Part shown: positions 1 to 64,000 of the stretch, piece after piece | How the letters are laid out: each line of letters begins with the position of its first letter | How positions within the stretch are numbered: position 1 is the first letter of the stretch | DNA from: an uncultured Pseudomonadales bacterium | Lineage (GTDB): Bacteria > Patescibacteriota > Microgenomatia > UBA1400 > UBA1396 | DNA length: 64,000 bases | Assembly: GCA_964511175.1 (NCBI GenBank) | Contig: CAZEEI010000002.1 | Location: 132,382 to 196,381, forward strand | Direction of reading: 5' to 3' | The notes under the pieces: generated by a model | What the model saw: only the letters and a program-made list of their open reading frames with translations | Databases searched by the model: none | Told to the model about the DNA's origin: nothing | Made by a program: the position numbers and the translations under genes

Positions 1-1231
1 TCTACAAACACTTAAAGGTTTTCGTGATTTTCTGCCGGCCGAAAAGTCGCGCCGCGATTGGGTACAGCGCCGCATTGTGGAAGTGTTTGAACGTAATGGC
101 TTTGCTCCCTTGGAAACGCCCACTCTCGAGTATAAAGAGACAATTATGGGTAAATATGGTGACGAGGCTGACCAATTGGTTTACCAGTTTACCGATAGGG
201 GTGGCCGGGAAATAGCCCTACGCTATGATCAAACGGTACCCACCGCGCGGGTGGTAGCCCAGTATAACCAGGAGTTGCCTTTCCCTTTCCGTCGTTACCA
301 AGTACAGCCGGTTTTTCGGGCAGACAAACCACAGAAGGGGCGTTACCGCGAATTTACCCAATGCGACATCGATATTTTTGGCAGCACTTCTCCGTTGGCC
401 GACGCTGAGATTTTAGCTACCACTTATTTTGCTTATAAAAATGTTGGTTTTCCGGAAGTGGTTTTGCGTTGTAACGATCGACAAGTATTGTTTGCAACGC
501 TGGAACCGCTGGCAACCGAGCAAGTGTCGGTGGCTTCCATAATTCAAACGGTCGACAAGTCAGATAAGCTCAGTGAAGCTGACGTCGCCGCGGAGTTGGT
601 GGCAAAGGGTCTCACTGCCGACCAAGCCAAGCGGGTCTTGGCCGACATCCAAGCCGCCGCACCCAGCGCTAATTTGCAGGCGATTCTTGATTTAGCGCAA
701 AACCTGGGTGTGCCGCGCGCCGCTCTCCAGTTTACCCCCACAATCGCGCGGGGCCTGGACTACTATACCGGTATGATTTTTGAAGTGACAATTCCTGGTT
801 TTACCGCTGGTTCGGTAGGTGGCGGCGGCCGTTACGACAACTTAATTGAATCACTGTCCGGTCTATCGATCGCCGCGGTAGGGATTGGCTTTGGTTTTGA
901 CCGCACCGTGGAAGCTGCTCAAGCTCTTGGTTTGACTCCCGAAGCGGCTACTACTACCGAAGTTTTGGTAACCGTTTTTGCGTCGGATTTAGTCGCTGAT
1001 TCGGCCGCTTTGACTGCCCAGTTGCGCCAAGAAGGAGTGAATGCTGAACTTTATCCCGGCACCGACAAACTGGCCAAACAGTTGCGCTATGCCAATAAGA
1101 AGGGGATTCCTTTTGTAGCCGTGTTGGGTCCAGACGAAAAAGAGCAAGATAAACTCCAACTCAAAGATTTGCGTTCGGGCGAGCAACGGATTGTGTCCGC
1201 CAGCGAAGTAGCGGTTATCGTGCGCACTTAA
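1..1231 (+). CDS. hisS: histidyl-tRNA synthetase (5' truncated at window edge)
   Basis: The open frame extends upstream to nt 2 (LQTLKGFRDFLPAEKSRRDWVQRRIVEVFERNG...), which is a classic HisRS N-terminal region. Class II aaRS motifs and a C-terminal anticodon-binding domain are present; the listed ORF 77..1231 is the GTG-internal part of it. Confidence 0.9.
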   Translation, partial: LQTLKGFRDFLPAEKSRRDWVQRRIVEVFERNGFAPLETPTLEYKETIMGKYGDEADQLVYQFTDRGGREIALRYDQTVPTARVVAQYNQELPFPFRRYQVQPVFRADKPQKGRYREFTQCDIDIFGSTSPLADAEILATTYFAYKNVGFPEVVLRCNDRQVLFATLEPLATEQVSVASIIQTVDKSDKLSEADVAAELVAKGLTADQAKRVLADIQAAAPSANLQAILDLAQNLGVPRAALQFTPTIARGLDYYTGMIFEVTIPGFTAGSVGGGGRYDNLIESLSGLSIAAVGIGFGFDRTVEAAQALGLTPEAATTTEVLVTVFASDLVADSAALTAQLRQEGVNAELYPGTDKLAKQLRYANKKGIPFVAVLGPDEKEQDKLQLKDLRSGEQRIVSASEVAVIVRT

Positions 1232-1250
1232 TTAGTGTTAGATTATACAC

Positions 1251-1592
1251 ATGGGAGAAACACTCGATTTCAGGAATCTTTTTCTACAAGAAGAAATAAA
1301 GAATGATGCCGGTGCTTGGCGGGTTCTTACGGAAATTGGCCAAGCCTTTGCTAACGATGCTTTTACTGCGGAAAAAACACCACGGGAATGGCTACAGTGG
1401 TTAATTAAAAATATTAGGCAGGACTGGGTCGATGCCCGTTCGAAAGGAGGGGATAAGGAAGAGTTTATTGCCGATTATGTAACCGAAATGGCGGAAAAAT
1501 TTTCCCGAGCGAAAGGACGCGTACCAGTCACCCGTGATTCTCTTGAGCTAGCGGTAAGAACGATTGTTTATCAGGTTCCTAAAACGAAATAG
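1251..1592 (+). CDS. hypothetical protein (113 aa)
   Basis: Intact ORF with protein-like composition and no motif I recognise. A TATACA -10-like hexamer sits immediately upstream of the ATG. Confidence 0.5.
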   Translation: MGETLDFRNLFLQEEIKNDAGAWRVLTEIGQAFANDAFTAEKTPREWLQWLIKNIRQDWVDARSKGGDKEEFIADYVTEMAEKFSRAKGRVPVTRDSLELAVRTIVYQVPKTK

Positions 1593-1916
1593 CTAGCGCT
1601 TACCTTCCCCGATTGGGGCACGTGCTTTCTTCATTGCGCGCTTCAGCTGTTTAACTTCTTTACCATAATCATCGGCAATAACGAAATTAACGAGGGCTAA
1701 CACCCGAATTAAACCACGCATGAAACGTACATCAATTCGCCTATTTCCTTCCGTTTCAGCAGTGTACGCCGCAAAAAGCCTGAGGAAATAGGAACCTTCA
1801 TTAAATGCCGCCAGCCTCTTTGGATTGATGCCTTCTACATCAGGATTCCTACTCATCAGACTAATCATTTCTCGCGATTTTTGTAAAGCTCTGAGCATAC
1901 CACTCCTTTCGATCAT
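1593..1916 (-). CDS. hypothetical protein (107 aa)
   Basis: ORF whose stop abuts the stop of the 1251..1592 gene with zero gap (convergent). Its start overlaps the upstream minus-strand gene by 4 nt, suggesting translational coupling. Confidence 0.5.
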   Translation of the reverse strand: MIERSGMLRALQKSREMISLMSRNPDVEGINPKRLAAFNEGSYFLRLFAAYTAETEGNRRIDVRFMRGLIRVLALVNFVIADDYGKEVKQLKRAMKKARAPIGEGKR

Positions 1917-2920
1917 GATACCCGATTTTTACGCCGAAGGTACTCCACCATTTTTTGTTCATCCGCTCGAATGGCGGCATATACCGCCGGTGGCAAAGAT
2001 TGGTTAGGATCTCTGGCCGCAAAACCAGGGGTACCACGGTGCGCCTGTAAGATAGAACGGTTAGCAAATACCACTGGATCAAAACCAAATTGCCACGCAA
2101 CCGTACCTTGGTCATCTCTAATCCCGGAAAAAACGGCAGCATAAGCTAATCCTTTAATCGCCATGCAGGGATTAAATTTACCTTTTTCGCTCGTTGATAG
2201 TGGCGCTTTACGTCGTGCCTCTAAAAGCCGAATCACTTCACTCATTGGTCTGACTGAAAGCGCTAGTTTGCGTAACTCTGCCTGTTCCTGAGGTTGTAAG
2301 TAAGGATGGCGAGCCAGATAGTCTTCAATGCGTTGCTGCCTGTTTTCTAGCGGTAATAACTGGTAACGACCATCTGCCGATTCGGCAAACGTATGATCGG
2401 CGGCGTTAACTTCGGTGAAGAAACATCTGGCGATATCATTGTAGGCTCGTTGGCTATCCGCGTGAATCCGGTGCAAAATATCGGGTAATTCTGGGTTCAT
2501 TAGAGTATTGATTCCCTGCACAAGGGCGTACGTCACTCGGTCGCCATCCGATACTCTGGTAAAGAGTGCTTGAAACTCTGGTGTATTTTCCAGTGAGGCA
2601 AAAACTTCATGCTGCAAAATGGTAGTAATCAGCTGGGCGCGTGGTTCGGATTCTACAACCCTTAATTCGGGGCGCCGGCGCACTTCGGAGTAGGGAATTT
2701 GTTGAGCCAGATCTTTAGCGGTATAGCCGATTATTTGGAGATGTAAGTTTCTTGGTTGGGAAGCGATAAATTTTTCTGGTTCGGTGCGTGAGTATTGCCA
2801 GCCAACCAATATTTCCTTGATATCCGGATTGGTTAAGTAATATTCGGCGGCGTTGGCAGCCGTGCTGAGCGCCGCGTGCAAAAGTTCCGCGGGTACGGTG
2901 GTGATTGTTGGGGGTGTCAC
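1913..2920 (-). CDS. hypothetical protein (335 aa), GTG start
   Basis: Long ORF with a globular-looking sequence. It shares a 4-nt overlap with the downstream gene. The start is a GTG and an in-frame TGA lies 9 codons upstream. Confidence 0.55.
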   Translation of the reverse strand: MTPPTITTVPAELLHAALSTAANAAEYYLTNPDIKEILVGWQYSRTEPEKFIASQPRNLHLQIIGYTAKDLAQQIPYSEVRRRPELRVVESEPRAQLITTILQHEVFASLENTPEFQALFTRVSDGDRVTYALVQGINTLMNPELPDILHRIHADSQRAYNDIARCFFTEVNAADHTFAESADGRYQLLPLENRQQRIEDYLARHPYLQPQEQAELRKLALSVRPMSEVIRLLEARRKAPLSTSEKGKFNPCMAIKGLAYAAVFSGIRDDQGTVAWQFGFDPVVFANRSILQAHRGTPGFAARDPNQSLPPAVYAAIRADEQKMVEYLRRKNRVS

Positions 2921-3140
2921 TTTTATCTTGTTTGTCTGGAATAACCATCATGTGATGCTCTGTACTCGGAAAGATATTCGGTTTTACTAATACATCACCA
3001 GACTGATGGGAAAAACGTACCAAATAGCTGGCTCTGGCATCTTCGATCAGAGAGGTGGGTTTACCGTTTGGAGGGTAGAGCGTATCCAAGGGAGCGCGGG
3101 CTACGGCGGTGAAAAGGATGGCTTTTTTTTCGGGAGACAT
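2715..3140 (-). CDS. hypothetical ORF; only the N-terminal ~73 codons (3140..2921) look coding; possible frameshifted fusion with 1913..2920
   Basis: The N-terminal part is protein-like. The C-terminal 68 codons overlap the 335-aa gene in another frame and are Arg-rich, which looks like off-frame translation. This suggests a +1 junction near 2920. Confidence 0.25.
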   Translation of the reverse strand: MSPEKKAILFTAVARAPLDTLYPPNGKPTSLIEDARASYLVRFSHQSGDVLVKPNIFPSTEHHMMVIPDKQDKSDTPNNHHRTRGTFARGAQHGCQRRRILLNQSGYQGNIGWLAILTHRTRKIYRFPTKKLTSPNNRLYR

Positions 3141-3152
3141 TGGTTAAAATTA

Positions 3153-3629
3153 CTAATCGAAGATGATTTTAGTTAAAAGGAGAGTAGTTTGACCGCGTTT
3201 GGCCAGATAAGTCTGATCCTCCGGTGATAAAACAAAATTTAGCCGAGGATAGGTGCCGTATTCCCGTAATAACTGGGAATCAAGTTGAGTAAATTGATAA
3301 ATTCGAACCTCAGAACAATTTATTTTAGAGACAGTCTTGGCTTGTGTTAGCTGTAATACACCGTATTGTTGGCCGGCGATTAATCCATCCCGTGGAGTGC
3401 AGCAAGTCATAAGCGGCCTATCTTCTGGTTTGTTGGTAAGCAATGCATCCAAATCCCTTTTGATAAGGGGCGGATCAGTGACTTCACCTGCGGCAAACCT
3501 AACCGGTTGGTAGGATTCGTGACGAGGCGTTATTAGGTGATATAGCGCCCTCTTACGATTGGCGCCATGATCCTGGTCAGGTGATTCTCCGCTTCTTAAT
3601 CTTTCGAAAGCTCTTTTTATAAAGGCCAT
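3153..3629 (-). CDS. hypothetical protein (158 aa)
   Basis: ORF directly downstream (same strand) of tRNA-Pro; no recognisable motifs. Confidence 0.5.
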   Translation of the reverse strand: MAFIKRAFERLRSGESPDQDHGANRKRALYHLITPRHESYQPVRFAAGEVTDPPLIKRDLDALLTNKPEDRPLMTCCTPRDGLIAGQQYGVLQLTQAKTVSKINCSEVRIYQFTQLDSQLLREYGTYPRLNFVLSPEDQTYLAKRGQTTLLLTKIIFD

Positions 3630-3666
3630 ACTATCTCCTTACGTTACGCCGGCATTGTAGCATTTG

Positions 3667-3740
3667 TCGGGAAGACTGGACTCGAACCAGCGACCTCGCG
3701 GTCCCAAACCGCGCGCTCTAGCCATCTGAGCTACTTCCCG
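3667..3740 (-). tRNA. tRNA-Pro (anticodon TGG)
   Basis: The reverse complement folds as a cloverleaf: acceptor CGGGAAG/CTTCCCG, D-arm GCTC..GAGC, anticodon stem CGCGG/CCGCG with loop TTTGGGA (anticodon TGG, G37), T-arm GCTGG TTCGAGT CCAGT, discriminator A. CCA is not encoded. Confidence 0.9.
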
Positions 3741-3756
3741 TATTAGGCTACCAGGT

Positions 3757-3764
3757 ATTATAAT
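3757..3764. promoter_or_regulatory. palindromic -10 element ATTATAAT, shared by divergent tRNA-Pro and the leaderless 3771 gene
   Basis: TATAAT reads identically on both strands. It lies 7 nt upstream of the ATG at 3771 and about 17 nt upstream of the tRNA 5' end on the minus strand. Confidence 0.35.
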
Positions 3765-3770
3765 CGGTCA

Positions 3771-4361
3771 ATGCAACTTTCCCAAGTCGACAATATTGAG
3801 TTCGCCCTTTTAGGTTGGTCGGACCTCGACCGGCTGACCAAAAAGCTTAGCCAGGCGGTTTTGGCCAGCGGGCATCATTACGACCGCCTCGTTCCTTTGG
3901 CGAACGGCGGTTTAACGATGGTTCGCCATCTGGCCGATCGATTGGGTTTGCTCACAATTTCAACCATGCAGGTGGCTTTGTACCGGGGTGTAAATGAGCG
4001 GCATTCTCAACCAAAAGTGATTCAACCGTTATCGGTTTCGGTCAAAGGGGAGTCAATTTTGATTGTGGAAGATATTGTGGATACCGGTGCAACCCTGGAA
4101 TATACGCTGGCCGAACTTAAGCGTTTAGGAGCTAAGGAGGTACATACCGCCGCACTGATCCGCAAGTCACACGCCAGCGTTTTGCCGGAGTATGCCGCCT
4201 TGTTATTGGATCGTTGGGTCATTTTTCCTTACGAAACCCGCGAAACTATTACTTATTTGGCCGCCCGCTGGCAGAAACAAGGTTTGACGTCGGCACAAAC
4301 TGCTATTAATTTGCAAAAGATTGGCTATGGTGCTGGCGAGATTAAGCGTTATGCCTGCTAG
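3771..4361 (+). CDS. purine phosphoribosyltransferase (Gpt/XGPRT-like type I PRTase)
   Basis: PRPP-binding motif ILIVEDIVDTGATL, an LANGG loop, and a C-terminal DRWVIFPYE like the Gpt W-x-x-PW-E tail. Confidence 0.75.
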   Translation: MQLSQVDNIEFALLGWSDLDRLTKKLSQAVLASGHHYDRLVPLANGGLTMVRHLADRLGLLTISTMQVALYRGVNERHSQPKVIQPLSVSVKGESILIVEDIVDTGATLEYTLAELKRLGAKEVHTAALIRKSHASVLPEYAALLLDRWVIFPYETRETITYLAARWQKQGLTSAQTAINLQKIGYGAGEIKRYAC

Positions 4362-4773
4362 AACAAAGCCCGCCAGAAAACTGACTTCATCCCTATTTTG
4401 GTTGGGCGTTTTTATTTTTTGGGTCATCTTCTTTTTTCCGCACTGGTACGTTTTGAGTTACACCAAAATTTGGGAATTAAAACAACTAATGGGGCGGTCG
4501 CGCGAACAACAAATGCGAATTTTACATCCGGCCGCTATGGCGCGGTTGTTAACTTTGCGGCAAGAATTGGGCGCCTACTCTGTACCGGAAGTGGTAGTGG
4601 TGCTGCCAACGGATTCCAGCAAATTGCCACTGGCGGGTAATGCGCCCATTTTGCGGTCGGTGCTGTATCCTTATGTAGTAGTGCCGACCGCCGTTGCTGG
4701 TCTGGTTAACGTTCGGTTGCGCGCTTGTGATTCACTGACCATCCCCGATCCTTGTTGGGAGATTACGCCATGA
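4351..4773 (+). CDS. small membrane-anchored hypothetical protein
   Basis: The ATG at 4351 overlaps the gpt-like stop by 11 nt. Hydrophobic N-terminal segment FWLGVFIFWVIFFF. The listed ORF began at an upstream TTG. Confidence 0.4.
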   Translation: MPARTKPARKLTSSLFWLGVFIFWVIFFFPHWYVLSYTKIWELKQLMGRSREQQMRILHPAAMARLLTLRQELGAYSVPEVVVVLPTDSSKLPLAGNAPILRSVLYPYVVVPTAVAGLVNVRLRACDSLTIPDPCWEITP

Positions 4774-6125
4774 TCATCACCTTGTACTGGTTAACGCTTT
4801 GGCTTTATCTGGGGCTGGCTTTGCTTTGGCGCTGGCGTGGCGCTTTGCACTTGCGTGATATTTCTCTGGCTTTGCCGCTCGGTTTGTCGGTTAATACTTT
4901 GGGTGGTCTTTTGCTTTGGCTGGGGGGCATTGATTTGGCAACCATCACGCGTTGGAGTCAGATAGGCTTGGTATTGGTGTTGACCTACGTTGTGAGTGAT
5001 CGTTTACCACTGCGTAGTTTTCCAGTGCGAGTTGGCTTTAACGATGTTTACCGGCGATCACAGCAAATAATCCACCAGTTGGTTAATTGGCCGCTAGCTT
5101 GGCTAGTAGGTATGGTGATCTTTTCCCTAGCAGTGGTCTTAATTTGGCAGGGGACAGTTGAGCCGGTAACTTGGGACAATCTCTCTCTTTATGACTGGCG
5201 CGCCCAGCGGCTAGCTCAAGGTTGGCAGGTGAGTGATTTTTTGGTGCAGTTTAATGATCAACCGTCTTGGGCGATGTATGACTTTTTACATCCTCTCCTA
5301 CCCTCCATTATCGGCGCTTTTGTTTACCAAAGTGGTGGTATTCGAGTGCCGCTGATTAGCGCGGTTCTACTACTATGTGTCTTAAGCGAAGTTGGCAAAA
5401 CCTGGCGATCTTGGGCTGCCAGAATAGTTTTTGGTGTTTTGTCACTGGGCTCACCTTTGTTTTTTAAGGCCGCAGTTGAGGGCTATGGCGTTTGGTGGGC
5501 CGTGCTATTTTGGTGGTTATTTTTCCTTTTCGTCTGGCGACATTCTTTACATTACCGCTGGGAGCAACTGGTGGCTGGATTTTTCTTAGCGGCGGCCGTG
5601 CAGTCGCGTTTAAGCGAGCCTTATTGGATTATCGTAGTTATTTGGTTGCTAGGTCGTTATCACTGGCTAACAACCCTACCGGTAATATTTTCTTTTGTTA
5701 ACTGGCAAGTGTTGGTACGTTTGGCCGCACGTTTTACCAGCGGCCAGGTAGTGCGTTCGACTTATAGTGCAACTTGGTTGACGGTGCTGTTGAGTAATTT
5801 ATCACCAACCTTGGTAGGTGTCCTCTTCATTGATGGTCTCCTGCACAATCCGGTTCTGCCCTATTTTTTGGGAGTAGGCTTACTGGCTTTCTGGTTGCGA
5901 CAAGCCCAGGCTTGGTCGGCGTCACTGCGTACCTGTTTGGTACTGATTATTAGTTGGGGCATTATTTTACTGGGGGGAATGGCCGCTTTTTGGGCGCGTA
6001 ATCCGTCTACTTGGTCGGAGGTAGTGTTGGCTTTGCCGCGCGCCGTTTTACCATTGGCCGCCCTCTGCGTGGTTTTTATTACAGCGGCAGTAGACCGATT
6101 ATTCGGATCTGAAGTCCAAGCCTAA
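4770..6125 (+). CDS. polytopic integral membrane protein (about 451 aa), possibly a glycan polymerase or membrane glycosyltransferase
   Basis: ATGA overlap with the previous gene. More than 10 predicted TM helices, rich in W/L/G. It sits at the head of the glycan locus. Confidence 0.6.
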   Translation: MIITLYWLTLWLYLGLALLWRWRGALHLRDISLALPLGLSVNTLGGLLLWLGGIDLATITRWSQIGLVLVLTYVVSDRLPLRSFPVRVGFNDVYRRSQQIIHQLVNWPLAWLVGMVIFSLAVVLIWQGTVEPVTWDNLSLYDWRAQRLAQGWQVSDFLVQFNDQPSWAMYDFLHPLLPSIIGAFVYQSGGIRVPLISAVLLLCVLSEVGKTWRSWAARIVFGVLSLGSPLFFKAAVEGYGVWWAVLFWWLFFLFVWRHSLHYRWEQLVAGFFLAAAVQSRLSEPYWIIVVIWLLGRYHWLTTLPVIFSFVNWQVLVRLAARFTSGQVVRSTYSATWLTVLLSNLSPTLVGVLFIDGLLHNPVLPYFLGVGLLAFWLRQAQAWSASLRTCLVLIISWGIILLGGMAAFWARNPSTWSEVVLALPRAVLPLAALCVVFITAAVDRLFGSEVQA

Positions 6126-6174
6126 TTAGCTGCTAACTTGCACCTTGATATTTATTTGGTAAACTGGCGCCAAG

Positions 6175-6516
6175 ATGTTTATCTTCCAGGTGGCCATGGC
6201 GCTCTTTGCTTTTTTTATGGTTTATGTTTTGCGCATCCATTATCGCCAGCATCATCTTGCGGCAACCGAGTTTGGTGCTTGGGTAATGATCTGGTTCGGT
6301 TTTGTGATGTTGGCTTTATTTCCGGGGACAATGCGCGGCATCGCCGACTCACTTCATATCGGTCGGGTTTTCGATTTACTAGTAATCATCGCCTTCATGA
6401 TTTTAGCGGTGGCCGTATTTTTCACGCGTCTAACCGTATTGGAACTGCGTCATAAATTTGAGCTGCTGATTCGTCGGGAAGCAATTACTCAGGCTATATT
6501 ACCGGAACAACGATGA
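6175..6516 (+). CDS. DUF2304-family small membrane protein
   Basis: About 113 aa with two or three TM segments and the ...GIADSLHIGRVFDLL... core typical of DUF2304. It overlaps the GT2 gene start, which is the usual DUF2304-GT2 pairing. Confidence 0.7.
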   Translation: MFIFQVAMALFAFFMVYVLRIHYRQHHLAATEFGAWVMIWFGFVMLALFPGTMRGIADSLHIGRVFDLLVIIAFMILAVAVFFTRLTVLELRHKFELLIRREAITQAILPEQR

Positions 6517-7295
6517 AACTTCCCCGTATTTCGCTAATTACACCCAGCTATAACCAAGGCCGGTTTATCCGCCAAACTATCGACAGTGTACTAAAACAAA
6601 ATTATCCAGGTTTGGAATACTGGGTACAGGATGGTGGCTCCAGCGACGAGACACTAGAGGTTCTACGTTCCTATGGTTCTCGGGTGCAATGGGTTAGCCG
6701 CTGTGACCGCGGCCAAACCGATGCTATTAATCAGGGAATTAAGCAAACTAAGGGTGATATCGTGGGTTATCTTAACGCCGACGATCTACTTTTGCCCAAC
6801 GCGTTGTGGCGGGTGGCAATGGCTTTCACTCAGAACCCAACAGCCCAGTGGTTAACCGGCGACTACCGGATTATCAATGAAAATCAGCGTTTGATTGAAC
6901 AACCGCTGGTGGTTTATAAACAATGGCAGCGGCAGTTAGGTAAAACTTGGCCTCGCTGGTGGCCGGTTATTTTAGGGTTTAATAATCCGTTAGCGCAGCC
7001 CAGCACTTTTTGGCGCCGCTTGGTTCACCAGCGACTTGGCTATCTGGACGAGTCCTATCATTACGTTATGGATTACGATTGGTGGTGGCGGTTACTAAAA
7101 TTAGGATCGCCGCTGGTTCTTACGGAAGCACTGAGTGCTTTTCGGGTTCACGCTCAATCCAAAGGCGGCCAATATTTTCGCCGCCAATTCGCCGAACAAG
7201 AACAATGTGCGGCCAAACATGGTGTACCAGATATGATTCGCCGCGCCCAAGCTTGGCATAATCAATTAATTTGTGCCGTTTATGCGCGCCGGTAA
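6513..7295 (+). CDS. glycosyltransferase family 2
   Basis: N-terminal ISLITPSYNQGRFI...QDGGSSDET...DAINQG...NADD, the GT-A DXD fold signature. Confidence 0.85.
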   Translation: MKLPRISLITPSYNQGRFIRQTIDSVLKQNYPGLEYWVQDGGSSDETLEVLRSYGSRVQWVSRCDRGQTDAINQGIKQTKGDIVGYLNADDLLLPNALWRVAMAFTQNPTAQWLTGDYRIINENQRLIEQPLVVYKQWQRQLGKTWPRWWPVILGFNNPLAQPSTFWRRLVHQRLGYLDESYHYVMDYDWWWRLLKLGSPLVLTEALSAFRVHAQSKGGQYFRRQFAEQEQCAAKHGVPDMIRRAQAWHNQLICAVYARR

Positions 7296-8221
7296 GCGGC
7301 AATGGTTCGTTTCAGTCCAAGTTCAAAAGGCGTTTTAGCCTGGAAACCAAAAGCTTGCTGGGCGCGGGAAGGGTCTACCTGTCGCTGGGGTTGGCCGTCC
7401 GGGCGACTGGTGTCAAAAACCAAACGTCCGGTATAACCCACTAGTCTAGCAATGGTTTGGGCTAGATCAGAAATAGTAATGGCGTGATTGGCGCCAAGAT
7501 TAACCGGTTGAGGGTTGTTATAGTGCTGCACGGCTAAAGCAATGCCACGTGCAGCATCGGCCACATAAAGAAATTCGCGAGTAGCGCGGCCAGTGCCCCA
7601 AATGGTCACACTGGGTTGAGACTGTTGTTTAGCCTCCGCCAATTTACGGATTAAAGCTGGAATAACGTGCGAGTTTTGGGGATCAGACTTATCGCCTGGT
7701 CCATAAATATTGGTCGGCAAGAGATAAATAAAATTAAGGCCATATTGTGTTCGCGCCGCTTGCCCGTGTACCAACAACATTTTTTTAGCTAAGCCATAGG
7801 CGGCGTTAGTTTCTTCCGGATAACCACTCCACAAATCATCTTCGCGAAAGGGTACGGGTGTAAATTTGGGATAAGCGCAAATTGTGCCAATACCAATAAA
7901 TTTGCTAACTTTAGCCAAACGAGCCGCTTCAACTAAATGACTGCCCATAAGGATATTGTCATAGAACAAATCGGCCGGATAAAGCTGGTTATAGCCAATA
8001 CCACCCACATTCGCCGCCAGGTGGATGACTAGATCAACGCCGTCGACCGCGGCCTGACAAGCCGCAAATTGGCGCAAATCATATTTTTGCGAAGTAGGTA
8101 ATCGTAATTCCCGAGGGTGTAGTGAACGCAGTAATTTAACCAGGTGCTGGCCCAAGAAACCATGGCCACCCGTGACCAAGACGCGTTGTTTTTGCCAATA
8201 CCGAGATGACAGGGCGAACAT
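7280..8221 (-). CDS. fcl: GDP-L-fucose synthase (GDP-4-keto-6-deoxymannose 3,5-epimerase/4-reductase)
   Basis: Rossmann motif VLVTGGHGFLG, plus YPADLFYDN, NSHVIPALIRK and WGTGRATREFLYVAD, which closely parallel the E. coli Fcl motifs. Confidence 0.8.
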   Translation of the reverse strand: MFALSSRYWQKQRVLVTGGHGFLGQHLVKLLRSLHPRELRLPTSQKYDLRQFAACQAAVDGVDLVIHLAANVGGIGYNQLYPADLFYDNILMGSHLVEAARLAKVSKFIGIGTICAYPKFTPVPFREDDLWSGYPEETNAAYGLAKKMLLVHGQAARTQYGLNFIYLLPTNIYGPGDKSDPQNSHVIPALIRKLAEAKQQSQPSVTIWGTGRATREFLYVADAARGIALAVQHYNNPQPVNLGANHAITISDLAQTIARLVGYTGRLVFDTSRPDGQPQRQVDPSRAQQAFGFQAKTPFELGLKRTIAAYRRA

Positions 8222-8256
8222 TGGGTATTAGTATACTGCTCAACAGGAAAATTAAT

Positions 8257-8988
8257 ATGTCTTTACGTGCTAACCAGCCGGATGGCCGACAACACTACTT
8301 AACCAGTCAATACGATTCGCGTTTGCAGTGGTTGTCTTATTGGGAGCAGATTGAAGCGGTATGCCGCTTTCTGCCCCAAAAGCGGGGGCGTATTTTAGAG
8401 ATAGGTCCAGGTAACAGGACAGTATCTGGTTATCTGCGTAAAGAAGGCTATCACGTTACCACGGTTGATGCCGATCCCGTTCTTCAACCAGATGTGGTGG
8501 CGGATGTCACCACCTTACCTAATTTGGGCAATTTTGATTTGGTACTTTGCTGTCAGGTTTTAGAGCACCTACCGTTTTCTGAGTTTGAGACCGCTCTCAG
8601 CAACTTGGCCAGGATGCTGCGGCCGGGTGGTCGTTTGATTCTCAGCTTGCCTTATTCTTGTTTCTACTTAACCTGGAGCTGGAGTTGGTTCTACGCCAGT
8701 ATTTTTCGACCCTTATACCAAATGTTAGGCTGGGAGCCATTGGCCTCCCAAACCATCCAGTTGCGTATTCCTTGGTTTTTCTTACGTCATCCTTCAACTA
8801 AGGCGCACTTTTGGGAGGTGGGTCAACGGGGTTACTCCAAGGCGCTTGTTCGTCGTAAGTTAAGCCGCTATTTTATTTGGCGTTACGAAAAACACCAACC
8901 GCTTTATCCTTACCATTGGTACTTGATAGCCGATAAATCGCGGCCGATAAAAACAGATTGGGATCGGAATTGGTTATGGCTGGGTTAA
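8257..8988 (+). CDS. class I SAM-dependent methyltransferase
   Basis: Motif I ILEIGPGNRTVSGYL, an acidic motif II (TTVDAD), and the post-I VLEHL. Confidence 0.7.
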   Translation: MSLRANQPDGRQHYLTSQYDSRLQWLSYWEQIEAVCRFLPQKRGRILEIGPGNRTVSGYLRKEGYHVTTVDADPVLQPDVVADVTTLPNLGNFDLVLCCQVLEHLPFSEFETALSNLARMLRPGGRLILSLPYSCFYLTWSWSWFYASIFRPLYQMLGWEPLASQTIQLRIPWFFLRHPSTKAHFWEVGQRGYSKALVRRKLSRYFIWRYEKHQPLYPYHWYLIADKSRPIKTDWDRNWLWLG

Positions 8989-10067
8989 CGATCGGTCTCA
9001 ATCTTTTATATTTACTACCTAACCAAGTGGGCGGGACTGAATATTATGCCCGTTTTCTTATCGAGGAATTACAGCGTCTGGATCAAAAGAACCGCTACGT
9101 AATATTTTGTAACCGGGAAAATTGGTCAACATTCCAGTTAACCAATCCTCGCTGGCAGAAAGTGCGCTGCCCTGTTTTTGCCCGCTGGCGTCCCGGGCGC
9201 GTTTTATTTGAACAGTTAATTTTGCCTGGGCTGCTGCGTAAATTTCACATCGACCGACTTCACTCGTTGGGTTATGTGGGATTGCTTTTTACCAATTGCC
9301 CGCAAATAGTAACTATCCATGACGCCAATTGGCGCGACCAACTGGCCGATTTTCCGTTTTTTTCCTTATGGCTCCAGCGCTGGCTGATTGAGGCTAGTCT
9401 GGCCAAAGCGTGCTTAATTTTAACCGACTCCAATTTTGCTAAGCAGCGTTTAGTGTTTCATTTTCCTCAATACGCGGCCAAACTACGGGTTTTATCACCA
9501 GGATTATCGCCGGGGTGGTTGACCATTCTAAATCGATCATCACGGGAGAGGGCGTTAATTAAAAAACCTTATCTTTTGGTAGTGTCAGCGTTTTATCCTC
9601 ATAAACGAATCGATTATGTTTTGCGGCTTTGGTCCAAATTGGCTAACCGCTTGCCACAATACCAATTGGTAGTGGTTGGACAAAATGGTTGTCAAGCGTC
9701 GCTGATTAAGTATTGGTCGGCGCATTTACCGCGGGTGATCTATAAAGCCAAGGTTTCTGCAACCGATTTAGCCGCACTTTATCGCCATGCCGCCGTTTTA
9801 TTACACCCTAGTATTTATGAGGGTTTTGGCTATCCAGTTTATGAAGCGGCACAAGTTGGTTTACCAATTGTGGTGGGGTATCGTGACCTTTATGACTCAC
9901 GATTAGCGCCGCGCTTAATAGAATTAAGTTTTAATAATCAGATCGATATCGATTTGATTGTAAGATTAGCCAAACAGGCTAAGCGAAAGTCTGCTCCAAA
10001 ATGGTTGTCTACTCAACATCGGCGCGCTGTGGCTCAACTGATTCGCTGGTATCAGGAATTGGAATGA
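8976..10067 (+). CDS. glycosyltransferase family 1 (GT4-type, GT-B)
   Basis: The C-terminal half has LLVVSAFYPHKRIDYVL...LHPSIYEGFGYPVYEA...GLPIV, the EX7E GT4 signature. Confidence 0.8.
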   Translation: MAGLTIGLNLLYLLPNQVGGTEYYARFLIEELQRLDQKNRYVIFCNRENWSTFQLTNPRWQKVRCPVFARWRPGRVLFEQLILPGLLRKFHIDRLHSLGYVGLLFTNCPQIVTIHDANWRDQLADFPFFSLWLQRWLIEASLAKACLILTDSNFAKQRLVFHFPQYAAKLRVLSPGLSPGWLTILNRSSRERALIKKPYLLVVSAFYPHKRIDYVLRLWSKLANRLPQYQLVVVGQNGCQASLIKYWSAHLPRVIYKAKVSATDLAALYRHAAVLLHPSIYEGFGYPVYEAAQVGLPIVVGYRDLYDSRLAPRLIELSFNNQIDIDLIVRLAKQAKRKSAPKWLSTQHRRAVAQLIRWYQELE

Positions 10068-10074
10068 GGTAGCG

Positions 10075-11172
10075 ATGATTTTGCTGTTAGATAATATTCC
10101 TACACCAGCCACAACGCACCGTTACAACGCTCTTAACCGGGTGTTGGATGGTCAATTAATGGTTTGGTATCAACGTTATTGCGAACCAAATCGTTCTTGG
10201 CGTGTAGTGCCTCAACCACAGTTTCCAACTGTTGTTTTAGGTCAGAGTTGGGGCGCAACTTTTTGGTCGCTGTTTGGCCAACTCAATCGTCAGAAGACGC
10301 AAATCGACGCGGTCATTATCCGAGGTTGGAACACCTTTAGTTATCTCTATGCGGTGGCTTGGTGTCGTTATTACCGTGTACCGCTGGTTCTCTGGTCAGG
10401 CAGCACGTCTTGGGAGAGGCACTGGCTGCGTTTGCCGGTAGCCCCGATTGTACGCTGGGTGGTTGGCAGTGCATCTAGTTATCTAGCCTATGGCAGCCGC
10501 GCGCGGGCCTATCTAATTAGTTTGGGTGCTGACCCCGCCAAAGTACGGATTTTCTGGAACTCAGTTGATTTAGCCCACTTCGCCCGCGCGCGCCGTCTTC
10601 AGCCAGCCGCCGCCCGCCAGCAATTAAAACTCCCTAGCCATAAACGAATTATCCTTTTTGTTGGCCAACTAATCGAACGAAAAAACATTTTATCTTTGGT
10701 TTCTGCCTTCAATCGAGTCAGCCGCTGTTATCCGCAATTACATTTAGTAGTCGCGGGGGTCGGTCCTTTGACTTCACAAATTGAGCCAAGTTCGAATCTA
10801 ACTTTACTAGGGCATCAGGAGTATCGCCAATTACCATTGCTCTATGCCGCCGCTGATGTATTAATTCTGCCATCATGTGAGGAAGTTTGGGGTTTAGTAG
10901 TTAATGAAGCCATGGCTGCCGGTTTGCCTTGTGCGGTTTCGGTAACAGCCGGTGTGGCCGCTGATCTAGTCATACCCGGCAAAACCGGCTGGCGCTTACT
11001 TCCCACGCCGTTTGGTATCGAGTTAGTTCTGCGACAGATCGCTAAAGCTAGTTTTCGGGAATTAAAACTCTTAGGAAATCAGGCGGCTAAACAGGTAAGT
11101 TTAACTGACGCCAACGTTACCGCACGGCGTCTATTTACATGGCAAAACCAGCATAAGAAACGCGGGGAATGA
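10075..11172 (+). CDS. glycosyltransferase family 1 (GT4-type)
   Basis: ILFVGQLIERKNI...LILPSCEEVWGLVVNEAMAAGLP, an EX7E motif. Confidence 0.8.
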   Translation: MILLLDNIPTPATTHRYNALNRVLDGQLMVWYQRYCEPNRSWRVVPQPQFPTVVLGQSWGATFWSLFGQLNRQKTQIDAVIIRGWNTFSYLYAVAWCRYYRVPLVLWSGSTSWERHWLRLPVAPIVRWVVGSASSYLAYGSRARAYLISLGADPAKVRIFWNSVDLAHFARARRLQPAAARQQLKLPSHKRIILFVGQLIERKNILSLVSAFNRVSRCYPQLHLVVAGVGPLTSQIEPSSNLTLLGHQEYRQLPLLYAAADVLILPSCEEVWGLVVNEAMAAGLPCAVSVTAGVAADLVIPGKTGWRLLPTPFGIELVLRQIAKASFRELKLLGNQAAKQVSLTDANVTARRLFTWQNQHKKRGE

Positions 11173-11725
11173 TGCCCGTCTTGGTGAGTGGCCAGTAGCG
11201 GAAAAAGGCGCGACCCACAATTGCTTCCTTGCCCACCGGACCCCAAACCCGCGAATCGGAAGAAAAGGGACGGTTGTCACCAAGCAGCATGTATTCGTTT
11301 TCACCCAAGAGAATTTCGCGGCCACCTTCGGTAAAAGCACCGGCTTTAGTAAAGTTTTCCGGCGGAATATAAGGCTCTGGCAAAGGCTGGCTGTTGATCC
11401 AAATGGCATTGTCGTGGACAGCAAAAGTATCGCCCGGTAAGCCTAGAACGCGTTTAATGAAATCGCAACCTGTCCCTTCCGGGCAGCCGGATTGTTCGGG
11501 CGCGTGGAAGACCACCACATCGCCACGTTGCGGCTCGCCGGTTTGGTAGGAGACTTTGTCGGTCAAAACATATTCGCCGTCCAAAAAAGTCGGTTCCATA
11601 GACTGGCCGCTAACCTGGTGTGGTTGCATGAAGAAGAGGTAAATGACCAAGAAAATGGAAAGCGCCACCACTACTGTTTCGATAATATCCAGAAAGAGGG
11701 CATTGAGAGAACGGAACAGATTCAT
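11135..11725 (-). CDS. lepB: signal peptidase I
   Basis: N-terminal TM segment, catalytic-Ser box GQSMEPTF, the catalytic-Lys region, and GDNRPFSSDSR. It overlaps the preceding gene convergently by 38 nt. Confidence 0.85.
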   Translation of the reverse strand: MNLFRSLNALFLDIIETVVVALSIFLVIYLFFMQPHQVSGQSMEPTFLDGEYVLTDKVSYQTGEPQRGDVVVFHAPEQSGCPEGTGCDFIKRVLGLPGDTFAVHDNAIWINSQPLPEPYIPPENFTKAGAFTEGGREILLGENEYMLLGDNRPFSSDSRVWGPVGKEAIVGRAFFRYWPLTKTGIIPRVSYAGFAM

Positions 11726-11818
11726 ACCTGGGTATTATGCGCGCTGGTTTAGTCCGCCGTCAATTACTTTGGTGAATTAATCTAGACCAGACTGACTTTC
11801 TGGCGTAGAATCCAGAAT

Positions 11819-12988
11819 ATGACTATCCAAGAAGTTCTCACCCGCGGTGTCGAACAAATTCTTCCCAGCCAGGAAGGTTTGGCTCAACTGATGGCGCAGA
11901 AAAAAATCCGTCTCTACTTGGGTATTGACCCCACCGGTAACCAATTGCACCTAGGCCATGCGGTGGTTTTGCGTAAACTCCAGCAGTTTGCTGATTTAGG
12001 TCATGACGTAATTCTGTTAATTGGTAATGGTACGGTGAAAATCGGTGACCCTACCGGTAAAGACAAAACCCGCCCCCTACTCACCGATGAAGTGATTGAA
12101 GAAAATTTCCGCACTTGGCAACAGCAGGCCGCCAAGGTATTGAACTTTGAGCAAATCACCATTAAACGCAATGGTGACTGGTTGGACCCACTCACTTTTC
12201 CGGACATCGTTAAGCTTATGGCTAAGTTTACGGTGCAGCAGTTGTTGGAGCGCGACATGTTCCAAGAGCGCCTCAAAAATAATCAGCCCATTTTTGCCCA
12301 CGAAATTATTTACCCGATTTTACAGGGCTATGATTCCGTAGCCATGGATGTTGATCTGGAAATTGGTGGTTCGGACCAACTGTTTAACATGATGGTGGGC
12401 CGCCAACTGCAGAAAGAGATGAATAACCATGACAAGTTTGTGCTGGGCGTACCTCTGTTAGTGGGTAGCGACGGCCGCAAAATGGGCAAATCACTTCACA
12501 ACTTTATTTCGCTAACGGCCGAACCAAATGATATGTACGGCAAAGTCATGTCGATTGTCGACGATGTAATTATTGAATACTTTACCTTGCTGACCGATGT
12601 GCCGCTGGCGGAAATTGAAGACATGGAAACGGAATTAGCCGCCGGTGCCAACCCGATGGAGCTGAAGAAGCGGTTAGCTTTGACCATTACTGCGCAGTAC
12701 CATGATGCTCAAGCCGCCCAAGCCGCGCAAGTGCATTTTGAAAAGACGGTGCAGAATCGGGAACTACCTGGCCAGATGCCAGAGTTGGTTGCCGCGGGTT
12801 CGAGCAGCGTTCTCGATTTAGTGATGCAGACTGGTGTACCAGCTAGTCGTGGTGAAGCCCGACGGTTGATTGAACAGGGCGGTGTGAGTTTAGATGACGA
12901 GAAACTAACTGACTCCAATCAGAAACTCAGCCCGAAAAGTGGACAAGTGCTACGGGTGGGCAAACGCCAGTGGTTTGCCATCAAGTAA
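11819..12988 (+). CDS. tyrS: tyrosyl-tRNA synthetase
   Basis: HLGH (HIGH-type) motif, KMGKS, and a C-terminal S4 domain. A TAGAAT -10-like hexamer lies 7 nt before the ATG. Confidence 0.95.
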   Translation: MTIQEVLTRGVEQILPSQEGLAQLMAQKKIRLYLGIDPTGNQLHLGHAVVLRKLQQFADLGHDVILLIGNGTVKIGDPTGKDKTRPLLTDEVIEENFRTWQQQAAKVLNFEQITIKRNGDWLDPLTFPDIVKLMAKFTVQQLLERDMFQERLKNNQPIFAHEIIYPILQGYDSVAMDVDLEIGGSDQLFNMMVGRQLQKEMNNHDKFVLGVPLLVGSDGRKMGKSLHNFISLTAEPNDMYGKVMSIVDDVIIEYFTLLTDVPLAEIEDMETELAAGANPMELKKRLALTITAQYHDAQAAQAAQVHFEKTVQNRELPGQMPELVAAGSSSVLDLVMQTGVPASRGEARRLIEQGGVSLDDEKLTDSNQKLSPKSGQVLRVGKRQWFAIK

Positions 12989-13008
12989 ATTGAAATGAGG
13001 GAAGAAAA

Positions 13009-13365
13009 ATGAGATTCAACGCTGGTCATGCTTTAAGTCTGGAAAAATTATTGGAGGTTATACCAACTGACGCCAGGAGGGCGACACGGGAAGGTTTAGA
13101 GAGTATTGATCCCGAGCGTATTGTGGCACTATGGAATAGTTATCCGGAAAAACAAGACGCTATAGCCGACACTCTCCTCGCAGAGCTTAGAACTCTTGCC
13201 AGTGATGTCCAGAAGTCCTCAATAGTCAACCGTTCTGAACGTCAACAGACACTGCGTGACTTTCTGCAGCAACTACGGACAATTTTCATTAAACTAGAAA
13301 CTTCTAGCAGTTCCTTATATCTTGAATTGCTTAACGGTATAAGCAAATATTCGCGCTTAGTCTAA
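13009..13365 (+). CDS. hypothetical protein (118 aa)
   Basis: ORF with an upstream RBS (AGGGAAG) and no recognisable domain. Confidence 0.5.
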   Translation: MRFNAGHALSLEKLLEVIPTDARRATREGLESIDPERIVALWNSYPEKQDAIADTLLAELRTLASDVQKSSIVNRSERQQTLRDFLQQLRTIFIKLETSSSSLYLELLNGISKYSRLV

Positions 13366-13374
13366 AAAAGCAAC

Positions 13375-13971
13375 TTAGGCACGATTGGCTATTTGAAGAG
13401 CCCGCGAGGCCAAAAGGCGAAGTTTTTGTACAATGATCCGTTTTTGCACCAAAGGCAATCGTTTGTAAGTAACTCCATCCCAGATCTCCGGTGGTACTTC
13501 ATTTATTAAAGTTTCGGTTTCAGGTAAATCCATTCCCACAATAGATAAATTATCGATTACTTTTCTCAGTTCATTAACGCGTAAATTGCTTTCACTTAAT
13601 ACTTTTTCGCCAGCTGCCTGATGACCATCTAAAACTTTCTGCGTCCAAGTATCACGGCTTTTATCGTTAGTACTGTAACCATCTTCCAGTTCCGGTAGGA
13701 ATAAGAAACGGTAAAGCCCGGCCAAAGCATAGTAAAGATCTTTATTTTTTTGATGTTTATTTAGCAAAGGCAACATATCTGGAGTTTGCGGTGGTAATGG
13801 GGGATAGGCGAAGTGTAATCGACGGTTTTCCGCCATCATTTTTTGACGCACTTCATTCAATTCTGATTGAGTAAATAAAACAATCTCTTCTTTAGCGTGA
13901 ATGTCGCCAGCATAATCGTGTTCAATTTTACGCAACATTTCTAGATTGGCGGTTAAATCAGGATTAGACAT
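13375..13971 (-). CDS. hypothetical protein (198 aa)
   Basis: ORF convergent with the 13009 gene; helical and charged composition. Confidence 0.5.
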   Translation of the reverse strand: MSNPDLTANLEMLRKIEHDYAGDIHAKEEIVLFTQSELNEVRQKMMAENRRLHFAYPPLPPQTPDMLPLLNKHQKNKDLYYALAGLYRFLFLPELEDGYSTNDKSRDTWTQKVLDGHQAAGEKVLSESNLRVNELRKVIDNLSIVGMDLPETETLINEVPPEIWDGVTYKRLPLVQKRIIVQKLRLLASRALQIANRA

Positions 13972-14052
13972 AAGAACCCAGAATATCAGAAAAGCTTAAT
14001 TTTTACTAACAAAGCTTTTTAGAATAGCCGGTTGTATGATGATGGTTGAGTT

Positions 14053-15342
14053 ATGTGGCAGCGTTTTAATCGACTACGAGCTTTAGTTTTGGGTTCCGGT
14101 GCCCTGCGTCAGTCGGCGATTGCGGCCAGCGGTAATGTTATTACCGGTCTAATTTCGGCAGTGGCTATTATTTTGGCTTCCCGCTTACTTGGGCCAACCG
14201 AGTTTGGCGTTTTTTCCGTAGCGACATCCTTGATTGCTATTGGCAGTAAACTGGGCGATGTAGGCCTCAACGCCGTGATTACCCGTTTTTTGCCGCGTTG
14301 GCAGGGTGATCGAACCAAAGCGCGACAATTGCTAAGGCACATTATTTTTTGGAAAACAATCTTGGCTGGCATCGGACTAGGTTTGGTTTTATTGTGTCAA
14401 CAGCCACTGAGTGATTTGCTTAATTACCATCATCCAACGATGTGGTTTTGGGTAGCGTTTGGTTCTTTAGTTTTAATTTTATTCGAACATACCCTCATTG
14501 TGGCGGCCGCATTGCATGAATTTGTTTGGGCCAGCGTAGTGAATATTACCCAGGCGCTTTTCAAAGTAATTAGTTTTGTTTGGCTGGGGATATGTGGTGT
14601 TTACTCCACTGGGTGGCTGACGTTTATTTATGCTTTAGCGCCGGTAACGGGAGTATTACTGGTTCTGCGTCGCTTCCAACCATGGCTGCTGGTTAAGCCG
14701 GCTTATCTCGGGCAGCGATGGCAGAAGATGATCCAGCGCTACGCTGGGCACGCCGCTGTGGGTGTAACGGCTACAACACTCATTGCTAATATTGATCTCC
14801 TGTTTGTGCAGAAATATCTTTCACCCCTGGATACCGGGGTTTATGCGGGGGCCTCTCGAATCGCTCTGTTTGTGGCTTTTGTAGCGGCGGCGGTGGGAAC
14901 AGTCTTAAATAATCGGGTAGCGCGTTATCAAGCGCGGGAAACCCAAGCTTTATATCTAAAGAAATCACTAGTAGTGGTGCTAATTGCCATACTGGGTTTT
15001 CTCTGCTTTTTACCATTGGCTCGCTTGGCTTTGGTTTTAACTATTGGGCCGGAATATTTGCCTGGCTTGCCGGCCCTGATTGTTTTGGTGGCCAATGCTT
15101 TTTTGGGGTTGGCGGTGGTGCCGTACATCTCCTTTTTTTACGCTCTCGATATTCCTTATTATTTTTCTTTGGGCGGCATTCTCCAAATGGTGGTCATTGG
15201 GCTGGTGAGTTGGTGGGGATTACCTCAATATGGCCTAATGGCGGCGGCGTACGCACGATTGCTGGCGACAGTGGTTTTTGTGGTTTATACCACAGGCATG
15301 ATTTGGTTTACCTGGGGAAACCGCCAATCCGTTGAGCATTAA
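14053..15342 (+). CDS. polysaccharide biosynthesis flippase (Wzx / MOP superfamily)
   Basis: About 12 TM helices with the organisation and N-terminal pattern typical of Wzx and PF01943 proteins. Confidence 0.75.
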   Translation: MWQRFNRLRALVLGSGALRQSAIAASGNVITGLISAVAIILASRLLGPTEFGVFSVATSLIAIGSKLGDVGLNAVITRFLPRWQGDRTKARQLLRHIIFWKTILAGIGLGLVLLCQQPLSDLLNYHHPTMWFWVAFGSLVLILFEHTLIVAAALHEFVWASVVNITQALFKVISFVWLGICGVYSTGWLTFIYALAPVTGVLLVLRRFQPWLLVKPAYLGQRWQKMIQRYAGHAAVGVTATTLIANIDLLFVQKYLSPLDTGVYAGASRIALFVAFVAAAVGTVLNNRVARYQARETQALYLKKSLVVVLIAILGFLCFLPLARLALVLTIGPEYLPGLPALIVLVANAFLGLAVVPYISFFYALDIPYYFSLGGILQMVVIGLVSWWGLPQYGLMAAAYARLLATVVFVVYTTGMIWFTWGNRQSVEH

Positions 15343-16193
15343 TTATCTTTTTGAAATAAATCTTCCGAAAAGACTTGATTCGAATCCCCACTAACCAAAG
15401 CATAATATAAAAAGCCGCGTATTTCCCCGGCCCAATAATCTACTGCATGGTTGGGGGAAGCCAGAGGGAACATGCGGAAGTAGCTACCACTGGACAGTAT
15501 ATCTGATGGCAACGCATATCCGGCGCGAACTAAATGGGGAGCATGACTAACGATTCCGATAATATTAGCCGAATCGTGAATGAGACCCGCCGGTAAGGCG
15601 AAATTCTTAATTTGATGAATTGTATTATCAATTGCAGCATTAATAATAATTACTTTAGACGGGGGAATAACTATTCCTTCCTCCGTTAAGATTTGCTCGA
15701 TATCCAAATTTTCATCTCTCCTGCCGTTAAATATCAGTGGTGGGGCGTACTGCTCGATCATGGCGCGAGTTTTTATTTTGGAGTCTATTGGTCTAGTAGT
15801 AGATGCGCCGCTGGCGGCTTCGGCATATTTACGCATCAAGAGGGCAGCATAGGCCAAACGGTGTCTACCCATAAATTTAGCCCATTCCAGGTTTTTGTAG
15901 CGGTCTTCTTTAAAAGGTTCGCGATAATATCCTGGTCCGGATAGTACCCATAGCGCGGCTACTTTGGAGCAAGGGAGTTGCCCCTTGAGCAGCTTTTGCC
16001 GATCTTGTTTAGCTAACCCTTCAGTTTTTTTCAGACGAATACAAAAATCGTCAATTAGTTTGCGAACTAACTTAGTTTCATAACCAGAAAGATCAGGTTT
16101 GAACCCGGAATCGGAATGTGTAACCTGCTCAAAAGCAAGATTGCCGGCAATATCAATATTATTTATTAATTCGGGAGGAAGTATTTCAGTCAT
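15339..16193 (-). CDS. DUF218 (YdcF/ElyC-like) domain protein
   Basis: VIIINAAIDNTIHQ and IVSHAPHLVRAG resemble the conserved DUF218 blocks. Weak call. Confidence 0.4.
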   Translation of the reverse strand: MTEILPPELINNIDIAGNLAFEQVTHSDSGFKPDLSGYETKLVRKLIDDFCIRLKKTEGLAKQDRQKLLKGQLPCSKVAALWVLSGPGYYREPFKEDRYKNLEWAKFMGRHRLAYAALLMRKYAEAASGASTTRPIDSKIKTRAMIEQYAPPLIFNGRRDENLDIEQILTEEGIVIPPSKVIIINAAIDNTIHQIKNFALPAGLIHDSANIIGIVSHAPHLVRAGYALPSDILSSGSYFRMFPLASPNHAVDYWAGEIRGFLYYALVSGDSNQVFSEDLFQKDN

Positions 16194-16218
16194 AACAAGT
16201 TACTACAAAAAGCTAGAT

Positions 16219-18048
16219 TTATTTGCTTTGACGTGGAGTCAAAATTACCGTATTTCCAATTTGTTTATCAAAATCATAATTAGCCAAAATCCAATCGTTT
16301 ATAGCTGCTAAACGCTTGGTATTAGGAATTAAATCGATTTCATTAGTCCATAAAGCTGATGAATAAATAATGTACTTTGGTCGATGGGCGGCAAGGTCAG
16401 CCAATGCTTCTTGATGAAAGAAATTAGGTTCCGCAAACCAGGTGATATAAAAACGGGTTGGGCTAGGTCGATGTAGTAAATGGTAATAAAGCACTTCGTT
16501 GCTAAAAACAAAAACAAAGTCGGTTTCCTTAGTATTCCCAACAATATAATCTCGAACCAGTTTAGTTTCTGCAGTCAGCCAATAATCATCAGCAATAGTT
16601 GGTAAAGAAAAGAAAATTTTAATATCGTGCCAAGAAGTTGGCCGCCAAGGTAAAATCTGTTCGTATCTAAAGAAAGGAAGAGAGAAAAGCAGTAGACATA
16701 TTCCGATCAGTAATGGTCGAAACAGAATGCGCGTCCGCTGCCAGAAAAAATCACAGAACACAAATACCGCCATAAAAGTAAAAGGAACAGCATACTGGAC
16801 ATGTCCAAAATCACTTCTACCTAAGGCACTTTTGTAAAATAATAAACCCAGAACAACGACGACTGATTGAAGCATAGTTTCGCGTAAGTTCTTTTTATTC
16901 AATTTTCGGAATAATTCAATTGTTACAATCACATTAATGATTATGAGCAAAATAGGTAGCCAGTATAGAGAAAAGGTGGCAAGTGACGGTTTGGGATAAA
17001 CATAGTCAAACATCAGGGGGCTCATTTGGGGTATGTAGAAAAAAGTGATTTTTAAAAATTCAACAAAACCCTGCCAACTAAAAATAACTATTCCCAATAA
17101 TAAAGCACTTCCCGCACCAAGGATGTTGGGATTCAGCAAAGCCAAAGCCTGTTTGAAAAGGAAAATCGGTTTGAAGTTTTTTTTATGATTTAACCAGGTA
17201 GTAGACAAGATATACGCAGTCAGAAAGTAACCATGGGTTAAAATTAAATATATTCCCCGATCAATGGAATGGTAAAGCGACAAAACGCTTACCAATGAAG
17301 TGAGCGTAAATAAAGTTTTTTCGGAAAGTTTATTACGGACAAAGAAAATTATCAGCAGCAAATAAGAAAGTACAAATAAATCTCGTTGCACATCACGCAA
17401 AGGAAGTGAGCCCATGAAAAATACAGCTATTAATCCAAAAATAAAATTGTTCTTAATTAATAAATTAAGAACAAGCAATAATAAACTAAACGCTACTATG
17501 CCAATTAAATAATCAAGGAGAAAAAATGAGCCAATGTTTGGGGAAAATATCTTAAAGGCAAAGAAGGAGGTAAGGGCATCATTTAGAGCTCCGTGTAAAA
17601 AGAAAATATTAGTAAATGGTTTTTGTCCAAAAAAATACATGGCTGATCCCGGACTTACTCGTTCACCTATATGAAACATGTCGATTTGCGAGTAGTTTCG
17701 TAAATAATCGGAACAAAAAGACAAAAAGAGTGAAAGAAGAAGGGCACTAGTTGTATAAACACGCACCGCCAAAGAAAAATGTTTGGCAATAAATGGTTTG
17801 ATAATGTAAAAACCAATTACGCTGCCGATTAAAAATACTAAAAAACGCAGAGTATTAGTGTGAGGATTAAACTGCAAATTAACTACCGGTCCTGCCAAAC
17901 CATAAGGATTGCTAAAAGGCAGACGGACAATCATTGATATGATCATCGCGGCGGAGGTGCTAAACAGTAGAGCTATTCCATTGATTGCTAGTGCCGCTGC
18001 GGGCTGGGAGATAAAAGATAACTGATTAAGCAGCCTGGACGTTCGCAT
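16219..18048 (-). CDS. large polytopic membrane protein (609 aa), glycan polymerase or transferase candidate
   Basis: More than 12 TM segments followed by a C-terminal soluble domain. AT-rich codon usage. Confidence 0.6.
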   Translation of the reverse strand: MRTSRLLNQLSFISQPAAALAINGIALLFSTSAAMIISMIVRLPFSNPYGLAGPVVNLQFNPHTNTLRFLVFLIGSVIGFYIIKPFIAKHFSLAVRVYTTSALLLSLFLSFCSDYLRNYSQIDMFHIGERVSPGSAMYFFGQKPFTNIFFLHGALNDALTSFFAFKIFSPNIGSFFLLDYLIGIVAFSLLLLVLNLLIKNNFIFGLIAVFFMGSLPLRDVQRDLFVLSYLLLIIFFVRNKLSEKTLFTLTSLVSVLSLYHSIDRGIYLILTHGYFLTAYILSTTWLNHKKNFKPIFLFKQALALLNPNILGAGSALLLGIVIFSWQGFVEFLKITFFYIPQMSPLMFDYVYPKPSLATFSLYWLPILLIIINVIVTIELFRKLNKKNLRETMLQSVVVVLGLLFYKSALGRSDFGHVQYAVPFTFMAVFVFCDFFWQRTRILFRPLLIGICLLLFSLPFFRYEQILPWRPTSWHDIKIFFSLPTIADDYWLTAETKLVRDYIVGNTKETDFVFVFSNEVLYYHLLHRPSPTRFYITWFAEPNFFHQEALADLAAHRPKYIIYSSALWTNEIDLIPNTKRLAAINDWILANYDFDKQIGNTVILTPRQSK

Positions 18049-18069
18049 GCGACTGTATTATAGTGGCCT

Positions 18070-19179
18070 ATGATGAAATCAACAACGGCTGAGGCAGTAG
18101 TGATTGGCGGAGGATTTTATGGCTGTGAAATTGCTTTACTGCTACGTCGGTATTTTAAAAATGTTTTGATTTTAGAGGAAAATTCGCAACTTTGTCAGCG
18201 GGCTACTTATATTAACCAAGCGCGCATCCATAATGGTTACCATTATCCGCGTAGTTTTTTAACTGCTTTCCGCTCCCATCATAATTTCAATAAGTTTATA
18301 CAGGACTATAAATTTTGTATTGACGATTCTTTTCAAAAAATTTATGGCATTGCCCGTCATGGTTCAAAAGTGACGGCCAAGCAATTCGAGCAATTTATTA
18401 CTCGCGTTGGCGCACCACTGTCCTCAGTGAGTCCGCAAGTAGAGAGTTTATTTAATCAAGACCTAATCGAAAAATTGTATTTGACGCAGGAAGTAGCTTT
18501 TGATGCCTATAAATTAAAGGAAATGGTAGCATCAAAATTGACTAAAGCGGGGGTTAAAATTTATCATAATGTAACGGCGGCACAAGTAAAAAGCAGAAAA
18601 GACGGATTGGAGATTATAACTACCGCCGGTGAAAGATTTAAGGCGAAGCAGGTTTTTAATTGTACTTATGCCCGTATTAATACCATCCTGAAAAATTCTG
18701 GACTATCTCTTCTTCCTTTTAAGCACGAATTGATTGAGATGGCTTTAATTGAGCCGCCAGCAGAAATACGAAATTTGGGAATTACCATTATGGATGGCCC
18801 GTTTTTTTCAACGATGCCTTTTCCTAGTCAGAAATTGCATTCTCTTAGTCATGTTCGTTACACACCAATTACCGCTTGGTCTGATAAAGAAAACTACCTT
18901 GATCCTTATCAATACTTAACTGCTTTTTCGCGACGTAGCCGATATCAATATATGCTCAAAGACGCAATACGTTATTTACCAGTTTTGAGTAAGGCCCATT
19001 ATGTTAAATCACTTTTTGAAATTAAAACCGTTCTGTTACAAAATGAAGATGATGATGGCCGACCAATCCTTTTCCGGAAAGATTATGATGGTCTCGAAAA
19101 TTTCTATTTGGTTATGGGTGGGAAAATAGATAATATATATGATATTTTAGGGAAAATTACTTCCCTTTTTACGGATTAA
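18070..19179 (+). CDS. FAD-dependent oxidoreductase
   Basis: N-terminal dinucleotide-binding motif VVIGGGFYGCEIALLL. Confidence 0.7.
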   Translation: MMKSTTAEAVVIGGGFYGCEIALLLRRYFKNVLILEENSQLCQRATYINQARIHNGYHYPRSFLTAFRSHHNFNKFIQDYKFCIDDSFQKIYGIARHGSKVTAKQFEQFITRVGAPLSSVSPQVESLFNQDLIEKLYLTQEVAFDAYKLKEMVASKLTKAGVKIYHNVTAAQVKSRKDGLEIITTAGERFKAKQVFNCTYARINTILKNSGLSLLPFKHELIEMALIEPPAEIRNLGITIMDGPFFSTMPFPSQKLHSLSHVRYTPITAWSDKENYLDPYQYLTAFSRRSRYQYMLKDAIRYLPVLSKAHYVKSLFEIKTVLLQNEDDDGRPILFRKDYDGLENFYLVMGGKIDNIYDILGKITSLFTD

Positions 19180-19984
19180 AGACACCAGTAGCGGCTTTAA
19201 ATAGGGTAATAAGCAAATCAAAATTTCCTTTTAAGATACCTATTTTGGTGGGAACTTTACCCCGCGGGTAACGGCGTGTTACTGGAATTTCAATTACTCT
19301 TCGGCCGATTTGTCCGGCACGAGCGGAAAGATAAACCAATAGTTCATACTTTTGAAAGACCCGCCGCAGTGGCAATACTTGCTGATCCAACAAATAAGCA
19401 CGACTGTAGGCGCGGAATCCGTTGGTAGTGTCCGTAAGATGACTACCAGAGACTAAGCTAATAAGCGGAGCATGAAAATAATGATTGGCGATATGGCGCA
19501 ACCAGGGTGTGTTAATGGCTTTTCCACCTGGTATGAAGCGGGATCCTTGTATGTAATCGTAGCCATCTTTTAGCTTAGTAATGAATAAGGGAATACTGCG
19601 AGCGTCATCTTTACCATTACCGTCCATGGTGATGATTCCTTGATATCCTTGTTGTAAGGCGTACGCATAACCCATGCGCAGTTGAGCACTCAGTTTGCCC
19701 GTATCTTTTTTAATTAATAAACTTCTAACCCCATTACGTTTTAGGAAAGCAAGATCAGTTGAACCATCGGTGCTGTCGCCATCTAAGATTAAAATATCAA
19801 CCCGATCTTGGTAATTTTTAATTTGTTGAAGTTGTTTTTTAAAACGGTCTCCCTCATTAATAATCGGAATACATAAACAATAATCATTAGATTTCGGTTT
19901 CAATTCCTGCAATACATGTTTAGGCACATCCCAATTTCGAAGCATATCTTTAGCTAGGTGTTGGGGATTATTTTGTCGAACCAT
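19169..19984 (-). CDS. glycosyltransferase family 2 (polyprenol-phosphate sugar synthase-like)
   Basis: CIPIINEGDRF...ILDGDSTDGS...DGNGKDD, a GT-A signature. Confidence 0.75.
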   Translation of the reverse strand: MVRQNNPQHLAKDMLRNWDVPKHVLQELKPKSNDYCLCIPIINEGDRFKKQLQQIKNYQDRVDILILDGDSTDGSTDLAFLKRNGVRSLLIKKDTGKLSAQLRMGYAYALQQGYQGIITMDGNGKDDARSIPLFITKLKDGYDYIQGSRFIPGGKAINTPWLRHIANHYFHAPLISLVSGSHLTDTTNGFRAYSRAYLLDQQVLPLRRVFQKYELLVYLSARAGQIGRRVIEIPVTRRYPRGKVPTKIGILKGNFDLLITLFKAATGVFNP

Positions 19985-20792
19985 AATGATGAGCTACAAA
20001 AGCTAAAGCTTGTTTTATGGCGTCATTGTTGGCAGGCAAAATGCCGGCTTTCATTTCAATAGACACGGTATGTTGGTAATGATTTTTTTGTAATTCTTGT
20101 GCAATAAGCGTGTGCTGAGTTTGCGGATTGGAACCAATGAGGCCTAAGTAAGGTTCACTAATATGAAAATGTTGTAAATAAGGTTTAGCGATCAGAAAAG
20201 ATTGCGGGATATCTTCTTGATTTAAGGTCATAACAGCTGCATCAAGGTGTAACTGGACGTTAGGATGAGCGAGCGACTGGATGAAATCAACAGTTTCTTG
20301 AGTGTTTGTGAGGAAATTACACCCATATTGAGGAGCATTGGGTTCCAAACAAAACAAAATATTATGCGGTCGACACAGTTCCCCCACTTGCCAAAAAAAA
20401 TCTTTAGCTATCGCGTTAACTGCCTGATCAAAATGTGGGGGAATATGCCTATTTTGAGGAGAGCCGAAAACTAAACGCATCGTACCAAGTTCAGCCGCCA
20501 AAAGGATAATCTTATGCAAATATTTTAAAGTTTTCTTTTGTCCGCTGAGTTCAGTAAATATTTGCAGTTCTGGTTGGCCGTATAAGAGCGATTGCATTGC
20601 CACTGGCGTAAGGCCAAAATTTTGCAAATTTTGTTTATAGGTACGGGCAGCTGCGGCTGAAGCCATGGTGAGATCGGAAAATACTCTGGTTGGAGCGAGT
20701 TCAATATAAGCAATATTGCTTTTCTGCAAAAGGGCAAAAATAACCTTATCTTCGGTTTGATTCCAAGCAATATGAGAGATGGCACACTTCAT
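19968..20792 (-). CDS. sugar phosphate isomerase/epimerase (xylose-isomerase-like TIM barrel)
   Basis: Size and motif distribution (conserved E/H/D in ...LEPN..., ...HLD...) resemble AP-endonuclease-2 / TIM-barrel sugar isomerases. Confidence 0.6.
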   Translation of the reverse strand: MKCAISHIAWNQTEDKVIFALLQKSNIAYIELAPTRVFSDLTMASAAAARTYKQNLQNFGLTPVAMQSLLYGQPELQIFTELSGQKKTLKYLHKIILLAAELGTMRLVFGSPQNRHIPPHFDQAVNAIAKDFFWQVGELCRPHNILFCLEPNAPQYGCNFLTNTQETVDFIQSLAHPNVQLHLDAAVMTLNQEDIPQSFLIAKPYLQHFHISEPYLGLIGSNPQTQHTLIAQELQKNHYQHTVSIEMKAGILPANNDAIKQALAFVAHHYGSTK

Positions 20793-21616
20793 GATGGTTG
20801 AGTAGTAATAAACTTAATTAACTCAGGAAAAATGGTATTCTGATCATAAATATAATGCTGCCGGTTGCCCAAAATCGGGGCGTAGCGAGAATACACATTA
20901 TATTTGACCGGCCGTATTTCTGCATCCGCTTGTAAAACAAGTTGTTTGGCTGCCAAAGCAACCTTTTGCGCCGTAATTGGTTCGGTGGCTAAGTTTACTA
21001 ATTTGAGATTGAGAGGAATAATTTTATTAATATCACTCCACAAATGTTCGATGTTGTAGAACTGGAATTCACTATCCGGATGGGTTCGGTCTAAGAGCTG
21101 ATTGTGTATCAAATCAAAAATAAAATTCTTTTTTAATCCCGGCCCAAAAAGAGCTGGCAGACGAATGATTGTATGTTTGGGAAAATGGTCAGCCACAAAT
21201 TTTTCCAACAATAGTCGATGTTTCCCGTAAGGTTGCTGTTCACTTTCTTTAATTGGTGTTTTTTCATCTACCCGTTGGGGGTGAGGATAAACATCGACGG
21301 TGGAAATGAGAATGAATTCCCGGGCGGCCACTGTTCTTAAATTATCTATAAGCGCGTTAATGGTACGCCAATCTTCCGCTGGTTCTTGATTAGCTCGCCA
21401 TTTAGCGGCGGGAGCACCCGCGCAAACTAGACAATCATAAGCCTGATGACACATATCGCCGCTGTTTTTAGAATTGTATAAATCGTCAAAATGAGTTTGA
21501 CGTGCCAGGTTGCCGCCTACAAAACCGGTGTATCCAATGAGCGCTGTTTTCACAATATTTTTTTCTAGTCGTTGGCTAACTGTAGTGTATACTAAGAACC
21601 CAAATGAAGAAAACAC
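20789..21616 (-). CDS. NAD(P)-dependent epimerase/reductase (short SDR-like)
   Basis: Rossmann motif ALIGYTGFVGGNL near the N-terminus; ATGA overlap with the downstream gene. Confidence 0.6.
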   Translation of the reverse strand: MFSSFGFLVYTTVSQRLEKNIVKTALIGYTGFVGGNLARQTHFDDLYNSKNSGDMCHQAYDCLVCAGAPAAKWRANQEPAEDWRTINALIDNLRTVAAREFILISTVDVYPHPQRVDEKTPIKESEQQPYGKHRLLLEKFVADHFPKHTIIRLPALFGPGLKKNFIFDLIHNQLLDRTHPDSEFQFYNIEHLWSDINKIIPLNLKLVNLATEPITAQKVALAAKQLVLQADAEIRPVKYNVYSRYAPILGNRQHYIYDQNTIFPELIKFITTQPS

Positions 21617-22584
21617 TAATTCCTAGTAACACGCTTATTTCAGTGGTAGTTATTGCGGAAAATGTAGAGTCAATCATTTCTTCATATTTGCAGAAACTTG
21701 ATACTATTTTAAAAAATTATCCTGACGCAGAGATTGTTGTTGTGGACAACGCTTCATTTGACGGCACGGTAGTGCAGGTAAAAAAAATATTATCAAAAAT
21801 ATCACAGCTACGTCTTTTGGTTCTTTCTAAACCCTACAGTGCAGAAACAGCCTTGACTGCCGGATTAGATAATTGCATTGGTGATTACGTAATTGTTTGT
21901 AATCCAATTACCGATCGGCCCAATCTTGTTACAAAACTTTTGCCGTTTTTGCTTAAAGGGCAAGATGTTATTTTTTTGCGATTTACCCATTACGATTTCT
22001 TAGCGGGAGATAGAATTGTACGTTGGCTATCAGCAGTATTAGGACATGCTTATCATCGTAATATTTATTCTCATATTAATTATTCATTGGCTTTAAGCAG
22101 AAAAGCGGTTAATGCTTTGACTAAGGTACGTCGTAAGAAAAGATACTATAACTACATTAGTGAAGCCATTGGTTTTCAGGCTATTACCGTGACTTACGAA
22201 CCATTACACCGCCATCAACATTTATTAACTAAAGAAACGGTGTTTTCTTTAGTTATTCGCCTATTTGACGCTAGTATCAGCCACTCAGTTAAACCACTGC
22301 GCCTAGCTTCTTTAGTGGGTATAACGGCCAGTTTTTTGAATATTAGTTTTTTGTTATACGTTTTTGTCGTGAGCGTGGTCAAACAGAATATTGTGGAGGG
22401 GTGGGTTACTACCAGTGTTATGATGGGTACGATGTTTTTTATTCTTTTCCTCATTTTGACTATTATTTCCGAGTATTTGTTGCGTATTTTAGAGGAGAGC
22501 CGCCAGGAACCATTATATTTTGTAGCTGAAGAAATTGATAACTCCATTTTTTCGGTCAATCGACAGCATCTTAATGTAGTGTGA
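21604..22584 (+). CDS. glycosyltransferase family 2 with C-terminal TM pair (GtrB/DPM1-like)
   Basis: ISVVVIAENVE...VVVDNASFDGT, a GT-A signature, followed by two C-terminal TM helices. Confidence 0.8.
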   Translation: MKKTLIPSNTLISVVVIAENVESIISSYLQKLDTILKNYPDAEIVVVDNASFDGTVVQVKKILSKISQLRLLVLSKPYSAETALTAGLDNCIGDYVIVCNPITDRPNLVTKLLPFLLKGQDVIFLRFTHYDFLAGDRIVRWLSAVLGHAYHRNIYSHINYSLALSRKAVNALTKVRRKKRYYNYISEAIGFQAITVTYEPLHRHQHLLTKETVFSLVIRLFDASISHSVKPLRLASLVGITASFLNISFLLYVFVVSVVKQNIVEGWVTTSVMMGTMFFILFLILTIISEYLLRILEESRQEPLYFVAEEIDNSIFSVNRQHLNVV

Positions 22585-23918
22585 GTATTGACGAAACATA
22601 TTTTTACGCATACTTTATAGTGATGAACAAAAACAAAAATTTGTCAGATTCCGCCCGTCAGAAAACCATTGATCCTGACTCTAAAAATTTTAAGGTTAGA
22701 CAATGCCGGGTTTGTGGTGGTAAGCACCTCTACCCATTTTTGTCATTAGGTGCTATGCCAATTCCCAACGGTTTTTTGGCCGAAGATGAGGTAGGGCAGA
22801 AAGAGCCACGTTATCCACTCGGAGTTTTAGTATGTGAGGACTGTTGGTTAGTGCAACTAACCCATGTGGTTCCAGCGGAGATTATGTTTAAAAATTATCT
22901 CTACATTCCTTCGACTTCGGCTACCATGCTGTCACATTTTCAATCGTTCGCCAAGGATGTTGTAAAGCAATTTAGTTTGGATAAAGGGGATCTAGTTATC
23001 GATATCGGTAGCAATGATGGAACACTATTGGGCTATTTTAAAGATCAAGAAATGAGAGTTCTAGGGATTGATCCGGCTTCTAATTTGGCTCAGGTGGCTA
23101 GATTAAAAGGTATAGACACTATCGATTCATTTTTTTCGGCTGCAGTGGCCAAGGAAGTACGGCCAAAATATGGTAAGGCCAAAATCATTACTGCTACTAA
23201 CGTTGTTGCCCACATTGATGACATTCACAGTCTTTGTGATGGGGTGGCCGAGTTATTAGATGATGATGGTGTGTTTATTATGGAATTTCCCTATTTATTA
23301 GATCTCTTAGACAAAAATGAGTTTGATACGATCTACCACGAGCATCTTTCTTATTTCTCGATTACACCGCTAGTTCATCTATTTAAGATGCATGATATGC
23401 AGATTATTGATGTTAAAAAGATGTCGGTTCATGGCGGATCAATCCGAGTCTATGTCACTAAAAAACAATCTACTAGACAAGTACAGTCTTCAGTACAGGA
23501 GTTTTTACAAAATGAGAAATTGAAAAAAATTGACAAACGGGTGGCCTATGATGATTTTGCCCGCCGAGTTAAGGTAATTAAGAGAGATTTAGTAGCTTTT
23601 CTCAAAAAATTACGGGGACAAGGAAAAAGGGTGGTGGGATATGGGGCTGCCGCTAAAGGTAACGTCCTATTGAATTATTGCGATATCACTACTAACCTGC
23701 TTGATTTTGTGGTTGATTCTATTTCTTATAAGCAGGGCCGCTATACTCCCGGGACACATATTCCGATTTATCCGGAAAGCCGTATCGAAAAAGAAAAACC
23801 CGATTATGTGTTGTTATTGGCCTGGAATTTTGCTGACGAAATTTTAAAAAAGCAAGTTTCTTATCGGGAAAAAGGTGGGCAATTTATTATCACCATTCCT
23901 TATTTGCGCATTGAATAA
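22581..23918 (+). CDS. NDP-sugar C-methyltransferase-like protein (N-terminal Zn-ribbon, class I SAM MTase, C-terminal C-MT domain)
   Basis: CRVCGG...CEDC zinc ribbon, DIGSNDGTLL motif I, and a C-terminal domain like TylCIII / NovU-type enzymes. The GTG start overlaps the previous stop (GTGA); alternative ATG at 22623. Confidence 0.7.
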   Translation: MSIDETYFYAYFIVMNKNKNLSDSARQKTIDPDSKNFKVRQCRVCGGKHLYPFLSLGAMPIPNGFLAEDEVGQKEPRYPLGVLVCEDCWLVQLTHVVPAEIMFKNYLYIPSTSATMLSHFQSFAKDVVKQFSLDKGDLVIDIGSNDGTLLGYFKDQEMRVLGIDPASNLAQVARLKGIDTIDSFFSAAVAKEVRPKYGKAKIITATNVVAHIDDIHSLCDGVAELLDDDGVFIMEFPYLLDLLDKNEFDTIYHEHLSYFSITPLVHLFKMHDMQIIDVKKMSVHGGSIRVYVTKKQSTRQVQSSVQEFLQNEKLKKIDKRVAYDDFARRVKVIKRDLVAFLKKLRGQGKRVVGYGAAAKGNVLLNYCDITTNLLDFVVDSISYKQGRYTPGTHIPIYPESRIEKEKPDYVLLLAWNFADEILKKQVSYREKGGQFIITIPYLRIE

Positions 23919-23923
23919 GGGTC

Positions 23924-24820
23924 TTACGGCTGGTCGCAAATTTCGTTAATAATTTCTTGCCAAGTTCGGAATTGGGTATTAAATTGGCTTTGGGTCCATT
24001 GTGTGTCCAATCCGCCATACTGCGGATAACGCCTGTCATTTCCGGTTTGAGCTAAATATTTGGTCAGCGATCCGGATAGTAATGGTTTATTAACTTGACG
24101 AGCTTTGCGTAGTAAATATTCGGCGATTGCCAGTGGTGTTCCAGTATTGCGGCTAGAAACATGGAAAATACCTGTTTTAGGTTGTTTTAGCAGCCGGAGT
24201 AGGAGGGCGGTAAGTTCGGGAATAAAAGTAAGAGTCAGATATTGGTCGGCAAAAAAGGCGGGAAGACGTTGATTGTCATACCCATTAAGGATTTTTTGCA
24301 AATAATCGGCCTTAACAGAGAAGGATTGCCTTACCGGATTAGAAATACGAACAATACTGTAATGTTCAATTAATTCTTGCACCAAGTGTTCGCTTTGAAT
24401 TTTGCTCCAACCATACCAAGTGACTAAAGCAGGATCAGTTTCTACGGGAGCCGACTCCACGTATGGTCCTGGCGAATCAGCGCGGCCAGAAAAAACAGCA
24501 TCGGTGGAAATATGGATAAAGGGTCCGTTAAATAGTTGGTGAACTTGCGCTAATATTTTAGTGCCCAACACATTTATCCGCCAACACTCTCCTTGCTGGT
24601 TGTGTCTTTCTTGTTCACTTTGGCTAACGTTGGTAAAAGCGGCAAAATGAATTGTTGCTTCGGGTTGAAAATCTTGATAAAGCTCTTGTACTGCGCTTAA
24701 TTGAGTAATATCCATTTCAGCATGGGTTGGTGCCAAAATTTCTAGCCCGGATATATTTTGGGCTGTTTCTTGGAAGTGCGATCCCACTAGTCCGCGTCCA
24801 CCGGTAATTAGGATTCTCAT
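23924..24820 (-). CDS. dTDP-4-dehydrorhamnose reductase-like (RmlD family) SDR
   Basis: MRILITGGRGLVGSHF Rossmann motif and the YGWSK catalytic YxxxK. Confidence 0.7.
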   Translation of the reverse strand: MRILITGGRGLVGSHFQETAQNISGLEILAPTHAEMDITQLSAVQELYQDFQPEATIHFAAFTNVSQSEQERHNQQGECWRINVLGTKILAQVHQLFNGPFIHISTDAVFSGRADSPGPYVESAPVETDPALVTWYGWSKIQSEHLVQELIEHYSIVRISNPVRQSFSVKADYLQKILNGYDNQRLPAFFADQYLTLTFIPELTALLLRLLKQPKTGIFHVSSRNTGTPLAIAEYLLRKARQVNKPLLSGSLTKYLAQTGNDRRYPQYGGLDTQWTQSQFNTQFRTWQEIINEICDQP

Positions 24821-27800
24821 AAGCGAATACTTAGATCTTCTTTTTCCAAAGTTAGGTTTTCATTGTAGTAAGGATCATGTTTGAGTGCCGTACCCCACCG
24901 TTTTTGCAGTTTAGTAACCTCTTTCTTCAGAAGAGAGTCATCACGTTGGCGAGTTTCCGGCCGACCAACCGAAACTGATTCATGGTGATAGAGTACGGCA
25001 AAGGGGGTATAGACATGACGCAATCCTTGCTGACTGAGACGTAAACACAAATCGACATCATTAAAAGCAACCCGGAAGAGGGGATCCATGCCATTAACGG
25101 CGAAATACTTCTTCTTTTCGATCATTAAGCAGGCAGCGGTAACCGCCGACCAATTCCGAATCACATCTTTATTGTTAAAAATGGGCAATTTTCCAGGTTC
25201 ACTGGCGGGAAAAAGTTTTTGTGAATGACCGGCCATACCAGCGATGCCTAAAATAATTCCGCCATGTTGCAATAAACCATTGGGATAAAGCAACTTAGCT
25301 CCTACAGCGCCGATTTCCGGCAGTTGGGCATACTCTAAAAGCGCTTCCAACCAGCGTGGCTCGACTACTTCGGTATCGTTATTGAGGAAAAGAAGAAAAT
25401 CACCTTGGCTTTTTTGGGCGGCATAATTATTAATATCCGAATAATTAAACGGTTTTTGATAATTGAGCACGGTTATGTTTTTTCTTTTTTGAATTCGATC
25501 AAAATAAGCTAATGCTTCCAGTTCGGTACTTTGGTTGTTTACCACGATTATTTCGTAGTTTGGATAATGCGTTTTTTGAGTAATGCTATCGATACATCTT
25601 TTCAAATAATCAGCGCCATCTTTGGTAGGGATAATAATGGAAACTAGAGGTTGTTTGATAATCGTTGGTTGAACGTAAAATAAATCAGGACGAATACCTG
25701 GCAGGAGCTTACCCCTCAGATGACGTCGCTTCATGGCATCCAGCAGCGCCCTCTCGGTACTACTTTGCGCGTAACTCTTGGCGGTGTATACCGTTGCGGT
25801 TGAACCAACAATCTTGCGCCAGTGGTAGAGAACCATGGGAATATGCTGAATATTTTTAGTTTTTTCCGTAAACCGCAGCACAAAATCATAGTCCTGAGAA
25901 CCTTCATAACCAACCCGGAAGCCGCCGATCTTTTTAGCCAAAGCAGTGCGATATACGCCTAAATGGCAGGTGTACATGCTGGAAAGAAAATATTCCGGTG
26001 ACCAATCCGGTTTAAAGAAGACATCGCAGCGCCGGCCCTGCTCATCCAGCTTATCTTCATCGCTGTAAATCATATCAGCTTCAGGGTATTTATTTAGCCA
26101 GACAACCACTGCCGCTAAGGCATGGGGGGCAAGTTCGTCATCATGATCAAGTAAAGCGATGTATTCACCAGTAGCTTGTTGGAGAGCCAGCTGCGTGGCA
26201 GCTGATATCCCTTGATTTTTTTGGTTAAAAGTTACTTGAATATTTTGCTGGTGAAGAGAATGGAGGTAATCAAGAGTACTGGCTTGGGTTGAACCATCAT
26301 CCACAATACAAATTTCCCAGTTATCATAAAGTTGGTTTTTTACCGACTCAATGGATTTATCCAGCCAGCGAATATCAGAATTATAGGTTGGCAATAAAAT
26401 GCTAATTTTGGGACGATACTCTAATTTTTTTAACTGTGATGTTACTAAGGATAGATGTTGTGGTTCATTTTTTTGAATCCACTGCTGGTATTGATAGTTG
26501 TACCAGGCAACTTGATCACCAACGATTCTATTTTCCTGAATTTTCCGGTAAAGACCGGCGGGGCCTTGCTGAATTAGGATCTTAATTACTTTGCGCCCCT
26601 TGTTTACCGCGTTCAGTTTGGTCAGCGCTGACAAAATTGAAAAAGAAACATCTTCGGGGGCAGTTGCCAATGTAAAACCTTGGCCAAATAAAGAAAGTTG
26701 GGGGTTATAGAAAGGATCATTATCAATTAATTTGCCCCAGGTTTCGCGCATATAAAGGATTTCATGCAAATCAATCTTACGGCCAGTTTCCTCGACCTTG
26801 CCAACGCTGATTGATTCATGATGAGTTAAAACTACGTGCGGATCATAGACAATTTGGAAGCCGTGTTGACGTAAACGTAAACAAAAATCGATATCGCTAA
26901 ATAAGACTTTCAAGTCCTCTTCTTGAAAGCCACCAACCTTCTGGTAAAGCGATTTTTTAGTTAAAAAACAAGCTCCCGTTACCGCCGACCAGTTTCTGGT
27001 TAAATCTTTAAAGAAAAAACGGGGATTTTCTTTAATTGCGCTATCAGGCATACCTTTAAAGGGGTGACCAGCCACACCAAGATCGTTGGGATTATTTTTC
27101 ATTCCCAAGAGTACACCGGCATGTTGCAAAGTACCGTTAGGGTAAAGGAGCTTGGGAGCCACGCCGCCAATATCGGCACGCTGCATGTATCCTACTAAAG
27201 GACTGAGCCAATCTTTGGTTATTGGCTCGATATCATTATTTAAGAGCAAAATATATTCACCCCGAGCGTGTTCTACGGCAAAGTTAAAAATTCGGGAGAT
27301 ATTAAAGGGTTGAGTGAAATCTAGGATGGTTATTTGCGGATATTTAGCCAACTCAGCAAAATAAGCCAAAGTTTCCGGTTGTTCACTATTATTGTTAACA
27401 ATGAGAATCTCAAAGTTTTGGTATGGTTGGTTTAGCACGCCATCGATACTTTTACGCAGTAAATCAACGTGATCTTTAGTTGGCACAATAACCGAAACAA
27501 GTCTTGATGTTTTAGTTTGATAACGGAGTGTTAAAGAATTGGCAGATGGCTCTTCTGTAACGTTGACCGTCCAACCACGCCGCTGGAGAGAGATTTCTAA
27601 TGAAGATTTATTGGTGCGATTGGCTTTTTTAATTCGCAATGGCAAAAATTCGCTAAACAGTATTACCGGAAGATGAGCAAAACGGGTGGGATATTCGGAT
27701 AATTTTAAAAGGTATTCGTACAAAAAGGCTTGATTTTTAGAAAAGAAGCCATGCTTGCGGAAAATCTTGGTATTCAAAAAAATAAAATTACCTAAATAGT

Positions 27801-28602
27801 TATTGGCTAAAAAAAGATCTAGAGAAAAATCGGGTTTAAACAGCGGATCATGATGCTGAAAATGGGAATTGATTGTATCTTCATCAAAATATAACACATC
27901 GGTCTGCTCGTGTTCACCTAAATATCTTTGTACTTCTTGTAAGGTTATTGGGAACAAGGCCAATGGGAAAAGTATAAGGCCGACAAATGATCGTTTCTTA
28001 TTTTTTAGTAACCGATTAATAATTTCCGGTATGTCCAGTGAGCTTTTAGCTGAATGCAAAGAAATTTGTAAATTTCTTTTGGTATATTGACGCAGCCTGG
28101 GCCATATCTTAGCTTTAGAGTGAACCACTAAACATAATTCCCAGTAAGGATAGCTTTGTTGTTCTAAAGTAGACAGTGATTGTCTCACTTGTGTCCAATC
28201 AGCATTTTGGTCAATAACACCGATCAACAAAAGGGGGGATGCTAAAGGAGAGATGGCTGACGGCAAAATCCTCTGGGGTGAATTATCTTCCAACCAACGC
28301 TGGTACACATCAGTAGTGAGGAAATGTTTTTGTCCGAAGATTGCTTTTTTAATTAAAATCTTTAACTGAGCCCAAATTTGCCAAACACGAAAAGTTTTAG
28401 CACGTTTAATGCCATCTAAAATATAAGAAAGGTTATTGCTATGCTGACGCCAGATCATTAGTTCGTGCTGTAGGGCATCATTGTCTTTTTTAAGTAATCG
28501 ATTATCGTGTTTCAGTTCACGTATAACAGGGGATAATGCATTGCGTTTAGTGGGCTTGAAAGATTTTGAGAGCATATGACAAATAATTAATAAGGAACTC
28601 AC
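24817..28602 (-). CDS. multidomain glycosyltransferase (three tandem GT2 domains, N-terminal coiled coil), 1261 aa
   Basis: Three GT-A openings (VSVIVPTKDH..., ISILLPTYNSD..., VSIIIPTKDGAD...), each followed by a DXD motif. ATGA overlap with the rmlD-like gene. Confidence 0.85.
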   Translation of the reverse strand: MSSLLIICHMLSKSFKPTKRNALSPVIRELKHDNRLLKKDNDALQHELMIWRQHSNNLSYILDGIKRAKTFRVWQIWAQLKILIKKAIFGQKHFLTTDVYQRWLEDNSPQRILPSAISPLASPLLLIGVIDQNADWTQVRQSLSTLEQQSYPYWELCLVVHSKAKIWPRLRQYTKRNLQISLHSAKSSLDIPEIINRLLKNKKRSFVGLILFPLALFPITLQEVQRYLGEHEQTDVLYFDEDTINSHFQHHDPLFKPDFSLDLFLANNYLGNFIFLNTKIFRKHGFFSKNQAFLYEYLLKLSEYPTRFAHLPVILFSEFLPLRIKKANRTNKSSLEISLQRRGWTVNVTEEPSANSLTLRYQTKTSRLVSVIVPTKDHVDLLRKSIDGVLNQPYQNFEILIVNNNSEQPETLAYFAELAKYPQITILDFTQPFNISRIFNFAVEHARGEYILLLNNDIEPITKDWLSPLVGYMQRADIGGVAPKLLYPNGTLQHAGVLLGMKNNPNDLGVAGHPFKGMPDSAIKENPRFFFKDLTRNWSAVTGACFLTKKSLYQKVGGFQEEDLKVLFSDIDFCLRLRQHGFQIVYDPHVVLTHHESISVGKVEETGRKIDLHEILYMRETWGKLIDNDPFYNPQLSLFGQGFTLATAPEDVSFSILSALTKLNAVNKGRKVIKILIQQGPAGLYRKIQENRIVGDQVAWYNYQYQQWIQKNEPQHLSLVTSQLKKLEYRPKISILLPTYNSDIRWLDKSIESVKNQLYDNWEICIVDDGSTQASTLDYLHSLHQQNIQVTFNQKNQGISAATQLALQQATGEYIALLDHDDELAPHALAAVVVWLNKYPEADMIYSDEDKLDEQGRRCDVFFKPDWSPEYFLSSMYTCHLGVYRTALAKKIGGFRVGYEGSQDYDFVLRFTEKTKNIQHIPMVLYHWRKIVGSTATVYTAKSYAQSSTERALLDAMKRRHLRGKLLPGIRPDLFYVQPTIIKQPLVSIIIPTKDGADYLKRCIDSITQKTHYPNYEIIVVNNQSTELEALAYFDRIQKRKNITVLNYQKPFNYSDINNYAAQKSQGDFLLFLNNDTEVVEPRWLEALLEYAQLPEIGAVGAKLLYPNGLLQHGGIILGIAGMAGHSQKLFPASEPGKLPIFNNKDVIRNWSAVTAACLMIEKKKYFAVNGMDPLFRVAFNDVDLCLRLSQQGLRHVYTPFAVLYHHESVSVGRPETRQRDDSLLKKEVTKLQKRWGTALKHDPYYNENLTLEKEDLSIRL

Positions 28603-28671
28603 CTTCCATATTACATCATTATTTACTCATACCAAGCAGCATGTATAAATATTTGACAAGTAATTGAATAA

Positions 28672-29544
28672 TTGGATGATTATCGATATCCTATATCAGA
28701 TATGTTTGGATTTCACAAAGGCATGGGCCTGCAAGATTATGCTCAATTTCTTTATGAGGTAATTAAGCGGAACACTGAAACTCCCAAACAGTTAGCTATA
28801 GTACAACAGAAATTAGTTGACCTTGACGATAAAATTAATCACAATGCAATACTTTTTAACCAGCTTATTCAAATTGTTCAAAAAATTGAGACTATCTCAA
28901 CAGAATTAACTCAAAAAAGTTGTGTTGAAGATTTTTCTTTTTATCAACATATCTTTTCCTCTAAACTGATTATTTTTGAGAAAAAAATTTCACCCAAGAT
29001 TTTTAACAATATAAATAAGACTATTTTGTGGCTTGGTAATAAATCGATGATCCCAACAGGATTAAAACAACGATCGCGACTTTCCCTAATCAATTTAACT
29101 GAATTACCATCCGCACTTTTTGATCTTAATCAACGGCATATTTCTTATGATATAGTTGTCGTTTCTAATATTCTTCTTACCAATCTTTTATTAACGCATT
29201 CATCCTTATTTATTGTCATGGGAAGGATTACTAAATTAACTTGGATATTAGCCCTACCCGAAGAAAATGAGCTTGATTACCTGGCTAGTTTTTTAACCAA
29301 GCAGATAGATGATACCGAAAGTACGAGTCAAAATATTGCCAAATTACACGCAGCCGGATTTTTTGAGATAGAAGCTATATTTAATGATGGCTCTCGTAAT
29401 ATTACTAGATATGCTCGCGAAAAAGGGTTTTATAATTACCTCTCTTTTCCTACTGAAAAGGTAAATTTATCTGAAAAACGTACGGCTCAGTTTTTAATAG
29501 CCAGAAAAATTCCTAAGTATACAGATTTTGATGAAAAACTATGA
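28672..29544 (+). CDS. hypothetical protein (290 aa)
   Basis: ORF in a very AT-rich block with no recognised motif. Translationally coupled to the next gene (ATGA overlap). Confidence 0.5.
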   Translation: MDDYRYPISDMFGFHKGMGLQDYAQFLYEVIKRNTETPKQLAIVQQKLVDLDDKINHNAILFNQLIQIVQKIETISTELTQKSCVEDFSFYQHIFSSKLIIFEKKISPKIFNNINKTILWLGNKSMIPTGLKQRSRLSLINLTELPSALFDLNQRHISYDIVVVSNILLTNLLLTHSSLFIVMGRITKLTWILALPEENELDYLASFLTKQIDDTESTSQNIAKLHAAGFFEIEAIFNDGSRNITRYAREKGFYNYLSFPTEKVNLSEKRTAQFLIARKIPKYTDFDEKL

Positions 29545-30500
29545 GTGAAAGATTGCCACAACATTGTTTTTTATTATATGGTTATGGTTCCGAATATGTG
29601 CTTCATCCATTGTTTGAGTATATTGTTGACCATCCAGAGCTTGGCGAAGTTATAGAGATTGATGCTCTTCAAGAAAAAGAGTACCTTAGCAAAATAGAAT
29701 TGTTAAAAGGAAAAAAATCGATTATTTTTATTACCTCTGCTCATTTTCTTGAAGATCAACATCTTTTTAATTTTTTAACCAGTTCTCAAGATAGTAAGAT
29801 TATTTCACCTTTAGAAATAATGTCATTCTTACGATCCCAAAAAAATATTTTTGTTGCCCATGATCTGACTATGCCCATATTAACAGAGGAAGAAAATTAT
29901 TTGATGCTTTTTGATTATATTGTCATACCGTACCCACATCAAAAATCAGTAGCTGGTAATCCAGTTTTTATATCAGATGTTGGTTGGATTAAATATGCAG
30001 CCAATTTAAAGTCAACAACTAAGGAAAAAGGAACAATTTTCTTTTTATCTGATTTTCAAATGTATAGAAATTATGGGTTTGAAAGCATGTATAAAAGATT
30101 TAAATTTCTTTTTGATCATGGGATACCAATCAAACTTCCGGTATATATTGATACAAGAATTTTTGAACAAAAATTGCGTGACAGGGGTGTTAAGGTTATT
30201 CCGGCGATTAAAGACTCTGTAAAAGAAATAATTAAACACAAACACATTATTGTTAACGGCATGTCTTCCGTAATTACCGAGGCGGCACTTTTAGGTAAAC
30301 AAGTAACGGTGATTCAGGAGGAATTTTATCCACCCTATTTATATCAAGAGTTATTTGATCGCTTTCCCAATTTACATAAAGTAAGAGAAAGTCACGAGAT
30401 AAAGTTATCTGCTACTAACCCAACTGGAACCAATACGGTGTTGGTACCTTTCCAGCCAAAGAAATTTATCAGTAAAATCCTTGATTTAGAAAAAGAATAA
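29541..30500 (+). CDS. putative CDP-alcohol/polyol-phosphate transferase (TagB/TagF-like GT-B)
   Basis: The C-terminal block IIVNGMSSVITEAALLGKQVTVI resembles the TagF DYSSV...KP motif. The gene context fits (cytidylyltransferase, HAD, ABC exporter). Confidence 0.45.
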   Translation: MSERLPQHCFLLYGYGSEYVLHPLFEYIVDHPELGEVIEIDALQEKEYLSKIELLKGKKSIIFITSAHFLEDQHLFNFLTSSQDSKIISPLEIMSFLRSQKNIFVAHDLTMPILTEEENYLMLFDYIVIPYPHQKSVAGNPVFISDVGWIKYAANLKSTTKEKGTIFFLSDFQMYRNYGFESMYKRFKFLFDHGIPIKLPVYIDTRIFEQKLRDRGVKVIPAIKDSVKEIIKHKHIIVNGMSSVITEAALLGKQVTVIQEEFYPPYLYQELFDRFPNLHKVRESHEIKLSATNPTGTNTVLVPFQPKKFISKILDLEKE

Positions 30501-30501
30501 G

Positions 30502-31092
30502 ATGAAATATCTTTTTGATCTCGATGGTACGGTAACTAATCAAGAAATTTTACCCTTGATAGCCCGTGATCTTGGTTTGGAAAATGAAATGGCGGAGTTG
30601 ACGAGAAAAACTATGCAAGGTGAAATACCTTTTGAACATAGTTTTCGTATACGTGTAGAAATGTTGGCGCGTGTTCCTATAAATAGAGTACAAGAAATTG
30701 TATCGAGGGTATCTATTAGTAAGCCAATTCTAAATTTTTTGACCAACCATGTTGAGACAAGCGCCATTGTTACCGGCAATCTTGACATTTGGATTCAGCC
30801 ACTAAGGGAAAAAATTCCAGTTTGTTTTTATACTTCCAAAGCCAAATATGAGGGTAATACTTTGCTGGGTATCAAATCAATTCTCAACAAAGGTCTCATT
30901 GGCAAGCAGTATGATTTAGAAGAAGTGGTTGTTGCTGTGGGAGACGGCAACAATGATTTGGAAATGTTGGAGAATGCCGCTATTGCGATAGCCTATGGAG
31001 GTGTACATACGCCAGCGGAAGCACTTTTATCGATAGCAGATTATGCTATTTATCAGGATGAAAAATTATGTCAATTTCTAACACAGTTGTAA
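30502..31092 (+). CDS. HAD-superfamily phosphatase (HAD-IB / SerB-like)
   Basis: Motif I DLDGTVT, a Thr/Ser motif II, and motif IV GDGNNDLEM. Confidence 0.75.
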   Translation: MKYLFDLDGTVTNQEILPLIARDLGLENEMAELTRKTMQGEIPFEHSFRIRVEMLARVPINRVQEIVSRVSISKPILNFLTNHVETSAIVTGNLDIWIQPLREKIPVCFYTSKAKYEGNTLLGIKSILNKGLIGKQYDLEEVVVAVGDGNNDLEMLENAAIAIAYGGVHTPAEALLSIADYAIYQDEKLCQFLTQL

Positions 31093-31730
31093 TAAATACG
31101 GCCGGCGTGGGAAGTCGTTTAGGATTTGGCTATCCCAAATCCCTGTTGGAGATAGGTGGAAAACCCCTAATTGTTCACCATTTAAATAATTTAATGGATT
31201 GTGATGATGTTAGGATAGTGGTTGGTTTTCAAGCTCAAAAGATAATCGACATTGTTTTACCAATCAGGCCAGACGCTATTTTTGTTTTTAATCACCAATA
31301 TCAGGAAACAAATACCCTACATAGTTTAGCGTTGGGTTCTAAATTTGCCTCCCAATATGTTATTTCATTGGATGGGGACTTATTAATTAGGCCCAAGGAT
31401 ATTAGAAAAGTTATTCAATATCCCGGTGAGGTGGTTTGTTATACACCAAGCCACACCCAAGAGCCTGTTTTTGCTAAAATTGAAAAAAAGAAAAATCAGG
31501 ATATGATAACTGCCTTTACCCGTCGCAAGGTTTTACCCAATGAGTGGACCGGCGTGGTTAAAATTCATTCTAAGAAGTTGGGACAGAATTACGGTAAGGA
31601 GCATGTTTATCAAGCTTTGAAAAAATATTTACCAATAAACGCGTTCCCCATTTCTTGTGTTGAAATTGATACACCGCAAGATTATGAGAATGCGTTACGT
31701 TGGGCAGCAGAAAAATTGGGGGTAGTATGA
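31068..31730 (+). CDS. sugar/alcohol-phosphate nucleotidyl(cytidylyl)transferase (LicC/IspD-like)
   Basis: N-terminal NTP-transferase signature VINTAGVGSRLG...PKSLLEIGGKPLI. Confidence 0.75.
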   Translation: MSISNTVVINTAGVGSRLGFGYPKSLLEIGGKPLIVHHLNNLMDCDDVRIVVGFQAQKIIDIVLPIRPDAIFVFNHQYQETNTLHSLALGSKFASQYVISLDGDLLIRPKDIRKVIQYPGEVVCYTPSHTQEPVFAKIEKKKNQDMITAFTRRKVLPNEWTGVVKIHSKKLGQNYGKEHVYQALKKYLPINAFPISCVEIDTPQDYENALRWAAEKLGVV

Positions 31731-32368
31731 CAACATTCTCACGTGACGATATAGATAAATTTTGGCGAAAACAAACAACAGTCAAAGATCCGCGTGTAGC
31801 GACTCATTTTAAAAAAGACGATGCCCATCTTTTTGATATCACTTTGGTTAGAAACTATATCAAACCAAATTCGCGCGTTCTAGATTTGGGTTGTGGCACT
31901 TGTGTTATTGCTAATGAAATTTCGGCAGAAGTTGCAAAAATAGTTGCGGTGGATAAATATAATGAATTTTTGTCCTATTGTCGAACCAGTAATAAAATAG
32001 TACCAATAGAAGCGGATTTGCTTAGTTACGATCCGGGGAAAAACAATTTTGATCTAATTTTATTTTTTGGCATAATGAATTATTTTAGTGATCAAGATGT
32101 AAAGGGTATGTATGCACGGGCTTCTCAAGCTTTAAAAAAGGATGGTGTTTTAATAGTGAAGCATGCTAGCGGTATTAATGGTGACGTAGAAGTTGATAAG
32201 TATTCTAAACAGATAGGGGATGTTTACCGCGCCATATACAGAGGAATTGACCACGACAAATCGCTTTTGCAACAGTTCTTTTCTCAAATTACTATTGAGG
32301 ATATTTACCCACCAAGATTGAATCGATGGGATAACACTCATTACTACGCGTATATTTGCAAAAAATAA
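31727..32368 (+). CDS. class I SAM-dependent methyltransferase
   Basis: Motif I VLDLGCGTCVIA. ATGA overlap with the upstream gene. Confidence 0.75.
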   Translation: MTTFSRDDIDKFWRKQTTVKDPRVATHFKKDDAHLFDITLVRNYIKPNSRVLDLGCGTCVIANEISAEVAKIVAVDKYNEFLSYCRTSNKIVPIEADLLSYDPGKNNFDLILFFGIMNYFSDQDVKGMYARASQALKKDGVLIVKHASGINGDVEVDKYSKQIGDVYRAIYRGIDHDKSLLQQFFSQITIEDIYPPRLNRWDNTHYYAYICKK

Positions 32369-32369
32369 C

Positions 32370-33170
32370 TTAACTATTTTGTCGGTAAACGTTAATTATT
32401 TCTTTAGGCTCACCAAGAGATATTATCTTGCCAGCTTTAATATATACTCCGCGATCACAGAATTCCTCAACAATATTTAAAGCATGCGTTACCAGCACGA
32501 TACTGACGCCTTTTTTTTGAAATGAACGGATTCGCCGTAAACACTTATCTTGGAAACTAATATCTCCCACCGCCAAAATTTCGTCTACGAGGAGAATTTC
32601 CGGATTAGTATGTACGGCAACGGCAAAGGCGAGGCGCAAATACATGCCTGACGAATAATGTTTAATCGGCTGGTCAATAAACTCGTGCAGTTCAGCAAAA
32701 TCAACGATCGAATCAAACTGAGTCTCGATTTCCCGACGCTTTAATCCTAAGATTACGCCATTCAAAAAGACATTCTCCCTACCCGTCAGTTCGGGATGAA
32801 AACCGGCGCCTAGTTCGATCAGGGGGGCAATGCGACCATTTACCGTAATTTTGCCTTCGGTGGGTCGACTGACGCCCGCAATCAACTTAAGCAGGGTGGA
32901 TTTACCGCTGCCGTTGGGTCCAATAACACCAATGGTTTCGCCGCGCTTGACCTCTAAATTCACGTCGCGTAGAGCCCAAAAGGTACTGGCGGTGCTTTTT
33001 CCGGCTATTAGAGCTGGTAAAAACTCCTTAAACGTTTTTTGTTCCTGCTTGTAAAACAATTTACCCACGCCTTGAAGACTGATGGCCGGGGTTGAATTGG
33101 AAGCAGGAGAAGAAAGCTTAAACGACATCCGCAAATACCCCTTCCATTTTTTTGAATAACCAATCGGCAA
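32370..33170 (-). CDS. polysaccharide/teichoic-acid export ABC transporter ATP-binding protein (Wzt/TagH/KpsT type)
   Basis: Walker A GPNGSGKST, LSGGM signature, Walker B LLVDE. Confidence 0.85.
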   Translation of the reverse strand: MPIGYSKKWKGYLRMSFKLSSPASNSTPAISLQGVGKLFYKQEQKTFKEFLPALIAGKSTASTFWALRDVNLEVKRGETIGVIGPNGSGKSTLLKLIAGVSRPTEGKITVNGRIAPLIELGAGFHPELTGRENVFLNGVILGLKRREIETQFDSIVDFAELHEFIDQPIKHYSSGMYLRLAFAVAVHTNPEILLVDEILAVGDISFQDKCLRRIRSFQKKGVSIVLVTHALNIVEEFCDRGVYIKAGKIISLGEPKEIINVYRQNS

Positions 33171-33891
33171 CCAGCCAAAGCAGTAGGGATAAAACCGAAG
33201 CTATGGCTAAACTAGCCAGATTGGGGTTACCGCCAGCCAGTAAAACTTGACGATAAGCATTAATTAAAACGGCCATCGGATTTAGTTGAAAAATCCAGCG
33301 GTATTGGTCGGGGAATAGTTCAACCGGATAAATAACCGGCGTAAGATACATCCAAACAATTAGGCCTAAGTTAAGCAAATACTGAATATCGCGGTAAAAA
33401 AGATTAAAGGCTGCTATTAATAAGCTTAGGCCATACATAAAAATACACTGAATTAGAAAAATCGGCACAAACCATAAAATTGACCAACCAACCGGCAGGC
33501 GGAAAAAGATCATAAACGCCACAAAAACTGTGGAAGCCAGGAAGAAATCCACAATCTTAGCCAAGATAGTGCTAATGACAAACGTTTCGCGCGGAAAATA
33601 GATTTTAGTAATTAAGCCAGCGTTGCCAACCAACACGTTGGCTGAACTCGTTAAGGCGCCGGTGAGCAGTGTCCAGGGCAACATACCGGCGTAAAGGAAA
33701 ATCGGGTAGGGCACGCCCAAATCGGGAATGCGTAAAATCTTGGAGAAGACAAAGGCCATGACCAGCATTTGGAAAAAAGGGTTCAAGATAACCCAGGCGT
33801 AACCAAGTAAAGATTGCTTGTAGCGCTGTTTAATTTCCCGCTTAGTCAACTCGGTTAGTAACTCACGATATTGAAAGAAAGCGGTGAGCAT
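33118..33891 (-). CDS. ABC-2 type polysaccharide export permease (Wzm/TagG type)
   Basis: Six TM helices and an N-terminal ...REIKQRYKQSLLGYAWVILNP... ABC-2 motif. Confidence 0.8.
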   Translation of the reverse strand: MLTAFFQYRELLTELTKREIKQRYKQSLLGYAWVILNPFFQMLVMAFVFSKILRIPDLGVPYPIFLYAGMLPWTLLTGALTSSANVLVGNAGLITKIYFPRETFVISTILAKIVDFFLASTVFVAFMIFFRLPVGWSILWFVPIFLIQCIFMYGLSLLIAAFNLFYRDIQYLLNLGLIVWMYLTPVIYPVELFPDQYRWIFQLNPMAVLINAYRQVLLAGGNPNLASLAIASVLSLLLWLVADWLFKKMEGVFADVV

Positions 33892-33954
33892 GGAGCCATT
33901 GTAGCACCGCCCTGCGATTGTCAGAACAGGCGACGACGGTTATTCTGGTGTAGT

Positions 33955-34743
33955 ATGCCCCACCAAATCGTTGCTTCGGTAGTAGTGCCCAATGTGAAGT
34001 TGGCATTACTAACCAAATTTTTGTTGCACCACGCTGCTGCTTGGGATTGGTCTCGGCACGAACTGATTATCGTCACCTCACCAGAGAACGCCGCGCAATT
34101 GAAAAATGTTTATCCAAAAGCTAAATGGTTAACTGTCAAGCAGAATCGTGGTTTTGCTCAAACCGTTAATGCCGGCTGGCGGCTTGCCAAGGGCGAATGG
34201 CTGGGTACCGTTAATGATGACACCGAGCTACCGCCGGGGTGGATTCAGAGGTTAATCGTCAGGGCTAAACCTGATACCGGTTCACTTAGTCCGGTGATAA
34301 TCGATCCCAGTGGTAAGGTTGAGTCCGCCGGTGTTAATTACTTACCCATCGGTCGAGCTATACCGGTGCTGGCAATACCGCCTCAACTGGATACCACTGA
34401 TACTTGCAATGCCGCCGCTATTCTTTTCCGCAAGCAGGCGCTGGATCAGGTGGGCTGGTTTGATGGGCACTTTGGTTCCTATTTGGAGGATGTTGATTTG
34501 GGTTTACGGCTAAAACGGGCCAGTTGGCAGAATTTGGTGGTACCGACAGTGCGGGTTGTCCACTATGGCCAGCAAACTTCGGGCGACCACCCGGTATATA
34601 AAGCTTGGCTGGATGTAAAAAATTGGTGGTTGGTAGTATTAAAAAATACTACGCCATCAACCTGGCTAAACAGCGGGATTGGTATTTTATTGGAGCGAGG
34701 ACGCAATGTTTCCGGTTTGATTAAAACGCTGAAGTGGCACTAG
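33955..34743 (+). CDS. glycosyltransferase family 2
   Basis: ASVVVPN... and NDDTELPPGW DXD-type region. The start is taken at the ATG at 33955 to avoid overlap with the permease gene. Confidence 0.7.
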   Translation: MPHQIVASVVVPNVKLALLTKFLLHHAAAWDWSRHELIIVTSPENAAQLKNVYPKAKWLTVKQNRGFAQTVNAGWRLAKGEWLGTVNDDTELPPGWIQRLIVRAKPDTGSLSPVIIDPSGKVESAGVNYLPIGRAIPVLAIPPQLDTTDTCNAAAILFRKQALDQVGWFDGHFGSYLEDVDLGLRLKRASWQNLVVPTVRVVHYGQQTSGDHPVYKAWLDVKNWWLVVLKNTTPSTWLNSGIGILLERGRNVSGLIKTLKWH

Positions 34744-35198
34744 CGATGCTGCATTTGTGCTTTTTGCAAATTTCGCACTAAGTGAGGCCAAGCATCTTTA
34801 TCGATAGGATAACTTTCCACCGCAAAGGGAACGTAGTAGGGTGGATTCTCCATGGTTTGTTTTTGGTCAACTAGGTGGGGGGAAATAATTTCAGGTGCAG
34901 CATAGGGTAAAAAGGCCCAAGCTAAACTACCATTTGCTGCCAAAAGATGAGCGTTCGGTTCAGGTTTGTGGCGTTTTAATTTTTGCAGCTCGGCCGCATT
35001 CATTTCTTTTCCAAAACAAACATAAGCAAAAGTACCCTCCAGGTTTGGAACCAAATGGGTGTGGCAATGGTGTTTTAGACAATAAAGAGGCCACTCTTTT
35101 CCAGCATCTGCCTCGGGATCATCATTGACACCAACGATATCAGCTATTTCTAACGGTTGTTCTGATCGATGCCTGGATTTTTTCTTATTTTTTCCCAT
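34740..35198 (-). CDS. hypothetical protein (152 aa), basic N-terminus, Cys/His-rich segment
   Basis: ORF immediately downstream of tRNA-Val; contains YCLKHHCHTH. Confidence 0.5.
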   Translation of the reverse strand: MGKNKKKSRHRSEQPLEIADIVGVNDDPEADAGKEWPLYCLKHHCHTHLVPNLEGTFAYVCFGKEMNAAELQKLKRHKPEPNAHLLAANGSLAWAFLPYAAPEIISPHLVDQKQTMENPPYYVPFAVESYPIDKDAWPHLVRNLQKAQMQHR

Positions 35199-35237
35199 AT
35201 TGGGGGGAGTCTACTATGATATGGCCAGTTGCTCAAG

Positions 35238-35311
35238 TGGCTGATGCAGGACTCGAACCTGCGACCTCACGAATGTGAATCGTGCGCTCTAACCAACTGA
35301 GCTAATCAGCC
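35238..35311 (-). tRNA. tRNA-Val (anticodon CAC)
   Basis: Cloverleaf on the minus strand: acceptor GGCTGAT/ATCAGCC, anticodon stem CACGA/TCGTG, loop TTCACAT, T-loop TTCGAGT. No encoded CCA. Confidence 0.9.
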
Positions 35312-35364
35312 GAGACAACGTATATTGTACTACACCAGAAGAAAATGATACTCTAATTCCAGAT

Positions 35365-37545
35365 ATGTCTACCCCGAGATCACCTGATGTGCCAACTCCT
35401 GAATCCGAGGTAGAGGAAAAATCACGGAAAGAAAATTTGGTTGACACACCCTTAAAGTTGTTGCGTGTACTTTATCGGTTATTAGAATCAGAGCATCCCT
35501 CCCAAGACATAAGCGGCGAGGCTTTAGAAGGAACACGTCATGTGGGGAGAGATAAAGTTTCGGTTTGGACTTTGGCGTTTTCTAATAAAGCCAATGATTT
35601 TTTTTCTAAACATAATGCTATAGAAGATGTACTATTAGTAAACTTGCAGTGGTTTAATCGTATTTTCCGTCCGCAAAGAAAAAATATTTTTGGCGAGGCC
35701 GATCCTGGTTTTGCTTCCCGCGTATTCAGGTCGCACATGAATTCCGGTTTTTTCACACACTCGGAGATTGCCACCTATTTACAGCGAGCGGGAGAAGAAG
35801 AAAAGCGCGGTTTATTGGATTCGGCCTATTTTATTGATCCCGATGAACTTTCTCTTGGAAAACCACCTAATGCTGACCCAGAATTGATTAGCAATAGAGG
35901 CTGTTTTAATTTTCAGGAGCACCTACCATCAATACCTGACTTATCTTTACCAAATTTAGTAGAACGAGTAATTACCGAAAATTTGTTAAAACAATGTTTA
36001 ATTATTTTGGAAAAAACACGTGGTATTAGGCAATCCGATGGAACAATCAAGTGGGATGGGGTGGGGCCACTACCACTGCCCATAGGTGAAGTCAAAATTG
36101 CCGTACGTATAGGCAATGTGGAACATCCGTTAACAATTAACATTGATGGAAAACAATTACGATCCGTATTGGATCATATTTTGCAAAATGATGACCTAAC
36201 AATATATCAGGATGATCTTTTGTTTGTACGCAAACATATATTAGCTCAAGTATCGCAATTATTAATATCGGGTAAAACAAAAGGGTCACGGGTTATTACT
36301 CCCAACGAAGTAAAGCAGGCTTATAGCCGGGATGCCTACAAGGATATAGAACAAAAACCCGTTAATGCTTTTTCGATCAATATATTGCCAGAAAAAATTA
36401 TGGAAGGAGGGGCGACGGTTAGACCAGCCACTAGTTTAACCAATAGCTGGCAGAATTGGTCAACTACCGATTTATATATTAATCAAGGTGGGCAACTCAT
36501 CGCTCGTGGGCAAAATTTTGCGCATCCCATGATTGATGGGCGAGAAGCGGAGATATTTTTTACTAATGCCGACCCCGGATTGGCTCTTATTCAAAAACAT
36601 CTTAATGAATCAGATAAACAGGTCAATGCTGTGGCCAATCCAGCGGTAACAATTCGGGAAGTAACTAATTTTGCCGAATCGGAGACGCTCCGAAATTTGC
36701 AGGAAAATGTGCCGGATATATTTGCGGAAACAGTTATTCCCAGTGAAATAGTGACTGAATTACGCAGGAGACATAAAGAATTAATTAATCATTTATTAAG
36801 TAACCCCGCTCTCCTACGCGATAAAATAATGCCATTTGTGTGGCAGAGACAATATCTGCGTACGCTCCTACTAAAACCAGAAGAAAATAGAGAGAAAATA
36901 AGCTCTGAGATACGGCAAATCTTTTCCTTTAATACCTTTCTGAGCTTAACGCTGGCAAGCTTACTGAATCTTCAGGGGGAATTACTAGTCTTAAACGCTT
37001 ATGGGAGAGTAAACCCGGCTTTAATGGGCATTCCCAGAGTGTTGGAAGAATATTTAAGACGAGGGGGAGAACTCTCTGAACAAGAGCTTGGTGAGGTTGC
37101 CATTAGTATATTGATGAGCGCATCAATAGTACGAGAAGAAAAAAAGTTGGCTCAAGACAAAATGTATCCTGGCACAACCGCTTTCCGTCTCTCCACCGTG
37201 TCGGGTCCAAACGAGAAACTGCTCGATTTTCTATCGAGTATAGTGATTCCTTGGAAACAACAGGCGTTACAAGAAAATAAGGCACAAATATCTTTTCTTT
37301 CAGGGGTCAAGGATCTTATTTTCCAGGGCGCTTTAGCCAAGCGCTACCCGGCTACGGCTGCTGTCCACGAATATAAAGGGCCTAACGGAAGCAGTTTCCG
37401 CGTAAACGTTAGGTCGCGCCGAGAAGATCAAGTCCGCACACCTCTACCCTCACTTTCTGCGGAAAAAATCCAAGCCCGCTGCGAAGCCCTTTTTGCAATT
37501 TTAGAAAATTACTTTAATACTTCCAGCAATTCCGCCACTTCTTGA
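35365..37545 (+). CDS. large hypothetical protein (726 aa), no signal peptide, acidic N-terminus
   Basis: Long uninterrupted ORF with no motifs I recognise; adjacent to tRNA-Val. Confidence 0.6.
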   Translation: MSTPRSPDVPTPESEVEEKSRKENLVDTPLKLLRVLYRLLESEHPSQDISGEALEGTRHVGRDKVSVWTLAFSNKANDFFSKHNAIEDVLLVNLQWFNRIFRPQRKNIFGEADPGFASRVFRSHMNSGFFTHSEIATYLQRAGEEEKRGLLDSAYFIDPDELSLGKPPNADPELISNRGCFNFQEHLPSIPDLSLPNLVERVITENLLKQCLIILEKTRGIRQSDGTIKWDGVGPLPLPIGEVKIAVRIGNVEHPLTINIDGKQLRSVLDHILQNDDLTIYQDDLLFVRKHILAQVSQLLISGKTKGSRVITPNEVKQAYSRDAYKDIEQKPVNAFSINILPEKIMEGGATVRPATSLTNSWQNWSTTDLYINQGGQLIARGQNFAHPMIDGREAEIFFTNADPGLALIQKHLNESDKQVNAVANPAVTIREVTNFAESETLRNLQENVPDIFAETVIPSEIVTELRRRHKELINHLLSNPALLRDKIMPFVWQRQYLRTLLLKPEENREKISSEIRQIFSFNTFLSLTLASLLNLQGELLVLNAYGRVNPALMGIPRVLEEYLRRGGELSEQELGEVAISILMSASIVREEKKLAQDKMYPGTTAFRLSTVSGPNEKLLDFLSSIVIPWKQQALQENKAQISFLSGVKDLIFQGALAKRYPATAAVHEYKGPNGSSFRVNVRSRREDQVRTPLPSLSAEKIQARCEALFAILENYFNTSSNSATS

Positions 37546-38594
37546 GCGCTGTTAGTCTGCACCAAAGCGGTGCGTAAGCTAGACGCGTTGGGAAAACCCT
37601 TGATATACCAGGCTAAGTGTTTGCGCATGGCAAAAAATGAGTCGCCAGGAAAATCTCGCTCGTATTGTTGGGCATGTTCTAGTGCCACATGAGCACGGTC
37701 GGCTAAGGTTGGTTCTTGAGCTAGGGGTTGTCCATCCCGCCAGCGCACTATTTGGTCTAGCGTCCACGGATTACCAAAAGTAGCACGGCCAATCAAAACA
37801 CCGTCGACGTTAGTTTCAGCTACTCTTTGGGCTATATCATCTGGTGTAGATAAATCGCCATTACCCAAAATGAGCGTGCCACTACCTTGTGCCAACTTTA
37901 CCGCTTCACCAATAGCGGACCAATCCGCTCGACCGCCGTAACCCTGTTTGAGAGTACGTCCATGAATCGAGATTGCGGCCGGCTGGATTTCTAACAGATA
38001 GGGCAACCACTGGGCAATGATAGGTTGATCGTAGCCAATTCTAGTTTTAACCGAAACCGGCCGCGGCGTTCGTTGCTGGTAAACAACGGGCAGAGTTTGG
38101 TGACGTTTTTCAATCAGATCGCGCGTTTTTTGTTTTAGTTCCGGAAAGTCACGGAGGGATTTGCCATCCACCCAATCTTGTACACCGGCTTGAGCCGCAC
38201 GGATAATTTCCTGGGCCAGTTTTGGTGTTTGAATCAGGGCTGCGCCAGCTCCATGTTGACTAACATTTTTAGCCGGGCAACCCATGTTGAGATCGATGCC
38301 ATCAAAACCTAAATAACAGAGAATAAAAGCGGTGGTGCGGAAGGCAGCTGGTTCTTTGCCAAAAATTTGCGCCACAATGGGGCGCTGAGTTTCGTCAAAA
38401 ATGAGACCGCGGAAAAGCTTGAGAGCATTGTGGGCTACGCCTTCGGCGGCAATAAATTCGGTAAAAATAACGTCTGGCCGACCATATTTTTTAGTGATGT
38501 AGCGAAATGGTTGATCGGTAATACCATCCATGGGACTTAAACCGATAATTGGTTGTGGTAGATTGTTCCAAAAACCGGGAAAAATCTTCGACAT
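37509..38594 (-). CDS. dusB: tRNA-dihydrouridine synthase
   Basis: DGITDQPFR, NMGCP (catalytic Cys), and FMN-binding TIM-barrel motifs. Confidence 0.85.
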   Translation of the reverse strand: MSKIFPGFWNNLPQPIIGLSPMDGITDQPFRYITKKYGRPDVIFTEFIAAEGVAHNALKLFRGLIFDETQRPIVAQIFGKEPAAFRTTAFILCYLGFDGIDLNMGCPAKNVSQHGAGAALIQTPKLAQEIIRAAQAGVQDWVDGKSLRDFPELKQKTRDLIEKRHQTLPVVYQQRTPRPVSVKTRIGYDQPIIAQWLPYLLEIQPAAISIHGRTLKQGYGGRADWSAIGEAVKLAQGSGTLILGNGDLSTPDDIAQRVAETNVDGVLIGRATFGNPWTLDQIVRWRDGQPLAQEPTLADRAHVALEHAQQYERDFPGDSFFAMRKHLAWYIKGFPNASSLRTALVQTNSAQEVAELLEVLK

Positions 38595-38625
38595 AAAGGG
38601 GAATTATACTAGAGTTACTTAATAA

Positions 38626-38655
38626 TTGACAAATCCGTTAAATTGTTTATATAAT
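38626..38655 (+). promoter_or_regulatory. sigma70-type promoter (TTGACA, 18-nt spacer, TATAAT)
   Basis: Exact consensus -35 at 38626-31 and exact -10 at 38650-55. Confidence 0.55.
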
Positions 38656-38660
38656 CGCGA

Positions 38661-38750
38661 AGTACTCGTGAGGGACCTCCCGAAACCGGATAGGTACTTG
38701 TACCAAAGCTGGAAAAGCGAGTATAGCAGAAAAGCCCTTAGGGCTTTTTT
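38661..38750 (+). ncRNA. candidate small structured RNA (~90 nt), class unknown
   Basis: Bounded by the consensus promoter and an intrinsic terminator. Internal helices: GTACTCG/CGAGTAT closing stem, GGGacctCCC hairpin, GGTActtgTACC hairpin. Confidence 0.4.
38731..38750. terminator. intrinsic (rho-independent) terminator, likely bidirectional
   Basis: aaaGCCCttaGGGCtttttt; the minus strand also has a T-rich tract after the hairpin. It overlaps the stop of the 38738 gene. Confidence 0.6.
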
Positions 38751-39157
38751 GTTGTTTCTTTACTCTTGATCGAAAAATAATGCGGTCTGGAATGATTCAG
38801 CTGACGAACTATTACTTGAATACAACGTTTTTTTCCATCAACAACTACCGCGCAGCTCACTTCCCAATAAATAGCTTGGCGAGTATTCCCTCGGTATTTG
38901 ATCAATCGCGTCTCAACCCTAGTTGGCGGTGCCGACGCATTTTCGATAACCTCTTGAGCAAACAAGAATAAACTCAAGCGTTTATTTATTTCCAAACGGT
39001 TTCTTCGATGACCATTACCGTCGAAGAAAAGGTGATTCCAACCATGGCGGTTGAAGACTATTTTGCATTGAATTGCCGGGCAAAAGATAGGTCTAGTTTT
39101 GAGGTTTTTGTAAACGTCTTTGACTTTTTTGATAGATAACGCAGAGGTGTCTGACAT
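38738..39157 (-). CDS. hypothetical protein (139 aa)
   Basis: Basic, Cys-containing ORF with no recognised motifs; upstream of it lies a secreted-protein gene. Confidence 0.4.
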   Translation of the reverse strand: MSDTSALSIKKVKDVYKNLKTRPIFCPAIQCKIVFNRHGWNHLFFDGNGHRRNRLEINKRLSLFLFAQEVIENASAPPTRVETRLIKYRGNTRQAIYWEVSCAVVVDGKKRCIQVIVRQLNHSRPHYFSIKSKETTKKP

Positions 39158-39176
39158 TGGTGTAAACGAAGAATCT

Positions 39177-40994
39177 TTACGGGAATTTTGTTAACAATAT
39201 TTGCCTAAAATGTTGTCTTAGACCCATAGCCAGCCAATTAGTTAACCATCCGCCAGAGACACTCTGGTTCAGCATTAATTCGAAACCGCGCTGAACAGAC
39301 TGTGCATCAGCTAAAATAGCAGTGTTTAAAAGTTTGTCTTGATACTCCAGAAGCAAATCGACTAAAGCTGGATGGCGCAGTCGATCTGATAGATAAAGCT
39401 CGATTAACTGCGGACGGCTGAGTAAACTCATTGATGTGTTGCTGGTGGTGATCTGCGGCTGATCGGCTGTTAAATCAACATTCCAGCTGAGCGGCGTCGT
39501 CTCGGACGAAATGAGATAGGAAATAACACTGACTTTGCCGGTAGCAGTGTAGGCTGCCAGCCAAATAGGCGAAAACGCTTGAGTGTCGGAAAAAATAAGC
39601 TCTACCTTTGCCGGTGGCTTAGCTAAATCGTAGAGAAAATAGGGTGTTTTAGTGGCTAAAGTTGTTTCCACTAGGCGTACAGGTGTTAATTGGTTGCCAG
39701 TCGTATCTTGAAAAACAACTTGCGTACTTAACGGTGTAATAACCGTAATCCCGCTTAAGTCAGTATGGCTGGGCACAAACAGCCGCGCCGAAGTAAAAGT
39801 ATTAGCATAGCTGTCTAAACGTAAGCGAGTATAAAAAGGATCATGAATATTAAAGTCAAGCCTACCTGGCCCAAAACCATAGGCGGTAATAAAATGTCCT
39901 GGCTCGGCCAGAATTACCGGTTGGTTATTTTGGATTTGTTGGCGTAGCCAAGCCAATTGGTTAGTGGGATTGGCGTAAGTCATTTCGAGAGTTGGCACTT
40001 CGGTATGACTTTGGGAAAATAAATAACTCAGACGACTGAGGGCACGCCAGTTAACGCTGCCATCTGGTAAATAGCCGTCTACTTCTTGTTGCAGCCAAAG
40101 GTTTAGAGAACCGGGATCAAGCGTGGTTTCGTCCGGTAAAGCGTCAATGCCGTAGTAACGCAACACCATTACCGCACTAACCAACGCACAACCCCAGTAT
40201 TTAATCAGTGGACTTTGTGGCGCCCACAGAGTGGCTGTATCGTAAATTTGACTGCGCCAGGGGTCATCGGTTTGTTTCAACAACAGCACTTCTAGATTTT
40301 TAGTTTGAGCCAATGATTCAACGCGAAAATCGTCAAAGCGCACATAAGAATGACTTACTGCACCCACACTTGCGGCTAAACCCGGCTTGCCCTGTTCCAA
40401 TTGAGGATCACTGGGTGATTCGAAAATATCTAGAACCAACTGGTCGTCCAGCCATAATTGGAGGTTTCGGGCTGATAAATCATATTCCCAAAATACGTTA
40501 TACCAGTGGTTCTCTTGGAAATTGAAAGCTCTGGTTCCATTTTGCCAGACATAACTTTGTCCCTTAATCATTTTTTCGGCCTGAATACCGGTTCCAAAAA
40601 GATGGATTCCCAAACGATTGGCACTATCTTGCCAACGAATTAGCAGATTACGATCCATATTACGATTAGATATAAACAACCGCAGGGAAACTCGTTGGAA
40701 GCGCTGATCGGCGACGGCGTTAGTAAGCGGCACAATTTCTGTAGCACAGGGAATACTACCATCGATGTTAATTTCCACTGCTCCGTTCACTACTTGCCAC
40801 TGTGGTCTGCCGCTGGGGGAAACACAGGTATAGTGAGGATCGTCCAAGGCGGCATTGCGCACTTCGGTCCACTGCCACTGGCTGGCAAAATCATCCGTCC
40901 ACAGGACTTCCGCCGCCCGTACCGGTCGAATTAAAATCAACACCAAAAGCAAGCCTATTAGGATGGCTCGATTTTTCATAATCTTAGTTTGCAA
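39177..40994 (-). CDS. secreted protein with an N-terminal lectin/ConA-like region and a putative papain-fold (C39-like) cysteine peptidase domain
   Basis: Signal peptide MKNRAILIGLLLVLILIRPVRA. The YWGCALVSAVMVLRYYG block resembles the C39/C39_2 catalytic Cys region. Confidence 0.55.
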   Translation of the reverse strand: MQTKIMKNRAILIGLLLVLILIRPVRAAEVLWTDDFASQWQWTEVRNAALDDPHYTCVSPSGRPQWQVVNGAVEINIDGSIPCATEIVPLTNAVADQRFQRVSLRLFISNRNMDRNLLIRWQDSANRLGIHLFGTGIQAEKMIKGQSYVWQNGTRAFNFQENHWYNVFWEYDLSARNLQLWLDDQLVLDIFESPSDPQLEQGKPGLAASVGAVSHSYVRFDDFRVESLAQTKNLEVLLLKQTDDPWRSQIYDTATLWAPQSPLIKYWGCALVSAVMVLRYYGIDALPDETTLDPGSLNLWLQQEVDGYLPDGSVNWRALSRLSYLFSQSHTEVPTLEMTYANPTNQLAWLRQQIQNNQPVILAEPGHFITAYGFGPGRLDFNIHDPFYTRLRLDSYANTFTSARLFVPSHTDLSGITVITPLSTQVVFQDTTGNQLTPVRLVETTLATKTPYFLYDLAKPPAKVELIFSDTQAFSPIWLAAYTATGKVSVISYLISSETTPLSWNVDLTADQPQITTSNTSMSLLSRPQLIELYLSDRLRHPALVDLLLEYQDKLLNTAILADAQSVQRGFELMLNQSVSGGWLTNWLAMGLRQHFRQILLTKFP

Positions 40995-41038
40995 TCTGTT
41001 TCTTACCTAAAACTGACCGAACATGCGATACTTGGCTT

Positions 41039-41962
41039 ATGTTTCAAGCAAAACAACCGATTAGTTTAGTGGTAACGGTGAAAAATGATGCGGCCGGACT
41101 GCAGCGTTTACTAGCGTCCCTGGTTGAACAGACGCGCTTGCCAGAAGAGGTAATTTTGGTTGTAGCGGACTCAACTGATCAAACTTTAGCGGTGGCACAA
41201 GCGTGGCAACCAGCCAATATAAAGGTGCGAGTCGCTGTTTTGCCGGAAGCAAATCGTTCCGTGGGGCGCAATTATGGAGTGAACTTGGCTCAGCACGATT
41301 TAATCGTTTTTACCGATGCCGGTTGTGTGCCGGAGTTAACCTGGTTGGCGGAATTAACTGCACCATTTAAAGATAGTAAGGTTAAATTAGTGAGCGGTTA
41401 TACCGCGGGTGAGGGGCAAAATTCCTGGAAAGAGGCACAAATACCGTTTGTGCTGGTGCCGCTGGTCAAGGTTGAGGATCATCCTTTGCCGGCAACTCGC
41501 AACATGGCGATCCGACGAACAGTTTTTACAGATATCGGTGGTTTTCGCGCCGATCTTAATTATGCGGAAGACTTTGAACTGGCACGTCGATTGCGCGCGG
41601 CCGGTATTCAGGCGATGTTTATACCGGAAGCAGTGGTCCACTGGCGGCCGCGCGCCACGATCGGTGGTTTTTTCCGAATGATTATTCATTTAACAGCCGG
41701 GGATATCACGGCAGGAATTATTCGGCCAGGTTTATTAACAATGTGGCTTCGCTATTTGGTTTTTTCGGCAATCTTGCTTTGCCAACCAATCGTGGGGTTA
41801 ATTCTTTACTTAGCCTATTTGATTTTTAAAACCGCGCAGCAAAAGTTTTCGTATAAAAAAACTTATTTAGTAGCCATGGGTCTTCAAATAATTGGCGATT
41901 TAGCAGTGTTGGTTGGTTCACTGATCGGAGTCGGAGTAAAAATACAGAAAATTCGAACGTGA
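41039..41962 (+). CDS. glycosyltransferase family 2 with C-terminal TM helices
   Basis: ISLVVTVKND... and TDAGCVP, a GT-A signature; hydrophobic C-terminus. Confidence 0.8.
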   Translation: MFQAKQPISLVVTVKNDAAGLQRLLASLVEQTRLPEEVILVVADSTDQTLAVAQAWQPANIKVRVAVLPEANRSVGRNYGVNLAQHDLIVFTDAGCVPELTWLAELTAPFKDSKVKLVSGYTAGEGQNSWKEAQIPFVLVPLVKVEDHPLPATRNMAIRRTVFTDIGGFRADLNYAEDFELARRLRAAGIQAMFIPEAVVHWRPRATIGGFFRMIIHLTAGDITAGIIRPGLLTMWLRYLVFSAILLCQPIVGLILYLAYLIFKTAQQKFSYKKTYLVAMGLQIIGDLAVLVGSLIGVGVKIQKIRT

Positions 41963-42089
41963 TTGTTGACGCGATTTATCGAAATGGCCAAAACCGACAG
42001 TTGTACAACTATTGGTTTTACGGTTTTTGATCTATTTACCTCGCTAACCGTCTTGCGTCCCACAGCCTTTCAGGGGAAAATAGGAACCA

Positions 42090-43349
42090 ATGTTGAAAAA
42101 AATATTTAATCGTGTCCAGCGTTCACCGGCTTTGCGCGGTATTTCTAGTTTTGCCTCTTTGCGTTTTGCGACCAAATTTATGACCTTAATCCGCCTGGCT
42201 TTCATCGCTCATTTCATTGGTCCCGCTGAATTAGGGGCTTACCAATTGTCACTTTTAGCTATCGCTATCAGCGAAGTTTTTACCGAAACGGGTATTAATG
42301 TTATGTTACTCAAACACCCCCAAAAATTAAGCCAATACCTGGATACAGCTTGGGTAGTGTCAATTATCCGCGGCGCACTCATTACCGCTGGTATTGTTAT
42401 TTCCACCCCTTATCTGGCTGACTTCTACGGCGGTGCGCATACCGCCACTTTTCTTTACGTGGCTGCTTTCATTCCTTTTTTCCGCGGCTTTATTAATCCG
42501 GCGGTAATCACTTTTCAGCAAAAACTACAATTTGGTCGAGAATCAGGTTTTCGCCTAGGATTACAATTACTCGATATCATCACCGGCGCCTGGTTGGCTT
42601 GGTACTTGCAAAGCGCGGTTGGCTTAATTATTGGTTTACTAATTGGTGTTCTGGGTGAGGTAGTGTTTTCCTTCCTGCTATTTGATACCGTGCCACGGCC
42701 GTTACAAGCCAAATGGTCACTAGTTGTTAAGCTATACCAAGAAACCAAGTTTATTATTGGCAATGGCATTCTGCATTACTTAACCGAAAATTTGGATGAT
42801 TTGGTTATTGGTAAAGTTTTTGGTACGGCTGGTTTAGGACTGTATAACGCCGCTTATAGTTTGGCCAGTTCGGTAACGAACGATTTTGGCTCGATTGCCG
42901 GGCAAACTTTATACCCGATTTACGCCCAGCTGCATGCTCAAAAAAAAGTGGTTAGGCCTTTGTTGATCAAATCTTCGGTTTGGTCCCTGGCCTTTTTAAT
43001 TTTAGTGGCTGTTCCTTTACTGGGTTTTACCCAACCCCTGATTCAGCTTTTGTTGGGAGAGCAGTGGCTGGCAACCGTGCCACTGATTCGTTTACTTTTT
43101 TTGGCCGGGGTGGTTAAGAGTTTTGTTACTAGTTGGAACCCAGTAGCGATTCTGGCTGATTTGCTCTACCACCACGTGATTATTAACGTCATTACGATCG
43201 TCATTATGGTTGGTGGAATTATTTATTTAGCCCAACCCCTAGGCTTAAACGGCGCCGGCTGGGCGGTATTATTGGCAGTGGCCGTAGTGCAACCTTACGC
43301 CTGGTGGGTAACTTATCAAGCCGTGCAGAGGTTAGACCATGGCCGTTGA
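42090..43349 (+). CDS. polysaccharide flippase (Wzx / MOP superfamily), second copy
   Basis: About 12 TM helices and a PF01943-like N-terminal pattern. It overlaps the next GT2 start. Confidence 0.75.
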   Translation: MLKKIFNRVQRSPALRGISSFASLRFATKFMTLIRLAFIAHFIGPAELGAYQLSLLAIAISEVFTETGINVMLLKHPQKLSQYLDTAWVVSIIRGALITAGIVISTPYLADFYGGAHTATFLYVAAFIPFFRGFINPAVITFQQKLQFGRESGFRLGLQLLDIITGAWLAWYLQSAVGLIIGLLIGVLGEVVFSFLLFDTVPRPLQAKWSLVVKLYQETKFIIGNGILHYLTENLDDLVIGKVFGTAGLGLYNAAYSLASSVTNDFGSIAGQTLYPIYAQLHAQKKVVRPLLIKSSVWSLAFLILVAVPLLGFTQPLIQLLLGEQWLATVPLIRLLFLAGVVKSFVTSWNPVAILADLLYHHVIINVITIVIMVGGIIYLAQPLGLNGAGWAVLLAVAVVQPYAWWVTYQAVQRLDHGR

Positions 43350-44094
43350 AACTTCGGTCATTATCGTTAATTACCGGGCCGATGTTTACGTCAAGCGCTT
43401 ACAAAACACTTTGCGTGATTTGCCCAACAGCGAAGTCATCGTGATCGACCACAGCGACGGTCGGCGGGGTTATGGTGCCGGTTGTAACCAAGGTGCGCGG
43501 CAAGCTCGGGGCAAATATTTGGTGTGTTTGAACGCGGACGTCATGATTAAACCCGCTGATATTGACCGCTTGGTTAAAGTACTTCAGGATCAGCCCGCAA
43601 TTGGGCTGGTGGGGCCGCAGATTCGTAATGCAAGCGGGGAAGTACAAATTTCCTGTTCGGCAATACCAACGCCTTTTTTAGCTTTAATCGAATATTCCTG
43701 GTTGCGCAATGTGCCAGGACTGCGCCATTTTTCTCAAGCTTATCGGTTAAACGGTTTTGATCACCGCACTTCCCGAGTGGTGCCGGCCATCGGCGGCAGT
43801 TGTTTAGTGATGCGCCGCCGCGACTGGCAGGCCATTGACGGTTTTGATGAGAAGTTATTTTTGTATTTTGAAGAATTCGATCTGGCCAAACGTCTACACG
43901 ATCAGCTGAATTTAGCCACTTATTTTTGTGCGGAAGCTGTCCTAACTCATTTTGGCCAGGTTTCCACCAAACAAACCGCCCAAGCGCGACAGCACTTTCA
44001 ACGCTCGCGGCATTATTGGTTAGGCAAGGCTTATGGTTGGCGCGGTCGATTGACCGCTTTTTTACTCAAACTGATGGAGAAATATCATGGCTGA
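43339..44094 (+). CDS. glycosyltransferase family 2
   Basis: VIIVNYRAD...LNADV, a GT-A signature. Confidence 0.8.
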   Translation: MAVETSVIIVNYRADVYVKRLQNTLRDLPNSEVIVIDHSDGRRGYGAGCNQGARQARGKYLVCLNADVMIKPADIDRLVKVLQDQPAIGLVGPQIRNASGEVQISCSAIPTPFLALIEYSWLRNVPGLRHFSQAYRLNGFDHRTSRVVPAIGGSCLVMRRRDWQAIDGFDEKLFLYFEEFDLAKRLHDQLNLATYFCAEAVLTHFGQVSTKQTAQARQHFQRSRHYWLGKAYGWRGRLTAFLLKLMEKYHG

Positions 44095-44857
44095 ATCTAC
44101 ACTAACCACGGTAATTTTGGTACATAACCAAGCCGAACAAGTGGCTGATTTATTGGCTACTGTCAGTCGGCAAAGCGACCAAATTATTTTGCTCGACGAT
44201 AATTCGACTGATAATCTAACGGCATTGGCCGAACAATATGGCGCACAGATCAAACGGCATAAATTAGGGAATAATTTTGCTGCCCACCGTAACTGGGTAT
44301 TGACCCAAATTACCACCGATTGGACCTTATTCTTAGACGCAGATGAGCAATGTTCACCAGCTTTATGGTCCCAAATTAAGCAGGCTATCGCCTCAAATCA
44401 AGTCGATGCCATTTGGCTGCGACGGCAAGACTGGTTTTTGGGACAAAAGTTGCGTCATGGGGAAGTGGGTCAAATTACACTCCTACGCTGTGCCAGAACA
44501 AAGTTGGGAAAGGGCAAGTGGCAACGACCAATACACGAGACGTGGGTCGTGCCAACCCATCGGTCAGTTATTTTACCTACACCGCTGGAACATCGACCTC
44601 ACCCCACATTAACCAGTTTTTTAAATAAATTACACTGGTATGCCAGCTTGGAGCCGGTTTCTCGACCTCGTTATTCTTTAGTTCGTTTCATTGGCGAGAT
44701 GTTGATTTTTCCACTGGCCAAGTTTAGCCAAAATTATTTTTGGCGTCTAGGCTGGCTGGATGGCTGGCCAGGATTGGTACACGCCAGTTTAATGTCGTAT
44801 TATTCCCTCATCACGCGGGTCTTTATTTATGAAGCGCAGTACACTCACCATTCCTGA
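44087..44857 (+). CDS. glycosyltransferase family 2
   Basis: TVILVHNQAEQV...LLDDNSTDN...LDADE, a GT-A signature. Confidence 0.75.
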   Translation: MAESTLTTVILVHNQAEQVADLLATVSRQSDQIILLDDNSTDNLTALAEQYGAQIKRHKLGNNFAAHRNWVLTQITTDWTLFLDADEQCSPALWSQIKQAIASNQVDAIWLRRQDWFLGQKLRHGEVGQITLLRCARTKLGKGKWQRPIHETWVVPTHRSVILPTPLEHRPHPTLTSFLNKLHWYASLEPVSRPRYSLVRFIGEMLIFPLAKFSQNYFWRLGWLDGWPGLVHASLMSYYSLITRVFIYEAQYTHHS

Positions 44858-46064
44858 AACACTTCTGGTTGTAATATTGAGTCTAGCCACTCTGGGTCAA
44901 TTTGAGCGTTGGTTAACGCCGTTGGGTCAAGTTAGCTGGCATGAAATAGGAATGGGTATTTTTATCATCTATGTGGCTAACCTTACACACCATCGGTTCC
45001 GATTGGTATTTAACCAATGGTTATTTTTTTTCACCACTACCTTTTTACTCTGGACTCTTTTTACCACCATCCTCAATGCTTATTGGTTGGGCTCGCCGCT
45101 ATTATTAAAAATCGGTGGTGCTTACTTAGCACGCCTAACTTTGTATCTATTGTTCGGTGCTAGCGTTTGGCTGGCAACGCGGATTGGTTTAATACGTCGC
45201 CGAAGGCTACAGTTAATGGTGCTCATGTGGTTTTTGGTAATGGTGGGGCTGGGTATCGGTCAATATTTATTCTTTCCTGACGCACGCCTTTTGGTCGAGT
45301 TGGGTTGGGATGACCATTTGAACCGCGCTTTTGGTACCTTGCTAGACCCTGGCTTTTTCGGCTTATTGATGGCGATGGGGAGTATTTGGTCCTTAACTAC
45401 TTGGTCGATTGAAAACAAACAGCAAGCTCAAACCTGGTGGCGGCCCGTGGTGTTTGGTGTTTTATTGTTGGCGCTTACTCTTTCTTTTTCGCGTGCTAGT
45501 TATTTAGCTTTTATAGTTGGGATACTGTTTTTGGCTTGGGTTAGGCGGTCGCGGCGAACGCTCTTATTTATTCCTTTGCTGGTCATGGCTTTAGTACTAG
45601 TACCCAAAGATGGCGGCGGTGAAGGCCAAAAGTTAACCCGTACCAACAGCGTTGCGGCACGGGTCGAGGTAGCGGAATTTCATACCAAAGGTTTAACTCT
45701 AACCGAGATGCTGATCGGTCGAGGTTGGTATTACGAGAGTGTACGTCAATTACACGTGACTGGAATAAAATCGGCAACAAATGATCAAATAAAAGCAAGC
45801 GATTTACCTCAACATGCCCAGGCGGTTGATAATTCTTACCTACATATTTTTCTTTCGACCGGCATCGTTGGCCTGATTCTTTTTGGTGTGGCAGTAATTA
45901 CCTATCTTAAGGGCTTAAGTTTCCGACCAGTTTTGGCAGTTATTGCCGTGTTGTTGACACATAGTGTTTTTAGTACCGGGTTGTTTTATCCCTGGGCGTT
46001 GTTGATCTTAGGACTGATAGAATCATTATCGGCACCATGCTGGGATAAAAATAATGAAAATTAG
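44829..46064 (+). CDS. O-antigen ligase/polymerase family membrane protein (Wzy_C/WaaL-like)
   Basis: About 10 TM helices with a periplasmic loop carrying SFSRASYLAF (Wzy_C-like). Confidence 0.65.
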   Translation: MKRSTLTIPETLLVVILSLATLGQFERWLTPLGQVSWHEIGMGIFIIYVANLTHHRFRLVFNQWLFFFTTTFLLWTLFTTILNAYWLGSPLLLKIGGAYLARLTLYLLFGASVWLATRIGLIRRRRLQLMVLMWFLVMVGLGIGQYLFFPDARLLVELGWDDHLNRAFGTLLDPGFFGLLMAMGSIWSLTTWSIENKQQAQTWWRPVVFGVLLLALTLSFSRASYLAFIVGILFLAWVRRSRRTLLFIPLLVMALVLVPKDGGGEGQKLTRTNSVAARVEVAEFHTKGLTLTEMLIGRGWYYESVRQLHVTGIKSATNDQIKASDLPQHAQAVDNSYLHIFLSTGIVGLILFGVAVITYLKGLSFRPVLAVIAVLLTHSVFSTGLFYPWALLILGLIESLSAPCWDKNNEN

Positions 46065-46100
46065 TTAAATAAAATAACAACATTCTGTTAGGATGTAGCT

Positions 46101-46889
46101 GTGGACTACTCCCGACCTCATGATGATGAAACAACCAAGCAAGCGGCGGCGATGGCTCAGGAGTTAGCTGAGAGTGCTATTCGCTCACTGGAGAGGATGA
46201 GAGCTAGTTGTCTGTTTCAGTTACAGCAAGCAAGATTAAAGATAACGGACAATTCCATACCAGTTGGTACGGTGAACCATGTTTGCATAGAACAATTGGC
46301 TAAAGAAACTCAAGCTAAAACGATCCGCGACTTGGAGCAGCAAATTGATTACCTTGATCGAAAACGCCAGTTAATTCGTCCACCCCGATCGGATCAGGCA
46401 CAATACCGACACAAACTAATAAGGGAATTTCCAGTATTGGTCAAAAATATCCAACACAATCAACCCCGCCTACGTTTTCACGGAGCAGATATTGTCAATA
46501 CAGAGAGAATTATTAATTCTCGAAAGATCACTTCTGCCGAGGAAAGAGGCCTAAGTAGGGCGAGCTTCGATACAATGGGACAAATTTCGGTGACGACCAT
46601 TGCTAATGTTATTTCTAGCCTCAAGGATTACATCGGCATCAAGGAAGCGGCTCTACCGCTGGGGTGTCTTTTTGTTTTACTGCCTAAAGACGAGACTGAT
46701 GCTCAATCGGGGAGGTCAAATTTAATGGCTAGTGTTCAACTAGTGCTTCCTGACGGCAGTACGTCGCCCCAACTAGTGCGAATTCTAACTTCAGCCGAAA
46801 TGTTACCTACTATCCGCCGCCTACTAACAAAACAGGGTATAAATAGCAATTTGGCCACGGAATACTTTGCTTATTTGCAAGAGAAATAA
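46101..46889 (+). CDS. hypothetical protein (262 aa)
   Basis: ORF with a helical N-terminal half and no recognised domain. Confidence 0.5.
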   Translation: MDYSRPHDDETTKQAAAMAQELAESAIRSLERMRASCLFQLQQARLKITDNSIPVGTVNHVCIEQLAKETQAKTIRDLEQQIDYLDRKRQLIRPPRSDQAQYRHKLIREFPVLVKNIQHNQPRLRFHGADIVNTERIINSRKITSAEERGLSRASFDTMGQISVTTIANVISSLKDYIGIKEAALPLGCLFVLLPKDETDAQSGRSNLMASVQLVLPDGSTSPQLVRILTSAEMLPTIRRLLTKQGINSNLATEYFAYLQEK

Positions 46890-46916
46890 GATTTTTTTCA
46901 GTTGTTGTTGAGATTA

Positions 46917-47114
46917 TTAATCCTGTTTTTCGATTTTCTTTAGCCTAACCATATTATCAATCGCTTGAGGATTTACGCGCCAGGATTGACCGCCCGCTGA
47001 TTCGATCGAGACCCGAGCTGTCCTATCATCCTGAATTTCAACCAGCAAATACTGGCCTTTTTCGAGACTGAAACTTCCCCACTGAAAATAATCAACAACG
47101 CGATAACGATTCAT
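46917..47114 (-). CDS. small hypothetical protein (65 aa)
   Basis: ORF beginning 3 nt downstream of tRNA-Lys on the same strand. Confidence 0.35.
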   Translation of the reverse strand: MNRYRVVDYFQWGSFSLEKGQYLLVEIQDDRTARVSIESAGGQSWRVNPQAIDNMVRLKKIEKQD

Positions 47115-47116
47115 GT

Positions 47117-47193
47117 TGGTGGGTCAGGCGGGACTCGAACCCGCGACACCTTGCTTAAAAGGCAAGTGCTCTAACCGACTGAGCTACTGACCC
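47117..47193 (-). tRNA. tRNA-Lys (anticodon TTT), CCA encoded
   Basis: Cloverleaf: acceptor GGGTCAG/CTGACCC, anticodon stem CTTGC/GCAAG, loop CTTTTAA, T-loop TTCGAGT, 3' ACCA. Confidence 0.9.
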
Positions 47194-47272
47194 ATACAGA
47201 CAACGGTCTATTTTATCATAGCAAACTGACTGATTATTGGGATTTTTTTGGGTTTAGCCTACAATAGGGGGC

Positions 47273-48466
47273 GTGTCCGATTTTTCCATAAACTCACCTC
47301 TGGCTCATTTACTGCGACCCATCACTCTGGATGCCATGGTTGGTCAGGCGCACCTGATTGGTCCTGGTAAACCACTACGCGAATTAGTTGAGCAAAATAA
47401 AATCTACTCACTGATTTTTTGGGGTCCACCAGGTGTGGGCAAAACTACTCTAGCGCGAATCTTGGCTAAAGCGAGCGGCCGCCGACTCTACGAATTATCG
47501 GCTGTTTCGGCTAGCAAAAGTGATGTACGTACTATTGTGGATGAAGCCCGGCGTCCGCAAAAACAACTAACCGATAAACCCTTAGCGCCCGTCTTGTTTC
47601 TCGACGAAATTCACCGTTTCAACAAAGCCCAGCAAGATTTTCTCCTACCAGCAGTCGAAGATGGCACCATTGTCTTAATCGGCGCCACTACTGAAAACCC
47701 ATCTTTTGAAGTAATTTCTCCCTTATTGTCCCGCTTGCGCGTATTTGTGTTAGAGGAACTGTCGCTGGATGATCTCCGTTCTTTGGCGCTCCAGGCGGCT
47801 AAATCACTGAAAACTAAACTCAGCAAAACTACTATCGATCAGGCGATTGCCCAGGCAAATGGCGACGCGCGGCAACTAATCACTCTTTTAGATCACTGTT
47901 GGCAAACTTATGGTTCAATTACCACTGAAAAGTTAAAAGTGGTAGGTAAGACTTTTTTGCGCCACGATAAACACGCTGAAGAGCACTATAACCTGATCAG
48001 CGCTTTCATCAAGAGTATGCGCGCTAGCCAGCCAAACGCCGCTTTGTATTATTTAGCCCGGATGGTTGAAGCCGGTGAAGATCCTAAATTTATTGCTCGT
48101 CGTATGGTTATTTTTGCCTCCGAAGATATTGGTCTTGCTCAACCCACGGCACTGGTGGTAGCCAATGAAGTTTTCCGTGCGGTGGAGACGATTGGTTTGC
48201 CGGAGTGCGCCATTAATTTGGCTCACGGTACTGCTTATTTGGCCCAAGCCAAAAAAGATCGTCGCGCTTACAATGCTTATTTTGCCGCCGTAACCGACGT
48301 GCGTCGCTTAGGTAATTTACCGGTGCCTAAAATTATTCGTAATGCGGTGACCAAGCTAATGACGGAATTGGGTTATGGTGAAGGTTATGAAAAGTATTCG
48401 GACGAGAGCTATTTACCAGATAAATTACGTCACAAACACTATCTTGATCCGCCCACTACCGGCTGA
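47273..48466 (+). CDS. rarA: replication-associated recombination protein A (AAA+ ATPase)
   Basis: Walker [12 protein letters not shown], Walker B LFLDEIHR, and the MgsA C-terminal domain. GTG start 7 nt after a TACAAT. Confidence 0.85.
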
Positions 48467-48480
48467 TACGATTACTACCT

Positions 48481-48978
48481 ATGTCCCAATTCCGTTCTTG
48501 GCCTATTTTACTAATTTTATTAAGTGGGTTGGTTTTAACCGCCTGTTCGATTAAGCCTACTAACGAAGCTAATGTTAATCTCGAAAATATTAAAATCGAA
48601 TCCGTCACTACTGGCACCGAACTGGCGGCCAGTGAAAGCGGTATTGTGGAAGGAGTAGGTATGGATGTAACCGAACTAGCGACTGGCACCGGTGCAGAGG
48701 CTAAAAAAGGCAGCCAAGTGACCGTGCATTATGTGGGTACTTTAGCGGACGGTACCCAGTTTGATAGCTCACGTGATCGCAACCAACCCTTTACTTTTAC
48801 TTTGGGCGCAGGTCAGGTGATTACCGGTTGGGATCAGGGAGTAGCTGGCATGAAAGTAGGTGGCCGACGAAAGTTAATTATTCCTCCGGAACTAGCTTAT
48901 GGCGAAGCCGGTGTTTCTGGCGCCATTCCACCCAATGCAACTCTGACTTTTGAAGTCGAATTACTTAGTGTTAAATAA
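48481..48978 (+). CDS. FKBP-type peptidyl-prolyl cis-trans isomerase lipoprotein
   Basis: Lipobox LTAC and the FKBP domain [16 protein letters not shown]...[13 protein letters not shown]. Confidence 0.85.
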
Positions 48979-49004
48979 CCGACTAATACGCTAGAGTAGG
49001 AACT

Positions 49005-50270
49005 ATGACTACTATTGCTAAAGTTCTGGCGCGAGAGATATTGGCTTCAGGCGGATTACCTTCGATTGAAGTATCCGTACAGTTAAGTAATGGGGTAGTG
49101 GGAGTAGCCTCCGTGCCTTATGGGGCTTCGGCGGGCACTCATGAGGCGGCGGTACTTACGGATCAAGACCCTTCCCGGTATCAGGGTAATGGGATGCTCA
49201 AGGCTGTGGCTAATGTCGTGGAAAAAATTGCACCGGTGGTCATCGGCCAAACTGCTACCAACCAGCGAATCATTGATCAACTGATGATTGATTTGGACGG
49301 CACACCTAATAAGGCCAATTTGGGTGGCAACGCTATTTTGGCAGTTTCCTTAGCAGTGGCTCGCGCGGCGGCTCAAGCTCAAAACCAGCAGTTGTACGAT
49401 TACCTTGCCCAAACTTACCAGACACAAGCCGATTACCGCCGCCTGCCCCAGCCGATGGTAGTGGTGATTGAGGGCGGCAAACATGCTGATAAGTCAACCG
49501 ATTTACAAGAATACTGCCTGTCGGCTTTGGGCAATCATTCACCGAGCCAAAGTATTCGACAAATACTAGAAAGCTACCATCAGCTCAAGAAGATTCTTGG
49601 CGAAAAAGGTCTTTCCACTAACGTGGGAAATGAAGGCGCTTTTGCTCCTAATGGTATTCCTAGCAATGAAGCACCTTTTGCTTATATGCTGGCAGCGATT
49701 GAAAAAGCGGGCTATACGCCTGGGCAGGATATTGGTTTTTCCTTAGATGCGGCGGCTAATGAGTTTTATCGGAATGGCCAATATCATTTATCAATCGAGA
49801 ATCGCGATTTAACGGCAGCGGAACTAATTACCTATTTTGAACAATGGTTAAAACGATATCCGATTGCCACGATCGAAGATATGCTGGCTGAAGACGATTG
49901 GGATAATTGGGTATTAATGAAACAGATGGCCGACCGATATAACGTACCGCTAATCGGCGACGACCTAACGGTTACCAATGCCGAGCGTCTGCAAAAAGCC
50001 ATTGATCTGAAGGCAATTTCCGCCATATTGATTAAACTCAATCAAATCGGCACGCTGACGGAAACGGTTGACACTTGTTTGCTGGCCAAAAAACATGGCT
50101 TGATGACGGTCACTTCCCATCGCGGCGGCGGCGAAACCAACGATACGGCCATGGTGGACTTGGCTGTGGCGGTTAACTCCGCCTACATTAAGGTTGGTCC
50201 CACCAGGGGAGAAAGGGTAAGTAAATATAACCGTTTGATGGAAATAGAATCCATGGTCAAATATGGGTAA
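49005..50270 (+). CDS. eno: enolase
   Basis: Full-length enolase with conserved blocks throughout (SIEDP-type and catalytic K/E/D regions). Confidence 0.95.
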   Translation: MTTIAKVLAREILASGGLPSIEVSVQLSNGVVGVASVPYGASAGTHEAAVLTDQDPSRYQGNGMLKAVANVVEKIAPVVIGQTATNQRIIDQLMIDLDGTPNKANLGGNAILAVSLAVARAAAQAQNQQLYDYLAQTYQTQADYRRLPQPMVVVIEGGKHADKSTDLQEYCLSALGNHSPSQSIRQILESYHQLKKILGEKGLSTNVGNEGAFAPNGIPSNEAPFAYMLAAIEKAGYTPGQDIGFSLDAAANEFYRNGQYHLSIENRDLTAAELITYFEQWLKRYPIATIEDMLAEDDWDNWVLMKQMADRYNVPLIGDDLTVTNAERLQKAIDLKAISAILIKLNQIGTLTETVDTCLLAKKHGLMTVTSHRGGGETNDTAMVDLAVAVNSAYIKVGPTRGERVSKYNRLMEIESMVKYG

Positions 50271-50760
50271 GAAATCGCTTTGTTTTTTTTCGATTCTGAT
50301 TTTGTTGGGAATAACTACTGTCAGAGTGGCTGCAAAAACTAATGAGAACGTCGCTACATCGCCCGCGGTATTTCGGCAAAATCAGGAGGCTGGCCAAATT
50401 GTTCGTTCACAAGTGGCCCAAAGGCACGCCGCCCGCCTAAGTTATCGTTTCGCCATTTATAATCTGCGACTGACTAGTATTGTTGACCGAATGCAAACTC
50501 GCCTGGATATTTTGGCGGCTGACGACAAAGATACAACCGCAGCCCAAGTCAAATTAACTGAAGCAAAAGCCGCCTTAACTAAAGCCAAAACCAAAGCTGA
50601 AGCAGCGATTAATACTTTTAACTCAATTGATCCGGATAAGTACGCCCAGCAGCGCGATTTGGCCCTGCAAGCGCGCGATATTGCCCAGGAATCTCGCGAA
50701 GATTGGCAGGCAGTGATTAACCTGCTCGGGGAAGTTTTACAATTAATTAAAGCGTTATGA
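50263..50760 (+). CDS. secreted coiled-coil hypothetical protein
   Basis: Signal peptide followed by Ala/Lys-rich helical repeats. It overlaps the eno stop. Confidence 0.5.
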   Translation: MGKKSLCFFSILILLGITTVRVAAKTNENVATSPAVFRQNQEAGQIVRSQVAQRHAARLSYRFAIYNLRLTSIVDRMQTRLDILAADDKDTTAAQVKLTEAKAALTKAKTKAEAAINTFNSIDPDKYAQQRDLALQARDIAQESREDWQAVINLLGEVLQLIKAL

Positions 50761-51065
50761 AAACAAATTGGCTGCATGGTTTAACCGTTTTACTTTTACT
50801 TGGTTTATTGGTATTTGGTTATTATTGGTATAACCGTGAAGTGATTGTCGGCTCAGCCGAAGAGTATATCGGTAGTGAAAATATGGCGGTTGCACCGGCA
50901 TCGATGGGGGTCAAGTCGGCAAGCCCGACACCCACTGCTACCATCGAGTTGACACCTGAAGAAAAAATAGCTAATCCCACCTTAAATCAGGGCACCACTG
51001 TTTATGAGTTGAAGAATGATCTTGATCAAACCATTATCGAGGAGGAGGATTTTTCCAATCTTTAA
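50757..51065 (+). CDS. small membrane-anchored hypothetical protein
   Basis: N-terminal TM segment (LHGLTVLLLLGLLVFGYYWY); ATGA coupling with the previous gene. Confidence 0.45.
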   Translation: MKTNWLHGLTVLLLLGLLVFGYYWYNREVIVGSAEEYIGSENMAVAPASMGVKSASPTPTATIELTPEEKIANPTLNQGTTVYELKNDLDQTIIEEEDFSNL

Positions 51066-51070
51066 TATTT

Positions 51071-51673
51071 ATGGGCAAACTCGCTTTAGTCCGTCATGGC
51101 ATTACTGTTTATAACCAAGAACATCGCTTTACCGGTTTTACCGATGTTTCCATTACACCAAAAGGTGAAGAACAGGCTCGTCAAGTTGGTCGACAGCTTA
51201 AGGACTTAAATTGGCAGTTTGATGTGGCGTACACCTCTTGGTTAAAACGAGCTTGGGAAACACTGGCTCTTATTTTGCCGGAAATTAAGGCGCCACAGCT
51301 GCCAACTATCAAACATCCCTTTCTTAACGAACGTCATTACGGTGATCTACAAGGGATATTACACCAGGATATGATTCGCCAGTTTGGCGAAGAACAAGTG
51401 CAAATTTGGCGCCGCAGTTACGCCGTACGCCCGCCCAATGGTGAAAGTCTAGCTGATGTTGTCCATCGTACTCAGTATTATTTAGACCAGGAAATCATGC
51501 CGCGTTTGCTTAGAGGTGAAACGGTACTCGTTTGCGCCCATGGCAATTCCAACCGGGCGATGGTGAAGCAGCTGGAACAGATTTCGGATGAGGAGATTGT
51601 GAAACGAGAAATTGCTTATGACGTGGCGTTGTTGTACGAAGTAACGGCTGACGGCGTGCAAAAGTTAACGTAG
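51071..51673 (+). CDS. gpmA: 2,3-bisphosphoglycerate-dependent phosphoglycerate mutase
   Basis: LVRHGITVYN (catalytic His), the RHYG motif, and the second His in CAHGNS. Confidence 0.85.
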   Translation: MGKLALVRHGITVYNQEHRFTGFTDVSITPKGEEQARQVGRQLKDLNWQFDVAYTSWLKRAWETLALILPEIKAPQLPTIKHPFLNERHYGDLQGILHQDMIRQFGEEQVQIWRRSYAVRPPNGESLADVVHRTQYYLDQEIMPRLLRGETVLVCAHGNSNRAMVKQLEQISDEEIVKREIAYDVALLYEVTADGVQKLT

Positions 51674-51835
51674 TTGTTTGGATTGTTGGGTCAGATATTC
51701 CAAAACTGCTCGTTCAAAAGCGGATTCAGCTTGCTGGACTTCTTGGTATTTTGCCAATTTCCTTTCCTCAGGAGAAAAATTGGGCATATAATCGATCAAT
51801 TTCTTCAAGATGTTCGGTTGTTAACTGTTCGGATT

Positions 51836-53263
51836 TCATAATTCAATCTTCTTTAGTCGCCCAATAACAATTTTTTGACCCAATACTCGCATGGTGGCAA
51901 ATAGTGGTGGGGTAGCTTTTTCACCCGTTACGGCTAAACGCAGCATCATAAAATACTGAGACTTAGGCCAATCTTTTTTTTCCTGAAGACGACGAATGGC
52001 TGCTTCGATTGATTCGTCTTGCCAATCGGTTAGTTGATTTAACACAGCAATAGTAGCTGTTAATTGCTCTGTCACTAACTCAGGCGTTGCCTTGCGCAGT
52101 AAAGCGGCTTGATCAACCTTAATATCCCGGTAGAAGAAAGCAGTCAGTGGCTCAAAATCTTTGAGCGTCACCAGTCGCTCGCGCACCAAAGGCAACAAGT
52201 CATCAAGGCGTTGGCGGTCTAAATCTTGGGGTAAAAATGGCTCTAATTTTTGCTTCAATTCCTCAAGTGATAGTTTTTCACGAATATATTTACCATTCAT
52301 CCAGTTTAATTTTTCGAAATCGAAAATTGGTCCGGTCTTTTGTATCCGCGCCATCGTAAAATCACTCACGAACTCGGCCAAACTAATTAATTCTTTTCCC
52401 TCCGGATGCGACCATCCCAGCAGCATGAGAAAATTTAGTAAAGCTTCTGGCAAATAACCTCGCTCGCGGTAACTTACAACCGAAACGTCATTTTTCCGCT
52501 TAGACAACTTGGAGTGATCGGGATTGCGCAATAATGGTAGGTGGGCAAATTGGGGTGGTTCCCAATCAAACATTTCGTAAAGCAAAAGGTGCTTGGGGGT
52601 AGAACTAAGCCACTCTTCACCGCGCATCACGTGAGAAATACGCATCAAATGGTCGTCAGCCACCACGGCCAGATGATAGGTGGGAAAGCCATCCGATTTA
52701 AGCAACACCTGGTCGTCAATCTGGGCATAGTTAATCACCATCTCACCGCGGATTAAATCCTGCCAGCGGCATTCACCTACCGGCACGCGCAGGCGTACGA
52801 CGTAGTTTTCACCAGCAGCAATGCGGGCGAGTGCTTGATCGAGCGGATAATCACGATAGCGACCATCGTACTTAGGCGGCAAGCCTTTCCGCTGCTGTTC
52901 TTCACGCATTTGCTGCAATTCCGTCGGGGTAGCAAAACAGTAATAAGCCTTACCTTCTTTAATAAGTTGTTCTACCGATGAACGATAAATGTCTAATCGT
53001 TCGGACTGGCGGTACGGGCCGTAAGGACCACCCACCCGCACACTCTCGTCAGCCTGGATGCCGACCCATTCCAAAGCATCCAAAATAATATCTTCGGCAC
53101 CCGCCACAAAGCGAGACCGGTCGGTATCTTCACTACGTACGATAAAATCACCGCCTTGTTGTTTGGCAAAGGCATAATTGAAGAGCGCGGTGTACAACGT
53201 ACCAACGTGAGCAATACCGGTGGGAGAAGGGGCAATGCGGGTACGTACTCGGTCAAAAGGCAT
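51836..53263 (-). CDS. gltX: glutamyl-tRNA synthetase
   Basis: RIAPSPTG...HVGT (HIGH-type), KLSKR (KMSKS-type), and an anticodon-binding domain. The ATG at 53263 is preceded by TATAAT; alternative upstream start at 53308. Confidence 0.9.
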   Translation of the reverse strand: MPFDRVRTRIAPSPTGIAHVGTLYTALFNYAFAKQQGGDFIVRSEDTDRSRFVAGAEDIILDALEWVGIQADESVRVGGPYGPYRQSERLDIYRSSVEQLIKEGKAYYCFATPTELQQMREEQQRKGLPPKYDGRYRDYPLDQALARIAAGENYVVRLRVPVGECRWQDLIRGEMVINYAQIDDQVLLKSDGFPTYHLAVVADDHLMRISHVMRGEEWLSSTPKHLLLYEMFDWEPPQFAHLPLLRNPDHSKLSKRKNDVSVVSYRERGYLPEALLNFLMLLGWSHPEGKELISLAEFVSDFTMARIQKTGPIFDFEKLNWMNGKYIREKLSLEELKQKLEPFLPQDLDRQRLDDLLPLVRERLVTLKDFEPLTAFFYRDIKVDQAALLRKATPELVTEQLTATIAVLNQLTDWQDESIEAAIRRLQEKKDWPKSQYFMMLRLAVTGEKATPPLFATMRVLGQKIVIGRLKKIEL

Positions 53264-53280
53264 AGGGCAATTATAACCTA

Positions 53281-54360
53281 TTACGGTGTCACATTGCTGG
53301 CGAACCAAACCGGATCAATAGCTGGTACCAAAGCTTCAAAGCCGTTATCGCCGGTAAAAACATAGACCGGCTGATAATAATTCTGGGGTGTGGCGGGTTC
53401 GTAGTAAGCCAAGTAAACACTGCGGACGGTAGCCTGGTCGCCTGATCCCTGGTTGGTGACATAGCCCTGGCCGGCTTGCAGAGCCTGCCAAGCCTGGTTG
53501 GCCGACTGCAGTGGATAGGTTTCCACCGTCAGAGTATCGATGGGCTGATAATAAGAGCTGAGGCTCAAGATTCTTTCCCCCTGATCTCGACTTCCAGAAA
53601 AAAGAATGCGTATAACACCATGATCTTTGACATGGGTGATTGAAGGCAAACCATTGGGGGTAGCCCGGAAAATATCAACTTGCACAAAATCGGCCTCGGA
53701 AATACTGGCCGCCGTGCGCTGTTGTCCGGCCAAGGCTTTAATATAAGCAATTTTGGGTTCAGCCGTAGCAATATCTGGATAACTAAGATCCACTGATCGC
53801 AAAATAGTCCGCACTTCCGTAGCCAAAGACTGTGGTGTAGGAATCATTTTTTTGTTCAGCAGATCTGGAGAAGAAGCCCAATCTACCATTAAATTGAGTG
53901 TGCCATAAACCGTTTCTATTTCCAGTGTGGCTGGTATGGGTGTAGTGAGGCGCCAGCGGTACAGCGTATTGTTTATTTTTTCCGGGGCAAAAACAAATCC
54001 TAAGGCGGCAGCCTTGGCTTTGGCTTTGTCTAAAGCAATCAAACTAGGCTGAGCGGAAGGCATAAAGTATACCGGTATTTGGTTGCTGCCATACTCTGTT
54101 AAGCGTTGCCCAATGGTTTCCAAAACAAACTGCTTAGGACGATCTTCTAGAGACTGATTGGGGAAAGAGGGTAGTGGCAACAAACCAAAACCAACCGTGG
54201 CTGGCGGTGGCGGTGGCGGGTTGAGAGTCCGGTAAATCACCGCTGCGTAGCTAAAAAAGAAACGCCCAACAATGAACAATAGTAATAGTATTCCCCCAAA
54301 TTTGACTCCCTGCCGGCCATAATGGGCGACTTCGGACAAGGATAACTGACTAGTAGCCAT
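53281..54360 (-). CDS. membrane-anchored extracytoplasmic hypothetical protein (Pro-rich linker)
   Basis: N-terminal TM segment followed by PPPPPPA and a roughly 280-aa domain with no recognised motif. Confidence 0.55.
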   Translation of the reverse strand: MATSQLSLSEVAHYGRQGVKFGGILLLLFIVGRFFFSYAAVIYRTLNPPPPPPATVGFGLLPLPSFPNQSLEDRPKQFVLETIGQRLTEYGSNQIPVYFMPSAQPSLIALDKAKAKAAALGFVFAPEKINNTLYRWRLTTPIPATLEIETVYGTLNLMVDWASSPDLLNKKMIPTPQSLATEVRTILRSVDLSYPDIATAEPKIAYIKALAGQQRTAASISEADFVQVDIFRATPNGLPSITHVKDHGVIRILFSGSRDQGERILSLSSYYQPIDTLTVETYPLQSANQAWQALQAGQGYVTNQGSGDQATVRSVYLAYYEPATPQNYYQPVYVFTGDNGFEALVPAIDPVWFASNVTP

Positions 54361-54383
54361 AGGTTAATGATAGCGCCATTTTG

Positions 54384-55343
54384 TCATGGTGAAAATGTCT
54401 GGTTGGCGCGTGGGTTGGGAGCAATCGTATGCAAAACCCACTGAATCAGCGATTGCGCTTCGCCGTAGCGGTCGCGGCTGCCTAAAATAACCAGAAGCAG
54501 ATCTAGTTGTCCTGACAAGCTGGCTGGCTGATCAAGATAACGCACCACCAAATTTTCGCCCGCTCCCTCAGTGGTACCGGTTTTAACACCTCGATAGTGA
54601 TTATTACGACGTAGCAAAACATTGGTTGAATAAATAGTATCGGTCCGACCGGTATTTTTTTCGTGAACCAAAACTTGTTGCTGAGCCACAATATCTTCCA
54701 AAAAAGGAATACTTAGAACAGTGTTGGCAATTTGACCAATGTCTGCGGCAGTAGAGTACTGCTGCGCATCATCTAACCCGAGACTGTTAATAAAATGGGT
54801 ATTACGCAGACCCATTTGTTGCGCCCGTTCATTCATAATTCGGATAAAATTGAGGTCATTTCCCCACAACCCATTGGCTAAAGTTTGAGCGGCATCATTA
54901 GCCGAAAAAACCAACATGGCTCGCAATAAATCGGCAACGGAAAAACGATCCCGCGGCAAAAATTTAGCTCGATTACCCAAAACACCAGCTGCCGAACCGA
55001 TAGTTAATTCATCCTGTAAGTTATAAGTGTCATAGGCTACTAGCGCCGTCATTAATTTGGCCAAGGAGGCAACCGATGTGGCCACATTGGACCGATCGCT
55101 GTACAGCAAAGAATCGGTGGTACGATCCAACAACCAAATGGCCTGAGCCGTATAGGGTGGCGGAACATTATTAGTTAAAATAAGTGCTGGTTCCAGGGTT
55201 GGTGTAGGTGTAGCGGAAATTGTCGGCAAAACTACTTGTTTGCCGGAAAACTCAAATAATCCTCCCAGTAAACCTAGACCCACCACACCAAACCATAAAA
55301 TCAAAAGCCAGGACATTTGGCGCAAATTACGTAGCGGTTGCAT
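54384..55343 (-). CDS. D-alanyl-D-alanine carboxypeptidase (S11 family)
   Basis: Signal/TM segment, SxxK active site (SLAKLM), SxN (SAND) and KTG motifs. Confidence 0.8.
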   Translation of the reverse strand: MQPLRNLRQMSWLLILWFGVVGLGLLGGLFEFSGKQVVLPTISATPTPTLEPALILTNNVPPPYTAQAIWLLDRTTDSLLYSDRSNVATSVASLAKLMTALVAYDTYNLQDELTIGSAAGVLGNRAKFLPRDRFSVADLLRAMLVFSANDAAQTLANGLWGNDLNFIRIMNERAQQMGLRNTHFINSLGLDDAQQYSTAADIGQIANTVLSIPFLEDIVAQQQVLVHEKNTGRTDTIYSTNVLLRRNNHYRGVKTGTTEGAGENLVVRYLDQPASLSGQLDLLLVILGSRDRYGEAQSLIQWVLHTIAPNPRANQTFSP

Positions 55344-55409
55344 GTTCTTTATTGTGCCAGTGATTAAAGCAATTGGCGAGAGCCGTTGAGATCCGATCTC
55401 AAACGGTAC

Positions 55410-55438
55410 TTGTGTATCTTTTGGTTTATGGTTACAAT
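55410..55438 (+). promoter_or_regulatory. promoter (TTGTGT, 17-nt spacer, TACAAT)
   Basis: A -35-like hexamer at 55410-15 and a -10 hexamer at 55433-38. Confidence 0.4.
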
Positions 55439-55445
55439 GACCACC

Positions 55446-55595
55446 AATATGTTAAGTTGGCGCATGCCTCACACCTGCCGTTTCGTTTCCCTTCAAATTA
55501 AGGGTTCATTGGGGGTTTGTGTAGCCGCAAAACAATAAAATAACAACAAGCACAAAAAACAAACCCCCTCCCAACACGAGGGGGTTTTTGTTAGG
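55446..55595 (+). promoter_or_regulatory. structured 5' leader with alternative antiterminator/terminator helices (attenuator or riboswitch-like)
   Basis: GGGGGTTTGT (55511-20) is exactly complementary to ACAAACCCCC (55559-68). The same C-run forms the terminator stem CCCCCTC/GAGGGGG plus TTTTT (55564-89). Confidence 0.45.
55564..55590. terminator. intrinsic terminator (bidirectional)
   Basis: CCCCCTCccaacacGAGGGGGTTTTTG; the reverse complement is also followed by TTTGTTTTTT. Confidence 0.6.
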
Positions 55596-55628
55596 TCAAA
55601 TATGGAATTAAAACAGAAAGGAATCACT

Positions 55629-55787
55629 ATGAAAGCTGAAAAGGTTTTTAGTAATAAACGGGATTGGACTGATACGGCGCCGGGGAAGAGCGTGGTTAAT
55701 ACCACCGAATCTCTGGCCGAAATTAATGAACTTCGCCCCATTAGTCAACGTTATATGAAAAAAACGATTTATCTAAAATGGATATGA
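55629..55787 (+). CDS. small hypothetical protein (52 aa)
   Basis: ATG preceded by an AAAGGAA RBS; overlaps the next ORF by 10 nt. Confidence 0.35.
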   Translation: MKAEKVFSNKRDWTDTAPGKSVVNTTESLAEINELRPISQRYMKKTIYLKWI

Positions 55788-56194
55788 GTGCAAGTGTTAT
55801 GAACTTAAGACAAATACTAAAGGTAGAAGTTGCACCTAATAATCTAACCGAAGAATGTCAGCGGTCGGATGTGGGTTATCTGATAGCGCCAGCTCTTCTT
55901 TTTTGGATTCAGAGTTTGCAAAAAGGAGAATGGGCGGCACCTTACGCTTTAACTGCCAACAGTAAAATTGTGTCCTGCCAACGGGAAGGTTATCGCAAAT
56001 ATCAAGTAATCATTATCAACGACAACCCTCTAGAACCAAAAGCGATCAATTTAGTTATTAATCTGCCGTGGGATCCACGTTGTAATGTTGCCAAACTACG
56101 AACCATGATCGAAAATGTTAACCAGAGTTTGGCAGAAAATGCCGCACCTGCAGCTCAACCGCCTGACCAGGAAAATCACTTAAAGATAGCGTAA
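55778..56194 (+). CDS. hypothetical protein (138 aa)
   Basis: ORF translationally overlapped with the 52-aa ORF. Its C-terminal tail overlaps the recJ 3' end convergently. Confidence 0.45.
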   Translation: MDMSASVMNLRQILKVEVAPNNLTEECQRSDVGYLIAPALLFWIQSLQKGEWAAPYALTANSKIVSCQREGYRKYQVIIINDNPLEPKAINLVINLPWDPRCNVAKLRTMIENVNQSLAENAAPAAQPPDQENHLKIA

Positions 56195-57761
56195 ACACTA
56201 AATCAGCCCTACTAAGAACCGCCTGGTAACCGCGATCTTGATAAGAAAAACAAATTCCCTTCTGTGGTGTGCCTTGGTAAGTAAAATTAATCTGGGCATG
56301 ATTTTTTTCCCGACCAACCGGTTTCACTCTCTTAATTTCCACATCAGGCAAAATAAAAAGCGGCTCTTCGTTGCCCGCACCGAAGGGAGAAAACTCGGCA
56401 ATTAACTCTGCAGTAGTGCGGACTAATAAATTAGGCGCTAAAGGACCAAGTACCGACAGCTGTGGTTTTAAAGAAGCTAGGTTTATCTTTTTTTGCATAT
56501 TAGTCGTAATTTCCTGTTTCAGTTTGGATAAGTCTTGATTATTGATAGTAAAACCAGCGGCCATGGCGTGACCTCCTAAAGAAAGGAATTCTACTTGGTT
56601 TAAGTCGCGTAGAAAATTCGTCAGATGAAAACCAACCACTGATCGACCAGAGGCTTTGGCTTGTTTACCCACCAGTGACAAAACAATACTGGGCTTGCCG
56701 GTTTGTTCTACTAATTTGCTGGCAATTAAACCGATAATACCCGGATGATAATCGCCAGCTACTACTATTAAAGGATCGGGTGAGTCGGCGGGTAACCCCA
56801 ACTGAACTTGTCGCATTGCTTGAGCAGTTAAATCCTGACGTTCACGATTGGTCTCCTGTAGTTGTCTCATTAAATTAGTCGCCCGCTGCGGTGTTTTAGC
56901 TACCAGTGCCCGTAGGGCATCCAGTGCTTCATACAGGCGACCCATGGCGTTAAGGCGTGGTGCTAAGCCAAAATGAATAGTGTGGGCATCAGCTTGATCG
57001 AGTTTAATACCGGCTAAATCAGCTAAAATGCGCAAACTAACCCGTTGGGTTTGACGTAGTGCAGCCAAACCATGATAGGCAAAACTACGATTGGCACCGT
57101 AAAGAGGCACTTGATCGGCAATAGTACCAATAACCGCCAAATCTAGTTCTTGTTGGACAAAAGCCGGATCTAGTTCTCGCGCCAAAAACCAGGCTACTGT
57201 GGCCCCACACAGTTTGGTTGAATGAACAATGCTGCCAGCTATTGGCAAATGATCATCTGGTTCGTGATGGTCGGTAATAATTAATTCGGTACCTTTAGCT
57301 TTTAACCACGCCGCCGCTTGGTGAGCCACAATGCCGTTATCTACGGTTACCAGCAGCGAAGGTTGGGTTTTTTCCCAAATTTCGATTAAACCGGCTATTG
57401 CCAAACCATAACCATGGCGTTCACGATGAGGCAAAAAGGGACGAGCATTAAGCCCTAAATGATGGAGTGTCTCCCATAAAATCGCGGTACCGGTAATGCC
57501 ATCACAGTCATAATCACCATAAATAACGACTGTTTCTTGATTGGTAATAGCCTGCCGCAAACGTTGAGCGGCTTGTTGTAAAGAGGTAAGATTCAAACCG
57601 GCTTCCTCGGCCGAAAGAACGCTGGGGTGAGGCGGGGTAAAGAAAGAATGGCGCGCGGTCTCAGGAATACGTTCGAGTAACAGTGTAGTTAACTGCTCCG
57701 AACTAGTGATTGGTTGCGAGCTTAATTGGTTAATAATCATCAGCTGAGTGTGTTGTAACAT
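56118..57761 (-). CDS. recJ: single-stranded-DNA-specific exonuclease RecJ
   Basis: DHH motifs (VVIYGDYDCDGITG, ...DHH...), a DHHA1 domain (GGHAMAAG), and a C-terminal OB-like region. Confidence 0.9.
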   Translation of the reverse strand: MLQHTQLMIINQLSSQPITSSEQLTTLLLERIPETARHSFFTPPHPSVLSAEEAGLNLTSLQQAAQRLRQAITNQETVVIYGDYDCDGITGTAILWETLHHLGLNARPFLPHRERHGYGLAIAGLIEIWEKTQPSLLVTVDNGIVAHQAAAWLKAKGTELIITDHHEPDDHLPIAGSIVHSTKLCGATVAWFLARELDPAFVQQELDLAVIGTIADQVPLYGANRSFAYHGLAALRQTQRVSLRILADLAGIKLDQADAHTIHFGLAPRLNAMGRLYEALDALRALVAKTPQRATNLMRQLQETNRERQDLTAQAMRQVQLGLPADSPDPLIVVAGDYHPGIIGLIASKLVEQTGKPSIVLSLVGKQAKASGRSVVGFHLTNFLRDLNQVEFLSLGGHAMAAGFTINNQDLSKLKQEITTNMQKKINLASLKPQLSVLGPLAPNLLVRTTAELIAEFSPFGAGNEEPLFILPDVEIKRVKPVGREKNHAQINFTYQGTPQKGICFSYQDRGYQAVLSRADLVFTLSLSDFPGQAVELQVRHFLPNSG

Positions 57762-57810
57762 ACTTTATACCTTTCCTTGCAATCCTGTTTTGTGGTACGA
57801 TGCCTCGAGT

Positions 57811-59259
57811 ATGCGGGTTCGTCTTCCCTGGGAAGCACTAGCGATTTTACAGAAACTAAACACTGGTGGTTTTAGTGGTTTTGTGGTGGGCGGCGCGGTA
57901 CGGGATATTATTTTAGGTCGTTCGACTTATGATTGGGACTTTACCACCAATGCTACCCCTGAACAGATTTGTTCTTTATTTCCTGAAAATTTTTACACCA
58001 ACACTTTTGGCACCGTAGGAATTGCTCGTTCTCATCTTTGGGAGCAAATTGGGTTGGATAGTACCCAATTAAGCGCTAGTGAAAAAGATCAAGTTTTGGA
58101 AATTACGACTTTTCGCAGTGAGAGCGCTTATTCTGATTTCCGCCGCCCCGATTCGGTGCAATGGGGAAACTCGTTGGACGGAGATTTGCAGCGGCGCGAT
58201 TTTACGATTAATTCTTTGGCTTTGTCAGTATCCGATTCAACTTTGGCAACCTTTCATCCGTCCGCCCAACTATCCCATTTAGAAGTTGATTGCCAACTGC
58301 ACGATCCCTTTAGTGGACAAGCTGATTTGCAAAGACGCGTGCTGCGGACGGTGGGTAATCCGCAACAGCGTTTTCAGGAAGATGCTTTGCGCTTGTTGCG
58401 GGCCGTCCGTTTTGCGGCACAATTAGAAATGCAGATCGAACCGGATACTTTGGTTGCTTTGCAAAGTTGTGCTCCTCTGGTAGAAAAAATATCCTGGGAA
58501 AGAATTCGGGATGAAATGCTCAAAATTATTGTTACCGACCACGTGGAAGACGCTTTGACCCTGATGTATACCGCTGGTATTTTGCAGTACGTTTTGCCTG
58601 AACTAATCACCACCCGCGGCGTTGAGCAGCGCGGTCATCACGAGTTTGACGTTTGGACCCACTCTTTGCGGGCTTGCGCCAGTTGTCCTTCCCGCGATCC
58701 GGTGGTGAGACTAGCTACTCTTTTACACGATATTGCTAAACCCCAAACTCAAACGGAAATACCGGACAGCACTGGTGAATACTCTTTTTATAATCACGAA
58801 GTGATCGGGGCGCGTTTGGCACGCGATGTCGCCCGTCGTTTACGCTTACCTAAAGATGATATTCAGCGCATTTTCTTAATGGTTCGTTGGCATATGTTTT
58901 ATTACCAACCAAATTTGACGGACGCGGCGATTCGCCGCTTTATTCGTCGGGTAGGACCGGAGATGATCGACGACATGATGGCCTTACGCGAAGGTGATCG
59001 CGTTGGCTCAGGCAGCAAACGCACTAGTTGGCGTCTAGAAGAAATGAAGCAACGCATCTATGATCAACTACACCAACCGCTGCGACTGACCGATTTGGTA
59101 ATAAAGGGTGAGGATGTAATGCAGACTTTGCAAATAAAACCGGGTAAAAAAGTAGGCGACATCCTCCAGCAACTTTTTGAAGAAGTTTTGGAAGATCCAA
59201 ATAAAAACAACCGTGAATACTTGCTGGATCGTCTCAATGTTCTGAATACTCAGAGTTAA
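57811..59259 (+). CDS. cca: CCA-adding tRNA nucleotidyltransferase with HD domain
   Basis: PolyA_pol head GGAVRD...DW.D.FT...RRDFTINSLA, plus an HD domain (HD..K motifs, LLHDIAK). Confidence 0.85.
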   Translation: MRVRLPWEALAILQKLNTGGFSGFVVGGAVRDIILGRSTYDWDFTTNATPEQICSLFPENFYTNTFGTVGIARSHLWEQIGLDSTQLSASEKDQVLEITTFRSESAYSDFRRPDSVQWGNSLDGDLQRRDFTINSLALSVSDSTLATFHPSAQLSHLEVDCQLHDPFSGQADLQRRVLRTVGNPQQRFQEDALRLLRAVRFAAQLEMQIEPDTLVALQSCAPLVEKISWERIRDEMLKIIVTDHVEDALTLMYTAGILQYVLPELITTRGVEQRGHHEFDVWTHSLRACASCPSRDPVVRLATLLHDIAKPQTQTEIPDSTGEYSFYNHEVIGARLARDVARRLRLPKDDIQRIFLMVRWHMFYYQPNLTDAAIRRFIRRVGPEMIDDMMALREGDRVGSGSKRTSWRLEEMKQRIYDQLHQPLRLTDLVIKGEDVMQTLQIKPGKKVGDILQQLFEEVLEDPNKNNREYLLDRLNVLNTQS

Positions 59260-59288
59260 ACTTAATTTAGAGGTTATAATGACGCGGT

Positions 59289-61997
59289 ATGTCTTGGCTT
59301 AGTATTTTTGACCCCCAACAGCGCACGATCAAGCGTTACCAGCAAGTAGTGACGGTAATTAATGATTGGGAACCTCAGTTAAAGAAACTTACTGATGCTA
59401 AATTGCGGGATAAAACTGTGCAATTCCGTCAACGCTTGGCCAAAGGTGAGAGTTTGGAAAAGATTCTGCCTGAAGCCTATGCGGTTGTGCGGGAAGCGGC
59501 GCGGCGCCAAATAGGCAAACGTCATTATGATGTCCAATTGATTGCGGGTATTGCTTTCCACGAAGGAAAAATTGCCGAGCAGCGCACGGGTGAAGGGAAA
59601 ACACTCTCTGCCACGTTGCCGTTGTACCTCAACGCTTTGGAGGGTAAGGGGGCTCATTTAGTTACGGTCAACGACTATCTTTCGCAAATTGGTGCTGGTT
59701 GGATGGGGCCGATTTATCACGCTCTAGGTTTGAAAGTTGGGGTTATTGTCCATGATGCCTCTTTCCTCTATGATCCCGATTTCACCGGCGAAGAACGGGG
59801 CGATGAACGCCTGGAACATTTTCGGCCAATACCGCGTCGTGAGGCTTACGCGGCCGATATTACGTATGGCACTAACAACGAATTTGGTTTTGATTATTTG
59901 CGCGACAACATGGCTCAGCGCCGCACCGACCAGGTACAGCGACAACATCATTTTGCGATTGTGGACGAGGCTGATTCGATTCTGATTGATGAAGCCCGCA
60001 CACCTCTAATTATTTCTGCCCCAGACGCCGAGCCAACCGAAAAATATCTCCAGTTTGCCAAACTAGTGCGTTTGCTTACTCCGCAAGCTGATTACATTGT
60101 TGATGAAAAAATGCGCACGGCCACCCTTACCGACTTAGGCATTAAACGTTTGGAACGCCAGTTGGGCGTGACTAATCTCTATGAGGAGAGTTTTGACACT
60201 ATTCATCATGCCGAACAAGCCCTAAAAGCCTATGCCGTTTTTGATCGCGATAAAGATTATGTGGTGCGTGAAGGAGAAATAATTATTGTCGACGAGCACA
60301 CCGGGCGACTGATGTTTGGTCGCCGCTATTCGGACGGATTACACCAGGCTATTGAAGCCAAAGAAGAGGTGAAGGTACAGCAAGAGTCACGTACTTTGGC
60401 CACTATTTCTCTGCAAAATTACTTTCGTCTTTACCAAAAACTAGCCGGTATGTCTGGTACAGCGGTAACTGAAGCGGAAGAGTTCCAACAAATTTATCAG
60501 GCTGATGTGGTATCTATTCCCACTAATCAATCCATTTGTCGTAACGACTTTCCAGATGTGATTTATAAAACACTGCGAGCCAAATACACGGCCATTGTGC
60601 AGGAAATTGAATCGGTGCACCAAACCGGTCGTCCTATCTTACTGGGTACCCGTTCCATTGAACAAAACCAAATTATCGCTAAATTTCTCCAGCGCAAAAA
60701 TATTCCTCATCAAGTCTTGAATGCTAAAAATCACGAACGGGAAGCTTTCATTATTGCCGAAGCCGGTAAACCGGGAGCGATTACCGTAGCCACTAATATT
60801 GCCGGTCGGGGTGTGGACATTGTCTTAGGCGGAGCCGAACCGGAAAAACGCGACTACGACAGTAAACAAAAATATGAGCAGGCCCTACGTCATTGGCAAA
60901 AGGCGCATGATGAAGTAGTGGCGGCCGGCGGTTTGCATATTGTGGGCACCGAACGCCATGAAGCACGTCGCATTGATAACCAACTGCGCGGTCGCGCCGG
61001 CCGCCAAGGTGATCCTGGTTCTTCCCGCTTTTTTGTTTCGCTGGAAGATGAAATTATGCGCATCTTCGGCGGTGACCAGATTAGCCGGCTGATGGATGCC
61101 CTGCATTTAGACGAAAATACGCCAATTGAACATCAGTTGATCACTAAAGCCATTACTCAAGCCCAAATTAAAGTAGAGGGATTCTTTTTTGACCAACGTA
61201 AAAATCTAGTCGAGTATGACGATGTAATGAATCGGCAACGGGAAGTAATTTACCAGCGACGCCAGCGTTTGCTCGATTTAATTGCTCAAGAGGAAACACC
61301 TGATCGCCCCGCTGAACTCAAGCAACGGTTGGCAGAAACCTTCACCACTCACTTTCAGAACTTTGTTGATAGTCGTCTTAGCGGTGGTCTAGACGAAACC
61401 GAACAGCAAAATCTCCTGACTGAATTATCCCAAATTATTCCTTTTGACAGCGCTTCTTTGGATGCTTTAAAACAACAATTAGCGCGATTCACTGGTACTG
61501 CAGAAATAGTTACTTTCCTCGAAAAAATCTACGTCGACACCTACCGCTTGCGTGAAGATTCATTGGGTACTACCACTATGCGGGAGATTGAACTGTTTGT
61601 TTTCCTCAGCGCGATTGATGAGCAGTGGATGAATCACCTGGACAACATGACAACCTTGCGCGATAGCATCTGGTTGCGCGGTGGCAAAGAGCAGGCTTTA
61701 GCCGAGTACAAGAAAGAGGCTTTTCAACTTTTTACCGCTATGATTGCGCGCATTGAGACGGAGGCCCTCAAGCGTATCTTCCGCGTCCAGGTGCAGGGTC
61801 CAGTTCAGCCAATTGCGCCAACCAAATTACAAACCTCTGGTCCTAGTGAAAATACGGCCGCTTTAGCCCAGGCTTTGAATTCACTGCAAACAGGTGGCAC
61901 TTCGATTGAATCAACCTCCGCGGAAATAACTTCGGCCACTCAAACCAAACCTTCTCGCCGTAAGAAAAAACAACGTACTAAAGGTTCTTATCTCTAA
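59289..61997 (+). CDS. secA: preprotein translocase ATPase SecA
   Basis: DEAD-like motor (GEGKT, DEADS-type IVDEADSILIDEARTPLIIS), the preprotein cross-linking domain, helical scaffold/wing, and a basic C-terminal tail. Confidence 0.95.
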   Translation: MSWLSIFDPQQRTIKRYQQVVTVINDWEPQLKKLTDAKLRDKTVQFRQRLAKGESLEKILPEAYAVVREAARRQIGKRHYDVQLIAGIAFHEGKIAEQRTGEGKTLSATLPLYLNALEGKGAHLVTVNDYLSQIGAGWMGPIYHALGLKVGVIVHDASFLYDPDFTGEERGDERLEHFRPIPRREAYAADITYGTNNEFGFDYLRDNMAQRRTDQVQRQHHFAIVDEADSILIDEARTPLIISAPDAEPTEKYLQFAKLVRLLTPQADYIVDEKMRTATLTDLGIKRLERQLGVTNLYEESFDTIHHAEQALKAYAVFDRDKDYVVREGEIIIVDEHTGRLMFGRRYSDGLHQAIEAKEEVKVQQESRTLATISLQNYFRLYQKLAGMSGTAVTEAEEFQQIYQADVVSIPTNQSICRNDFPDVIYKTLRAKYTAIVQEIESVHQTGRPILLGTRSIEQNQIIAKFLQRKNIPHQVLNAKNHEREAFIIAEAGKPGAITVATNIAGRGVDIVLGGAEPEKRDYDSKQKYEQALRHWQKAHDEVVAAGGLHIVGTERHEARRIDNQLRGRAGRQGDPGSSRFFVSLEDEIMRIFGGDQISRLMDALHLDENTPIEHQLITKAITQAQIKVEGFFFDQRKNLVEYDDVMNRQREVIYQRRQRLLDLIAQEETPDRPAELKQRLAETFTTHFQNFVDSRLSGGLDETEQQNLLTELSQIIPFDSASLDALKQQLARFTGTAEIVTFLEKIYVDTYRLREDSLGTTTMREIELFVFLSAIDEQWMNHLDNMTTLRDSIWLRGGKEQALAEYKKEAFQLFTAMIARIETEALKRIFRVQVQGPVQPIAPTKLQTSGPSENTAALAQALNSLQTGGTSIESTSAEITSATQTKPSRRKKKQRTKGSYL

Positions 61998-62006
61998 ACT
62001 AGGCAT

Positions 62007-63170
62007 CTAGCTGCCAAAAATATAGAGTTCCTTTTCCGCTCGCGTAACGGCGGTATAAAGCCAGCGCGACCAGTCCTCGTCGCTCATGTGACGATTTCTT
62101 TCTTCGATTAAAACGACTTTGGCAGCCTGCGAACCTTGAGCTTTGTGTACGGTCAAGGCGTAACCGTAGTCAAAAAGGGCAATTTGCGGAGAAAGACGGC
62201 CGGTTGTTCGTTCGGTCTGGTTAAAAGTGGCTAAACTGATTTCGCCGCGGTAAAGTGGCGCACCAGCCAAGTTATTAATCGTGGCGGAAAGAGTTGTTTG
62301 ATCGGCAGTCTTATTCTTTTCCAACCGTGTAATTTGACCCATCAACCCGTTATAGAGGCCCTTCTGCCAATTATTTTTCAAACAAATAACAATGTCGCCC
62401 GGTTCAGGTTGGTCGGATTGACGCCATTGTTGTTGTCTAATTGAGTGATTGATGGCCACCCGCGTGCGGTTGAGACCAGTCAGAAAAAGAGTGTCTGGCT
62501 GGTAAGACTGAAAATAAGAATCGATTTGTTCCTGCGCAGCGTTGTCGGTGGCGGCAAACTTAATAACCCCTGGGCCAAAGTTTTTTACCGGAATATAGCC
62601 GTGCAAACGTGCCAGAGTAGCAACTTGAATGATGGGGCTGTCTGCGGCTTGGCGGTGAATTTTAGTCAACGTCAACTCGGGGGAGGACATTAGATTAAAA
62701 CGACCCTCAACGGGAGGCAATTGACCATGATCACCAACCGCCAGCACTGGAATACCAAAGCTAAGCACGTCACGCCAGATTTCGGCGGTAACCATGGATG
62801 CTTCGTCAATAATAATTAAGTCAAAGTCCAACTGGTCTTTTTTACACCAACCGACTATTTCGGTACCGCTTAAAACTGGAGCGTAGAGTAATGAGTGTAA
62901 GGTGCTCACCGAATCTTTAGCCTGACGTGCTTTAGACTGAGCCAATTTTTCGACCAAAACTTGGGAGGCTTTACCCGTATAGGCGGCAAAAGCCACCCGC
63001 CAGCCTGGTTTTTTGGTTTTTAGAATTAAACGCAGAATAACTAGTAGGGTACTTTTACCTGTACCAGCGTAGCCGCCCAAAGTCAAAAAAGGCTGAGATC
63101 CGGTCGCCAACCAAGATAAAACGGCACGTAAGACCTCCTTCTGATTAGCGGTAACGGTGAAGTCCTTCAT
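62007..63170 (-). CDS. RecD-like SF1 DNA helicase (AAA_30/UvrD_C_2 architecture)
   Basis: Walker A GYAGTGKST, motif II IIIDEASM, the GDHGQLPPV motif, and the C-terminal TVHKAQGSQ. Confidence 0.75.
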   Translation of the reverse strand: MKDFTVTANQKEVLRAVLSWLATGSQPFLTLGGYAGTGKSTLLVILRLILKTKKPGWRVAFAAYTGKASQVLVEKLAQSKARQAKDSVSTLHSLLYAPVLSGTEIVGWCKKDQLDFDLIIIDEASMVTAEIWRDVLSFGIPVLAVGDHGQLPPVEGRFNLMSSPELTLTKIHRQAADSPIIQVATLARLHGYIPVKNFGPGVIKFAATDNAAQEQIDSYFQSYQPDTLFLTGLNRTRVAINHSIRQQQWRQSDQPEPGDIVICLKNNWQKGLYNGLMGQITRLEKNKTADQTTLSATINNLAGAPLYRGEISLATFNQTERTTGRLSPQIALFDYGYALTVHKAQGSQAAKVVLIEERNRHMSDEDWSRWLYTAVTRAEKELYIFGS

Positions 63171-63201
63171 ATCTTGCGTTCAAATGATACACTGCTTTTA
63201 T

Positions 63202-63657
63202 ATGAAAGCACCATTTTTGCTGGGTATTATTGCCACGAGTTTATTCGGCTTAGCCGACGCTGGTTTTATTAGTTACGAAAAAATCGCCGGGATTACCCCC
63301 AGTTGTTACCTAACGGGTATTTTTCACTGCAGCCAAGTTTTAAGCAGTCCTTGGGCGTATTTAGGTCCCTGGCCGCTTTCTTTTTATGGAGTTGGTTTTT
63401 ACTTAGCGGTATTAGCCGTCGCTATAGCCTGCTTAGTTTTACCTAAACCGCCAGCTTATTTCACTAAGCTTTTAACAGCCTTGGCCGTTTTTGGGTTTGG
63501 CTTCTCTCTTTATCTTATGGCTATTCAAACTTGGCTAATTCAAGCCTTTTGTTTTTTCTGCGTTTTGTCGGCGCTTAGTGCCAGTTTGATTTTTCTACTA
63601 ACCCTGGGAGGGTGGTATTGGTCAAGGCGGGAGACCAAACATGATCAAACCACTTAG
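63202..63657 (+). CDS. vitamin K epoxide reductase (VKOR) family membrane protein
   Basis: Four or five TM helices and a CFFC (CxxC) motif in the last helix, with loop cysteines (SCYLTGIFHC). Earlier in-frame ATGs at 63157 and 63184 would overlap the helicase gene. Confidence 0.7.
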   Translation: MKAPFLLGIIATSLFGLADAGFISYEKIAGITPSCYLTGIFHCSQVLSSPWAYLGPWPLSFYGVGFYLAVLAVAIACLVLPKPPAYFTKLLTALAVFGFGFSLYLMAIQTWLIQAFCFFCVLSALSASLIFLLTLGGWYWSRRETKHDQTT

Positions 63658-63688
63658 TGATTTAACGGGAGTTGTTTATCGCCAAGTT

Positions 63689-64000
63689 ATGAAACCGGTG
63701 CTGTTCCGGTTGCCGGCGGATCAGGTACATGAATCTTTTCTTAACTTGGGGGAAGTACTGGGCAACACACCGCTGCGATCGATTATGCGCACTGGCTGGG
63801 CTTACCAACACCCGGCGTTGACCCAAAAAATTCAGGGCATCGAATTCTCAACTCCTCTTGGCTTGGCAGCCGGTTTTGATTATAACGCCCAATTAACTAG
63901 TGTTCTGCCAGATTTAGGTTTTGGTTGGCACACCATTGGTAGTATTACCCACGGCAGGTATGGCGGCAACCCAGCACCCATGTTGGGGCGCCTACCCCTC
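63689..64000 (+). CDS. pyrD: dihydroorotate dehydrogenase (quinone), 3' truncated at window edge
   Basis: The N-terminal helix VLFRLPADQVHE and the PLGLAAGFD...GFGWHTIGSITHGRYGGNPAPMLGRLP block match class-2 PyrD (NPLGLAAGLDK...GTVTP...PRLFRL). Confidence 0.8.
   Translation, partial: MKPVLFRLPADQVHESFLNLGEVLGNTPLRSIMRTGWAYQHPALTQKIQGIEFSTPLGLAAGFDYNAQLTSVLPDLGFGWHTIGSITHGRYGGNPAPMLGRLPL

Follow-up and report, generated by a model that had tools for sequence, protein, structure and literature searches.

Histidine triad (HIT) proteins are recognised by the motif H-phi-H-phi-H-phi-phi, in which the central histidine is the nucleophile, and the GalT-type branch by two HIT-like half-domains per chain together with an H-x-H-x-Q/H active site. 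GalT itself carries glutamine at the third motif position. The closest described counterparts of the gene family considered here are the Ap4A phosphorylase Rv2613c of Mycobacterium tuberculosis (3ano) and the HIT-domain protein 6af2, which share only 13% identity with it. Both are ~190–220 aa long, whereas members of the family reach ~400 aa and alone possess a ~260-aa extension. The first histidine of the triad in Rv2613c and 6af2 is Asn or Thr in the family, and the copy described below further differs from them by Gln in place of the third histidine and by a frameshift.

Members of the GalT branch, including E. coli GalT (1hxq/1gup), the uridylyltransferase 6k5z, Arabidopsis ADP-glucose phosphorylase (1z84) and yeast Apa2 (4i5t), have no detectable sequence similarity to the family; TM-scores are low (0.2–0.3), and no Pfam GalT model matches it. 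CWF19-like proteins (6id0_U, 8ro1), which also contain HIT-like domains, resemble the family only at the level of the fold and are eukaryotic spliceosome disassembly factors with no functional parallel in bacteria.

Genomic islands associated with tRNA genes provide a second point of comparison. Like such islands, the block of genes studied here immediately follows the 3′-end of a tRNA gene and differs in content from one relative. An integrase, a direct repeat of the tRNA 3′-end and genes of mobile elements are all missing from the block, however, and its GC composition is not shifted. We read the block, with a probability of roughly 0.6, as lineage-specific filler in the genome of a Microgenomates-type member of the Patescibacteria (CPR), comprising one disrupted HIT-like gene and no functional multi-gene system. 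The HIT-like gene would have been broken by a 1-nt insertion in a run of C, in addition to a His-to-Gln substitution at the otherwise invariant second histidine of its motif. Such a reading removes a candidate novel system and puts a concrete annotation in its place, namely that the 73-aa and 335-aa open reading frames (ORFs) make up a single disrupted gene, which belongs to an unnamed family of the HIT superfamily that is very rare in public data.

Organization of the block

The block is located in a 64-kb stretch of DNA, hereafter the window, and is flanked on one side by hisS (TIGR00442, 3.4e-107) and on the other by a phosphoribosyltransferase (PRTase) gene. The top-listed relatives of this hisS are overwhelmingly from metagenome-assembled genomes of Patescibacteria/Microgenomates. 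The flanking genes had been named hisS and gpt in an earlier, purely sequence-based reading of the window (the original prediction); the former name holds, but the PRTase falls short of the cut-off in all specific NCBIfam models, which leaves the latter name unconfirmed. The features are as follows.

1251–1592, plus strand: 113-aa ORF running convergently towards the minus-strand genes; normal codon usage, no Shine-Dalgarno sequence
1593–1916, minus strand: 107-aa ORF; a start at ATG 1898 (101 aa), with AAAGGAG 5 nt upstream, is more likely
1913–2920, minus strand: 335-aa ORF with a GTG start, predicted to be the 3′ portion of the split HIT-like gene and to encode the remaining HIT domain and the extension
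2723–2749, minus strand: histidine-triad-type motif N-L-H-L-Q-I-I-G-Y (alignment A3)
2910–2914, minus strand: putative frameshift site, a run of five C (C5; G5 on the plus strand), from three-frame translation and comparison with homologues
2915–3140, minus strand: predicted 5′ portion of the split gene in frame A, from N-terminal alignment to P0002, P0003, and P0004
3153–3629, minus strand: 158-aa ORF with AAGGAG, a strong Shine-Dalgarno sequence, 5 nt upstream of its ATG
3666–3740, minus strand: tRNA-Pro with anticodon UGG (ARAGORN; Rfam tRNA, 65.6 bits)
3757–3785, minus strand: promoter-like site TTGGGA-17-TATAAT (10/12) upstream of tRNA-Pro, from a consensus scan

The ORFs of 158, 335, 107, and 113 aa lie at the positions and on the strands given in the original prediction, which was also right in placing the tRNA-Pro gene beside the block and in having the stop codons of the 113- and 107-aa ORFs abut without any spacing. 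A gap of 36 nt separates tRNA-Pro from the 158-aa ORF, which lies downstream on the same strand. Non-overlapping ORFs tile the block, its GC content (0.462) does not deviate from that of the window (0.443), and no Rfam family other than the tRNA was found in it. The site at 3757–3785 is suggestive of a promoter for tRNA-Pro; promoter-like sites are no more numerous in the region than expected from shuffled sequence in the consensus scan. No terminator-like site was found between tRNA-Pro and the downstream ORFs. The 158- and 101-aa ORFs probably belong to one transcription unit with tRNA-Pro, while the 113-aa ORF is probably read through from hisS. A glycosyltransferase/epimerase cluster begins 1.1 kb beyond the block, within the window.

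A split HIT-like gene

Five uncharacterised genes had been counted in the block. The number is four, as the 73-aa and 335-aa ORFs are, judging from their sequences, the two halves of one ~408-aa gene separated by a 1-nt frameshift at the C5 run. The 73-aa fragment (MSPEKK...EHHMMVIPDKQDKSDT) makes up codons 1–73 of an ORF of 141 aa (2715–3140) and contains the first conserved HIT-type element, HxxxVIPD. In tblastn searches, this 5′ segment matched locus L002 with 48% identity (E 2e-15) and also L083. Its codon score in its own frame is normal (0.224), whereas the tail of the 141-aa ORF scores 0.003 bits/codon in its own frame and 0.195 in that of the 335-aa ORF. This lack of a coding signal in the tail supports the split-gene reading. 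The 335-aa ORF, which has a normal coding signal and a start without a Shine-Dalgarno sequence, encodes the remainder of the HIT domain followed by a ~260-aa helical and beta extension. Conservation reaches 80% or more in 26 family columns of the 3′ part, and the window copy matches 24 of them.

Up to the C5 run, the conserved D-T-P is read in frame A; T-I-T-T-V-P-A-E-L-L beyond the run is in the +1 frame, and the removal of one C from the run results in a continuous reading frame of ~408 aa. Comparison with homologue DNA and protein shows K-x-D-T/M-P at this position, and three homologues, 392–409 aa in length, each cover 96–97% of the fused sequence. Since full-length homologues span both halves, the two ORFs can be taken as one gene.

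None of the proteins had originally been credited with an assignable motif. This was wrong for the split gene, in which the HIT-superfamily motifs HHMMVIPD and NLHLQIIGY are present. By fold and motif, the gene appears to belong to a rare, unnamed family of the HIT superfamily that is GalT/Ap4A-phosphorylase-like. The family motif is N/T-phi-H-phi-H-phi-phi, with the first histidine of the triad absent and the central and third histidines present in 24/24 relatives. The window copy (N-L-H-L-Q-I-I) keeps the central histidine, which is the first of the motif, invariant in the family and H126 in P0002, and has Gln where 24/24 other members have the third, H128 in P0002. The profile and fold searches that had been suggested as a check gave a HIT-like fold for this gene and an unusable single-sequence AF2 model (pLDDT 30.6) for the 158-aa protein. 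The HIT alpha+beta fold is present, and the AF2 model (pLDDT 90.7, pTM 0.91) has GalT-type uridylyltransferases as its best Foldseek matches. Searched against the PDB, the family profile matched 6af2 (E 0.0018) and the Ap4A phosphorylase 3ano (E 0.008), and the motifs lined up, NLHVHVV of the family falling on HLHVHVV of both proteins. Pfam HIT was matched in 7/25 members and DcpS_C in 2/25, all below threshold; the gathering score of Pfam HIT (PF01230) or its clan was not reached, since the best listed score was 15.4 bits and the cut-off is 21.5. The family is not represented in Pfam, NCBIfam, PHROGs, or PADLOC. It comprises 45 representatives at E ≤ 1e-3 among 1.84 billion sequences, about 24 of which are full length (380–455 aa). 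A scan of genome contigs with the 335-aa ORF found no relatives, and a literature search found no mention of HIT proteins in Patescibacteria, nor of the sequencing run SRR8925802.

The split gene is most likely a recently inactivated copy or one that is polymorphic in the population. Alternatively, the frameshift could have arisen in sequencing or assembly or represent a minority allele, in which case the ~408-aa gene would be intact and functional and its Gln variant would represent a GalT-like H-x-Q site. The shift does fall in a homopolymer, codon scores are normal in both halves, and the conserved family residues are kept apart from the frameshift and two substitutions; with 24/26 conserved columns and a GalT-like Gln, the window copy may still be functional. 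A 5-base run is, however, short for systematic error. The Logan assembly of SRR8925802, produced by an independent assembler but possibly from the same reads, is 100% identical over 3719 bases, and the replacement of a histidine found in every other member is a second sign of relaxed constraint. We consider an artefact or minority allele unlikely.

Far less probable still is a programmed +1 frameshift, whereby peptidyl-tRNA-Pro(UGG) would slip from CCC to CCA in ACC-CCC-A and yield the full-length enzyme, its expression being coupled to the adjacent and possibly co-transcribed tRNA-Pro(UGG). In E. coli, the pairing of the UGG isoacceptor with CCC is weak, and +1/+2 slips readily occur on CCC-C (PMC4519876), which would favour such a mechanism. 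The same strand carries the tRNA-Pro(UGG) gene 750 nt upstream, the shift needed is exactly +1 at CCC-A, and the resulting product matches the homologues. In 46 ordinary ORFs of the window, however, in-frame CCC-A occurs 77 times and an in-frame C5 run ending in CCC occurs 11 times, so the motif is not special. Elements that might stimulate slippage, for instance an A-site codon that is rare or a stop, or a Shine-Dalgarno-like sequence upstream, are not apparent either, and the position is unshifted in every homologue examined.

Genomic context and possible role of the family

NTP_transferase, CDP-OH_P_transf, and Aminotran_5 genes are found near the family gene in L002 and in the P0003 contig, and in a rearranged order in L085, while rmlA-D-like genes are found near the family member of L088. 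Because the family gene stands beside sugar-1-phosphate nucleotidylyltransferase genes in other lineages, a nucleotide-sugar or CDP-alcohol role is likely, and fold, motif, and neighbourhood together point to metabolism of this kind for the cell envelope. The enzyme would work like those of the GalT/ADP-glucose phosphorylase/Ap4A phosphorylase branch, as its fold and motif suggest. The invariant histidine of N-L-H-x-H would attack the alpha-phosphate of an NDP-linked substrate to form a covalent nucleotidyl-His intermediate, which could then be resolved by phosphate or by a sugar or alcohol phosphate. The repeated occurrence of nucleotidylyltransferase and CDP-alcohol phosphatidyltransferase neighbours provides a testable idea, that of an NDP-sugar or CDP-alcohol phosphorylase/transferase, in bacteria for which little is understood of envelope biosynthesis or nucleotide salvage.

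A bolder combination, to which we give very little credence, is that the ~400-aa N-x-H-x-H proteins form a new family of the GalT/Ap4A-phosphorylase branch for nucleotide-sugar/CDP-alcohol salvage or interconversion in CPR envelope synthesis, and that the window gene is alive through +1 slippage of tRNA-Pro(UGG) at CCC-CCA, co-transcribed with tRNA-Pro and with its expression tied to the tRNA gene.

Comparison with related loci

Only one syntenic relative was found, L005, which shares hisS (65% identical), the same tRNA-Pro, the PRTase (47%), and the same membrane protein. Its tRNA-Pro has four differences from that of the window, which make up two compensatory stem pairs, and is otherwise identical; similarity between the two loci stops 5 nt past the 3′-end of the tRNA. 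Between hisS and tRNA-Pro, L005 carries uracil-PRTase-like (upp) and 3-methyladenine-glycosylase-like genes, of which no remnants were found in the window. L003 has a hisS that is 67% identical, yet it shows zero synteny. The GTDB species-representative collection yielded no genome of the same genus or species for comparison. The content of the slot is variable, and at the distance of L005 this is ordinary gene flux, as differing gene content is expected anyway in a comparator so distant.

The original prediction had favoured an accessory or novel system inserted at tRNA-Pro. On such a reading, four or five co-directional and tightly packed genes would act together, for instance as a horizontally acquired defence or toxin-type module. 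Consistent with this, the genes share the strand of tRNA-Pro and trail it at short distances, no terminator being predicted in between, the family member of L084 lies among toxin-antitoxin modules, the slot differs in L005, and the 158-aa ORF has atypical codon usage. The difference in the slot concerns a single, distant syntenic relative, and none of the other block ORFs has odd codon usage. No ORF of 1251–3629 has a Pfam, NCBIfam, or PHROG match to an integrase or recombinase, and no suitable direct repeat occurs within 1000–4500, in agreement with the earlier observation that neither an integrase nor a direct repeat is visible. The possibility of a flanking copy of the tRNA-Pro 3′-end had been raised as well; this 22-nt sequence occurs once in the 64-kb window with up to three mismatches allowed. 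Searches of PHROGs, viral contigs, and phage and plasmid collections (including DNA searches) returned no significant match, and no PADLOC defence-system model matched except SspF at 14.3 bits. GC content is not deviant, and the central gene is frameshifted.

Comparison of gene neighbourhoods, which had likewise been suggested, bears out the variability of the slot relative to L005 but not a system, since block genes were found near hisS in 0/80 loci of related Patescibacteria. The 158-, 101-, and 113-aa genes never co-occur with the HIT-like gene in L002, L083, L084, or the 80 related hisS loci, and the contexts of family members, elsewhere metabolic or unrelated, differ from one another, all of which argues against a system. 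What stands of the original prediction is the unconserved slot content; the insertion itself we regard as quite improbable.

Small open reading frames

The 335-aa and last minus-strand ORFs had been described as joined by a 4-nt overlap. The ATGA shared by the stop of the former and the start of the 107-aa ORF does exist in the sequence, but the gene more likely starts at ATG 1898, as in the gene call of the Logan contig, leaving a 15-nt gap. Its 101-aa product is predicted to be helical and forms a singleton cluster, with no relatives in the 80 related loci or in viral and metagenome scans sensitive to close relatives. The sole library match of the 107-aa ORF, to part of PADLOC SspF (E 0.0024, 14.3 bits), was taken as noise. 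The 113-aa protein is also a singleton cluster, has no relatives in the same loci or scans (close relatives only), and gave only noise-level library matches. A toxin-antitoxin reading of the 101- and 113-aa pair was rejected, as the genes are convergent and no known family was matched.

The 158-aa protein matched only itself among 5.8 billion proteins, in a search that sees relatives sharing exact 5-residue words, and had no Pfam, NCBIfam, PHROG, PADLOC, or PDB match. PDB sequence searches with all three small proteins gave nothing significant. Orphan status is firm for the 158-aa protein only, the other two having been searched by close-relative methods.

All the proteins had been judged protein-like. 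The coding signal is normal for the 113-, 73-, and 335-aa ORFs and lowish for the 101-aa ORF (0.129), but that of the 158-aa ORF, at 0.073 bits/codon, lies below the minimum of 41 reference ORFs (0.089) and does not exceed that of one antisense frame. One or more of the orphan ORFs, most of all that of 158 aa, could therefore have arisen by chance or be left over from genes that decayed, in a region that is degrading and where the neighbouring gene is disrupted as well; the lack of homologues and a non-foldable single-sequence model of the 158-aa protein point the same way. The strong and well-spaced Shine-Dalgarno sequence before this ORF speaks for a gene, as do the tiling of the block by non-overlapping ORFs, the absence of any trace of sequence similarity to upp or the glycosylase gene of L005, and the fact that the own frame is the best of six for the 101- and 113-aa ORFs (the latter scoring 0.251). 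A non-genic origin has an appreciable chance, although we hold it to be the less likely explanation by some way. As lineage-specific genes, the three orphans have nothing that marks them out and join the large pool of such genes in CPR bacteria.

Gene layout between hisS and tRNA-Pro

The ORFs between hisS and tRNA-Pro(UGG) lie at the positions given in the original prediction, which took them for five uncharacterised genes:

1251–1592, plus strand, 113-aa ORF
1593–1916, minus strand, 107-aa ORF
1913–2920, minus strand, 335-aa ORF with a GTG start
2715–3140, 141-aa ORF, in a different frame from the 335-aa ORF
3153–3629, minus strand, 158-aa ORF, downstream of tRNA-Pro
3666–3740, minus strand, tRNA-Pro(UGG)

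The interval separating the 158-aa from the 335-aa ORF is taken up by the first 73 codons of the 141-aa ORF, and the ends of the 113-aa and 107-aa ORFs coincide exactly. For the last minus-strand gene, ATG 1898 is the better-supported start, as it is preceded by AAAGGAG and is also called on a Logan contig covering the window start. With this start (101 aa), a 15-nt gap replaces the 4-nt overlap previously described after the 335-aa ORF. Of the two core genes proposed as flanks, hisS is found upstream of the block (TIGR00442, E 3.4e-107), while the identity of gpt is not demonstrable because the phosphoribosyltransferase (PRTase)-domain gene past tRNA-Pro scores under the cut-off of all specific NCBIfam models. 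The hisS gene is intact and not truncated; its start lies ~8 nt outside the window, and it encodes 412 aa on the Logan contig, versus 384 aa in the window (positions 1–76) when an internal GTG is taken as the start.

A single gene with an apparent frameshift

The count of five genes was too high, since full-length homologues span both the 73-aa and the 335-aa ORFs, which together form a single gene. When the two pieces were joined and searched among 5.8 billion proteins, only three relatives were found besides the query itself. These are 392–409 aa long, and each covers 96–97% of the joined query, the 73-aa part included. The frame offset between the pieces is +1. In the homologues' conserved register, K-x-D-T/M-P ... 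V-P-x-x-L-L, the upstream frame encodes up to D-T-P and the downstream frame continues from T-I-T-T-V-P, which places the shift in a run of five Cs (2910–2914, minus strand). With one C fewer in this run, the reading frame would be uninterrupted over ~408 aa. Past its first 73 codons, the 141-aa ORF lacks a coding signal in its own frame (0.003 bits/codon, versus 0.195 in that of the 335-aa ORF).

The Logan contig (SRR8925802), an independent assembly, is 100% identical to the window across 3719 bases, including the C5 run, so the shift cannot be put down to a single assembler. This contig comprises window positions 1–3719 plus 128 nt upstream and stops inside tRNA-Pro, likely through branching of the assembly graph at a tRNA sequence common to several community members. 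On the plus strand of the window, runs of five or more Gs outnumber those of Cs nearly fourfold (34 versus 9). Programmed +1 frameshifting, in which tRNA-Pro(UGG) slips from CCC to CCA and the full-length product is restored, is mechanistically conceivable (PMC4519876), but we regard it as very improbable: 46 ordinary ORFs of the window contain 77 in-frame instances of CCC-A, and the frameshift is absent from all homologues examined.

Assignment to the HIT superfamily

Neither piece of the split gene is recognised by Pfam, NCBIfam, PHROG, or PADLOC. When 1.84 billion representative proteins were searched exhaustively with a profile, 45 relatives were recovered at E ≤ 1e-3, about 24 of them full length (380–455 aa). 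The 25-sequence family alignment contains one invariant His and the motif N/T-phi-H-phi-H-phi-phi, in which a second His, two residues on, is present in all 24 other members. The split gene therefore does carry a motif, of HIT type, where none had been recognised.

Several lines of evidence place the family in the HIT superfamily. Its profile matches two HIT proteins of solved structure, 6af2 at E 0.0018 and 3ano, the Ap4A phosphorylase of M. tuberculosis, at E 0.008, aligning NLHVHVV on HLHVHVV with an upstream HxLVxPD element also in register. Pfam HIT or DcpS_C matches, all sub-threshold, fall at the same position in 9 of 25 members. The AlphaFold2 model of the full-length homologue P0002, built from the family alignment, is confident (pLDDT 90.7, pTM 0.91), and its top Foldseek matches are GalT-type uridylyltransferases at marginal E-values of about 1e-3. 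Two-domain enzymes align over 164–186 residues versus at most 135 for single-domain HIT proteins, so the C-terminal extension probably includes a counterpart to the second half-domain of GalT-branch enzymes. The family is rare and undescribed, yet lies within a well-known superfamily and mechanism.

The window copy retains 24 of 26 columns of ≥80% conservation in its 335-aa part and every such column in its 73-aa part. However, it reads NLHLQIIGY (2723–2749), with Gln at the second motif His. GalT uses H-x-H-x-Q, a precedent for Gln at that position, and the window copy could be a functional variant. Frameshift and His-to-Gln change, as two independent lesions at critical places, nevertheless suggest recent inactivation, and the window copy is probably a decaying family member.

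Three orphan ORFs

The 158-aa ORF has a strong Shine-Dalgarno sequence, but its codon score is lower than those of all 41 reference ORFs. Its protein matches only itself among 5.8 billion proteins and nothing in Pfam, NCBIfam, PHROG, PADLOC, or PDB, and its single-sequence AF2 model was unfoldable. The 101/107-aa protein and the 113-aa protein each fall in a singleton cluster, with no relatives in viral/metagenome scans or 80 related loci by methods that detect close relatives only.

Comparison with related loci

Relatives of hisS (best identity 67%) place the genome among Microgenomates-type Patescibacteria. The block is not universally conserved: its genes are absent within 10 kb of hisS in all 80 related loci, and the neighbourhood differs in the one syntenic locus, L005 (hisS 65% identical). 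There the order is hisS, a uracil-PRTase-like gene (plus), a 3-methyladenine-glycosylase-like gene (minus), tRNA-Pro(UGG), PRTase (47% identical), and a membrane protein. Because L005 holds other genes there, the content of the hisS/tRNA-Pro slot is variable. Such turnover is unremarkable at this evolutionary distance, as the closest hisS relative (L003) has zero synteny with the window.

In the comparison of window 3630–3740 with L005 7020–7130, the tRNA-Pro(UGG) genes are nearly identical, their four differing positions being two compensatory stem pairs. Similarity stops 5 nt past the tRNA 3′ end, where L005 has a hairpin and T-run and the window goes directly on to the 158-aa ORF's ribosome-binding site. 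The window has no hairpin or T-run here; a TACAAT box and the Shine-Dalgarno sequence of that ORF are present instead.

The original prediction, mostly right as an observation apart from gene count and motif, had proposed an inserted accessory or novel system, which is not supported. As it had noted, no integrase or direct repeat is visible: profile searches (Pfam, NCBIfam, PHROG) found no integrase in the block ORFs (1251–3629), and the 22-nt tRNA-Pro 3′ end has no second copy, at up to 3 mismatches, in the 64-kb window. GC content is not deviant (0.462 versus 0.443 for the window), and no phage, plasmid, or defence signatures were found with PHROG, PADLOC, or viral, phage, and plasmid collections. 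The block consists of the probably decaying HIT-superfamily gene plus three orphans.

Genomic context and proposed mechanism of the family

Three loci with family members have informative neighbourhoods:

L002, 3404–7513, HIT-like gene between an Aminotran_5 gene and CDP-OH_P_transf and NTP_transferase genes, as on the contig of the homologue P0003
L085, 2029–7809 (protein 35% identical), the same three gene types near the HIT-like gene, arranged differently
L088, 549–7445, a third lineage, HIT-like gene flanked by DegT-type aminotransferase, epimerase, and rmlA-D-like genes

These recurring neighbours suggest that the family has a conserved functional connection with nucleotide-sugar or CDP-alcohol metabolism and support a substrate of either kind, although no such association is seen in three other contexts (L083, L084, and L087). 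The proposed mechanism is analogous to that of HIT transferases and phosphorylases: an NDP-linked substrate would be attacked at its alpha-phosphate by the invariant His, and the resulting nucleotidyl-His intermediate would be resolved by phosphate or by a sugar or alcohol carrying a phosphate. Family members are reasonable candidates for enzymology.

In the window, a glycosyltransferase/epimerase/flippase cluster starts 1.1 kb past the block. This polysaccharide or glycosylation cluster, just past the PRTase gene (4752–11172 and 14053–15342), encodes a multi-pass membrane protein of 457 aa that matches no Pfam family, DUF2304, GT2, an NAD-dependent epimerase/dehydratase, a methyltransferase, two GT4 proteins, and a Polysacc_synt flippase, with signal peptidase and tyrS genes scattered among them.

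Follow-up and report, generated by a model that had tools for sequence, protein, structure and literature searches.

Five glycan gene modules in a patchwork arrangement, with three putative routes across the membrane, in a Microgenomates-group CPR genome

Gene content and modular organization

A window of 64,000 nucleotides (64 kb) of DNA was analysed. Features of the stretch 4351-46064 were called by Pfam, NCBIfam and tRNA scans, with membrane segments taken from TM prediction. The host is a Microgenomates-group CPR/Patescibacteria bacterium with a very small genome, and its TyrS shows 57-70% identity with those of Pacebacteria, Woesebacteria and Microgenomates MAGs. In this stretch 30 ORFs are glycan-associated, covering about 31.3 of the 41.7 kb (about 75%), and about 10 kb consists of housekeeping or orphan genes. 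The sequence-only reading, in which the stretch was taken as one locus composed almost entirely of glycan machinery, holds for the majority of the sequence but not for its organization: lepB, tyrS, tRNA-Val, Dus and orphan genes lie between five glycan modules, and a 17-kb foreign-looking island has no counterpart in the nearest relative, L005.

The gene content listed in that reading was recovered at or near the positions it gave by the Pfam, NCBIfam and tRNA calls. Pfam matches were found for two GT4 genes, a 1261-aa triple GT2, two MOP flippases, a Wzy_C protein, Wzm/Wzt and a DUF2304-GT2 pair. The polytopic membrane proteins proposed at about 4770 and at 16219 correspond to 4752-6125 and 16219-18048, and the fcl-like, RmlD-like, SDR, TIM-barrel, FAD and C-methyltransferase genes are all in place, as are the interspersed lepB, tyrS, Dus and tRNA-Val. 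The count of nine or more GT2 genes besides the triple one was too high: Pfam reveals seven single-domain genes (starting at 6513, 19169, 21604, 33871, 41039, 43339 and 44087) and the triple one, giving eight genes with ten GT2 domains. Module A, the first interruption and the first flippase gene are arranged as follows.

4752-6125, + strand: polytopic membrane protein, 457 aa (451 as called), at least 7 TM segments
6175-6516, + strand: DUF2304 membrane protein, 113 aa, 3 TM segments (PF10066, 50 bits)
6513-7295, + strand: GT2 (84 bits)
7280-8221, - strand: Fcl-like SDR (NCBIfam GDP-L-fucose synthase, 267 bits, cutoff 500)
8206-8988, + strand: SAM methyltransferase (Pfam Methyltransf_23/11)
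8958-10067 and 10075-11172, + strand: two GT4 (Pfam Glycos_transf_1/Glyco_transf_4)
11135-13971: interruption 1, also with two small orphan ORFs
11135-11725, - strand: lepB (Peptidase_S26, 159 bits)
11819-12988, + strand: tyrS (tRNA-synt_1b, 226 bits)
14053-15342, + strand: Wzx1, MOP/PST-family flippase, 12 TM segments (Polysacc_synt 57 bits, Polysacc_synt_3 40 bits)

The stop of the DUF2304 gene overlaps the start of the GT2 gene at 6513. The DUF2304 protein, adjoining a GT2, matches in size and topology GacJ, the 113-aa, 3-TM DUF2304 activator of the Und-P-GlcNAc synthase GacI (10.1101/180810), and the two genes (6175-7295) form a GacJ/GacI-like pair. The GT2 itself matched best with the N-terminal regions of PgaC and TuaG; its NCBIfam matches did not include the PpgS model, and it had no specific score as a PpgS/GacI-type polyprenyl-phosphate glycosyltransferase. 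The 457-aa protein is a candidate acceptor-side transferase for this pair. It has only two homologues (about 44% identity), gave no match in Pfam, NCBIfam or PDB, could be assigned to no fold, and in hhalign was unrelated to the GT-C family described below and to the Wzy_C protein.

Wzx1 showed no MVIN match in Pfam and no match in NCBIfam. An orthologue with 46% identity adjoins Wzm/Wzt in L005, as does one with 33% in L093. Wzx1 is a candidate GacK-like flippase; a lipid II role is less likely on sequence grounds.

The low-GC island

The region 15339-32368 is a low-GC island of 17 kb, whose genes have a GC content of 0.381 compared to 0.463 elsewhere and a GC3 of 0.327 compared to 0.443 (Mann-Whitney p = 3.6e-8). 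It contains the six-gene cassette M1 (16219-22584), a deoxysugar tailoring pair (22581-24820), the triple GT2 and module M2.

16219-18048, - strand: M1, GT-C transferase, 609 aa, 11 TM segments
18070-19179, + strand: M1, FAD oxidoreductase, DAO family
19169-19984, - strand: M1, GT2a
19968-20792, - strand: M1, TIM-barrel epimerase/isomerase-like protein, xylose-isomerase-like
20789-21616, - strand: M1, SDR
21604-22584, + strand: M1, GT2b, 326 aa, two C-terminal TM segments
22581-23918, + strand: NDP-hexose C-methyltransferase-type enzyme (Methyltransf_14 211 bits, Methyltransf_13 85 bits)
23924-24820, - strand: RmlD-like reductase (RmlD_sub_bind 146 bits; TIGR01214 rmlD 136 bits, cutoff 224)
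24817-28602, - strand: triple GT2, 1261 aa (three Pfam GT2 stretches, 244 bits)
28672-29544, + strand: M2, orphan X1
29541-30500, + strand: M2, orphan X2
30502-31092, + strand: M2, HAD-IB phosphatase (Pfam)
31068-31730, + strand: M2, MobA/IspD-like nucleotidyltransferase (Pfam)
31700-32368, + strand: M2, SAM methyltransferase (Pfam)

The 609-aa protein has a GT-C fold with an extra C-terminal domain. It belongs to a GT-C family of more than 1000 sequence clusters that is dark to Pfam, and the first confident model of this family was obtained here. Over its whole length GT2b aligned with PgfS (90.7 bits) and ArnC (48.7 bits), and GT2a matched AglJ, Dol-P-hexose transferase and PpgS, all below the equivalog cutoffs; by these matches both are putative GT2 polyprenyl-phosphate glycosyltransferases. 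No GtrA or SMR flippase gene is present in the window, though M1 is accompanied by one elsewhere, and Wzx1, at a distance of 0.9 kb, is the sole flippase candidate for the cassette. Polyprenyl-phosphate monosaccharide donors with GT-C transferases, as seen in M1, constitute a third route which the sequence-only reading had missed.

In the 1261-aa protein, examination of domain boundaries and DxD motifs placed the GT2 domains at about 365-606, 730-941 and 971-1213, possibly with a degenerate fourth at about 130-360. Its top PDB match is chondroitin synthase, and L005 has a 40% orthologue of 941 aa at a distance of two genes from Wzt. A multidomain glycosyltransferase linked to the transporter is what an ABC-dependent pathway expects, and this protein is a candidate backbone polymerase for that route. 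The five-gene order of M2 was also found in L074/L075 and L088, with identities of 30-35% for X2, 51-57% for the phosphatase, 48-50% for the nucleotidyltransferase and 45-46% for the methyltransferase. M2 adjoins Wzt here and is located immediately downstream of Wzt in L088.

The ABC exporter and the Wzx2/Wzy_C cluster

The remaining features are the exporter genes, a second interruption (34740-40994) and module E, a compact Wzx/Wzy-type cluster of overlapping genes (41039-46064, + strand).

32370-33170, - strand: Wzt, 266 aa (ABC_tran PF00005, 88 bits)
33118-33891, - strand: Wzm (ABC2_membrane PF01061, 81 bits)
33871-34743, + strand: divergent GT2 beside the exporter (Pfam)
35237-35311, - strand: tRNA-Val
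37509-38594, - strand: Dus
within 34740-40994: also a 152-aa orphan, a 726-aa orphan, an LPD3-like protein (139 aa) and a 605-aa secreted protein with a weak C39-like peptidase domain
41039-41962, + strand: GT2, two C-terminal TM segments
42090-43349, + strand: Wzx2 (Polysacc_synt_3 PF13440, 154 bits)
43339-44094, + strand: GT2
44087-44857, + strand: GT2
44829-46064, + strand: Wzy_C protein (PF04932 Wzy_C, 45 bits, cutoff 31.7)

The best NCBIfam matches were TagH (210 and 193 bits) and galactan Wzt (191 bits) for Wzt, and galactan Wzm/RfbD (82 bits) and KpsM (56 bits) for Wzm, all below the equivalog cutoffs. By these matches the pair is of the glycan-export TagH/Wzt-Wzm class, which speaks against an unrelated class of ABC exporter. 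The same pair occurs in dozens of low-GC metagenome contigs with 57-77% conservation. The 266-aa Wzt has no C-terminal carbohydrate-binding domain, which together with a chain terminator marks a subset of such systems, and there is no room for one since its gene ends 2 nt from the convergent methyltransferase gene; the Wzt of L005 has 417 aa and that of L160 carries Wzt_C.

For Wzx2 the best NCBIfam models were the MOP flippase PRK10459 (89 bits) and TuaB (67 bits), with no MurJ/MVIN match. Neither flippase thus resembles MurJ, and with the exporter class given above, the refuting condition set in the sequence-only reading does not apply. Wzx2 is unrelated to Wzx1 (BLASTP E = 0.11). The Wzy_C protein had no NCBIfam or PDB match, and the PF04932 match alone does not separate a polymerase, a ligase and an O-OTase. 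Between the ABC cluster and module E lie 6 kb of unrelated genes, and module E may belong to a separate glycan.

Domain scans of the ORFs in the 64-kb window revealed no rmlA/B/C, gmd or LCP ligase, and PF02397, PF00953 and PF02706 had no match in the scanned ORFs of at least 100 aa. A priming phosphoglycosyl transferase and a chain-length regulator were not found in the window and may be encoded elsewhere. From this sequence alone the pathway stays incomplete.

Comparison with related genomes and known systems

In L005 the gene order is PRTase-LepB-TyrS-Wzx1-Wzm-Wzt-323aa-941aa multiGT2. The Wzm-Wzt-multiGT2 core with adjoining Wzx1 is kept there beside TyrS and the 17-kb island is missing, so module A and the island can be regarded as insertions relative to L005. 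Seven other relatives have no TyrS neighbours in common. In CPR genomes the closeness of two genes supports a shared function only weakly, since housekeeping genes lie in between and gene order is lost quickly.

There are published precedents for loci in which an ABC transporter, Wzx and GT-C together make a single polymer (10.1101/180810; PMC8327497; PMC11127046). The rhamnan-type wall polysaccharides of Gram-positive bacteria (10.1101/180810; PMC8327497) are the textbook case of ABC-dependent synthesis with Wzx, and some ABC-dependent O-antigens share the composite ABC and Wzx route (PMC11127046). The design of the locus is thus already known, and ABC plus Wzx alone is not unusual enough to point to something exotic.

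The streptococcal, lactococcal and enterococcal loci (GAC gacA-L, cwps, epa) encode RmlD, backbone glycosyltransferases, Wzm/Wzt, a GT2 with DUF2304, a Wzx flippase, polytopic GacL/WpsJ and sometimes Wzy, with the priming TagO/GacO encoded elsewhere and variable, horizontally exchanged decoration regions (10.1101/180810; PMC8327497). The RmlD-like enzyme, candidate backbone glycosyltransferases, ABC exporter, DUF2304-GT2 pair, Wzx-family flippase and putative polytopic transferases have their counterparts here. The differences are a CPR host instead of a Firmicute, modules interrupted by housekeeping genes, no rmlABC and no rhamnosyltransferase-specific signal, a candidate backbone enzyme that is a triple-GT2 giant, and a Pfam-dark GT-C family and an FAD/TIM/SDR trio not described there.

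In Citrobacter youngae O1/O2 a PPPRS, a MATE flippase and a GT136 GT-C act with an auxiliary SDR epimerase (PMC11127046). Our region likewise has an ABC backbone locus, a MOP/MATE flippase, a putative synthase of a lipid-phosphate sugar, a GT-C that carries an additional soluble domain at its C-terminus, and auxiliary enzymes predicted to change the lipid-linked sugar; for ORF12/GT136 itself the likeness that can be stated is the GT-C fold and the extra domain only (PMC11127046). The donor synthase there is PRPP-dependent and UbiA-type, whereas here it is a nucleotide-sugar GT2 (GtrB/ArnC/PgfS-like), and the auxiliary set consists of FAD, TIM-barrel and SDR proteins in place of a single SDR or DprE1/E2. 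The mycobacterial decaprenyl-phospho-arabinose branch (GtrA-like Rv3789, FAD oxidase DprE1, SDR DprE2, GT-C AftA) is non-homologous (DAO here, FAD_binding_4 there) and lacks the extra TIM barrel and the two GT2s, leaving analogy only. The late Arn steps (GT2 ArnC, ArnD, SMR flippase ArnE/F, GT-C ArnT) differ in tailoring, which is redox here and deformylation there. Lipid A would not be expected in CPR bacteria.

Proposed assembly scheme and alternative explanations

We somewhat favour a five-module patchwork in which sugar takes three routes across a single membrane. By analogy with the rhamnan-type wall polysaccharides of streptococci, lactococci and enterococci and with O-antigens that have three-component side-chain systems, its overall logic is most likely one ABC-exported backbone decorated extracytoplasmically. 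The data show the gene families, the GT-C fold, the conservation of modules and the foreign composition of the island; the substrates, the acceptor and the convergence of the routes on one polymer are what we infer. In the ABC route the backbone would be made in the cytoplasm by the triple GT2, aided by neighbouring GT2 and GT4 enzymes, on a polyprenyl-diphosphate primer from a phosphoglycosyl transferase encoded elsewhere. The C-methyltransferase and the RmlD-like enzyme would tailor a deoxysugar, and Wzm/Wzt would export the finished polymer. In the monosaccharide route GT2a and GT2b, of GtrB/ArnC/PgfS/PpgS type, would load single sugars on polyprenyl phosphate, and the DUF2304-activated GT2 of module A is probably also a sugar loader. 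The FAD oxidoreductase, the TIM-barrel epimerase-like enzyme and the SDR of M1 probably remodel the lipid-linked sugar, which would possibly be flipped by Wzx1 and attached outside the membrane by the 609-aa GT-C and perhaps the 457-aa protein. In the third route module E would build an oligosaccharide unit to be flipped by Wzx2 and polymerised or ligated by the Wzy_C protein. Against the scheme speak the components missing from the window, the distance of module E from the ABC cluster, the lack of a GtrA or SMR gene with M1, the unspecific score of the GT2 next to DUF2304, the 457-aa protein without an assigned fold and the weak value of adjacency in CPR genomes.

A less probable explanation, though one to be taken seriously, is that two or more independent glycoconjugates are made: one polymer by the ABC cluster together with M1 and M2, a heteropolysaccharide or capsule unrelated to it by module E, and another product by module A, all co-located in a variable glycan neighbourhood of a compact genome. 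The housekeeping and orphan genes parting the modules, the different composition of the island, the presence of only the ABC core next to TyrS in L005 and the unrelatedness of Wzx1 and Wzx2 are consistent with it. However, the same mixture makes one polymer in characterised monoderms (10.1101/180810; PMC8327497), and M1 and M2 recur beside Wzm/Wzt in independent loci. Protein O-glycosylation, instead of or besides a wall polysaccharide, is considered unlikely; the Wzy_C protein would then be a PglL/WsaB-like O-OTase that moves a lipid-linked glycan onto an S-layer protein or pilins, and the GT-C would act on Ser/Thr-rich segments in a PgfM/PMT-like manner.

Both exporter classes proposed in the sequence-only reading are truly present and a composite route is plausible, but its example of a teichoic-acid-like polymer found no positive support. 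Such a polyol-phosphate polymer beside a glycan, exported by a TagGH-type transporter with M2 giving the CDP-activated alcohol, appears improbable. TagH models are the top NCBIfam matches of Wzt, M2 adjoins Wzt in two loci, and its nucleotidyltransferase, next to the HAD phosphatase, has weak similarity to IspD (E = 7e-7), ribitol-5-P cytidylyltransferase (TarI-like, 19.7 bits) and CTP_transf_3. Against this, the TagH scores are far below the equivalog cutoffs and nearly tied with galactan Wzt, X1 and X2 are orphans, and TagB/TagF (PF04464), LicD, TagD or LTA-synthase-type domains occurred in no ORF scanned, even at relaxed thresholds. It is very improbable that the island is a metagenome mis-assembly and the large locus an artefact of a chimeric contig, as the abrupt GC shift and the MAG type of the source contig could suggest: an independent 31.6-kb Logan contig (SRR8925802), 100% identical to window positions 15219-19048, runs from Wzx1 across the left boundary of the island, and for the triple GT2 inside the island an orthologue is found in L005, within the syntenic ABC cluster.

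A bacterium with a very small genome devotes about 31 kb to three putative glycan export and decoration routes, 17 kb of it recently imported. This suggests that the glycan coat at its surface evolves fast as an interface, e.g. in host attachment or phage evasion.

Distribution of the M1 cassette

The glycobiological value of the region lies in M1 and its GT-C family more than in the textbook mixture of ABC and Wzx; no description of either was found in the literature, and both appear undescribed. M1 is horizontally acquired. It is kept as a block in L158, L160 and L162, mostly with a flippase gene: orthologous modules with GtrA occur in these three and in Cereibacter, and one with SMR on pA22P4. 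In L160 it directly adjoins Wzm/Wzt(Wzt_C), and on an Azospirillum plasmid its core lies beside ABC ATPase and gmd genes. The five-enzyme core (SDR, TIM barrel, GT2a, FAD oxidoreductase, GT2b) recurs across phyla. Cassette and GT-C family are kept in CPR bacteria, in high-GC bacteria and on plasmids of proteobacteria, and often have ABC-dependent loci as neighbours.

The core may be an uncharacterised lipid-linked sugar-remodelling cassette. Tentatively, and at less than even confidence, a more specific role can be suggested, namely that of a horizontally mobile, phylum-spanning cassette making a rare sugar on polyprenyl phosphate by oxidation, epimerisation next to the keto group and reduction. 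It would be the GT2-loaded (nucleotide-sugar-fed) counterpart of the DprE1/DprE2 branch, its product flipped by GtrA, SMR or MOP, whichever is at hand, and transferred by interchangeable membrane enzymes including the Pfam-dark GT-C family. A 10.8-kb Psychrobacter plasmid carries the core almost alone and offers a directly testable system for the cassette.

Gene content of the glycan region

The gene inventory was compiled from a six-frame ORF listing together with Pfam and NCBIfam scans, and it agreed with the sequence-only reading almost gene for gene, apart from small corrections. The description of the interval from 4.3 to 46.1 kb as almost entirely glycan machinery was borne out for 30 ORFs, included either for a family linked to glycans or for a conserved position within such a module, but these occupy only about 31.3 kb of the 41.7 kb; a number of orphan ORFs, together with lepB, tyrS, Dus and tRNA-Val, make up the rest. 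GT2 genes are slightly fewer than the nine or more first counted, with seven single-domain genes and one encoding a protein of 1261 aa in which Pfam marks three GT2 stretches. Outside this interval the 64-kb window carries housekeeping genes only (hisS, mgsA, FKBP, eno, gltX, D-Ala-D-Ala carboxypeptidase, recJ, cca, secA and a RecD-like helicase).

Main features of the glycan region
4.3-11.2 kb: module A, with a 457-aa polytopic protein, a DUF2304-GT2 pair, an Fcl-like SDR, a methyltransferase and two GT4
14053-15342: Wzx1, MOP-type flippase
15339-32368: low-GC island, 15 genes
16219-22584: M1, with a GT-C-fold membrane protein (609 aa, 16219-18048), DAO-family FAD oxidoreductase, GT2a (271 aa), xylose-isomerase-like TIM barrel, atypical SDR and GT2b (326 aa, two C-terminal TM helices)
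24817-28602, minus strand: 1261-aa triple-GT2 protein
28672-32368: M2, with the orphans X1 and X2, HAD-IB phosphatase, MobA/IspD-like nucleotidyltransferase and SAM methyltransferase
41039-46064, plus strand: module E, a tight overlapping cluster of GT2 (2 TM), Wzx2 (42090-43349), GT2, GT2 and Wzy_C protein

The 64-kb window has neither a phosphoglycosyl transferase nor an LCP ligase, and a Wzz-type regulator, rmlA/B/C and gmd are likewise missing from it. Pfam searches at E <= 5 gave no credible match for ten orphan ORFs, and single-sequence PDB searches with the 609-aa, 457-aa, Wzx1, 726-aa and Wzy_C proteins gave none. Three tRNAs were the only Rfam matches. Those for Pro (3666-3740) and Lys (47117-47193) flank the entire glycan region, with no partial tRNA duplicates seen, while tRNA-Val (35237-35311) lies just past the ABC cluster (Wzt/Wzm and a GT2 at 33871-34743). 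Between this cluster and module E are found three genes unrelated to glycans, which encode a 726-aa orphan with no match anywhere (35365-37545), a 139-aa protein with a weak match to LPD3, large polyvalent protein-associated (38738-39157), and a 605-aa protein that is secreted or membrane-anchored and weakly matches Peptidase_C39_2 (39177-40994).

Host and synteny

The closest relatives of TyrS (57-70% identity) occur in MAGs named Candidatus Pacebacteria, Woesebacteria and Microgenomates, and the window was therefore assigned to a Microgenomates-group bacterium of the CPR/Patescibacteria. Members of the CPR are usually considered to be monoderm and to have small genomes. Six TPA or MAG records (L002, L004, L005, L007, L014 and L068), whose TyrS is nearest to Microgenomates-group CPR, bear the titles 'uncultured Pseudomonadales', 'Pseudomonadales bacterium' or 'Gammaproteobacteria'; these titles are probably taxonomic mislabels.

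The nearest relative with usable flanks, L005, shows the order PRTase, LepB, TyrS, Wzx1 (46%), Wzm (72%), Wzt (63%), a 323-aa protein and a 941-aa multi-GT2 protein with 40% identity to the 1261-aa protein. The view of the region as a single locus did not stand this comparison, as the window has two additional blocks: module A, inserted between the PRTase gene and lepB, and the 17-kb block 15339-32368 between Wzx1 and Wzt. Seven other relatives (TyrS identity 57-62%) have no neighbours in common with the window. Synteny is thus quickly lost among these bacteria, and proximity by itself is poor evidence that genes function together.

Export routes and comparison with known systems

Wzx2 was assigned on the basis of Polysacc_synt_3 (154 bits), with MOP flippase model PRK10459 and TuaB as best NCBIfam matches, while Wzx1 matched Polysacc_synt (57 bits) and no NCBIfam model. 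By BLASTP these flippases are unrelated (E = 0.11). Neither matched MurJ/MVIN, so that a MurJ identity was rejected on family scores and the two Wzx flippases originally proposed were upheld. An ABC system of an unrelated, non-glycan class was rejected on the same grounds: Wzt scored best with TagH (210 and 193 bits) and galactan Wzt (191 bits), and Wzm with galactan Wzm/RfbD and KpsM. The pair belongs to the glycan-exporter class; all these scores lie below equivalog cutoffs, and therefore establish the class of transporter and not its substrate. The suggestion of a teichoic-acid-like polymer found little in its favour, namely the TagH-like score and the weakly IspD-like nucleotidyltransferase of M2, and no phosphotransferase domain was found. 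The Wzm/Wzt pair recurs with 57-77% identity in dozens of low-GC metagenome contigs, in which the GT neighbours vary. The Wzt orthologue of L005 has 417 aa (13234-14487) versus 266 aa in the window (32370-33170); between these close relatives Wzt has gained or lost an extension at its C terminus, which is possibly a carbohydrate-binding module.

In module A, the DUF2304 protein (113 aa, 3 TM), whose gene overlaps that of the GT2, shares size, topology and family with GacJ, which activates the Und-P-GlcNAc synthase GacI and has a mycobacterial counterpart in Rv3632/PpgS (10.1101/180810). The GT2 itself gave no specific score as a GacI/PpgS type. The 457-aa protein encoded upstream of this pair showed no relation to the GT-C family of M1 or to the Wzy_C protein by hhalign, and a PDB profile search with its family returned chance matches only. 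For module E, the Wzy_C domain does not separate a polymerase from a ligase or O-oligosaccharyltransferase.

For the rhamnose-rich wall polysaccharides of streptococci, lactococci and enterococci, the accepted design is a single region that joins an ABC exporter to a flippase of the Wzx family, a GacI/GacJ pair, transferases of the GT-C type and, in some cases, a Wzy polymerase, with the primer enzyme encoded elsewhere (10.1101/180810; PMC8327497). ABC-dependent O-antigen loci to which a lipid-sugar synthase, a MATE flippase and a GT-C have been added are documented in Citrobacter and others (PMC11127046). In view of these precedents, the mixture of ABC and Wzx systems is ordinary in kind, and the earlier overall interpretation of the locus is partly supported. 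What is new is that the host is a CPR bacterium, that there is evidence for 17 kb having been acquired recently, and that an M1 cassette and its GT-C family are present.

The low-GC island and module M2

The island is compositionally foreign, with a GC content of 0.381 versus 0.463 elsewhere in the window and a GC3 of 0.327 versus 0.443 (p = 3.6e-8). An assembly chimera was rejected, since an independent Logan contig of 31.6 kb runs across the left junction with 100% identity. A repeat search for att-like or IS boundaries gave short chance matches only and no flanking repeats; integrase and transposase domains were absent from every scanned ORF, and no tRNA is located at the island ends. At the left edge, between Wzx1 and the GT-C gene, lies a 284-aa orphan ORF (15339-16193) of intermediate GC (0.43), with no TM segments and no family match.

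The island also encodes a C-methyltransferase of the Methyltransf_13/14 type, adjoining an RmlD-like reductase, which from family knowledge suggests a C-branched 6-deoxyhexose. Exact-sequence look-up of the 1261-aa protein returned no record. Its residues 1-360, with no Pfam domain, align to a GT2-containing region of the L005 orthologue and hold a DxD-like motif (FDEDT, residues 244-248); by this alignment and motif a fourth, degenerate GT-A domain is possible, and the protein may comprise four GT-A-like domains.

The five-gene order of M2 recurs in the homologous loci L074/L075 (L074 9035-12789) and L088 (13311-16988). M2 adjoins Wzt in two independent loci, directly after it in L088 and tail to tail with it in the window. 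The position of X1 is kept across these loci, and the window X1 has no BLAST similarity to those of L074 and L088, which are 31% identical to each other. X2 had no match on plasmids, and its AF2 model from a two-sequence alignment (pLDDT 49) was too poor for use. As a guess, M2 might make and transfer a nucleotide-activated, methylated substituent of the ABC-exported chain. Immediately upstream of the M2-like cassette, L074 (1-8947; contig GC 0.33) encodes four tandem paralogues of 732-756 aa without a Pfam domain, which show no similarity to the 726-aa orphan of the window.

The M1 cassette and its GT-C family

All six M1 genes have contiguous orthologues in L158, L160 and L162/L163, contigs with GC contents of 0.42, 0.60 and 0.69, respectively, and in these blocks a GtrA flippase gene is usually present; subsets were found in L073 and L157. 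In L160 the block directly adjoins Wzm and a Wzt with a Pfam Wzt_C domain. Counterparts of the five enzymes that are soluble or peripheral occur, at 29-49% identity, on proteobacterial plasmids. On p2 of Azospirillum sp. TSA2s the core has numerous GTs, two gmd-type genes and an ABC ATPase as neighbours, on a Cereibacter plasmid it is accompanied by GtrA, and on the Psychrobacter plasmid pA22P4 by an SMR transporter and another type of polytopic protein. The pattern is one of a conserved donor-making core with an exchangeable flippase and membrane transferase, as would be expected for a portable side-chain glycosylation system.

The 609-aa protein, which would belong to a third, GT-C route next to the ABC and Wzx ones, had no Pfam, NCBIfam or PDB sequence match, and a word search gave one homologue only. 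A full HMMER scan revealed 1163 cluster representatives, mostly of 600-640 aa, of which 167 were below 1e-30. In a 60-member alignment, D123, F125, H126, G128, E129, G153, D157, D263, R411, D413 and H416 are near-invariant and the C-terminal soluble domain is conserved. Pfam gave nothing for 59 of these members and one weak PMT_2 match, ten longer members with N-terminal extensions had no Pfam match, and a PDB profile search with the alignment yielded chance matches only.

The alignments of GT2b with PgfS and ArnC extend over the full length, and for GT2a the matches are to AglJ, PpgS and dolichyl-phosphate hexose transferase; from these matches both are predicted to be of the polyprenyl-phosphate glycosyltransferase type. 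The best NCBIfam match of the TIM barrel is to keto-sugar epimerases. By family chemistry and by analogy with DprE1/DprE2-AftA and ArnC-ArnD-ArnEF-ArnT, a GT2 would load a sugar onto polyprenyl phosphate, the FAD enzyme would oxidise a hydroxyl, the TIM-barrel enzyme would epimerise adjacent to the keto group and the SDR would reduce it, after which the sugar would be flipped and transferred by the GT-C protein. The authors of a 2024 study on three-component pentofuranose systems state that no further epimerase is known to them from systems of side-chain glycosylation (PMC11127046), and no specific description of the cassette or of CPR glycan loci of such kind was found in the literature. We tentatively, and with some doubt, propose that M1 could be an uncharacterised, mobile pathway of lipid-linked sugar remodelling and GT-C transfer.

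Plasmid pA22P4 of Psychrobacter sp. ANT_P22 (10.8 kb) carries an M1-type cassette as essentially its sole cargo apart from mob and rep genes: an SDR, a TIM barrel, an SMR transporter, an FAD oxidoreductase, a GT2 and a polytopic protein of a different kind, 479 aa long. Positions 5401-6357 of this plasmid encode a homologue of GT2b (29% identity), which the PLSDB gene table lacks.

Follow-up and report, generated by a model that had tools for sequence, protein, structure and literature searches.

The window analysed here is a stretch of 64,000 nucleotides that carries a glycan locus with a pronounced low-GC block. To the left of this block stands a Wzx-like MOP flippase (14053..15342, + strand; Pfam Polysacc_synt and Polysacc_synt_3), a conserved anchor at baseline GC (48%) with 46% identity to the gene adjoining wzm in L004, the closest related genome. 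The transition zone at the left edge is occupied by a 284-aa protein of unassigned function (15339..16193, − strand; 42.6% GC), which has no Pfam or NCBIfam match and no homologue among the related loci. The right anchor is an ABC exporter pair consisting of a Wzm-like ABC-2 permease (33118..33891, − strand; PF01061, 1.5e-22) and a 266-aa Wzt/TagH-like ABC ATPase (32370..33170, − strand; PF00005, 1.4e-24; 44% GC). The best NCBIfam matches of this pair are TagH, galactan Wzt and Wzm, all below the equivalog cut-offs. Wzm retains 57–77% identity across more than 25 metagenome loci, and Wzt 54–68% identity to its relatives. Positional identity and GC3 show that the last ~55 codons of wzt are divergent and low in GC. 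The Wzt of the window has no C-terminal carbohydrate-binding extension, while the Wzt of L004 is 417 aa long and contains about 150 additional residues. Beyond the exporter follow a GT2 gene in divergent orientation to wzm (33871..34743, + strand; 49.7% GC), with a 48–50% identical homologue upstream of wzm in L080 and L081, and a tRNA-Val(CAC) located 1.3 kb past wzm (35237..35311, − strand; ARAGORN and Rfam).

Between this wzm-wzt pair on one side and the Wzx-like flippase on the other, the locus is a mosaic in which four or more modules can be told apart. Module A comprises an SDR, an isomerase, a glycosyltransferase and a large membrane protein, with a FAD oxidoreductase inserted among them. 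The SDR is a short epimerase/reductase-like protein of 275 aa (20789..21616, − strand; Pfam Epimerase) with 37% identity to a partial gene at the start of L154, a contig of 30% GC that carries the same module. The sugar isomerase/epimerase is a xylose-isomerase-like TIM barrel (19968..20792, − strand; Pfam AP_endonuc_2) with weak NCBIfam matches to keto-sugar epimerases and 31% identity to L154. The GT2 (19169..19984, − strand; Pfam, with NCBIfam matches below the cut-offs) resembles polyprenyl-phosphate sugar synthases of the AglJ, PpgS and ArnC type and is 61% identical to its L154 homologue. The membrane protein of 609 aa (16219..18048, − strand) has ~11 TM segments by hydropathy, and its C-terminal ~150 aa form a soluble domain. 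It has no Pfam match and is a near-orphan, for which a word search of 5.8 billion proteins returned a single homologue at 45% identity; in L154, this homologue comes after the same isomerase and GT2 genes. We consider it a candidate extracytoplasmic (GT-C-like) glycosyltransferase or polymer-processing protein. The DAO-family FAD-dependent oxidoreductase (18070..19179, + strand; Pfam) has its best NCBIfam resemblance, a weak one, to type 2 glycerol-3-phosphate oxidase and is missing from the otherwise equivalent module of L154.

Module B pairs a second polyprenyl-phosphate-type GT2, with full-length resemblance to PgfS/ArnC-type glycosyltransferases (21604..22584, + strand), with an NDP-hexose C-methyltransferase of the TylCIII/mycarose type (22581..23918, + strand; Pfam Methyltransf_13 and Methyltransf_14, E=1e-62). 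As the called product of the latter has 431 aa, the true start probably lies ~14 codons downstream. Its best homologues are 73% identical and are found in unrelated glycan contexts on contigs of 34–36% GC. Module C is formed by an RmlD-like NDP-4-keto-6-deoxyhexose reductase (23924..24820, − strand; Pfam RmlD_sub_bind, 1e-42), which scores 136 bits against TIGR01214 and thus below the cut-off of 224, together with a protein of 1261 aa containing three Glycos_transf_2 stretches in Pfam (24817..28602, − strand). This triple-GT2 protein has 41% identity to multi-GT2 proteins in the L004 and L091 cassettes and is a candidate chain-building polymerase of an ABC-transporter-dependent pathway.

Module D consists of five genes on the + strand and recurs in L084 (30–57% identity, 30–35% GC, beside a backbone of 44% GC) and in L152, a contig of 33% GC. 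It opens with a 290-aa protein of unassigned function (28672..29544) that has the lowest GC of the block (31.7%) and no Pfam or NCBIfam match; L084 and L152 contain a similar-sized gene at the equivalent position, and that of L084 shows no detectable similarity to it. It is followed by a 319-aa protein from a small uncharacterised family with a GT-B fold (29541..30500), a HAD-IB (SerB-like) phosphatase (30502..31092; Pfam HAD; TIGR01488 with 66.5 bits, above the cut-off of 45), an NTP_transf_3/IspD-type nucleotidyltransferase, probably a cytidylyltransferase (31068..31730), and a class I SAM-dependent methyltransferase (31700..32368). Identities to L084 and L152 are 57% and 51% for the phosphatase, 50% and 48% for the nucleotidyltransferase, and 46% and 45% for the methyltransferase.

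The 319-aa protein had been labelled TagF-like in the first-pass annotation, a label that is justified only at the level of the fold. Its two-Rossmann GT-B architecture is similar to TagF/TarL, and the best structural neighbour is UDP-GlcNAc 2-epimerase. Membership in the TagF family is rejected by the Pfam and NCBIfam tests. PF04464 (Glyphos_transf) gives no match to the protein even at E<=5, and it is absent from the Pfam families listed for the 68 members of the 319-aa family, for which weak matches to UPF0180 (13 members), Glyco_tran_28_C (6) and Epimerase_2 (6) are found. Within the family, H107 is invariant and H68 nearly so. We suggest that the protein is a candidate transferase that uses a CMP/CDP-activated donor. 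The nucleotidyltransferase gene adjoining it is only circumstantial evidence for a CDP-polyol donor.

The sharp drop in GC that had first been noticed by eye is real. In a two-breakpoint likelihood scan of the whole window, positions 16000–32600 are the best single low-GC segment with 38.1% GC compared to 46.5% outside, where the baseline is the rest of the 64-kb window and not a whole-genome value. The log-likelihood gain over a homogeneous model is 176. In 1-kb windows, mean GC is 0.382 ± 0.032 inside the segment and 0.464 ± 0.025 elsewhere. The originally proposed interval of 16200–33900 contains 38.6% GC, with 46.5% in the remaining window. The contrast of about 27% around 29.2 kb and 47% around 5.0 kb describes an extreme point rather than the block: 60-nt lines at ~29.2 kb have 20–40% GC and average ~32% (1-kb value 31.9%), and those at ~5.0 kb have 42–57%. 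Inside the block, GC is uneven, with sub-blocks of 32%, 36–39% and 40–43%. The left edge is abrupt. The right edge is found at ~32.6 kb within the 3' end of wzt and not at 33.9 kb. The genes wzt and wzm (32370–33891; 43–44% GC, GC3 of 0.44–0.49) had been assigned to the AT-rich block but have baseline GC and belong to the conserved backbone. Apart from this placement and the TagF label, the first gene list stands.

The shift affects all codon positions. In a Mann-Whitney comparison of 14 block genes with the 15 other glycan genes of the window (4.3–11.2 kb, 41–46 kb, wzx and the GT2 at 33.9 kb), GC1 is 0.478 compared to 0.543 (p=4e-4), GC2 is 0.331 compared to 0.415 (p=3e-5) and GC3 is 0.324 compared to 0.470 (p=5e-6). 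The observation that the encoded proteins are rich in Lys, Asn, Ile and Phe is borne out by a K+N+I+F+Y fraction of 0.30 in block genes and 0.21 in the other glycan genes. The dinucleotide distance delta* that separates the block from the backbone amounts to 52.6; for backbone segments of the same size it averages 17 and never exceeds 31. Codon usage differs little by Karlin's measure of bias (distance 0.32 compared to 0.28, p=0.03), a point against the explanation proposed below. The 15 other glycan genes serve as internal control. They average 47.6% GC with GC3 of 0.47, so the low GC of the block is not a general property of the envelope-glycan genes of the window and cannot be put down to their function alone. 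Among them is a 6.8-kb glycan set at baseline GC that is missing between the same neighbours in L004.

The best TyrRS matches are found in Microgenomates-type metagenome-assembled genomes, with 70% identity in L004, and on this basis we assign the host to the Patescibacteria/Microgenomates (CPR), likewise represented by a metagenome-assembled genome. L004 carries HisRS, PRTase, SPase, TyrRS, Wzx, Wzm and Wzt, and past these shared genes its GC drops from 46–50% to 31–36%. The same pattern is seen more widely: in 9 of the 10 listed loci with Wzm at least 69% identical, GC is 4–13 points lower just past wzt. Since L079 lies within L085, this corresponds to 8 of 9 independent loci. In the nine loci with the drop, wzm-wzt is 61–75% identical to that of the window, and the downstream genes are unrelated or very distant. 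Across 11 compared loci with wzm/wzt identities of 55–90%, cassette content is almost non-overlapping; of the ~15 block genes, the 10 related cassettes contain homologues of only 5. Even L089 and L090, with 90% identical wzm, carry different cassettes. The loci compared belong to relatives at the level of genus or family rather than to strains of one species, and exact-protein matches come from the same organism only. Synonymous sites demonstrate that cassette genes are exchanged laterally within the clade: L085 and L089 share a cassette gene with 90% amino acid and 66% third-position identity, whereas the adjacent wzm and wzt show 70–72% and 40–45%, respectively.

We conclude that the AT-rich segment is probably the variable, glycan-specific part of an ABC-transporter-dependent surface polysaccharide locus, assembled as an old or piecemeal mosaic from a low-GC pool of exchanged genes. 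The locus has the composition of a Wzm/Wzt-type system, with adjacent genes for an ABC-2 permease and an ABC ATPase and with the triple-GT2 protein, RmlD-like reductase, C-methyltransferase, SDR and isomerase in the same cluster. The low GC would stem from glycan genes that were shuffled among CPR lineages and had long evolved in AT-rich genomes, and the cassette would have been replaced after the split from the nearest sampled relatives. The nearest homologues of the block proteins, with 30–73% identity, are located on separate contigs of 30–36% GC. As these are the best matches and no donor or near-identical copy is found, transfer into this lineage, with its direction and timing, is inferred rather than observed. 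The proposal of a laterally exchanged, serotype-determining cassette agrees with the variable content beside conserved anchors, while a single or recent acquisition has no evidence in its favour. The gene content suggests that the sugars include a C-methylated 6-deoxyhexose and that a substituent is added from a CMP/CDP-activated form; the polymer itself may resemble a teichoic acid or an O-antigen.

A native origin of the low GC has to be weighed against this mosaic. Weakly expressed, fast-evolving accessory glycan genes could drift to AT, and the cassette would then be vertically inherited and merely highly divergent. Across relatives, the GC of cassette and backbone rise together (r=0.73, slope 0.5), with the cassette 8 points lower on average, and universal AT-biased mutation under relaxed selection would give the same correlation. 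The offset of ~8 points is fairly constant, even for backbones of 33–36% GC, where cassettes reach 28%. Because cassette GC tracks backbone GC in this way, low GC alone cannot prove a foreign donor. The Pelagibacterales pose the same puzzle, with few possible donors of lower GC (PMC11898729). The block proteins are also very divergent from everything known, and the block contains no mobility genes, repeats or identifiable donor. We nevertheless regard a native origin as unlikely. The other glycan genes of the window stay at baseline GC, including the set missing from L004. GC1 and GC2 are shifted as strongly as GC3, which indicates that the proteins themselves have long evolved under AT pressure and that the shift is not a recent drift of synonymous sites. 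Module homologues reside in contigs that are 30–36% GC throughout, the cassettes of relatives are non-homologous and not just diverged, and the discordance between L085 and L089 shows real exchange in the clade.

Another rival is a classical genomic island that entered in one recent step, through a site-specific recombinase acting at the tRNA-Val and possibly from another phylum. In its favour, the tRNA lies only 1.3 kb beyond wzm and turns its 3' end toward the block, and one of the named C-methyltransferase homologues, at 66% identity, comes from a Chlamydiae metagenome-assembled genome. The baseline-GC conserved genes for GT2, Wzm and Wzt, however, separate the tRNA from the low-GC DNA, and the block contains several GC levels and modules with different nearest relatives. 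No integrase or recombinase is detected by Pfam in any ORF of at least 100 aa between 13.4 and 37.5 kb, nor a transposase or relaxase domain between 15 and 37.5 kb, and direct or inverted repeats flanking the block are short and at chance level. The 3' half of the tRNA-Val has no second copy in the window with up to 3 mismatches, which leads us to reject it as an integration scar or att site. This recent-island reading is largely refuted and very improbable, and the lack of an integrase, an att repeat and a near-identical donor argues for an old mosaic. Least credible of all is a chimera from assembly or binning that joined low-GC DNA of another organism into the contig. A metagenome-assembled source and the abrupt left edge would allow it, but a second assembly (31.6-kb Logan contig, SRR8925802) contains both junctions with identical proteins, the right junction lies inside an intact wzt gene, and wzt followed by a low-GC cassette is also found in relatives from independent metagenomes.

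The mosaic resembles enterobacterial O-antigen and capsule loci (Salmonella rfb and E. coli, Wzm/Wzt type included), where variable NDP-sugar, glycosyltransferase and modification genes lie beside conserved ones. GC is well under the genome average with sub-segments that differ in GC, the conserved flanking gene loses GC and diverges increasingly as the cassette is approached (here at the 3' end of wzt), a multi-domain GT is a candidate polymerase and a methyltransferase is a possible chain terminator. Salmonella O-antigen clusters have 28–45% GC in genomes of 51–52% (PMC3715488), and O-chain clusters of Pelagibacterales have 23.8% in genomes of 29.4% (PMC11898729). Unlike the enterobacterial systems, the CPR host presumably has no outer membrane or lipid A, and the product would therefore not be an LPS O-antigen. 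The anchors are wzm-wzt and wzx instead of galF/gnd, Wzt lacks the carbohydrate-binding domain that, in one subtype of Wzm/Wzt systems, reads a chain-terminating modification, and the relatives are more distant than serotypes of one species. A domain scan of 48 ORFs of the window finds neither Glycos_transf_4 nor Bac_transf, the domains of an initiating phosphoglycosyltransferase (WecA/WbaP/TagO type), and no rmlABC genes are seen in the block. An initiating phosphoglycosyltransferase is often encoded elsewhere in the genome, which may be the case here.

Replacement flexible genomic islands and 'glycotype' O-chain clusters of the free-living aquatic Alteromonas, Pelagibacterales and Actinomarinales are similar in having unrelated content at the same chromosomal position between relatives, many glycosyltransferases, GC significantly below the genome average and no mobility genes. 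The concept refers to strains within a single species or population, whereas more distant relatives are compared here. Firmicutes wall teichoic acid loci (TagGH, TagF/TarL, TagD/TarI) share with the window a Wzt whose best NCBIfam resemblance is TagH and a nucleotidyltransferase with IspD/TarI-like matches. The polyprenyl-phosphate-sugar-synthase-like GT2s and the large membrane protein recall extracytoplasmic teichoic acid glycosylation of the CsbB/YfhO type. The NCBIfam matches in this comparison are all below cut-offs, the 319-aa protein differs in having no TagF Pfam match, and no equivalents of TagO, TagA or TagB are identified here.

Beyond this locus, we tentatively propose, at somewhat less than even confidence, that wzm-wzt 'glycotype' replacement islands are general in Microgenomates, and that the portable five-gene module adds a methylated, CMP/CDP-activated substituent of a so far undescribed kind to a polymer resembling teichoic acid. 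The locus follows the known pattern of O-antigen and capsule loci, here in a little-studied phylum. If the proposal is true, it would point to surface-glycan diversification driven by phage or host-cell recognition in ultra-small episymbionts, much as at O-antigen loci.

The drop in GC content that the first-pass annotation reported at 16200-33900 is real, with 38.6% GC for this stretch versus 46.5% for the remainder of the window (44.3% for the window as a whole). A likelihood scan places the best single low-GC segment at 16000-32600, at 38.1% versus 46.5% and with a log-likelihood gain of 176. The GC fraction of 1-kb windows is 0.382 ± 0.032 inside this segment and 0.464 ± 0.025 outside, and the lowest GC, about 32%, is found at 28.7-30.5 kb. 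The earlier contrast of 27% to 47% holds for individual 60-nt lines only (20-40% around 29.2 kb, 42-57% around 5.0 kb) and does not describe the block. The right edge also has to be moved from 33.9 kb to about 32.6 kb, within the 3' end of wzt (32370-33170, minus strand). The ABC exporter had been counted as part of the AT-rich cassette, but both exporter genes, wzt and wzm (33118-33891, minus strand), have 43-44% GC.

The shift affects all codon positions. For 14 block genes compared to the 15 other glycan genes of the window, GC1 is 0.478 versus 0.543 (p = 4e-4), GC2 0.331 versus 0.415 (p = 3e-5) and GC3 0.324 versus 0.470 (p = 5e-6), and the K+N+I+F+Y fraction of the proteins is 0.30 versus 0.21. 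These measures are used in place of the Karlin-type codon-bias distance, which is mildly raised in the block, because this distance is strongly length-dependent and the difference is marginal. In dinucleotide signature, the block lies at a distance of 52.6 from the backbone; backbone segments of equal size average 17 and reach 31 at most. A chimeric contig is an unlikely source of the block, as another assembly from this organism (31.6-kb Logan contig, SRR8925802) contains both block junctions.

Most genes listed for the block in the first-pass annotation are borne out by Pfam and NCBIfam. The block encodes a DAO-type FAD oxidoreductase, two GT2s resembling polyprenyl-phosphate sugar synthases, a xylose-isomerase-like TIM barrel, a short SDR, an NDP-hexose C-methyltransferase (Methyltransf_13/14, 1e-62), an RmlD-like reductase, a 1261-aa protein with three GT2 domains, a HAD-IB phosphatase, an NTP_transf_3/IspD-type nucleotidyltransferase and a SAM methyltransferase; Wzt is an ABC ATPase and Wzm an ABC-2 permease. 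No family is assigned to the 290-aa and 319-aa proteins, nor to the 609-aa membrane protein, which combines about 11 TM segments with a soluble tail. The C-methyltransferase ORF, read from a GTG at 22581 (22581-23918), is probably overlong: the database product has 431 aa and is 100% identical over 97% of the query, so that the real start probably lies about 14 codons downstream. Neither an initiating phosphoglycosyltransferase nor rmlABC genes are seen in the window. An Rfam scan of the whole window returns three tRNAs and nothing else. A promoter and terminator scan is uninformative, with promoter-like sites at shuffled expectation and terminator-like sites below it.

Matches to the TyrRS of the left flank come from Microgenomates-group Patescibacteria MAGs, the best, in locus L004 (contig CAZFLN010000007.1), being 70% identical. 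L004 is syntenic with the left side of the window for HisRS, PRTase, signal peptidase, TyrRS, Wzx, Wzm and Wzt, and its GC falls from 46-50% to 31-36% exactly past the wzt ATPase core. The wzm-wzt-cassette unit has opposite orientations relative to TyrRS-wzx in the two loci, which indicates an inversion or rearrangement in one of the two lineages. Between TyrRS and wzx (14053-15342, plus strand), the window contains ORFs of 118 aa and 198 aa at 13009-13971, the latter with 39.5% GC and no family; neither has a match in L004, where TyrRS directly adjoins wzx. An exact-protein look-up for conspecific strains returned only contigs of the same organism.

With Wzm as query, 80 loci were retrieved from metagenomes. 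Among the ten listed loci with a Wzm at least 69% identical, nine show a GC drop of 4-13 points directly downstream of wzt, corresponding to eight of nine independent loci since L079 is a sub-stretch of L085. In an all-against-all comparison of 11 loci, wzm and wzt are 55-90% identical and the genes downstream of wzt are mostly without homologues in the other loci; the parts of the block that recur are the triple-GT2 gene and four genes of a five-gene module. The transition lies inside the 3' end of wzt (32370-32600): the last ~55 residues of Wzt are 26-39% identical, compared to about 80% for the core, with GC3 down to 0.19-0.37. The Wzt of L004 (13234-14487) is extended at its C-terminus by a low-GC domain of about 150 aa. 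This domain is missing from the Wzt of the window and may be a glycan-specific binding domain co-varying with the cassette.

Within the block, per-gene GC forms sub-blocks of 36-37%, 40-41%, 36-39%, 40-43%, 32% and 36-38%. They coincide with modules, and the nearest homologues of these modules are found in different places. The closest homologues of the C-methyltransferase, at 73%, reside on contigs of 34-36% GC in unrelated glycan clusters, and named homologues come from Roizmanbacteria (70%, 65%), a Chlamydiae MAG (66%) and Microgenomates (61%). The triple-GT2 protein recurs at 41% in L004 and L091. The window (16219-21616) and L154 (2-3820), a contig of 30% GC, have a conserved module in common, which encodes an SDR, a TIM-barrel isomerase, a polyprenyl-P-type GT2 and a ~600-aa membrane protein at 37/31/61/45% identity. 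In the window, the FAD oxidoreductase (18070-19179), missing in L154, is inserted between GT2 and membrane protein on the opposite strand. The five-gene module is found in three otherwise different loci (window 28672-32368, L084 13311-16988, L152 9035-12789) and encodes an unknown protein of about 300 aa, a GT-B enzyme (the 319-aa protein in the window), the HAD-IB phosphatase, the nucleotidyltransferase and the SAM methyltransferase. L084 carries four of its genes (30/57/50/46% identity) at 30-35% GC, adjoining a backbone of 44% GC, and L152 is a contig of 33% GC with quite different neighbours. The 290-aa protein has no similarity to the gene at the same position in L084.

The label 'TagF-like' for the 319-aa protein finds no support in profile searches. 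In the word-index homology search, the 609-aa and the 319-aa protein each matched themselves and one other protein, leaving the former with a single detectable homologue among 5.8 billion proteins. An exhaustive HMMER search of 1.8 billion representatives reaches further and assigns the 319-aa protein to a small family without characterised members, which comprises 182 clusters at 50% identity and has H107, G148 and E247 invariant. Its AF2 model has a pLDDT of 92.8 with a 68-sequence alignment; a model from a 2-sequence alignment (pLDDT 49) was discarded. A profile search against PDB sequences yields nothing beyond a weak match to an 'N-acetyl glucosaminyl transferase' (5fa0, 8csb), which extends over 49 residues (E=0.01). 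This GT-B family of about 180 clusters and the near-orphan 609-aa membrane protein are modestly interesting by-products and candidates for biochemical follow-up.

Two further glycan gene sets are present in the window. PRTase (3771-4361) and signal peptidase (11135-11725) are direct neighbours in L004; in the window they are separated by about 6.8 kb (4321-11172) encoding a 150-aa ORF, a 457-aa multi-TM protein without Pfam match, a GT2, an SDR epimerase, a methyltransferase and two GT4s. Unlike the block, this second indel has baseline GC (45-50%). The other set is a Wzx/Wzy-type locus at 41039-46064 (GT2, Wzx, GT2, GT2, Wzy_C ligase/polymerase-like), also at baseline GC (44-50%). The window thus holds three sets of glycan genes in total, and both routes of export are represented. 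To the right of tRNA-Val (35237-35311, minus strand), the stretch 35365-40994 contains a 726-aa protein without family (41.7% GC), a 139-aa protein (40.5% GC) with a weak match to LPD3, a domain of polyvalent proteins that typically occurs in mobile elements, and a 605-aa protein weakly matching Peptidase_C39_2. A baseline-GC Dus gene interrupts these three genes, which may be left over from a further foreign patch.

We consider it likely that the block is a mosaic drawn from an exchanged gene pool. The cassettes at the conserved position are non-homologous among relatives, module homologues are found in uniformly AT-rich contigs, and the shift of GC1 and GC2 along with GC3 points to long evolution under AT pressure. 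Exchange within the clade is directly visible. The first cassette gene, epimerase-like, is 90% identical in amino acids, 85% in nucleotides and 66% at third positions between L085 (11550-12494) and L089 (4035-4979), while the adjacent wzm and wzt reach 70-72%, 67-68% and 40-45%, a clear case of single-gene lateral exchange or a conversion tract. L089 and L090 share a 90% identical wzm and carry different cassettes. The GC contents of cassette and backbone are correlated across the 11 loci (r=0.73, slope 0.5, offset 8.2 ± 2.8 points), which is compatible with partial amelioration of an AT-rich pool. An AT bias intrinsic to such genes would also fit the correlation, as has been pointed out for Pelagibacterales O-chain clusters (PMC11898729). 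We regard a purely intrinsic explanation as rather improbable. The other glycan genes of the window, including the sets at 4.3-11.2 kb and 41-46 kb, remain at baseline GC, so neither a glycan function nor variability is sufficient by itself to lower GC here.

The proposal of a horizontal cassette is broadly right apart from its boundaries and the exporter, and evidence for a recent one-step transfer is absent. Pfam scans of the block region reveal no integrase or transposase, and direct and inverted repeats over 12.5-36.5 kb amount to short chance-level pairs, without tandem repeats. The same search yielded no candidate for an inversion scar. An att duplication of tRNA-Val was not found, and conserved baseline-GC genes separate the tRNA from the block. 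Even the closest homologues reach no more than 73% identity, and in the word search both the 609-aa and the 319-aa protein come out as near-orphans.

From the gene content, we infer a polymer pathway running from cytoplasmic assembly to export. The triple-GT2 protein and other GTs would assemble a polymer in the cytoplasm on a lipid carrier, from sugars that probably include a C-methylated 6-deoxyhexose; an NDP-4-keto-6-deoxyhexose would be the substrate of the C-methyltransferase, and its 4-keto group would then be reduced by the RmlD-like enzyme. The five-gene module probably synthesises a nucleotide-activated phospho-substituent or cap, which may be methylated, and transfers it. Export of the chain would proceed via Wzm/Wzt; in NCBIfam, Wzt most resembles TagH and galactan Wzt. 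Side-branches may be attached outside the membrane by the two polyprenyl-P-sugar-synthase-like GT2s and the 609-aa membrane protein.

Low-GC hypervariable glycan clusters are textbook knowledge for Enterobacteria and documented for marine free-living bacteria. As in O-antigen clusters (PMC3715488), we find low, heterogeneous GC and conserved flanks, with GC falling and divergence rising towards the specific genes, and the pattern also agrees with that of the 'glycotype' replacement islands described in aquatic bacteria (PMC11898729). The principle of such loci is not new, and the general view of their evolution is unchanged. Among the results of our literature search, no CPR-specific report of such islands was found. 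The same architecture is present here in a CPR/Microgenomates lineage: the exporter genes form a conserved anchor, the AT-rich cassettes are non-homologous, and modules are shuffled. The envelope of these cells is essentially uncharacterised, and they depend on cell-cell contact for their lifestyle. Wzm-wzt and what comes after it provide a concrete locus for the study of CPR surface diversity.
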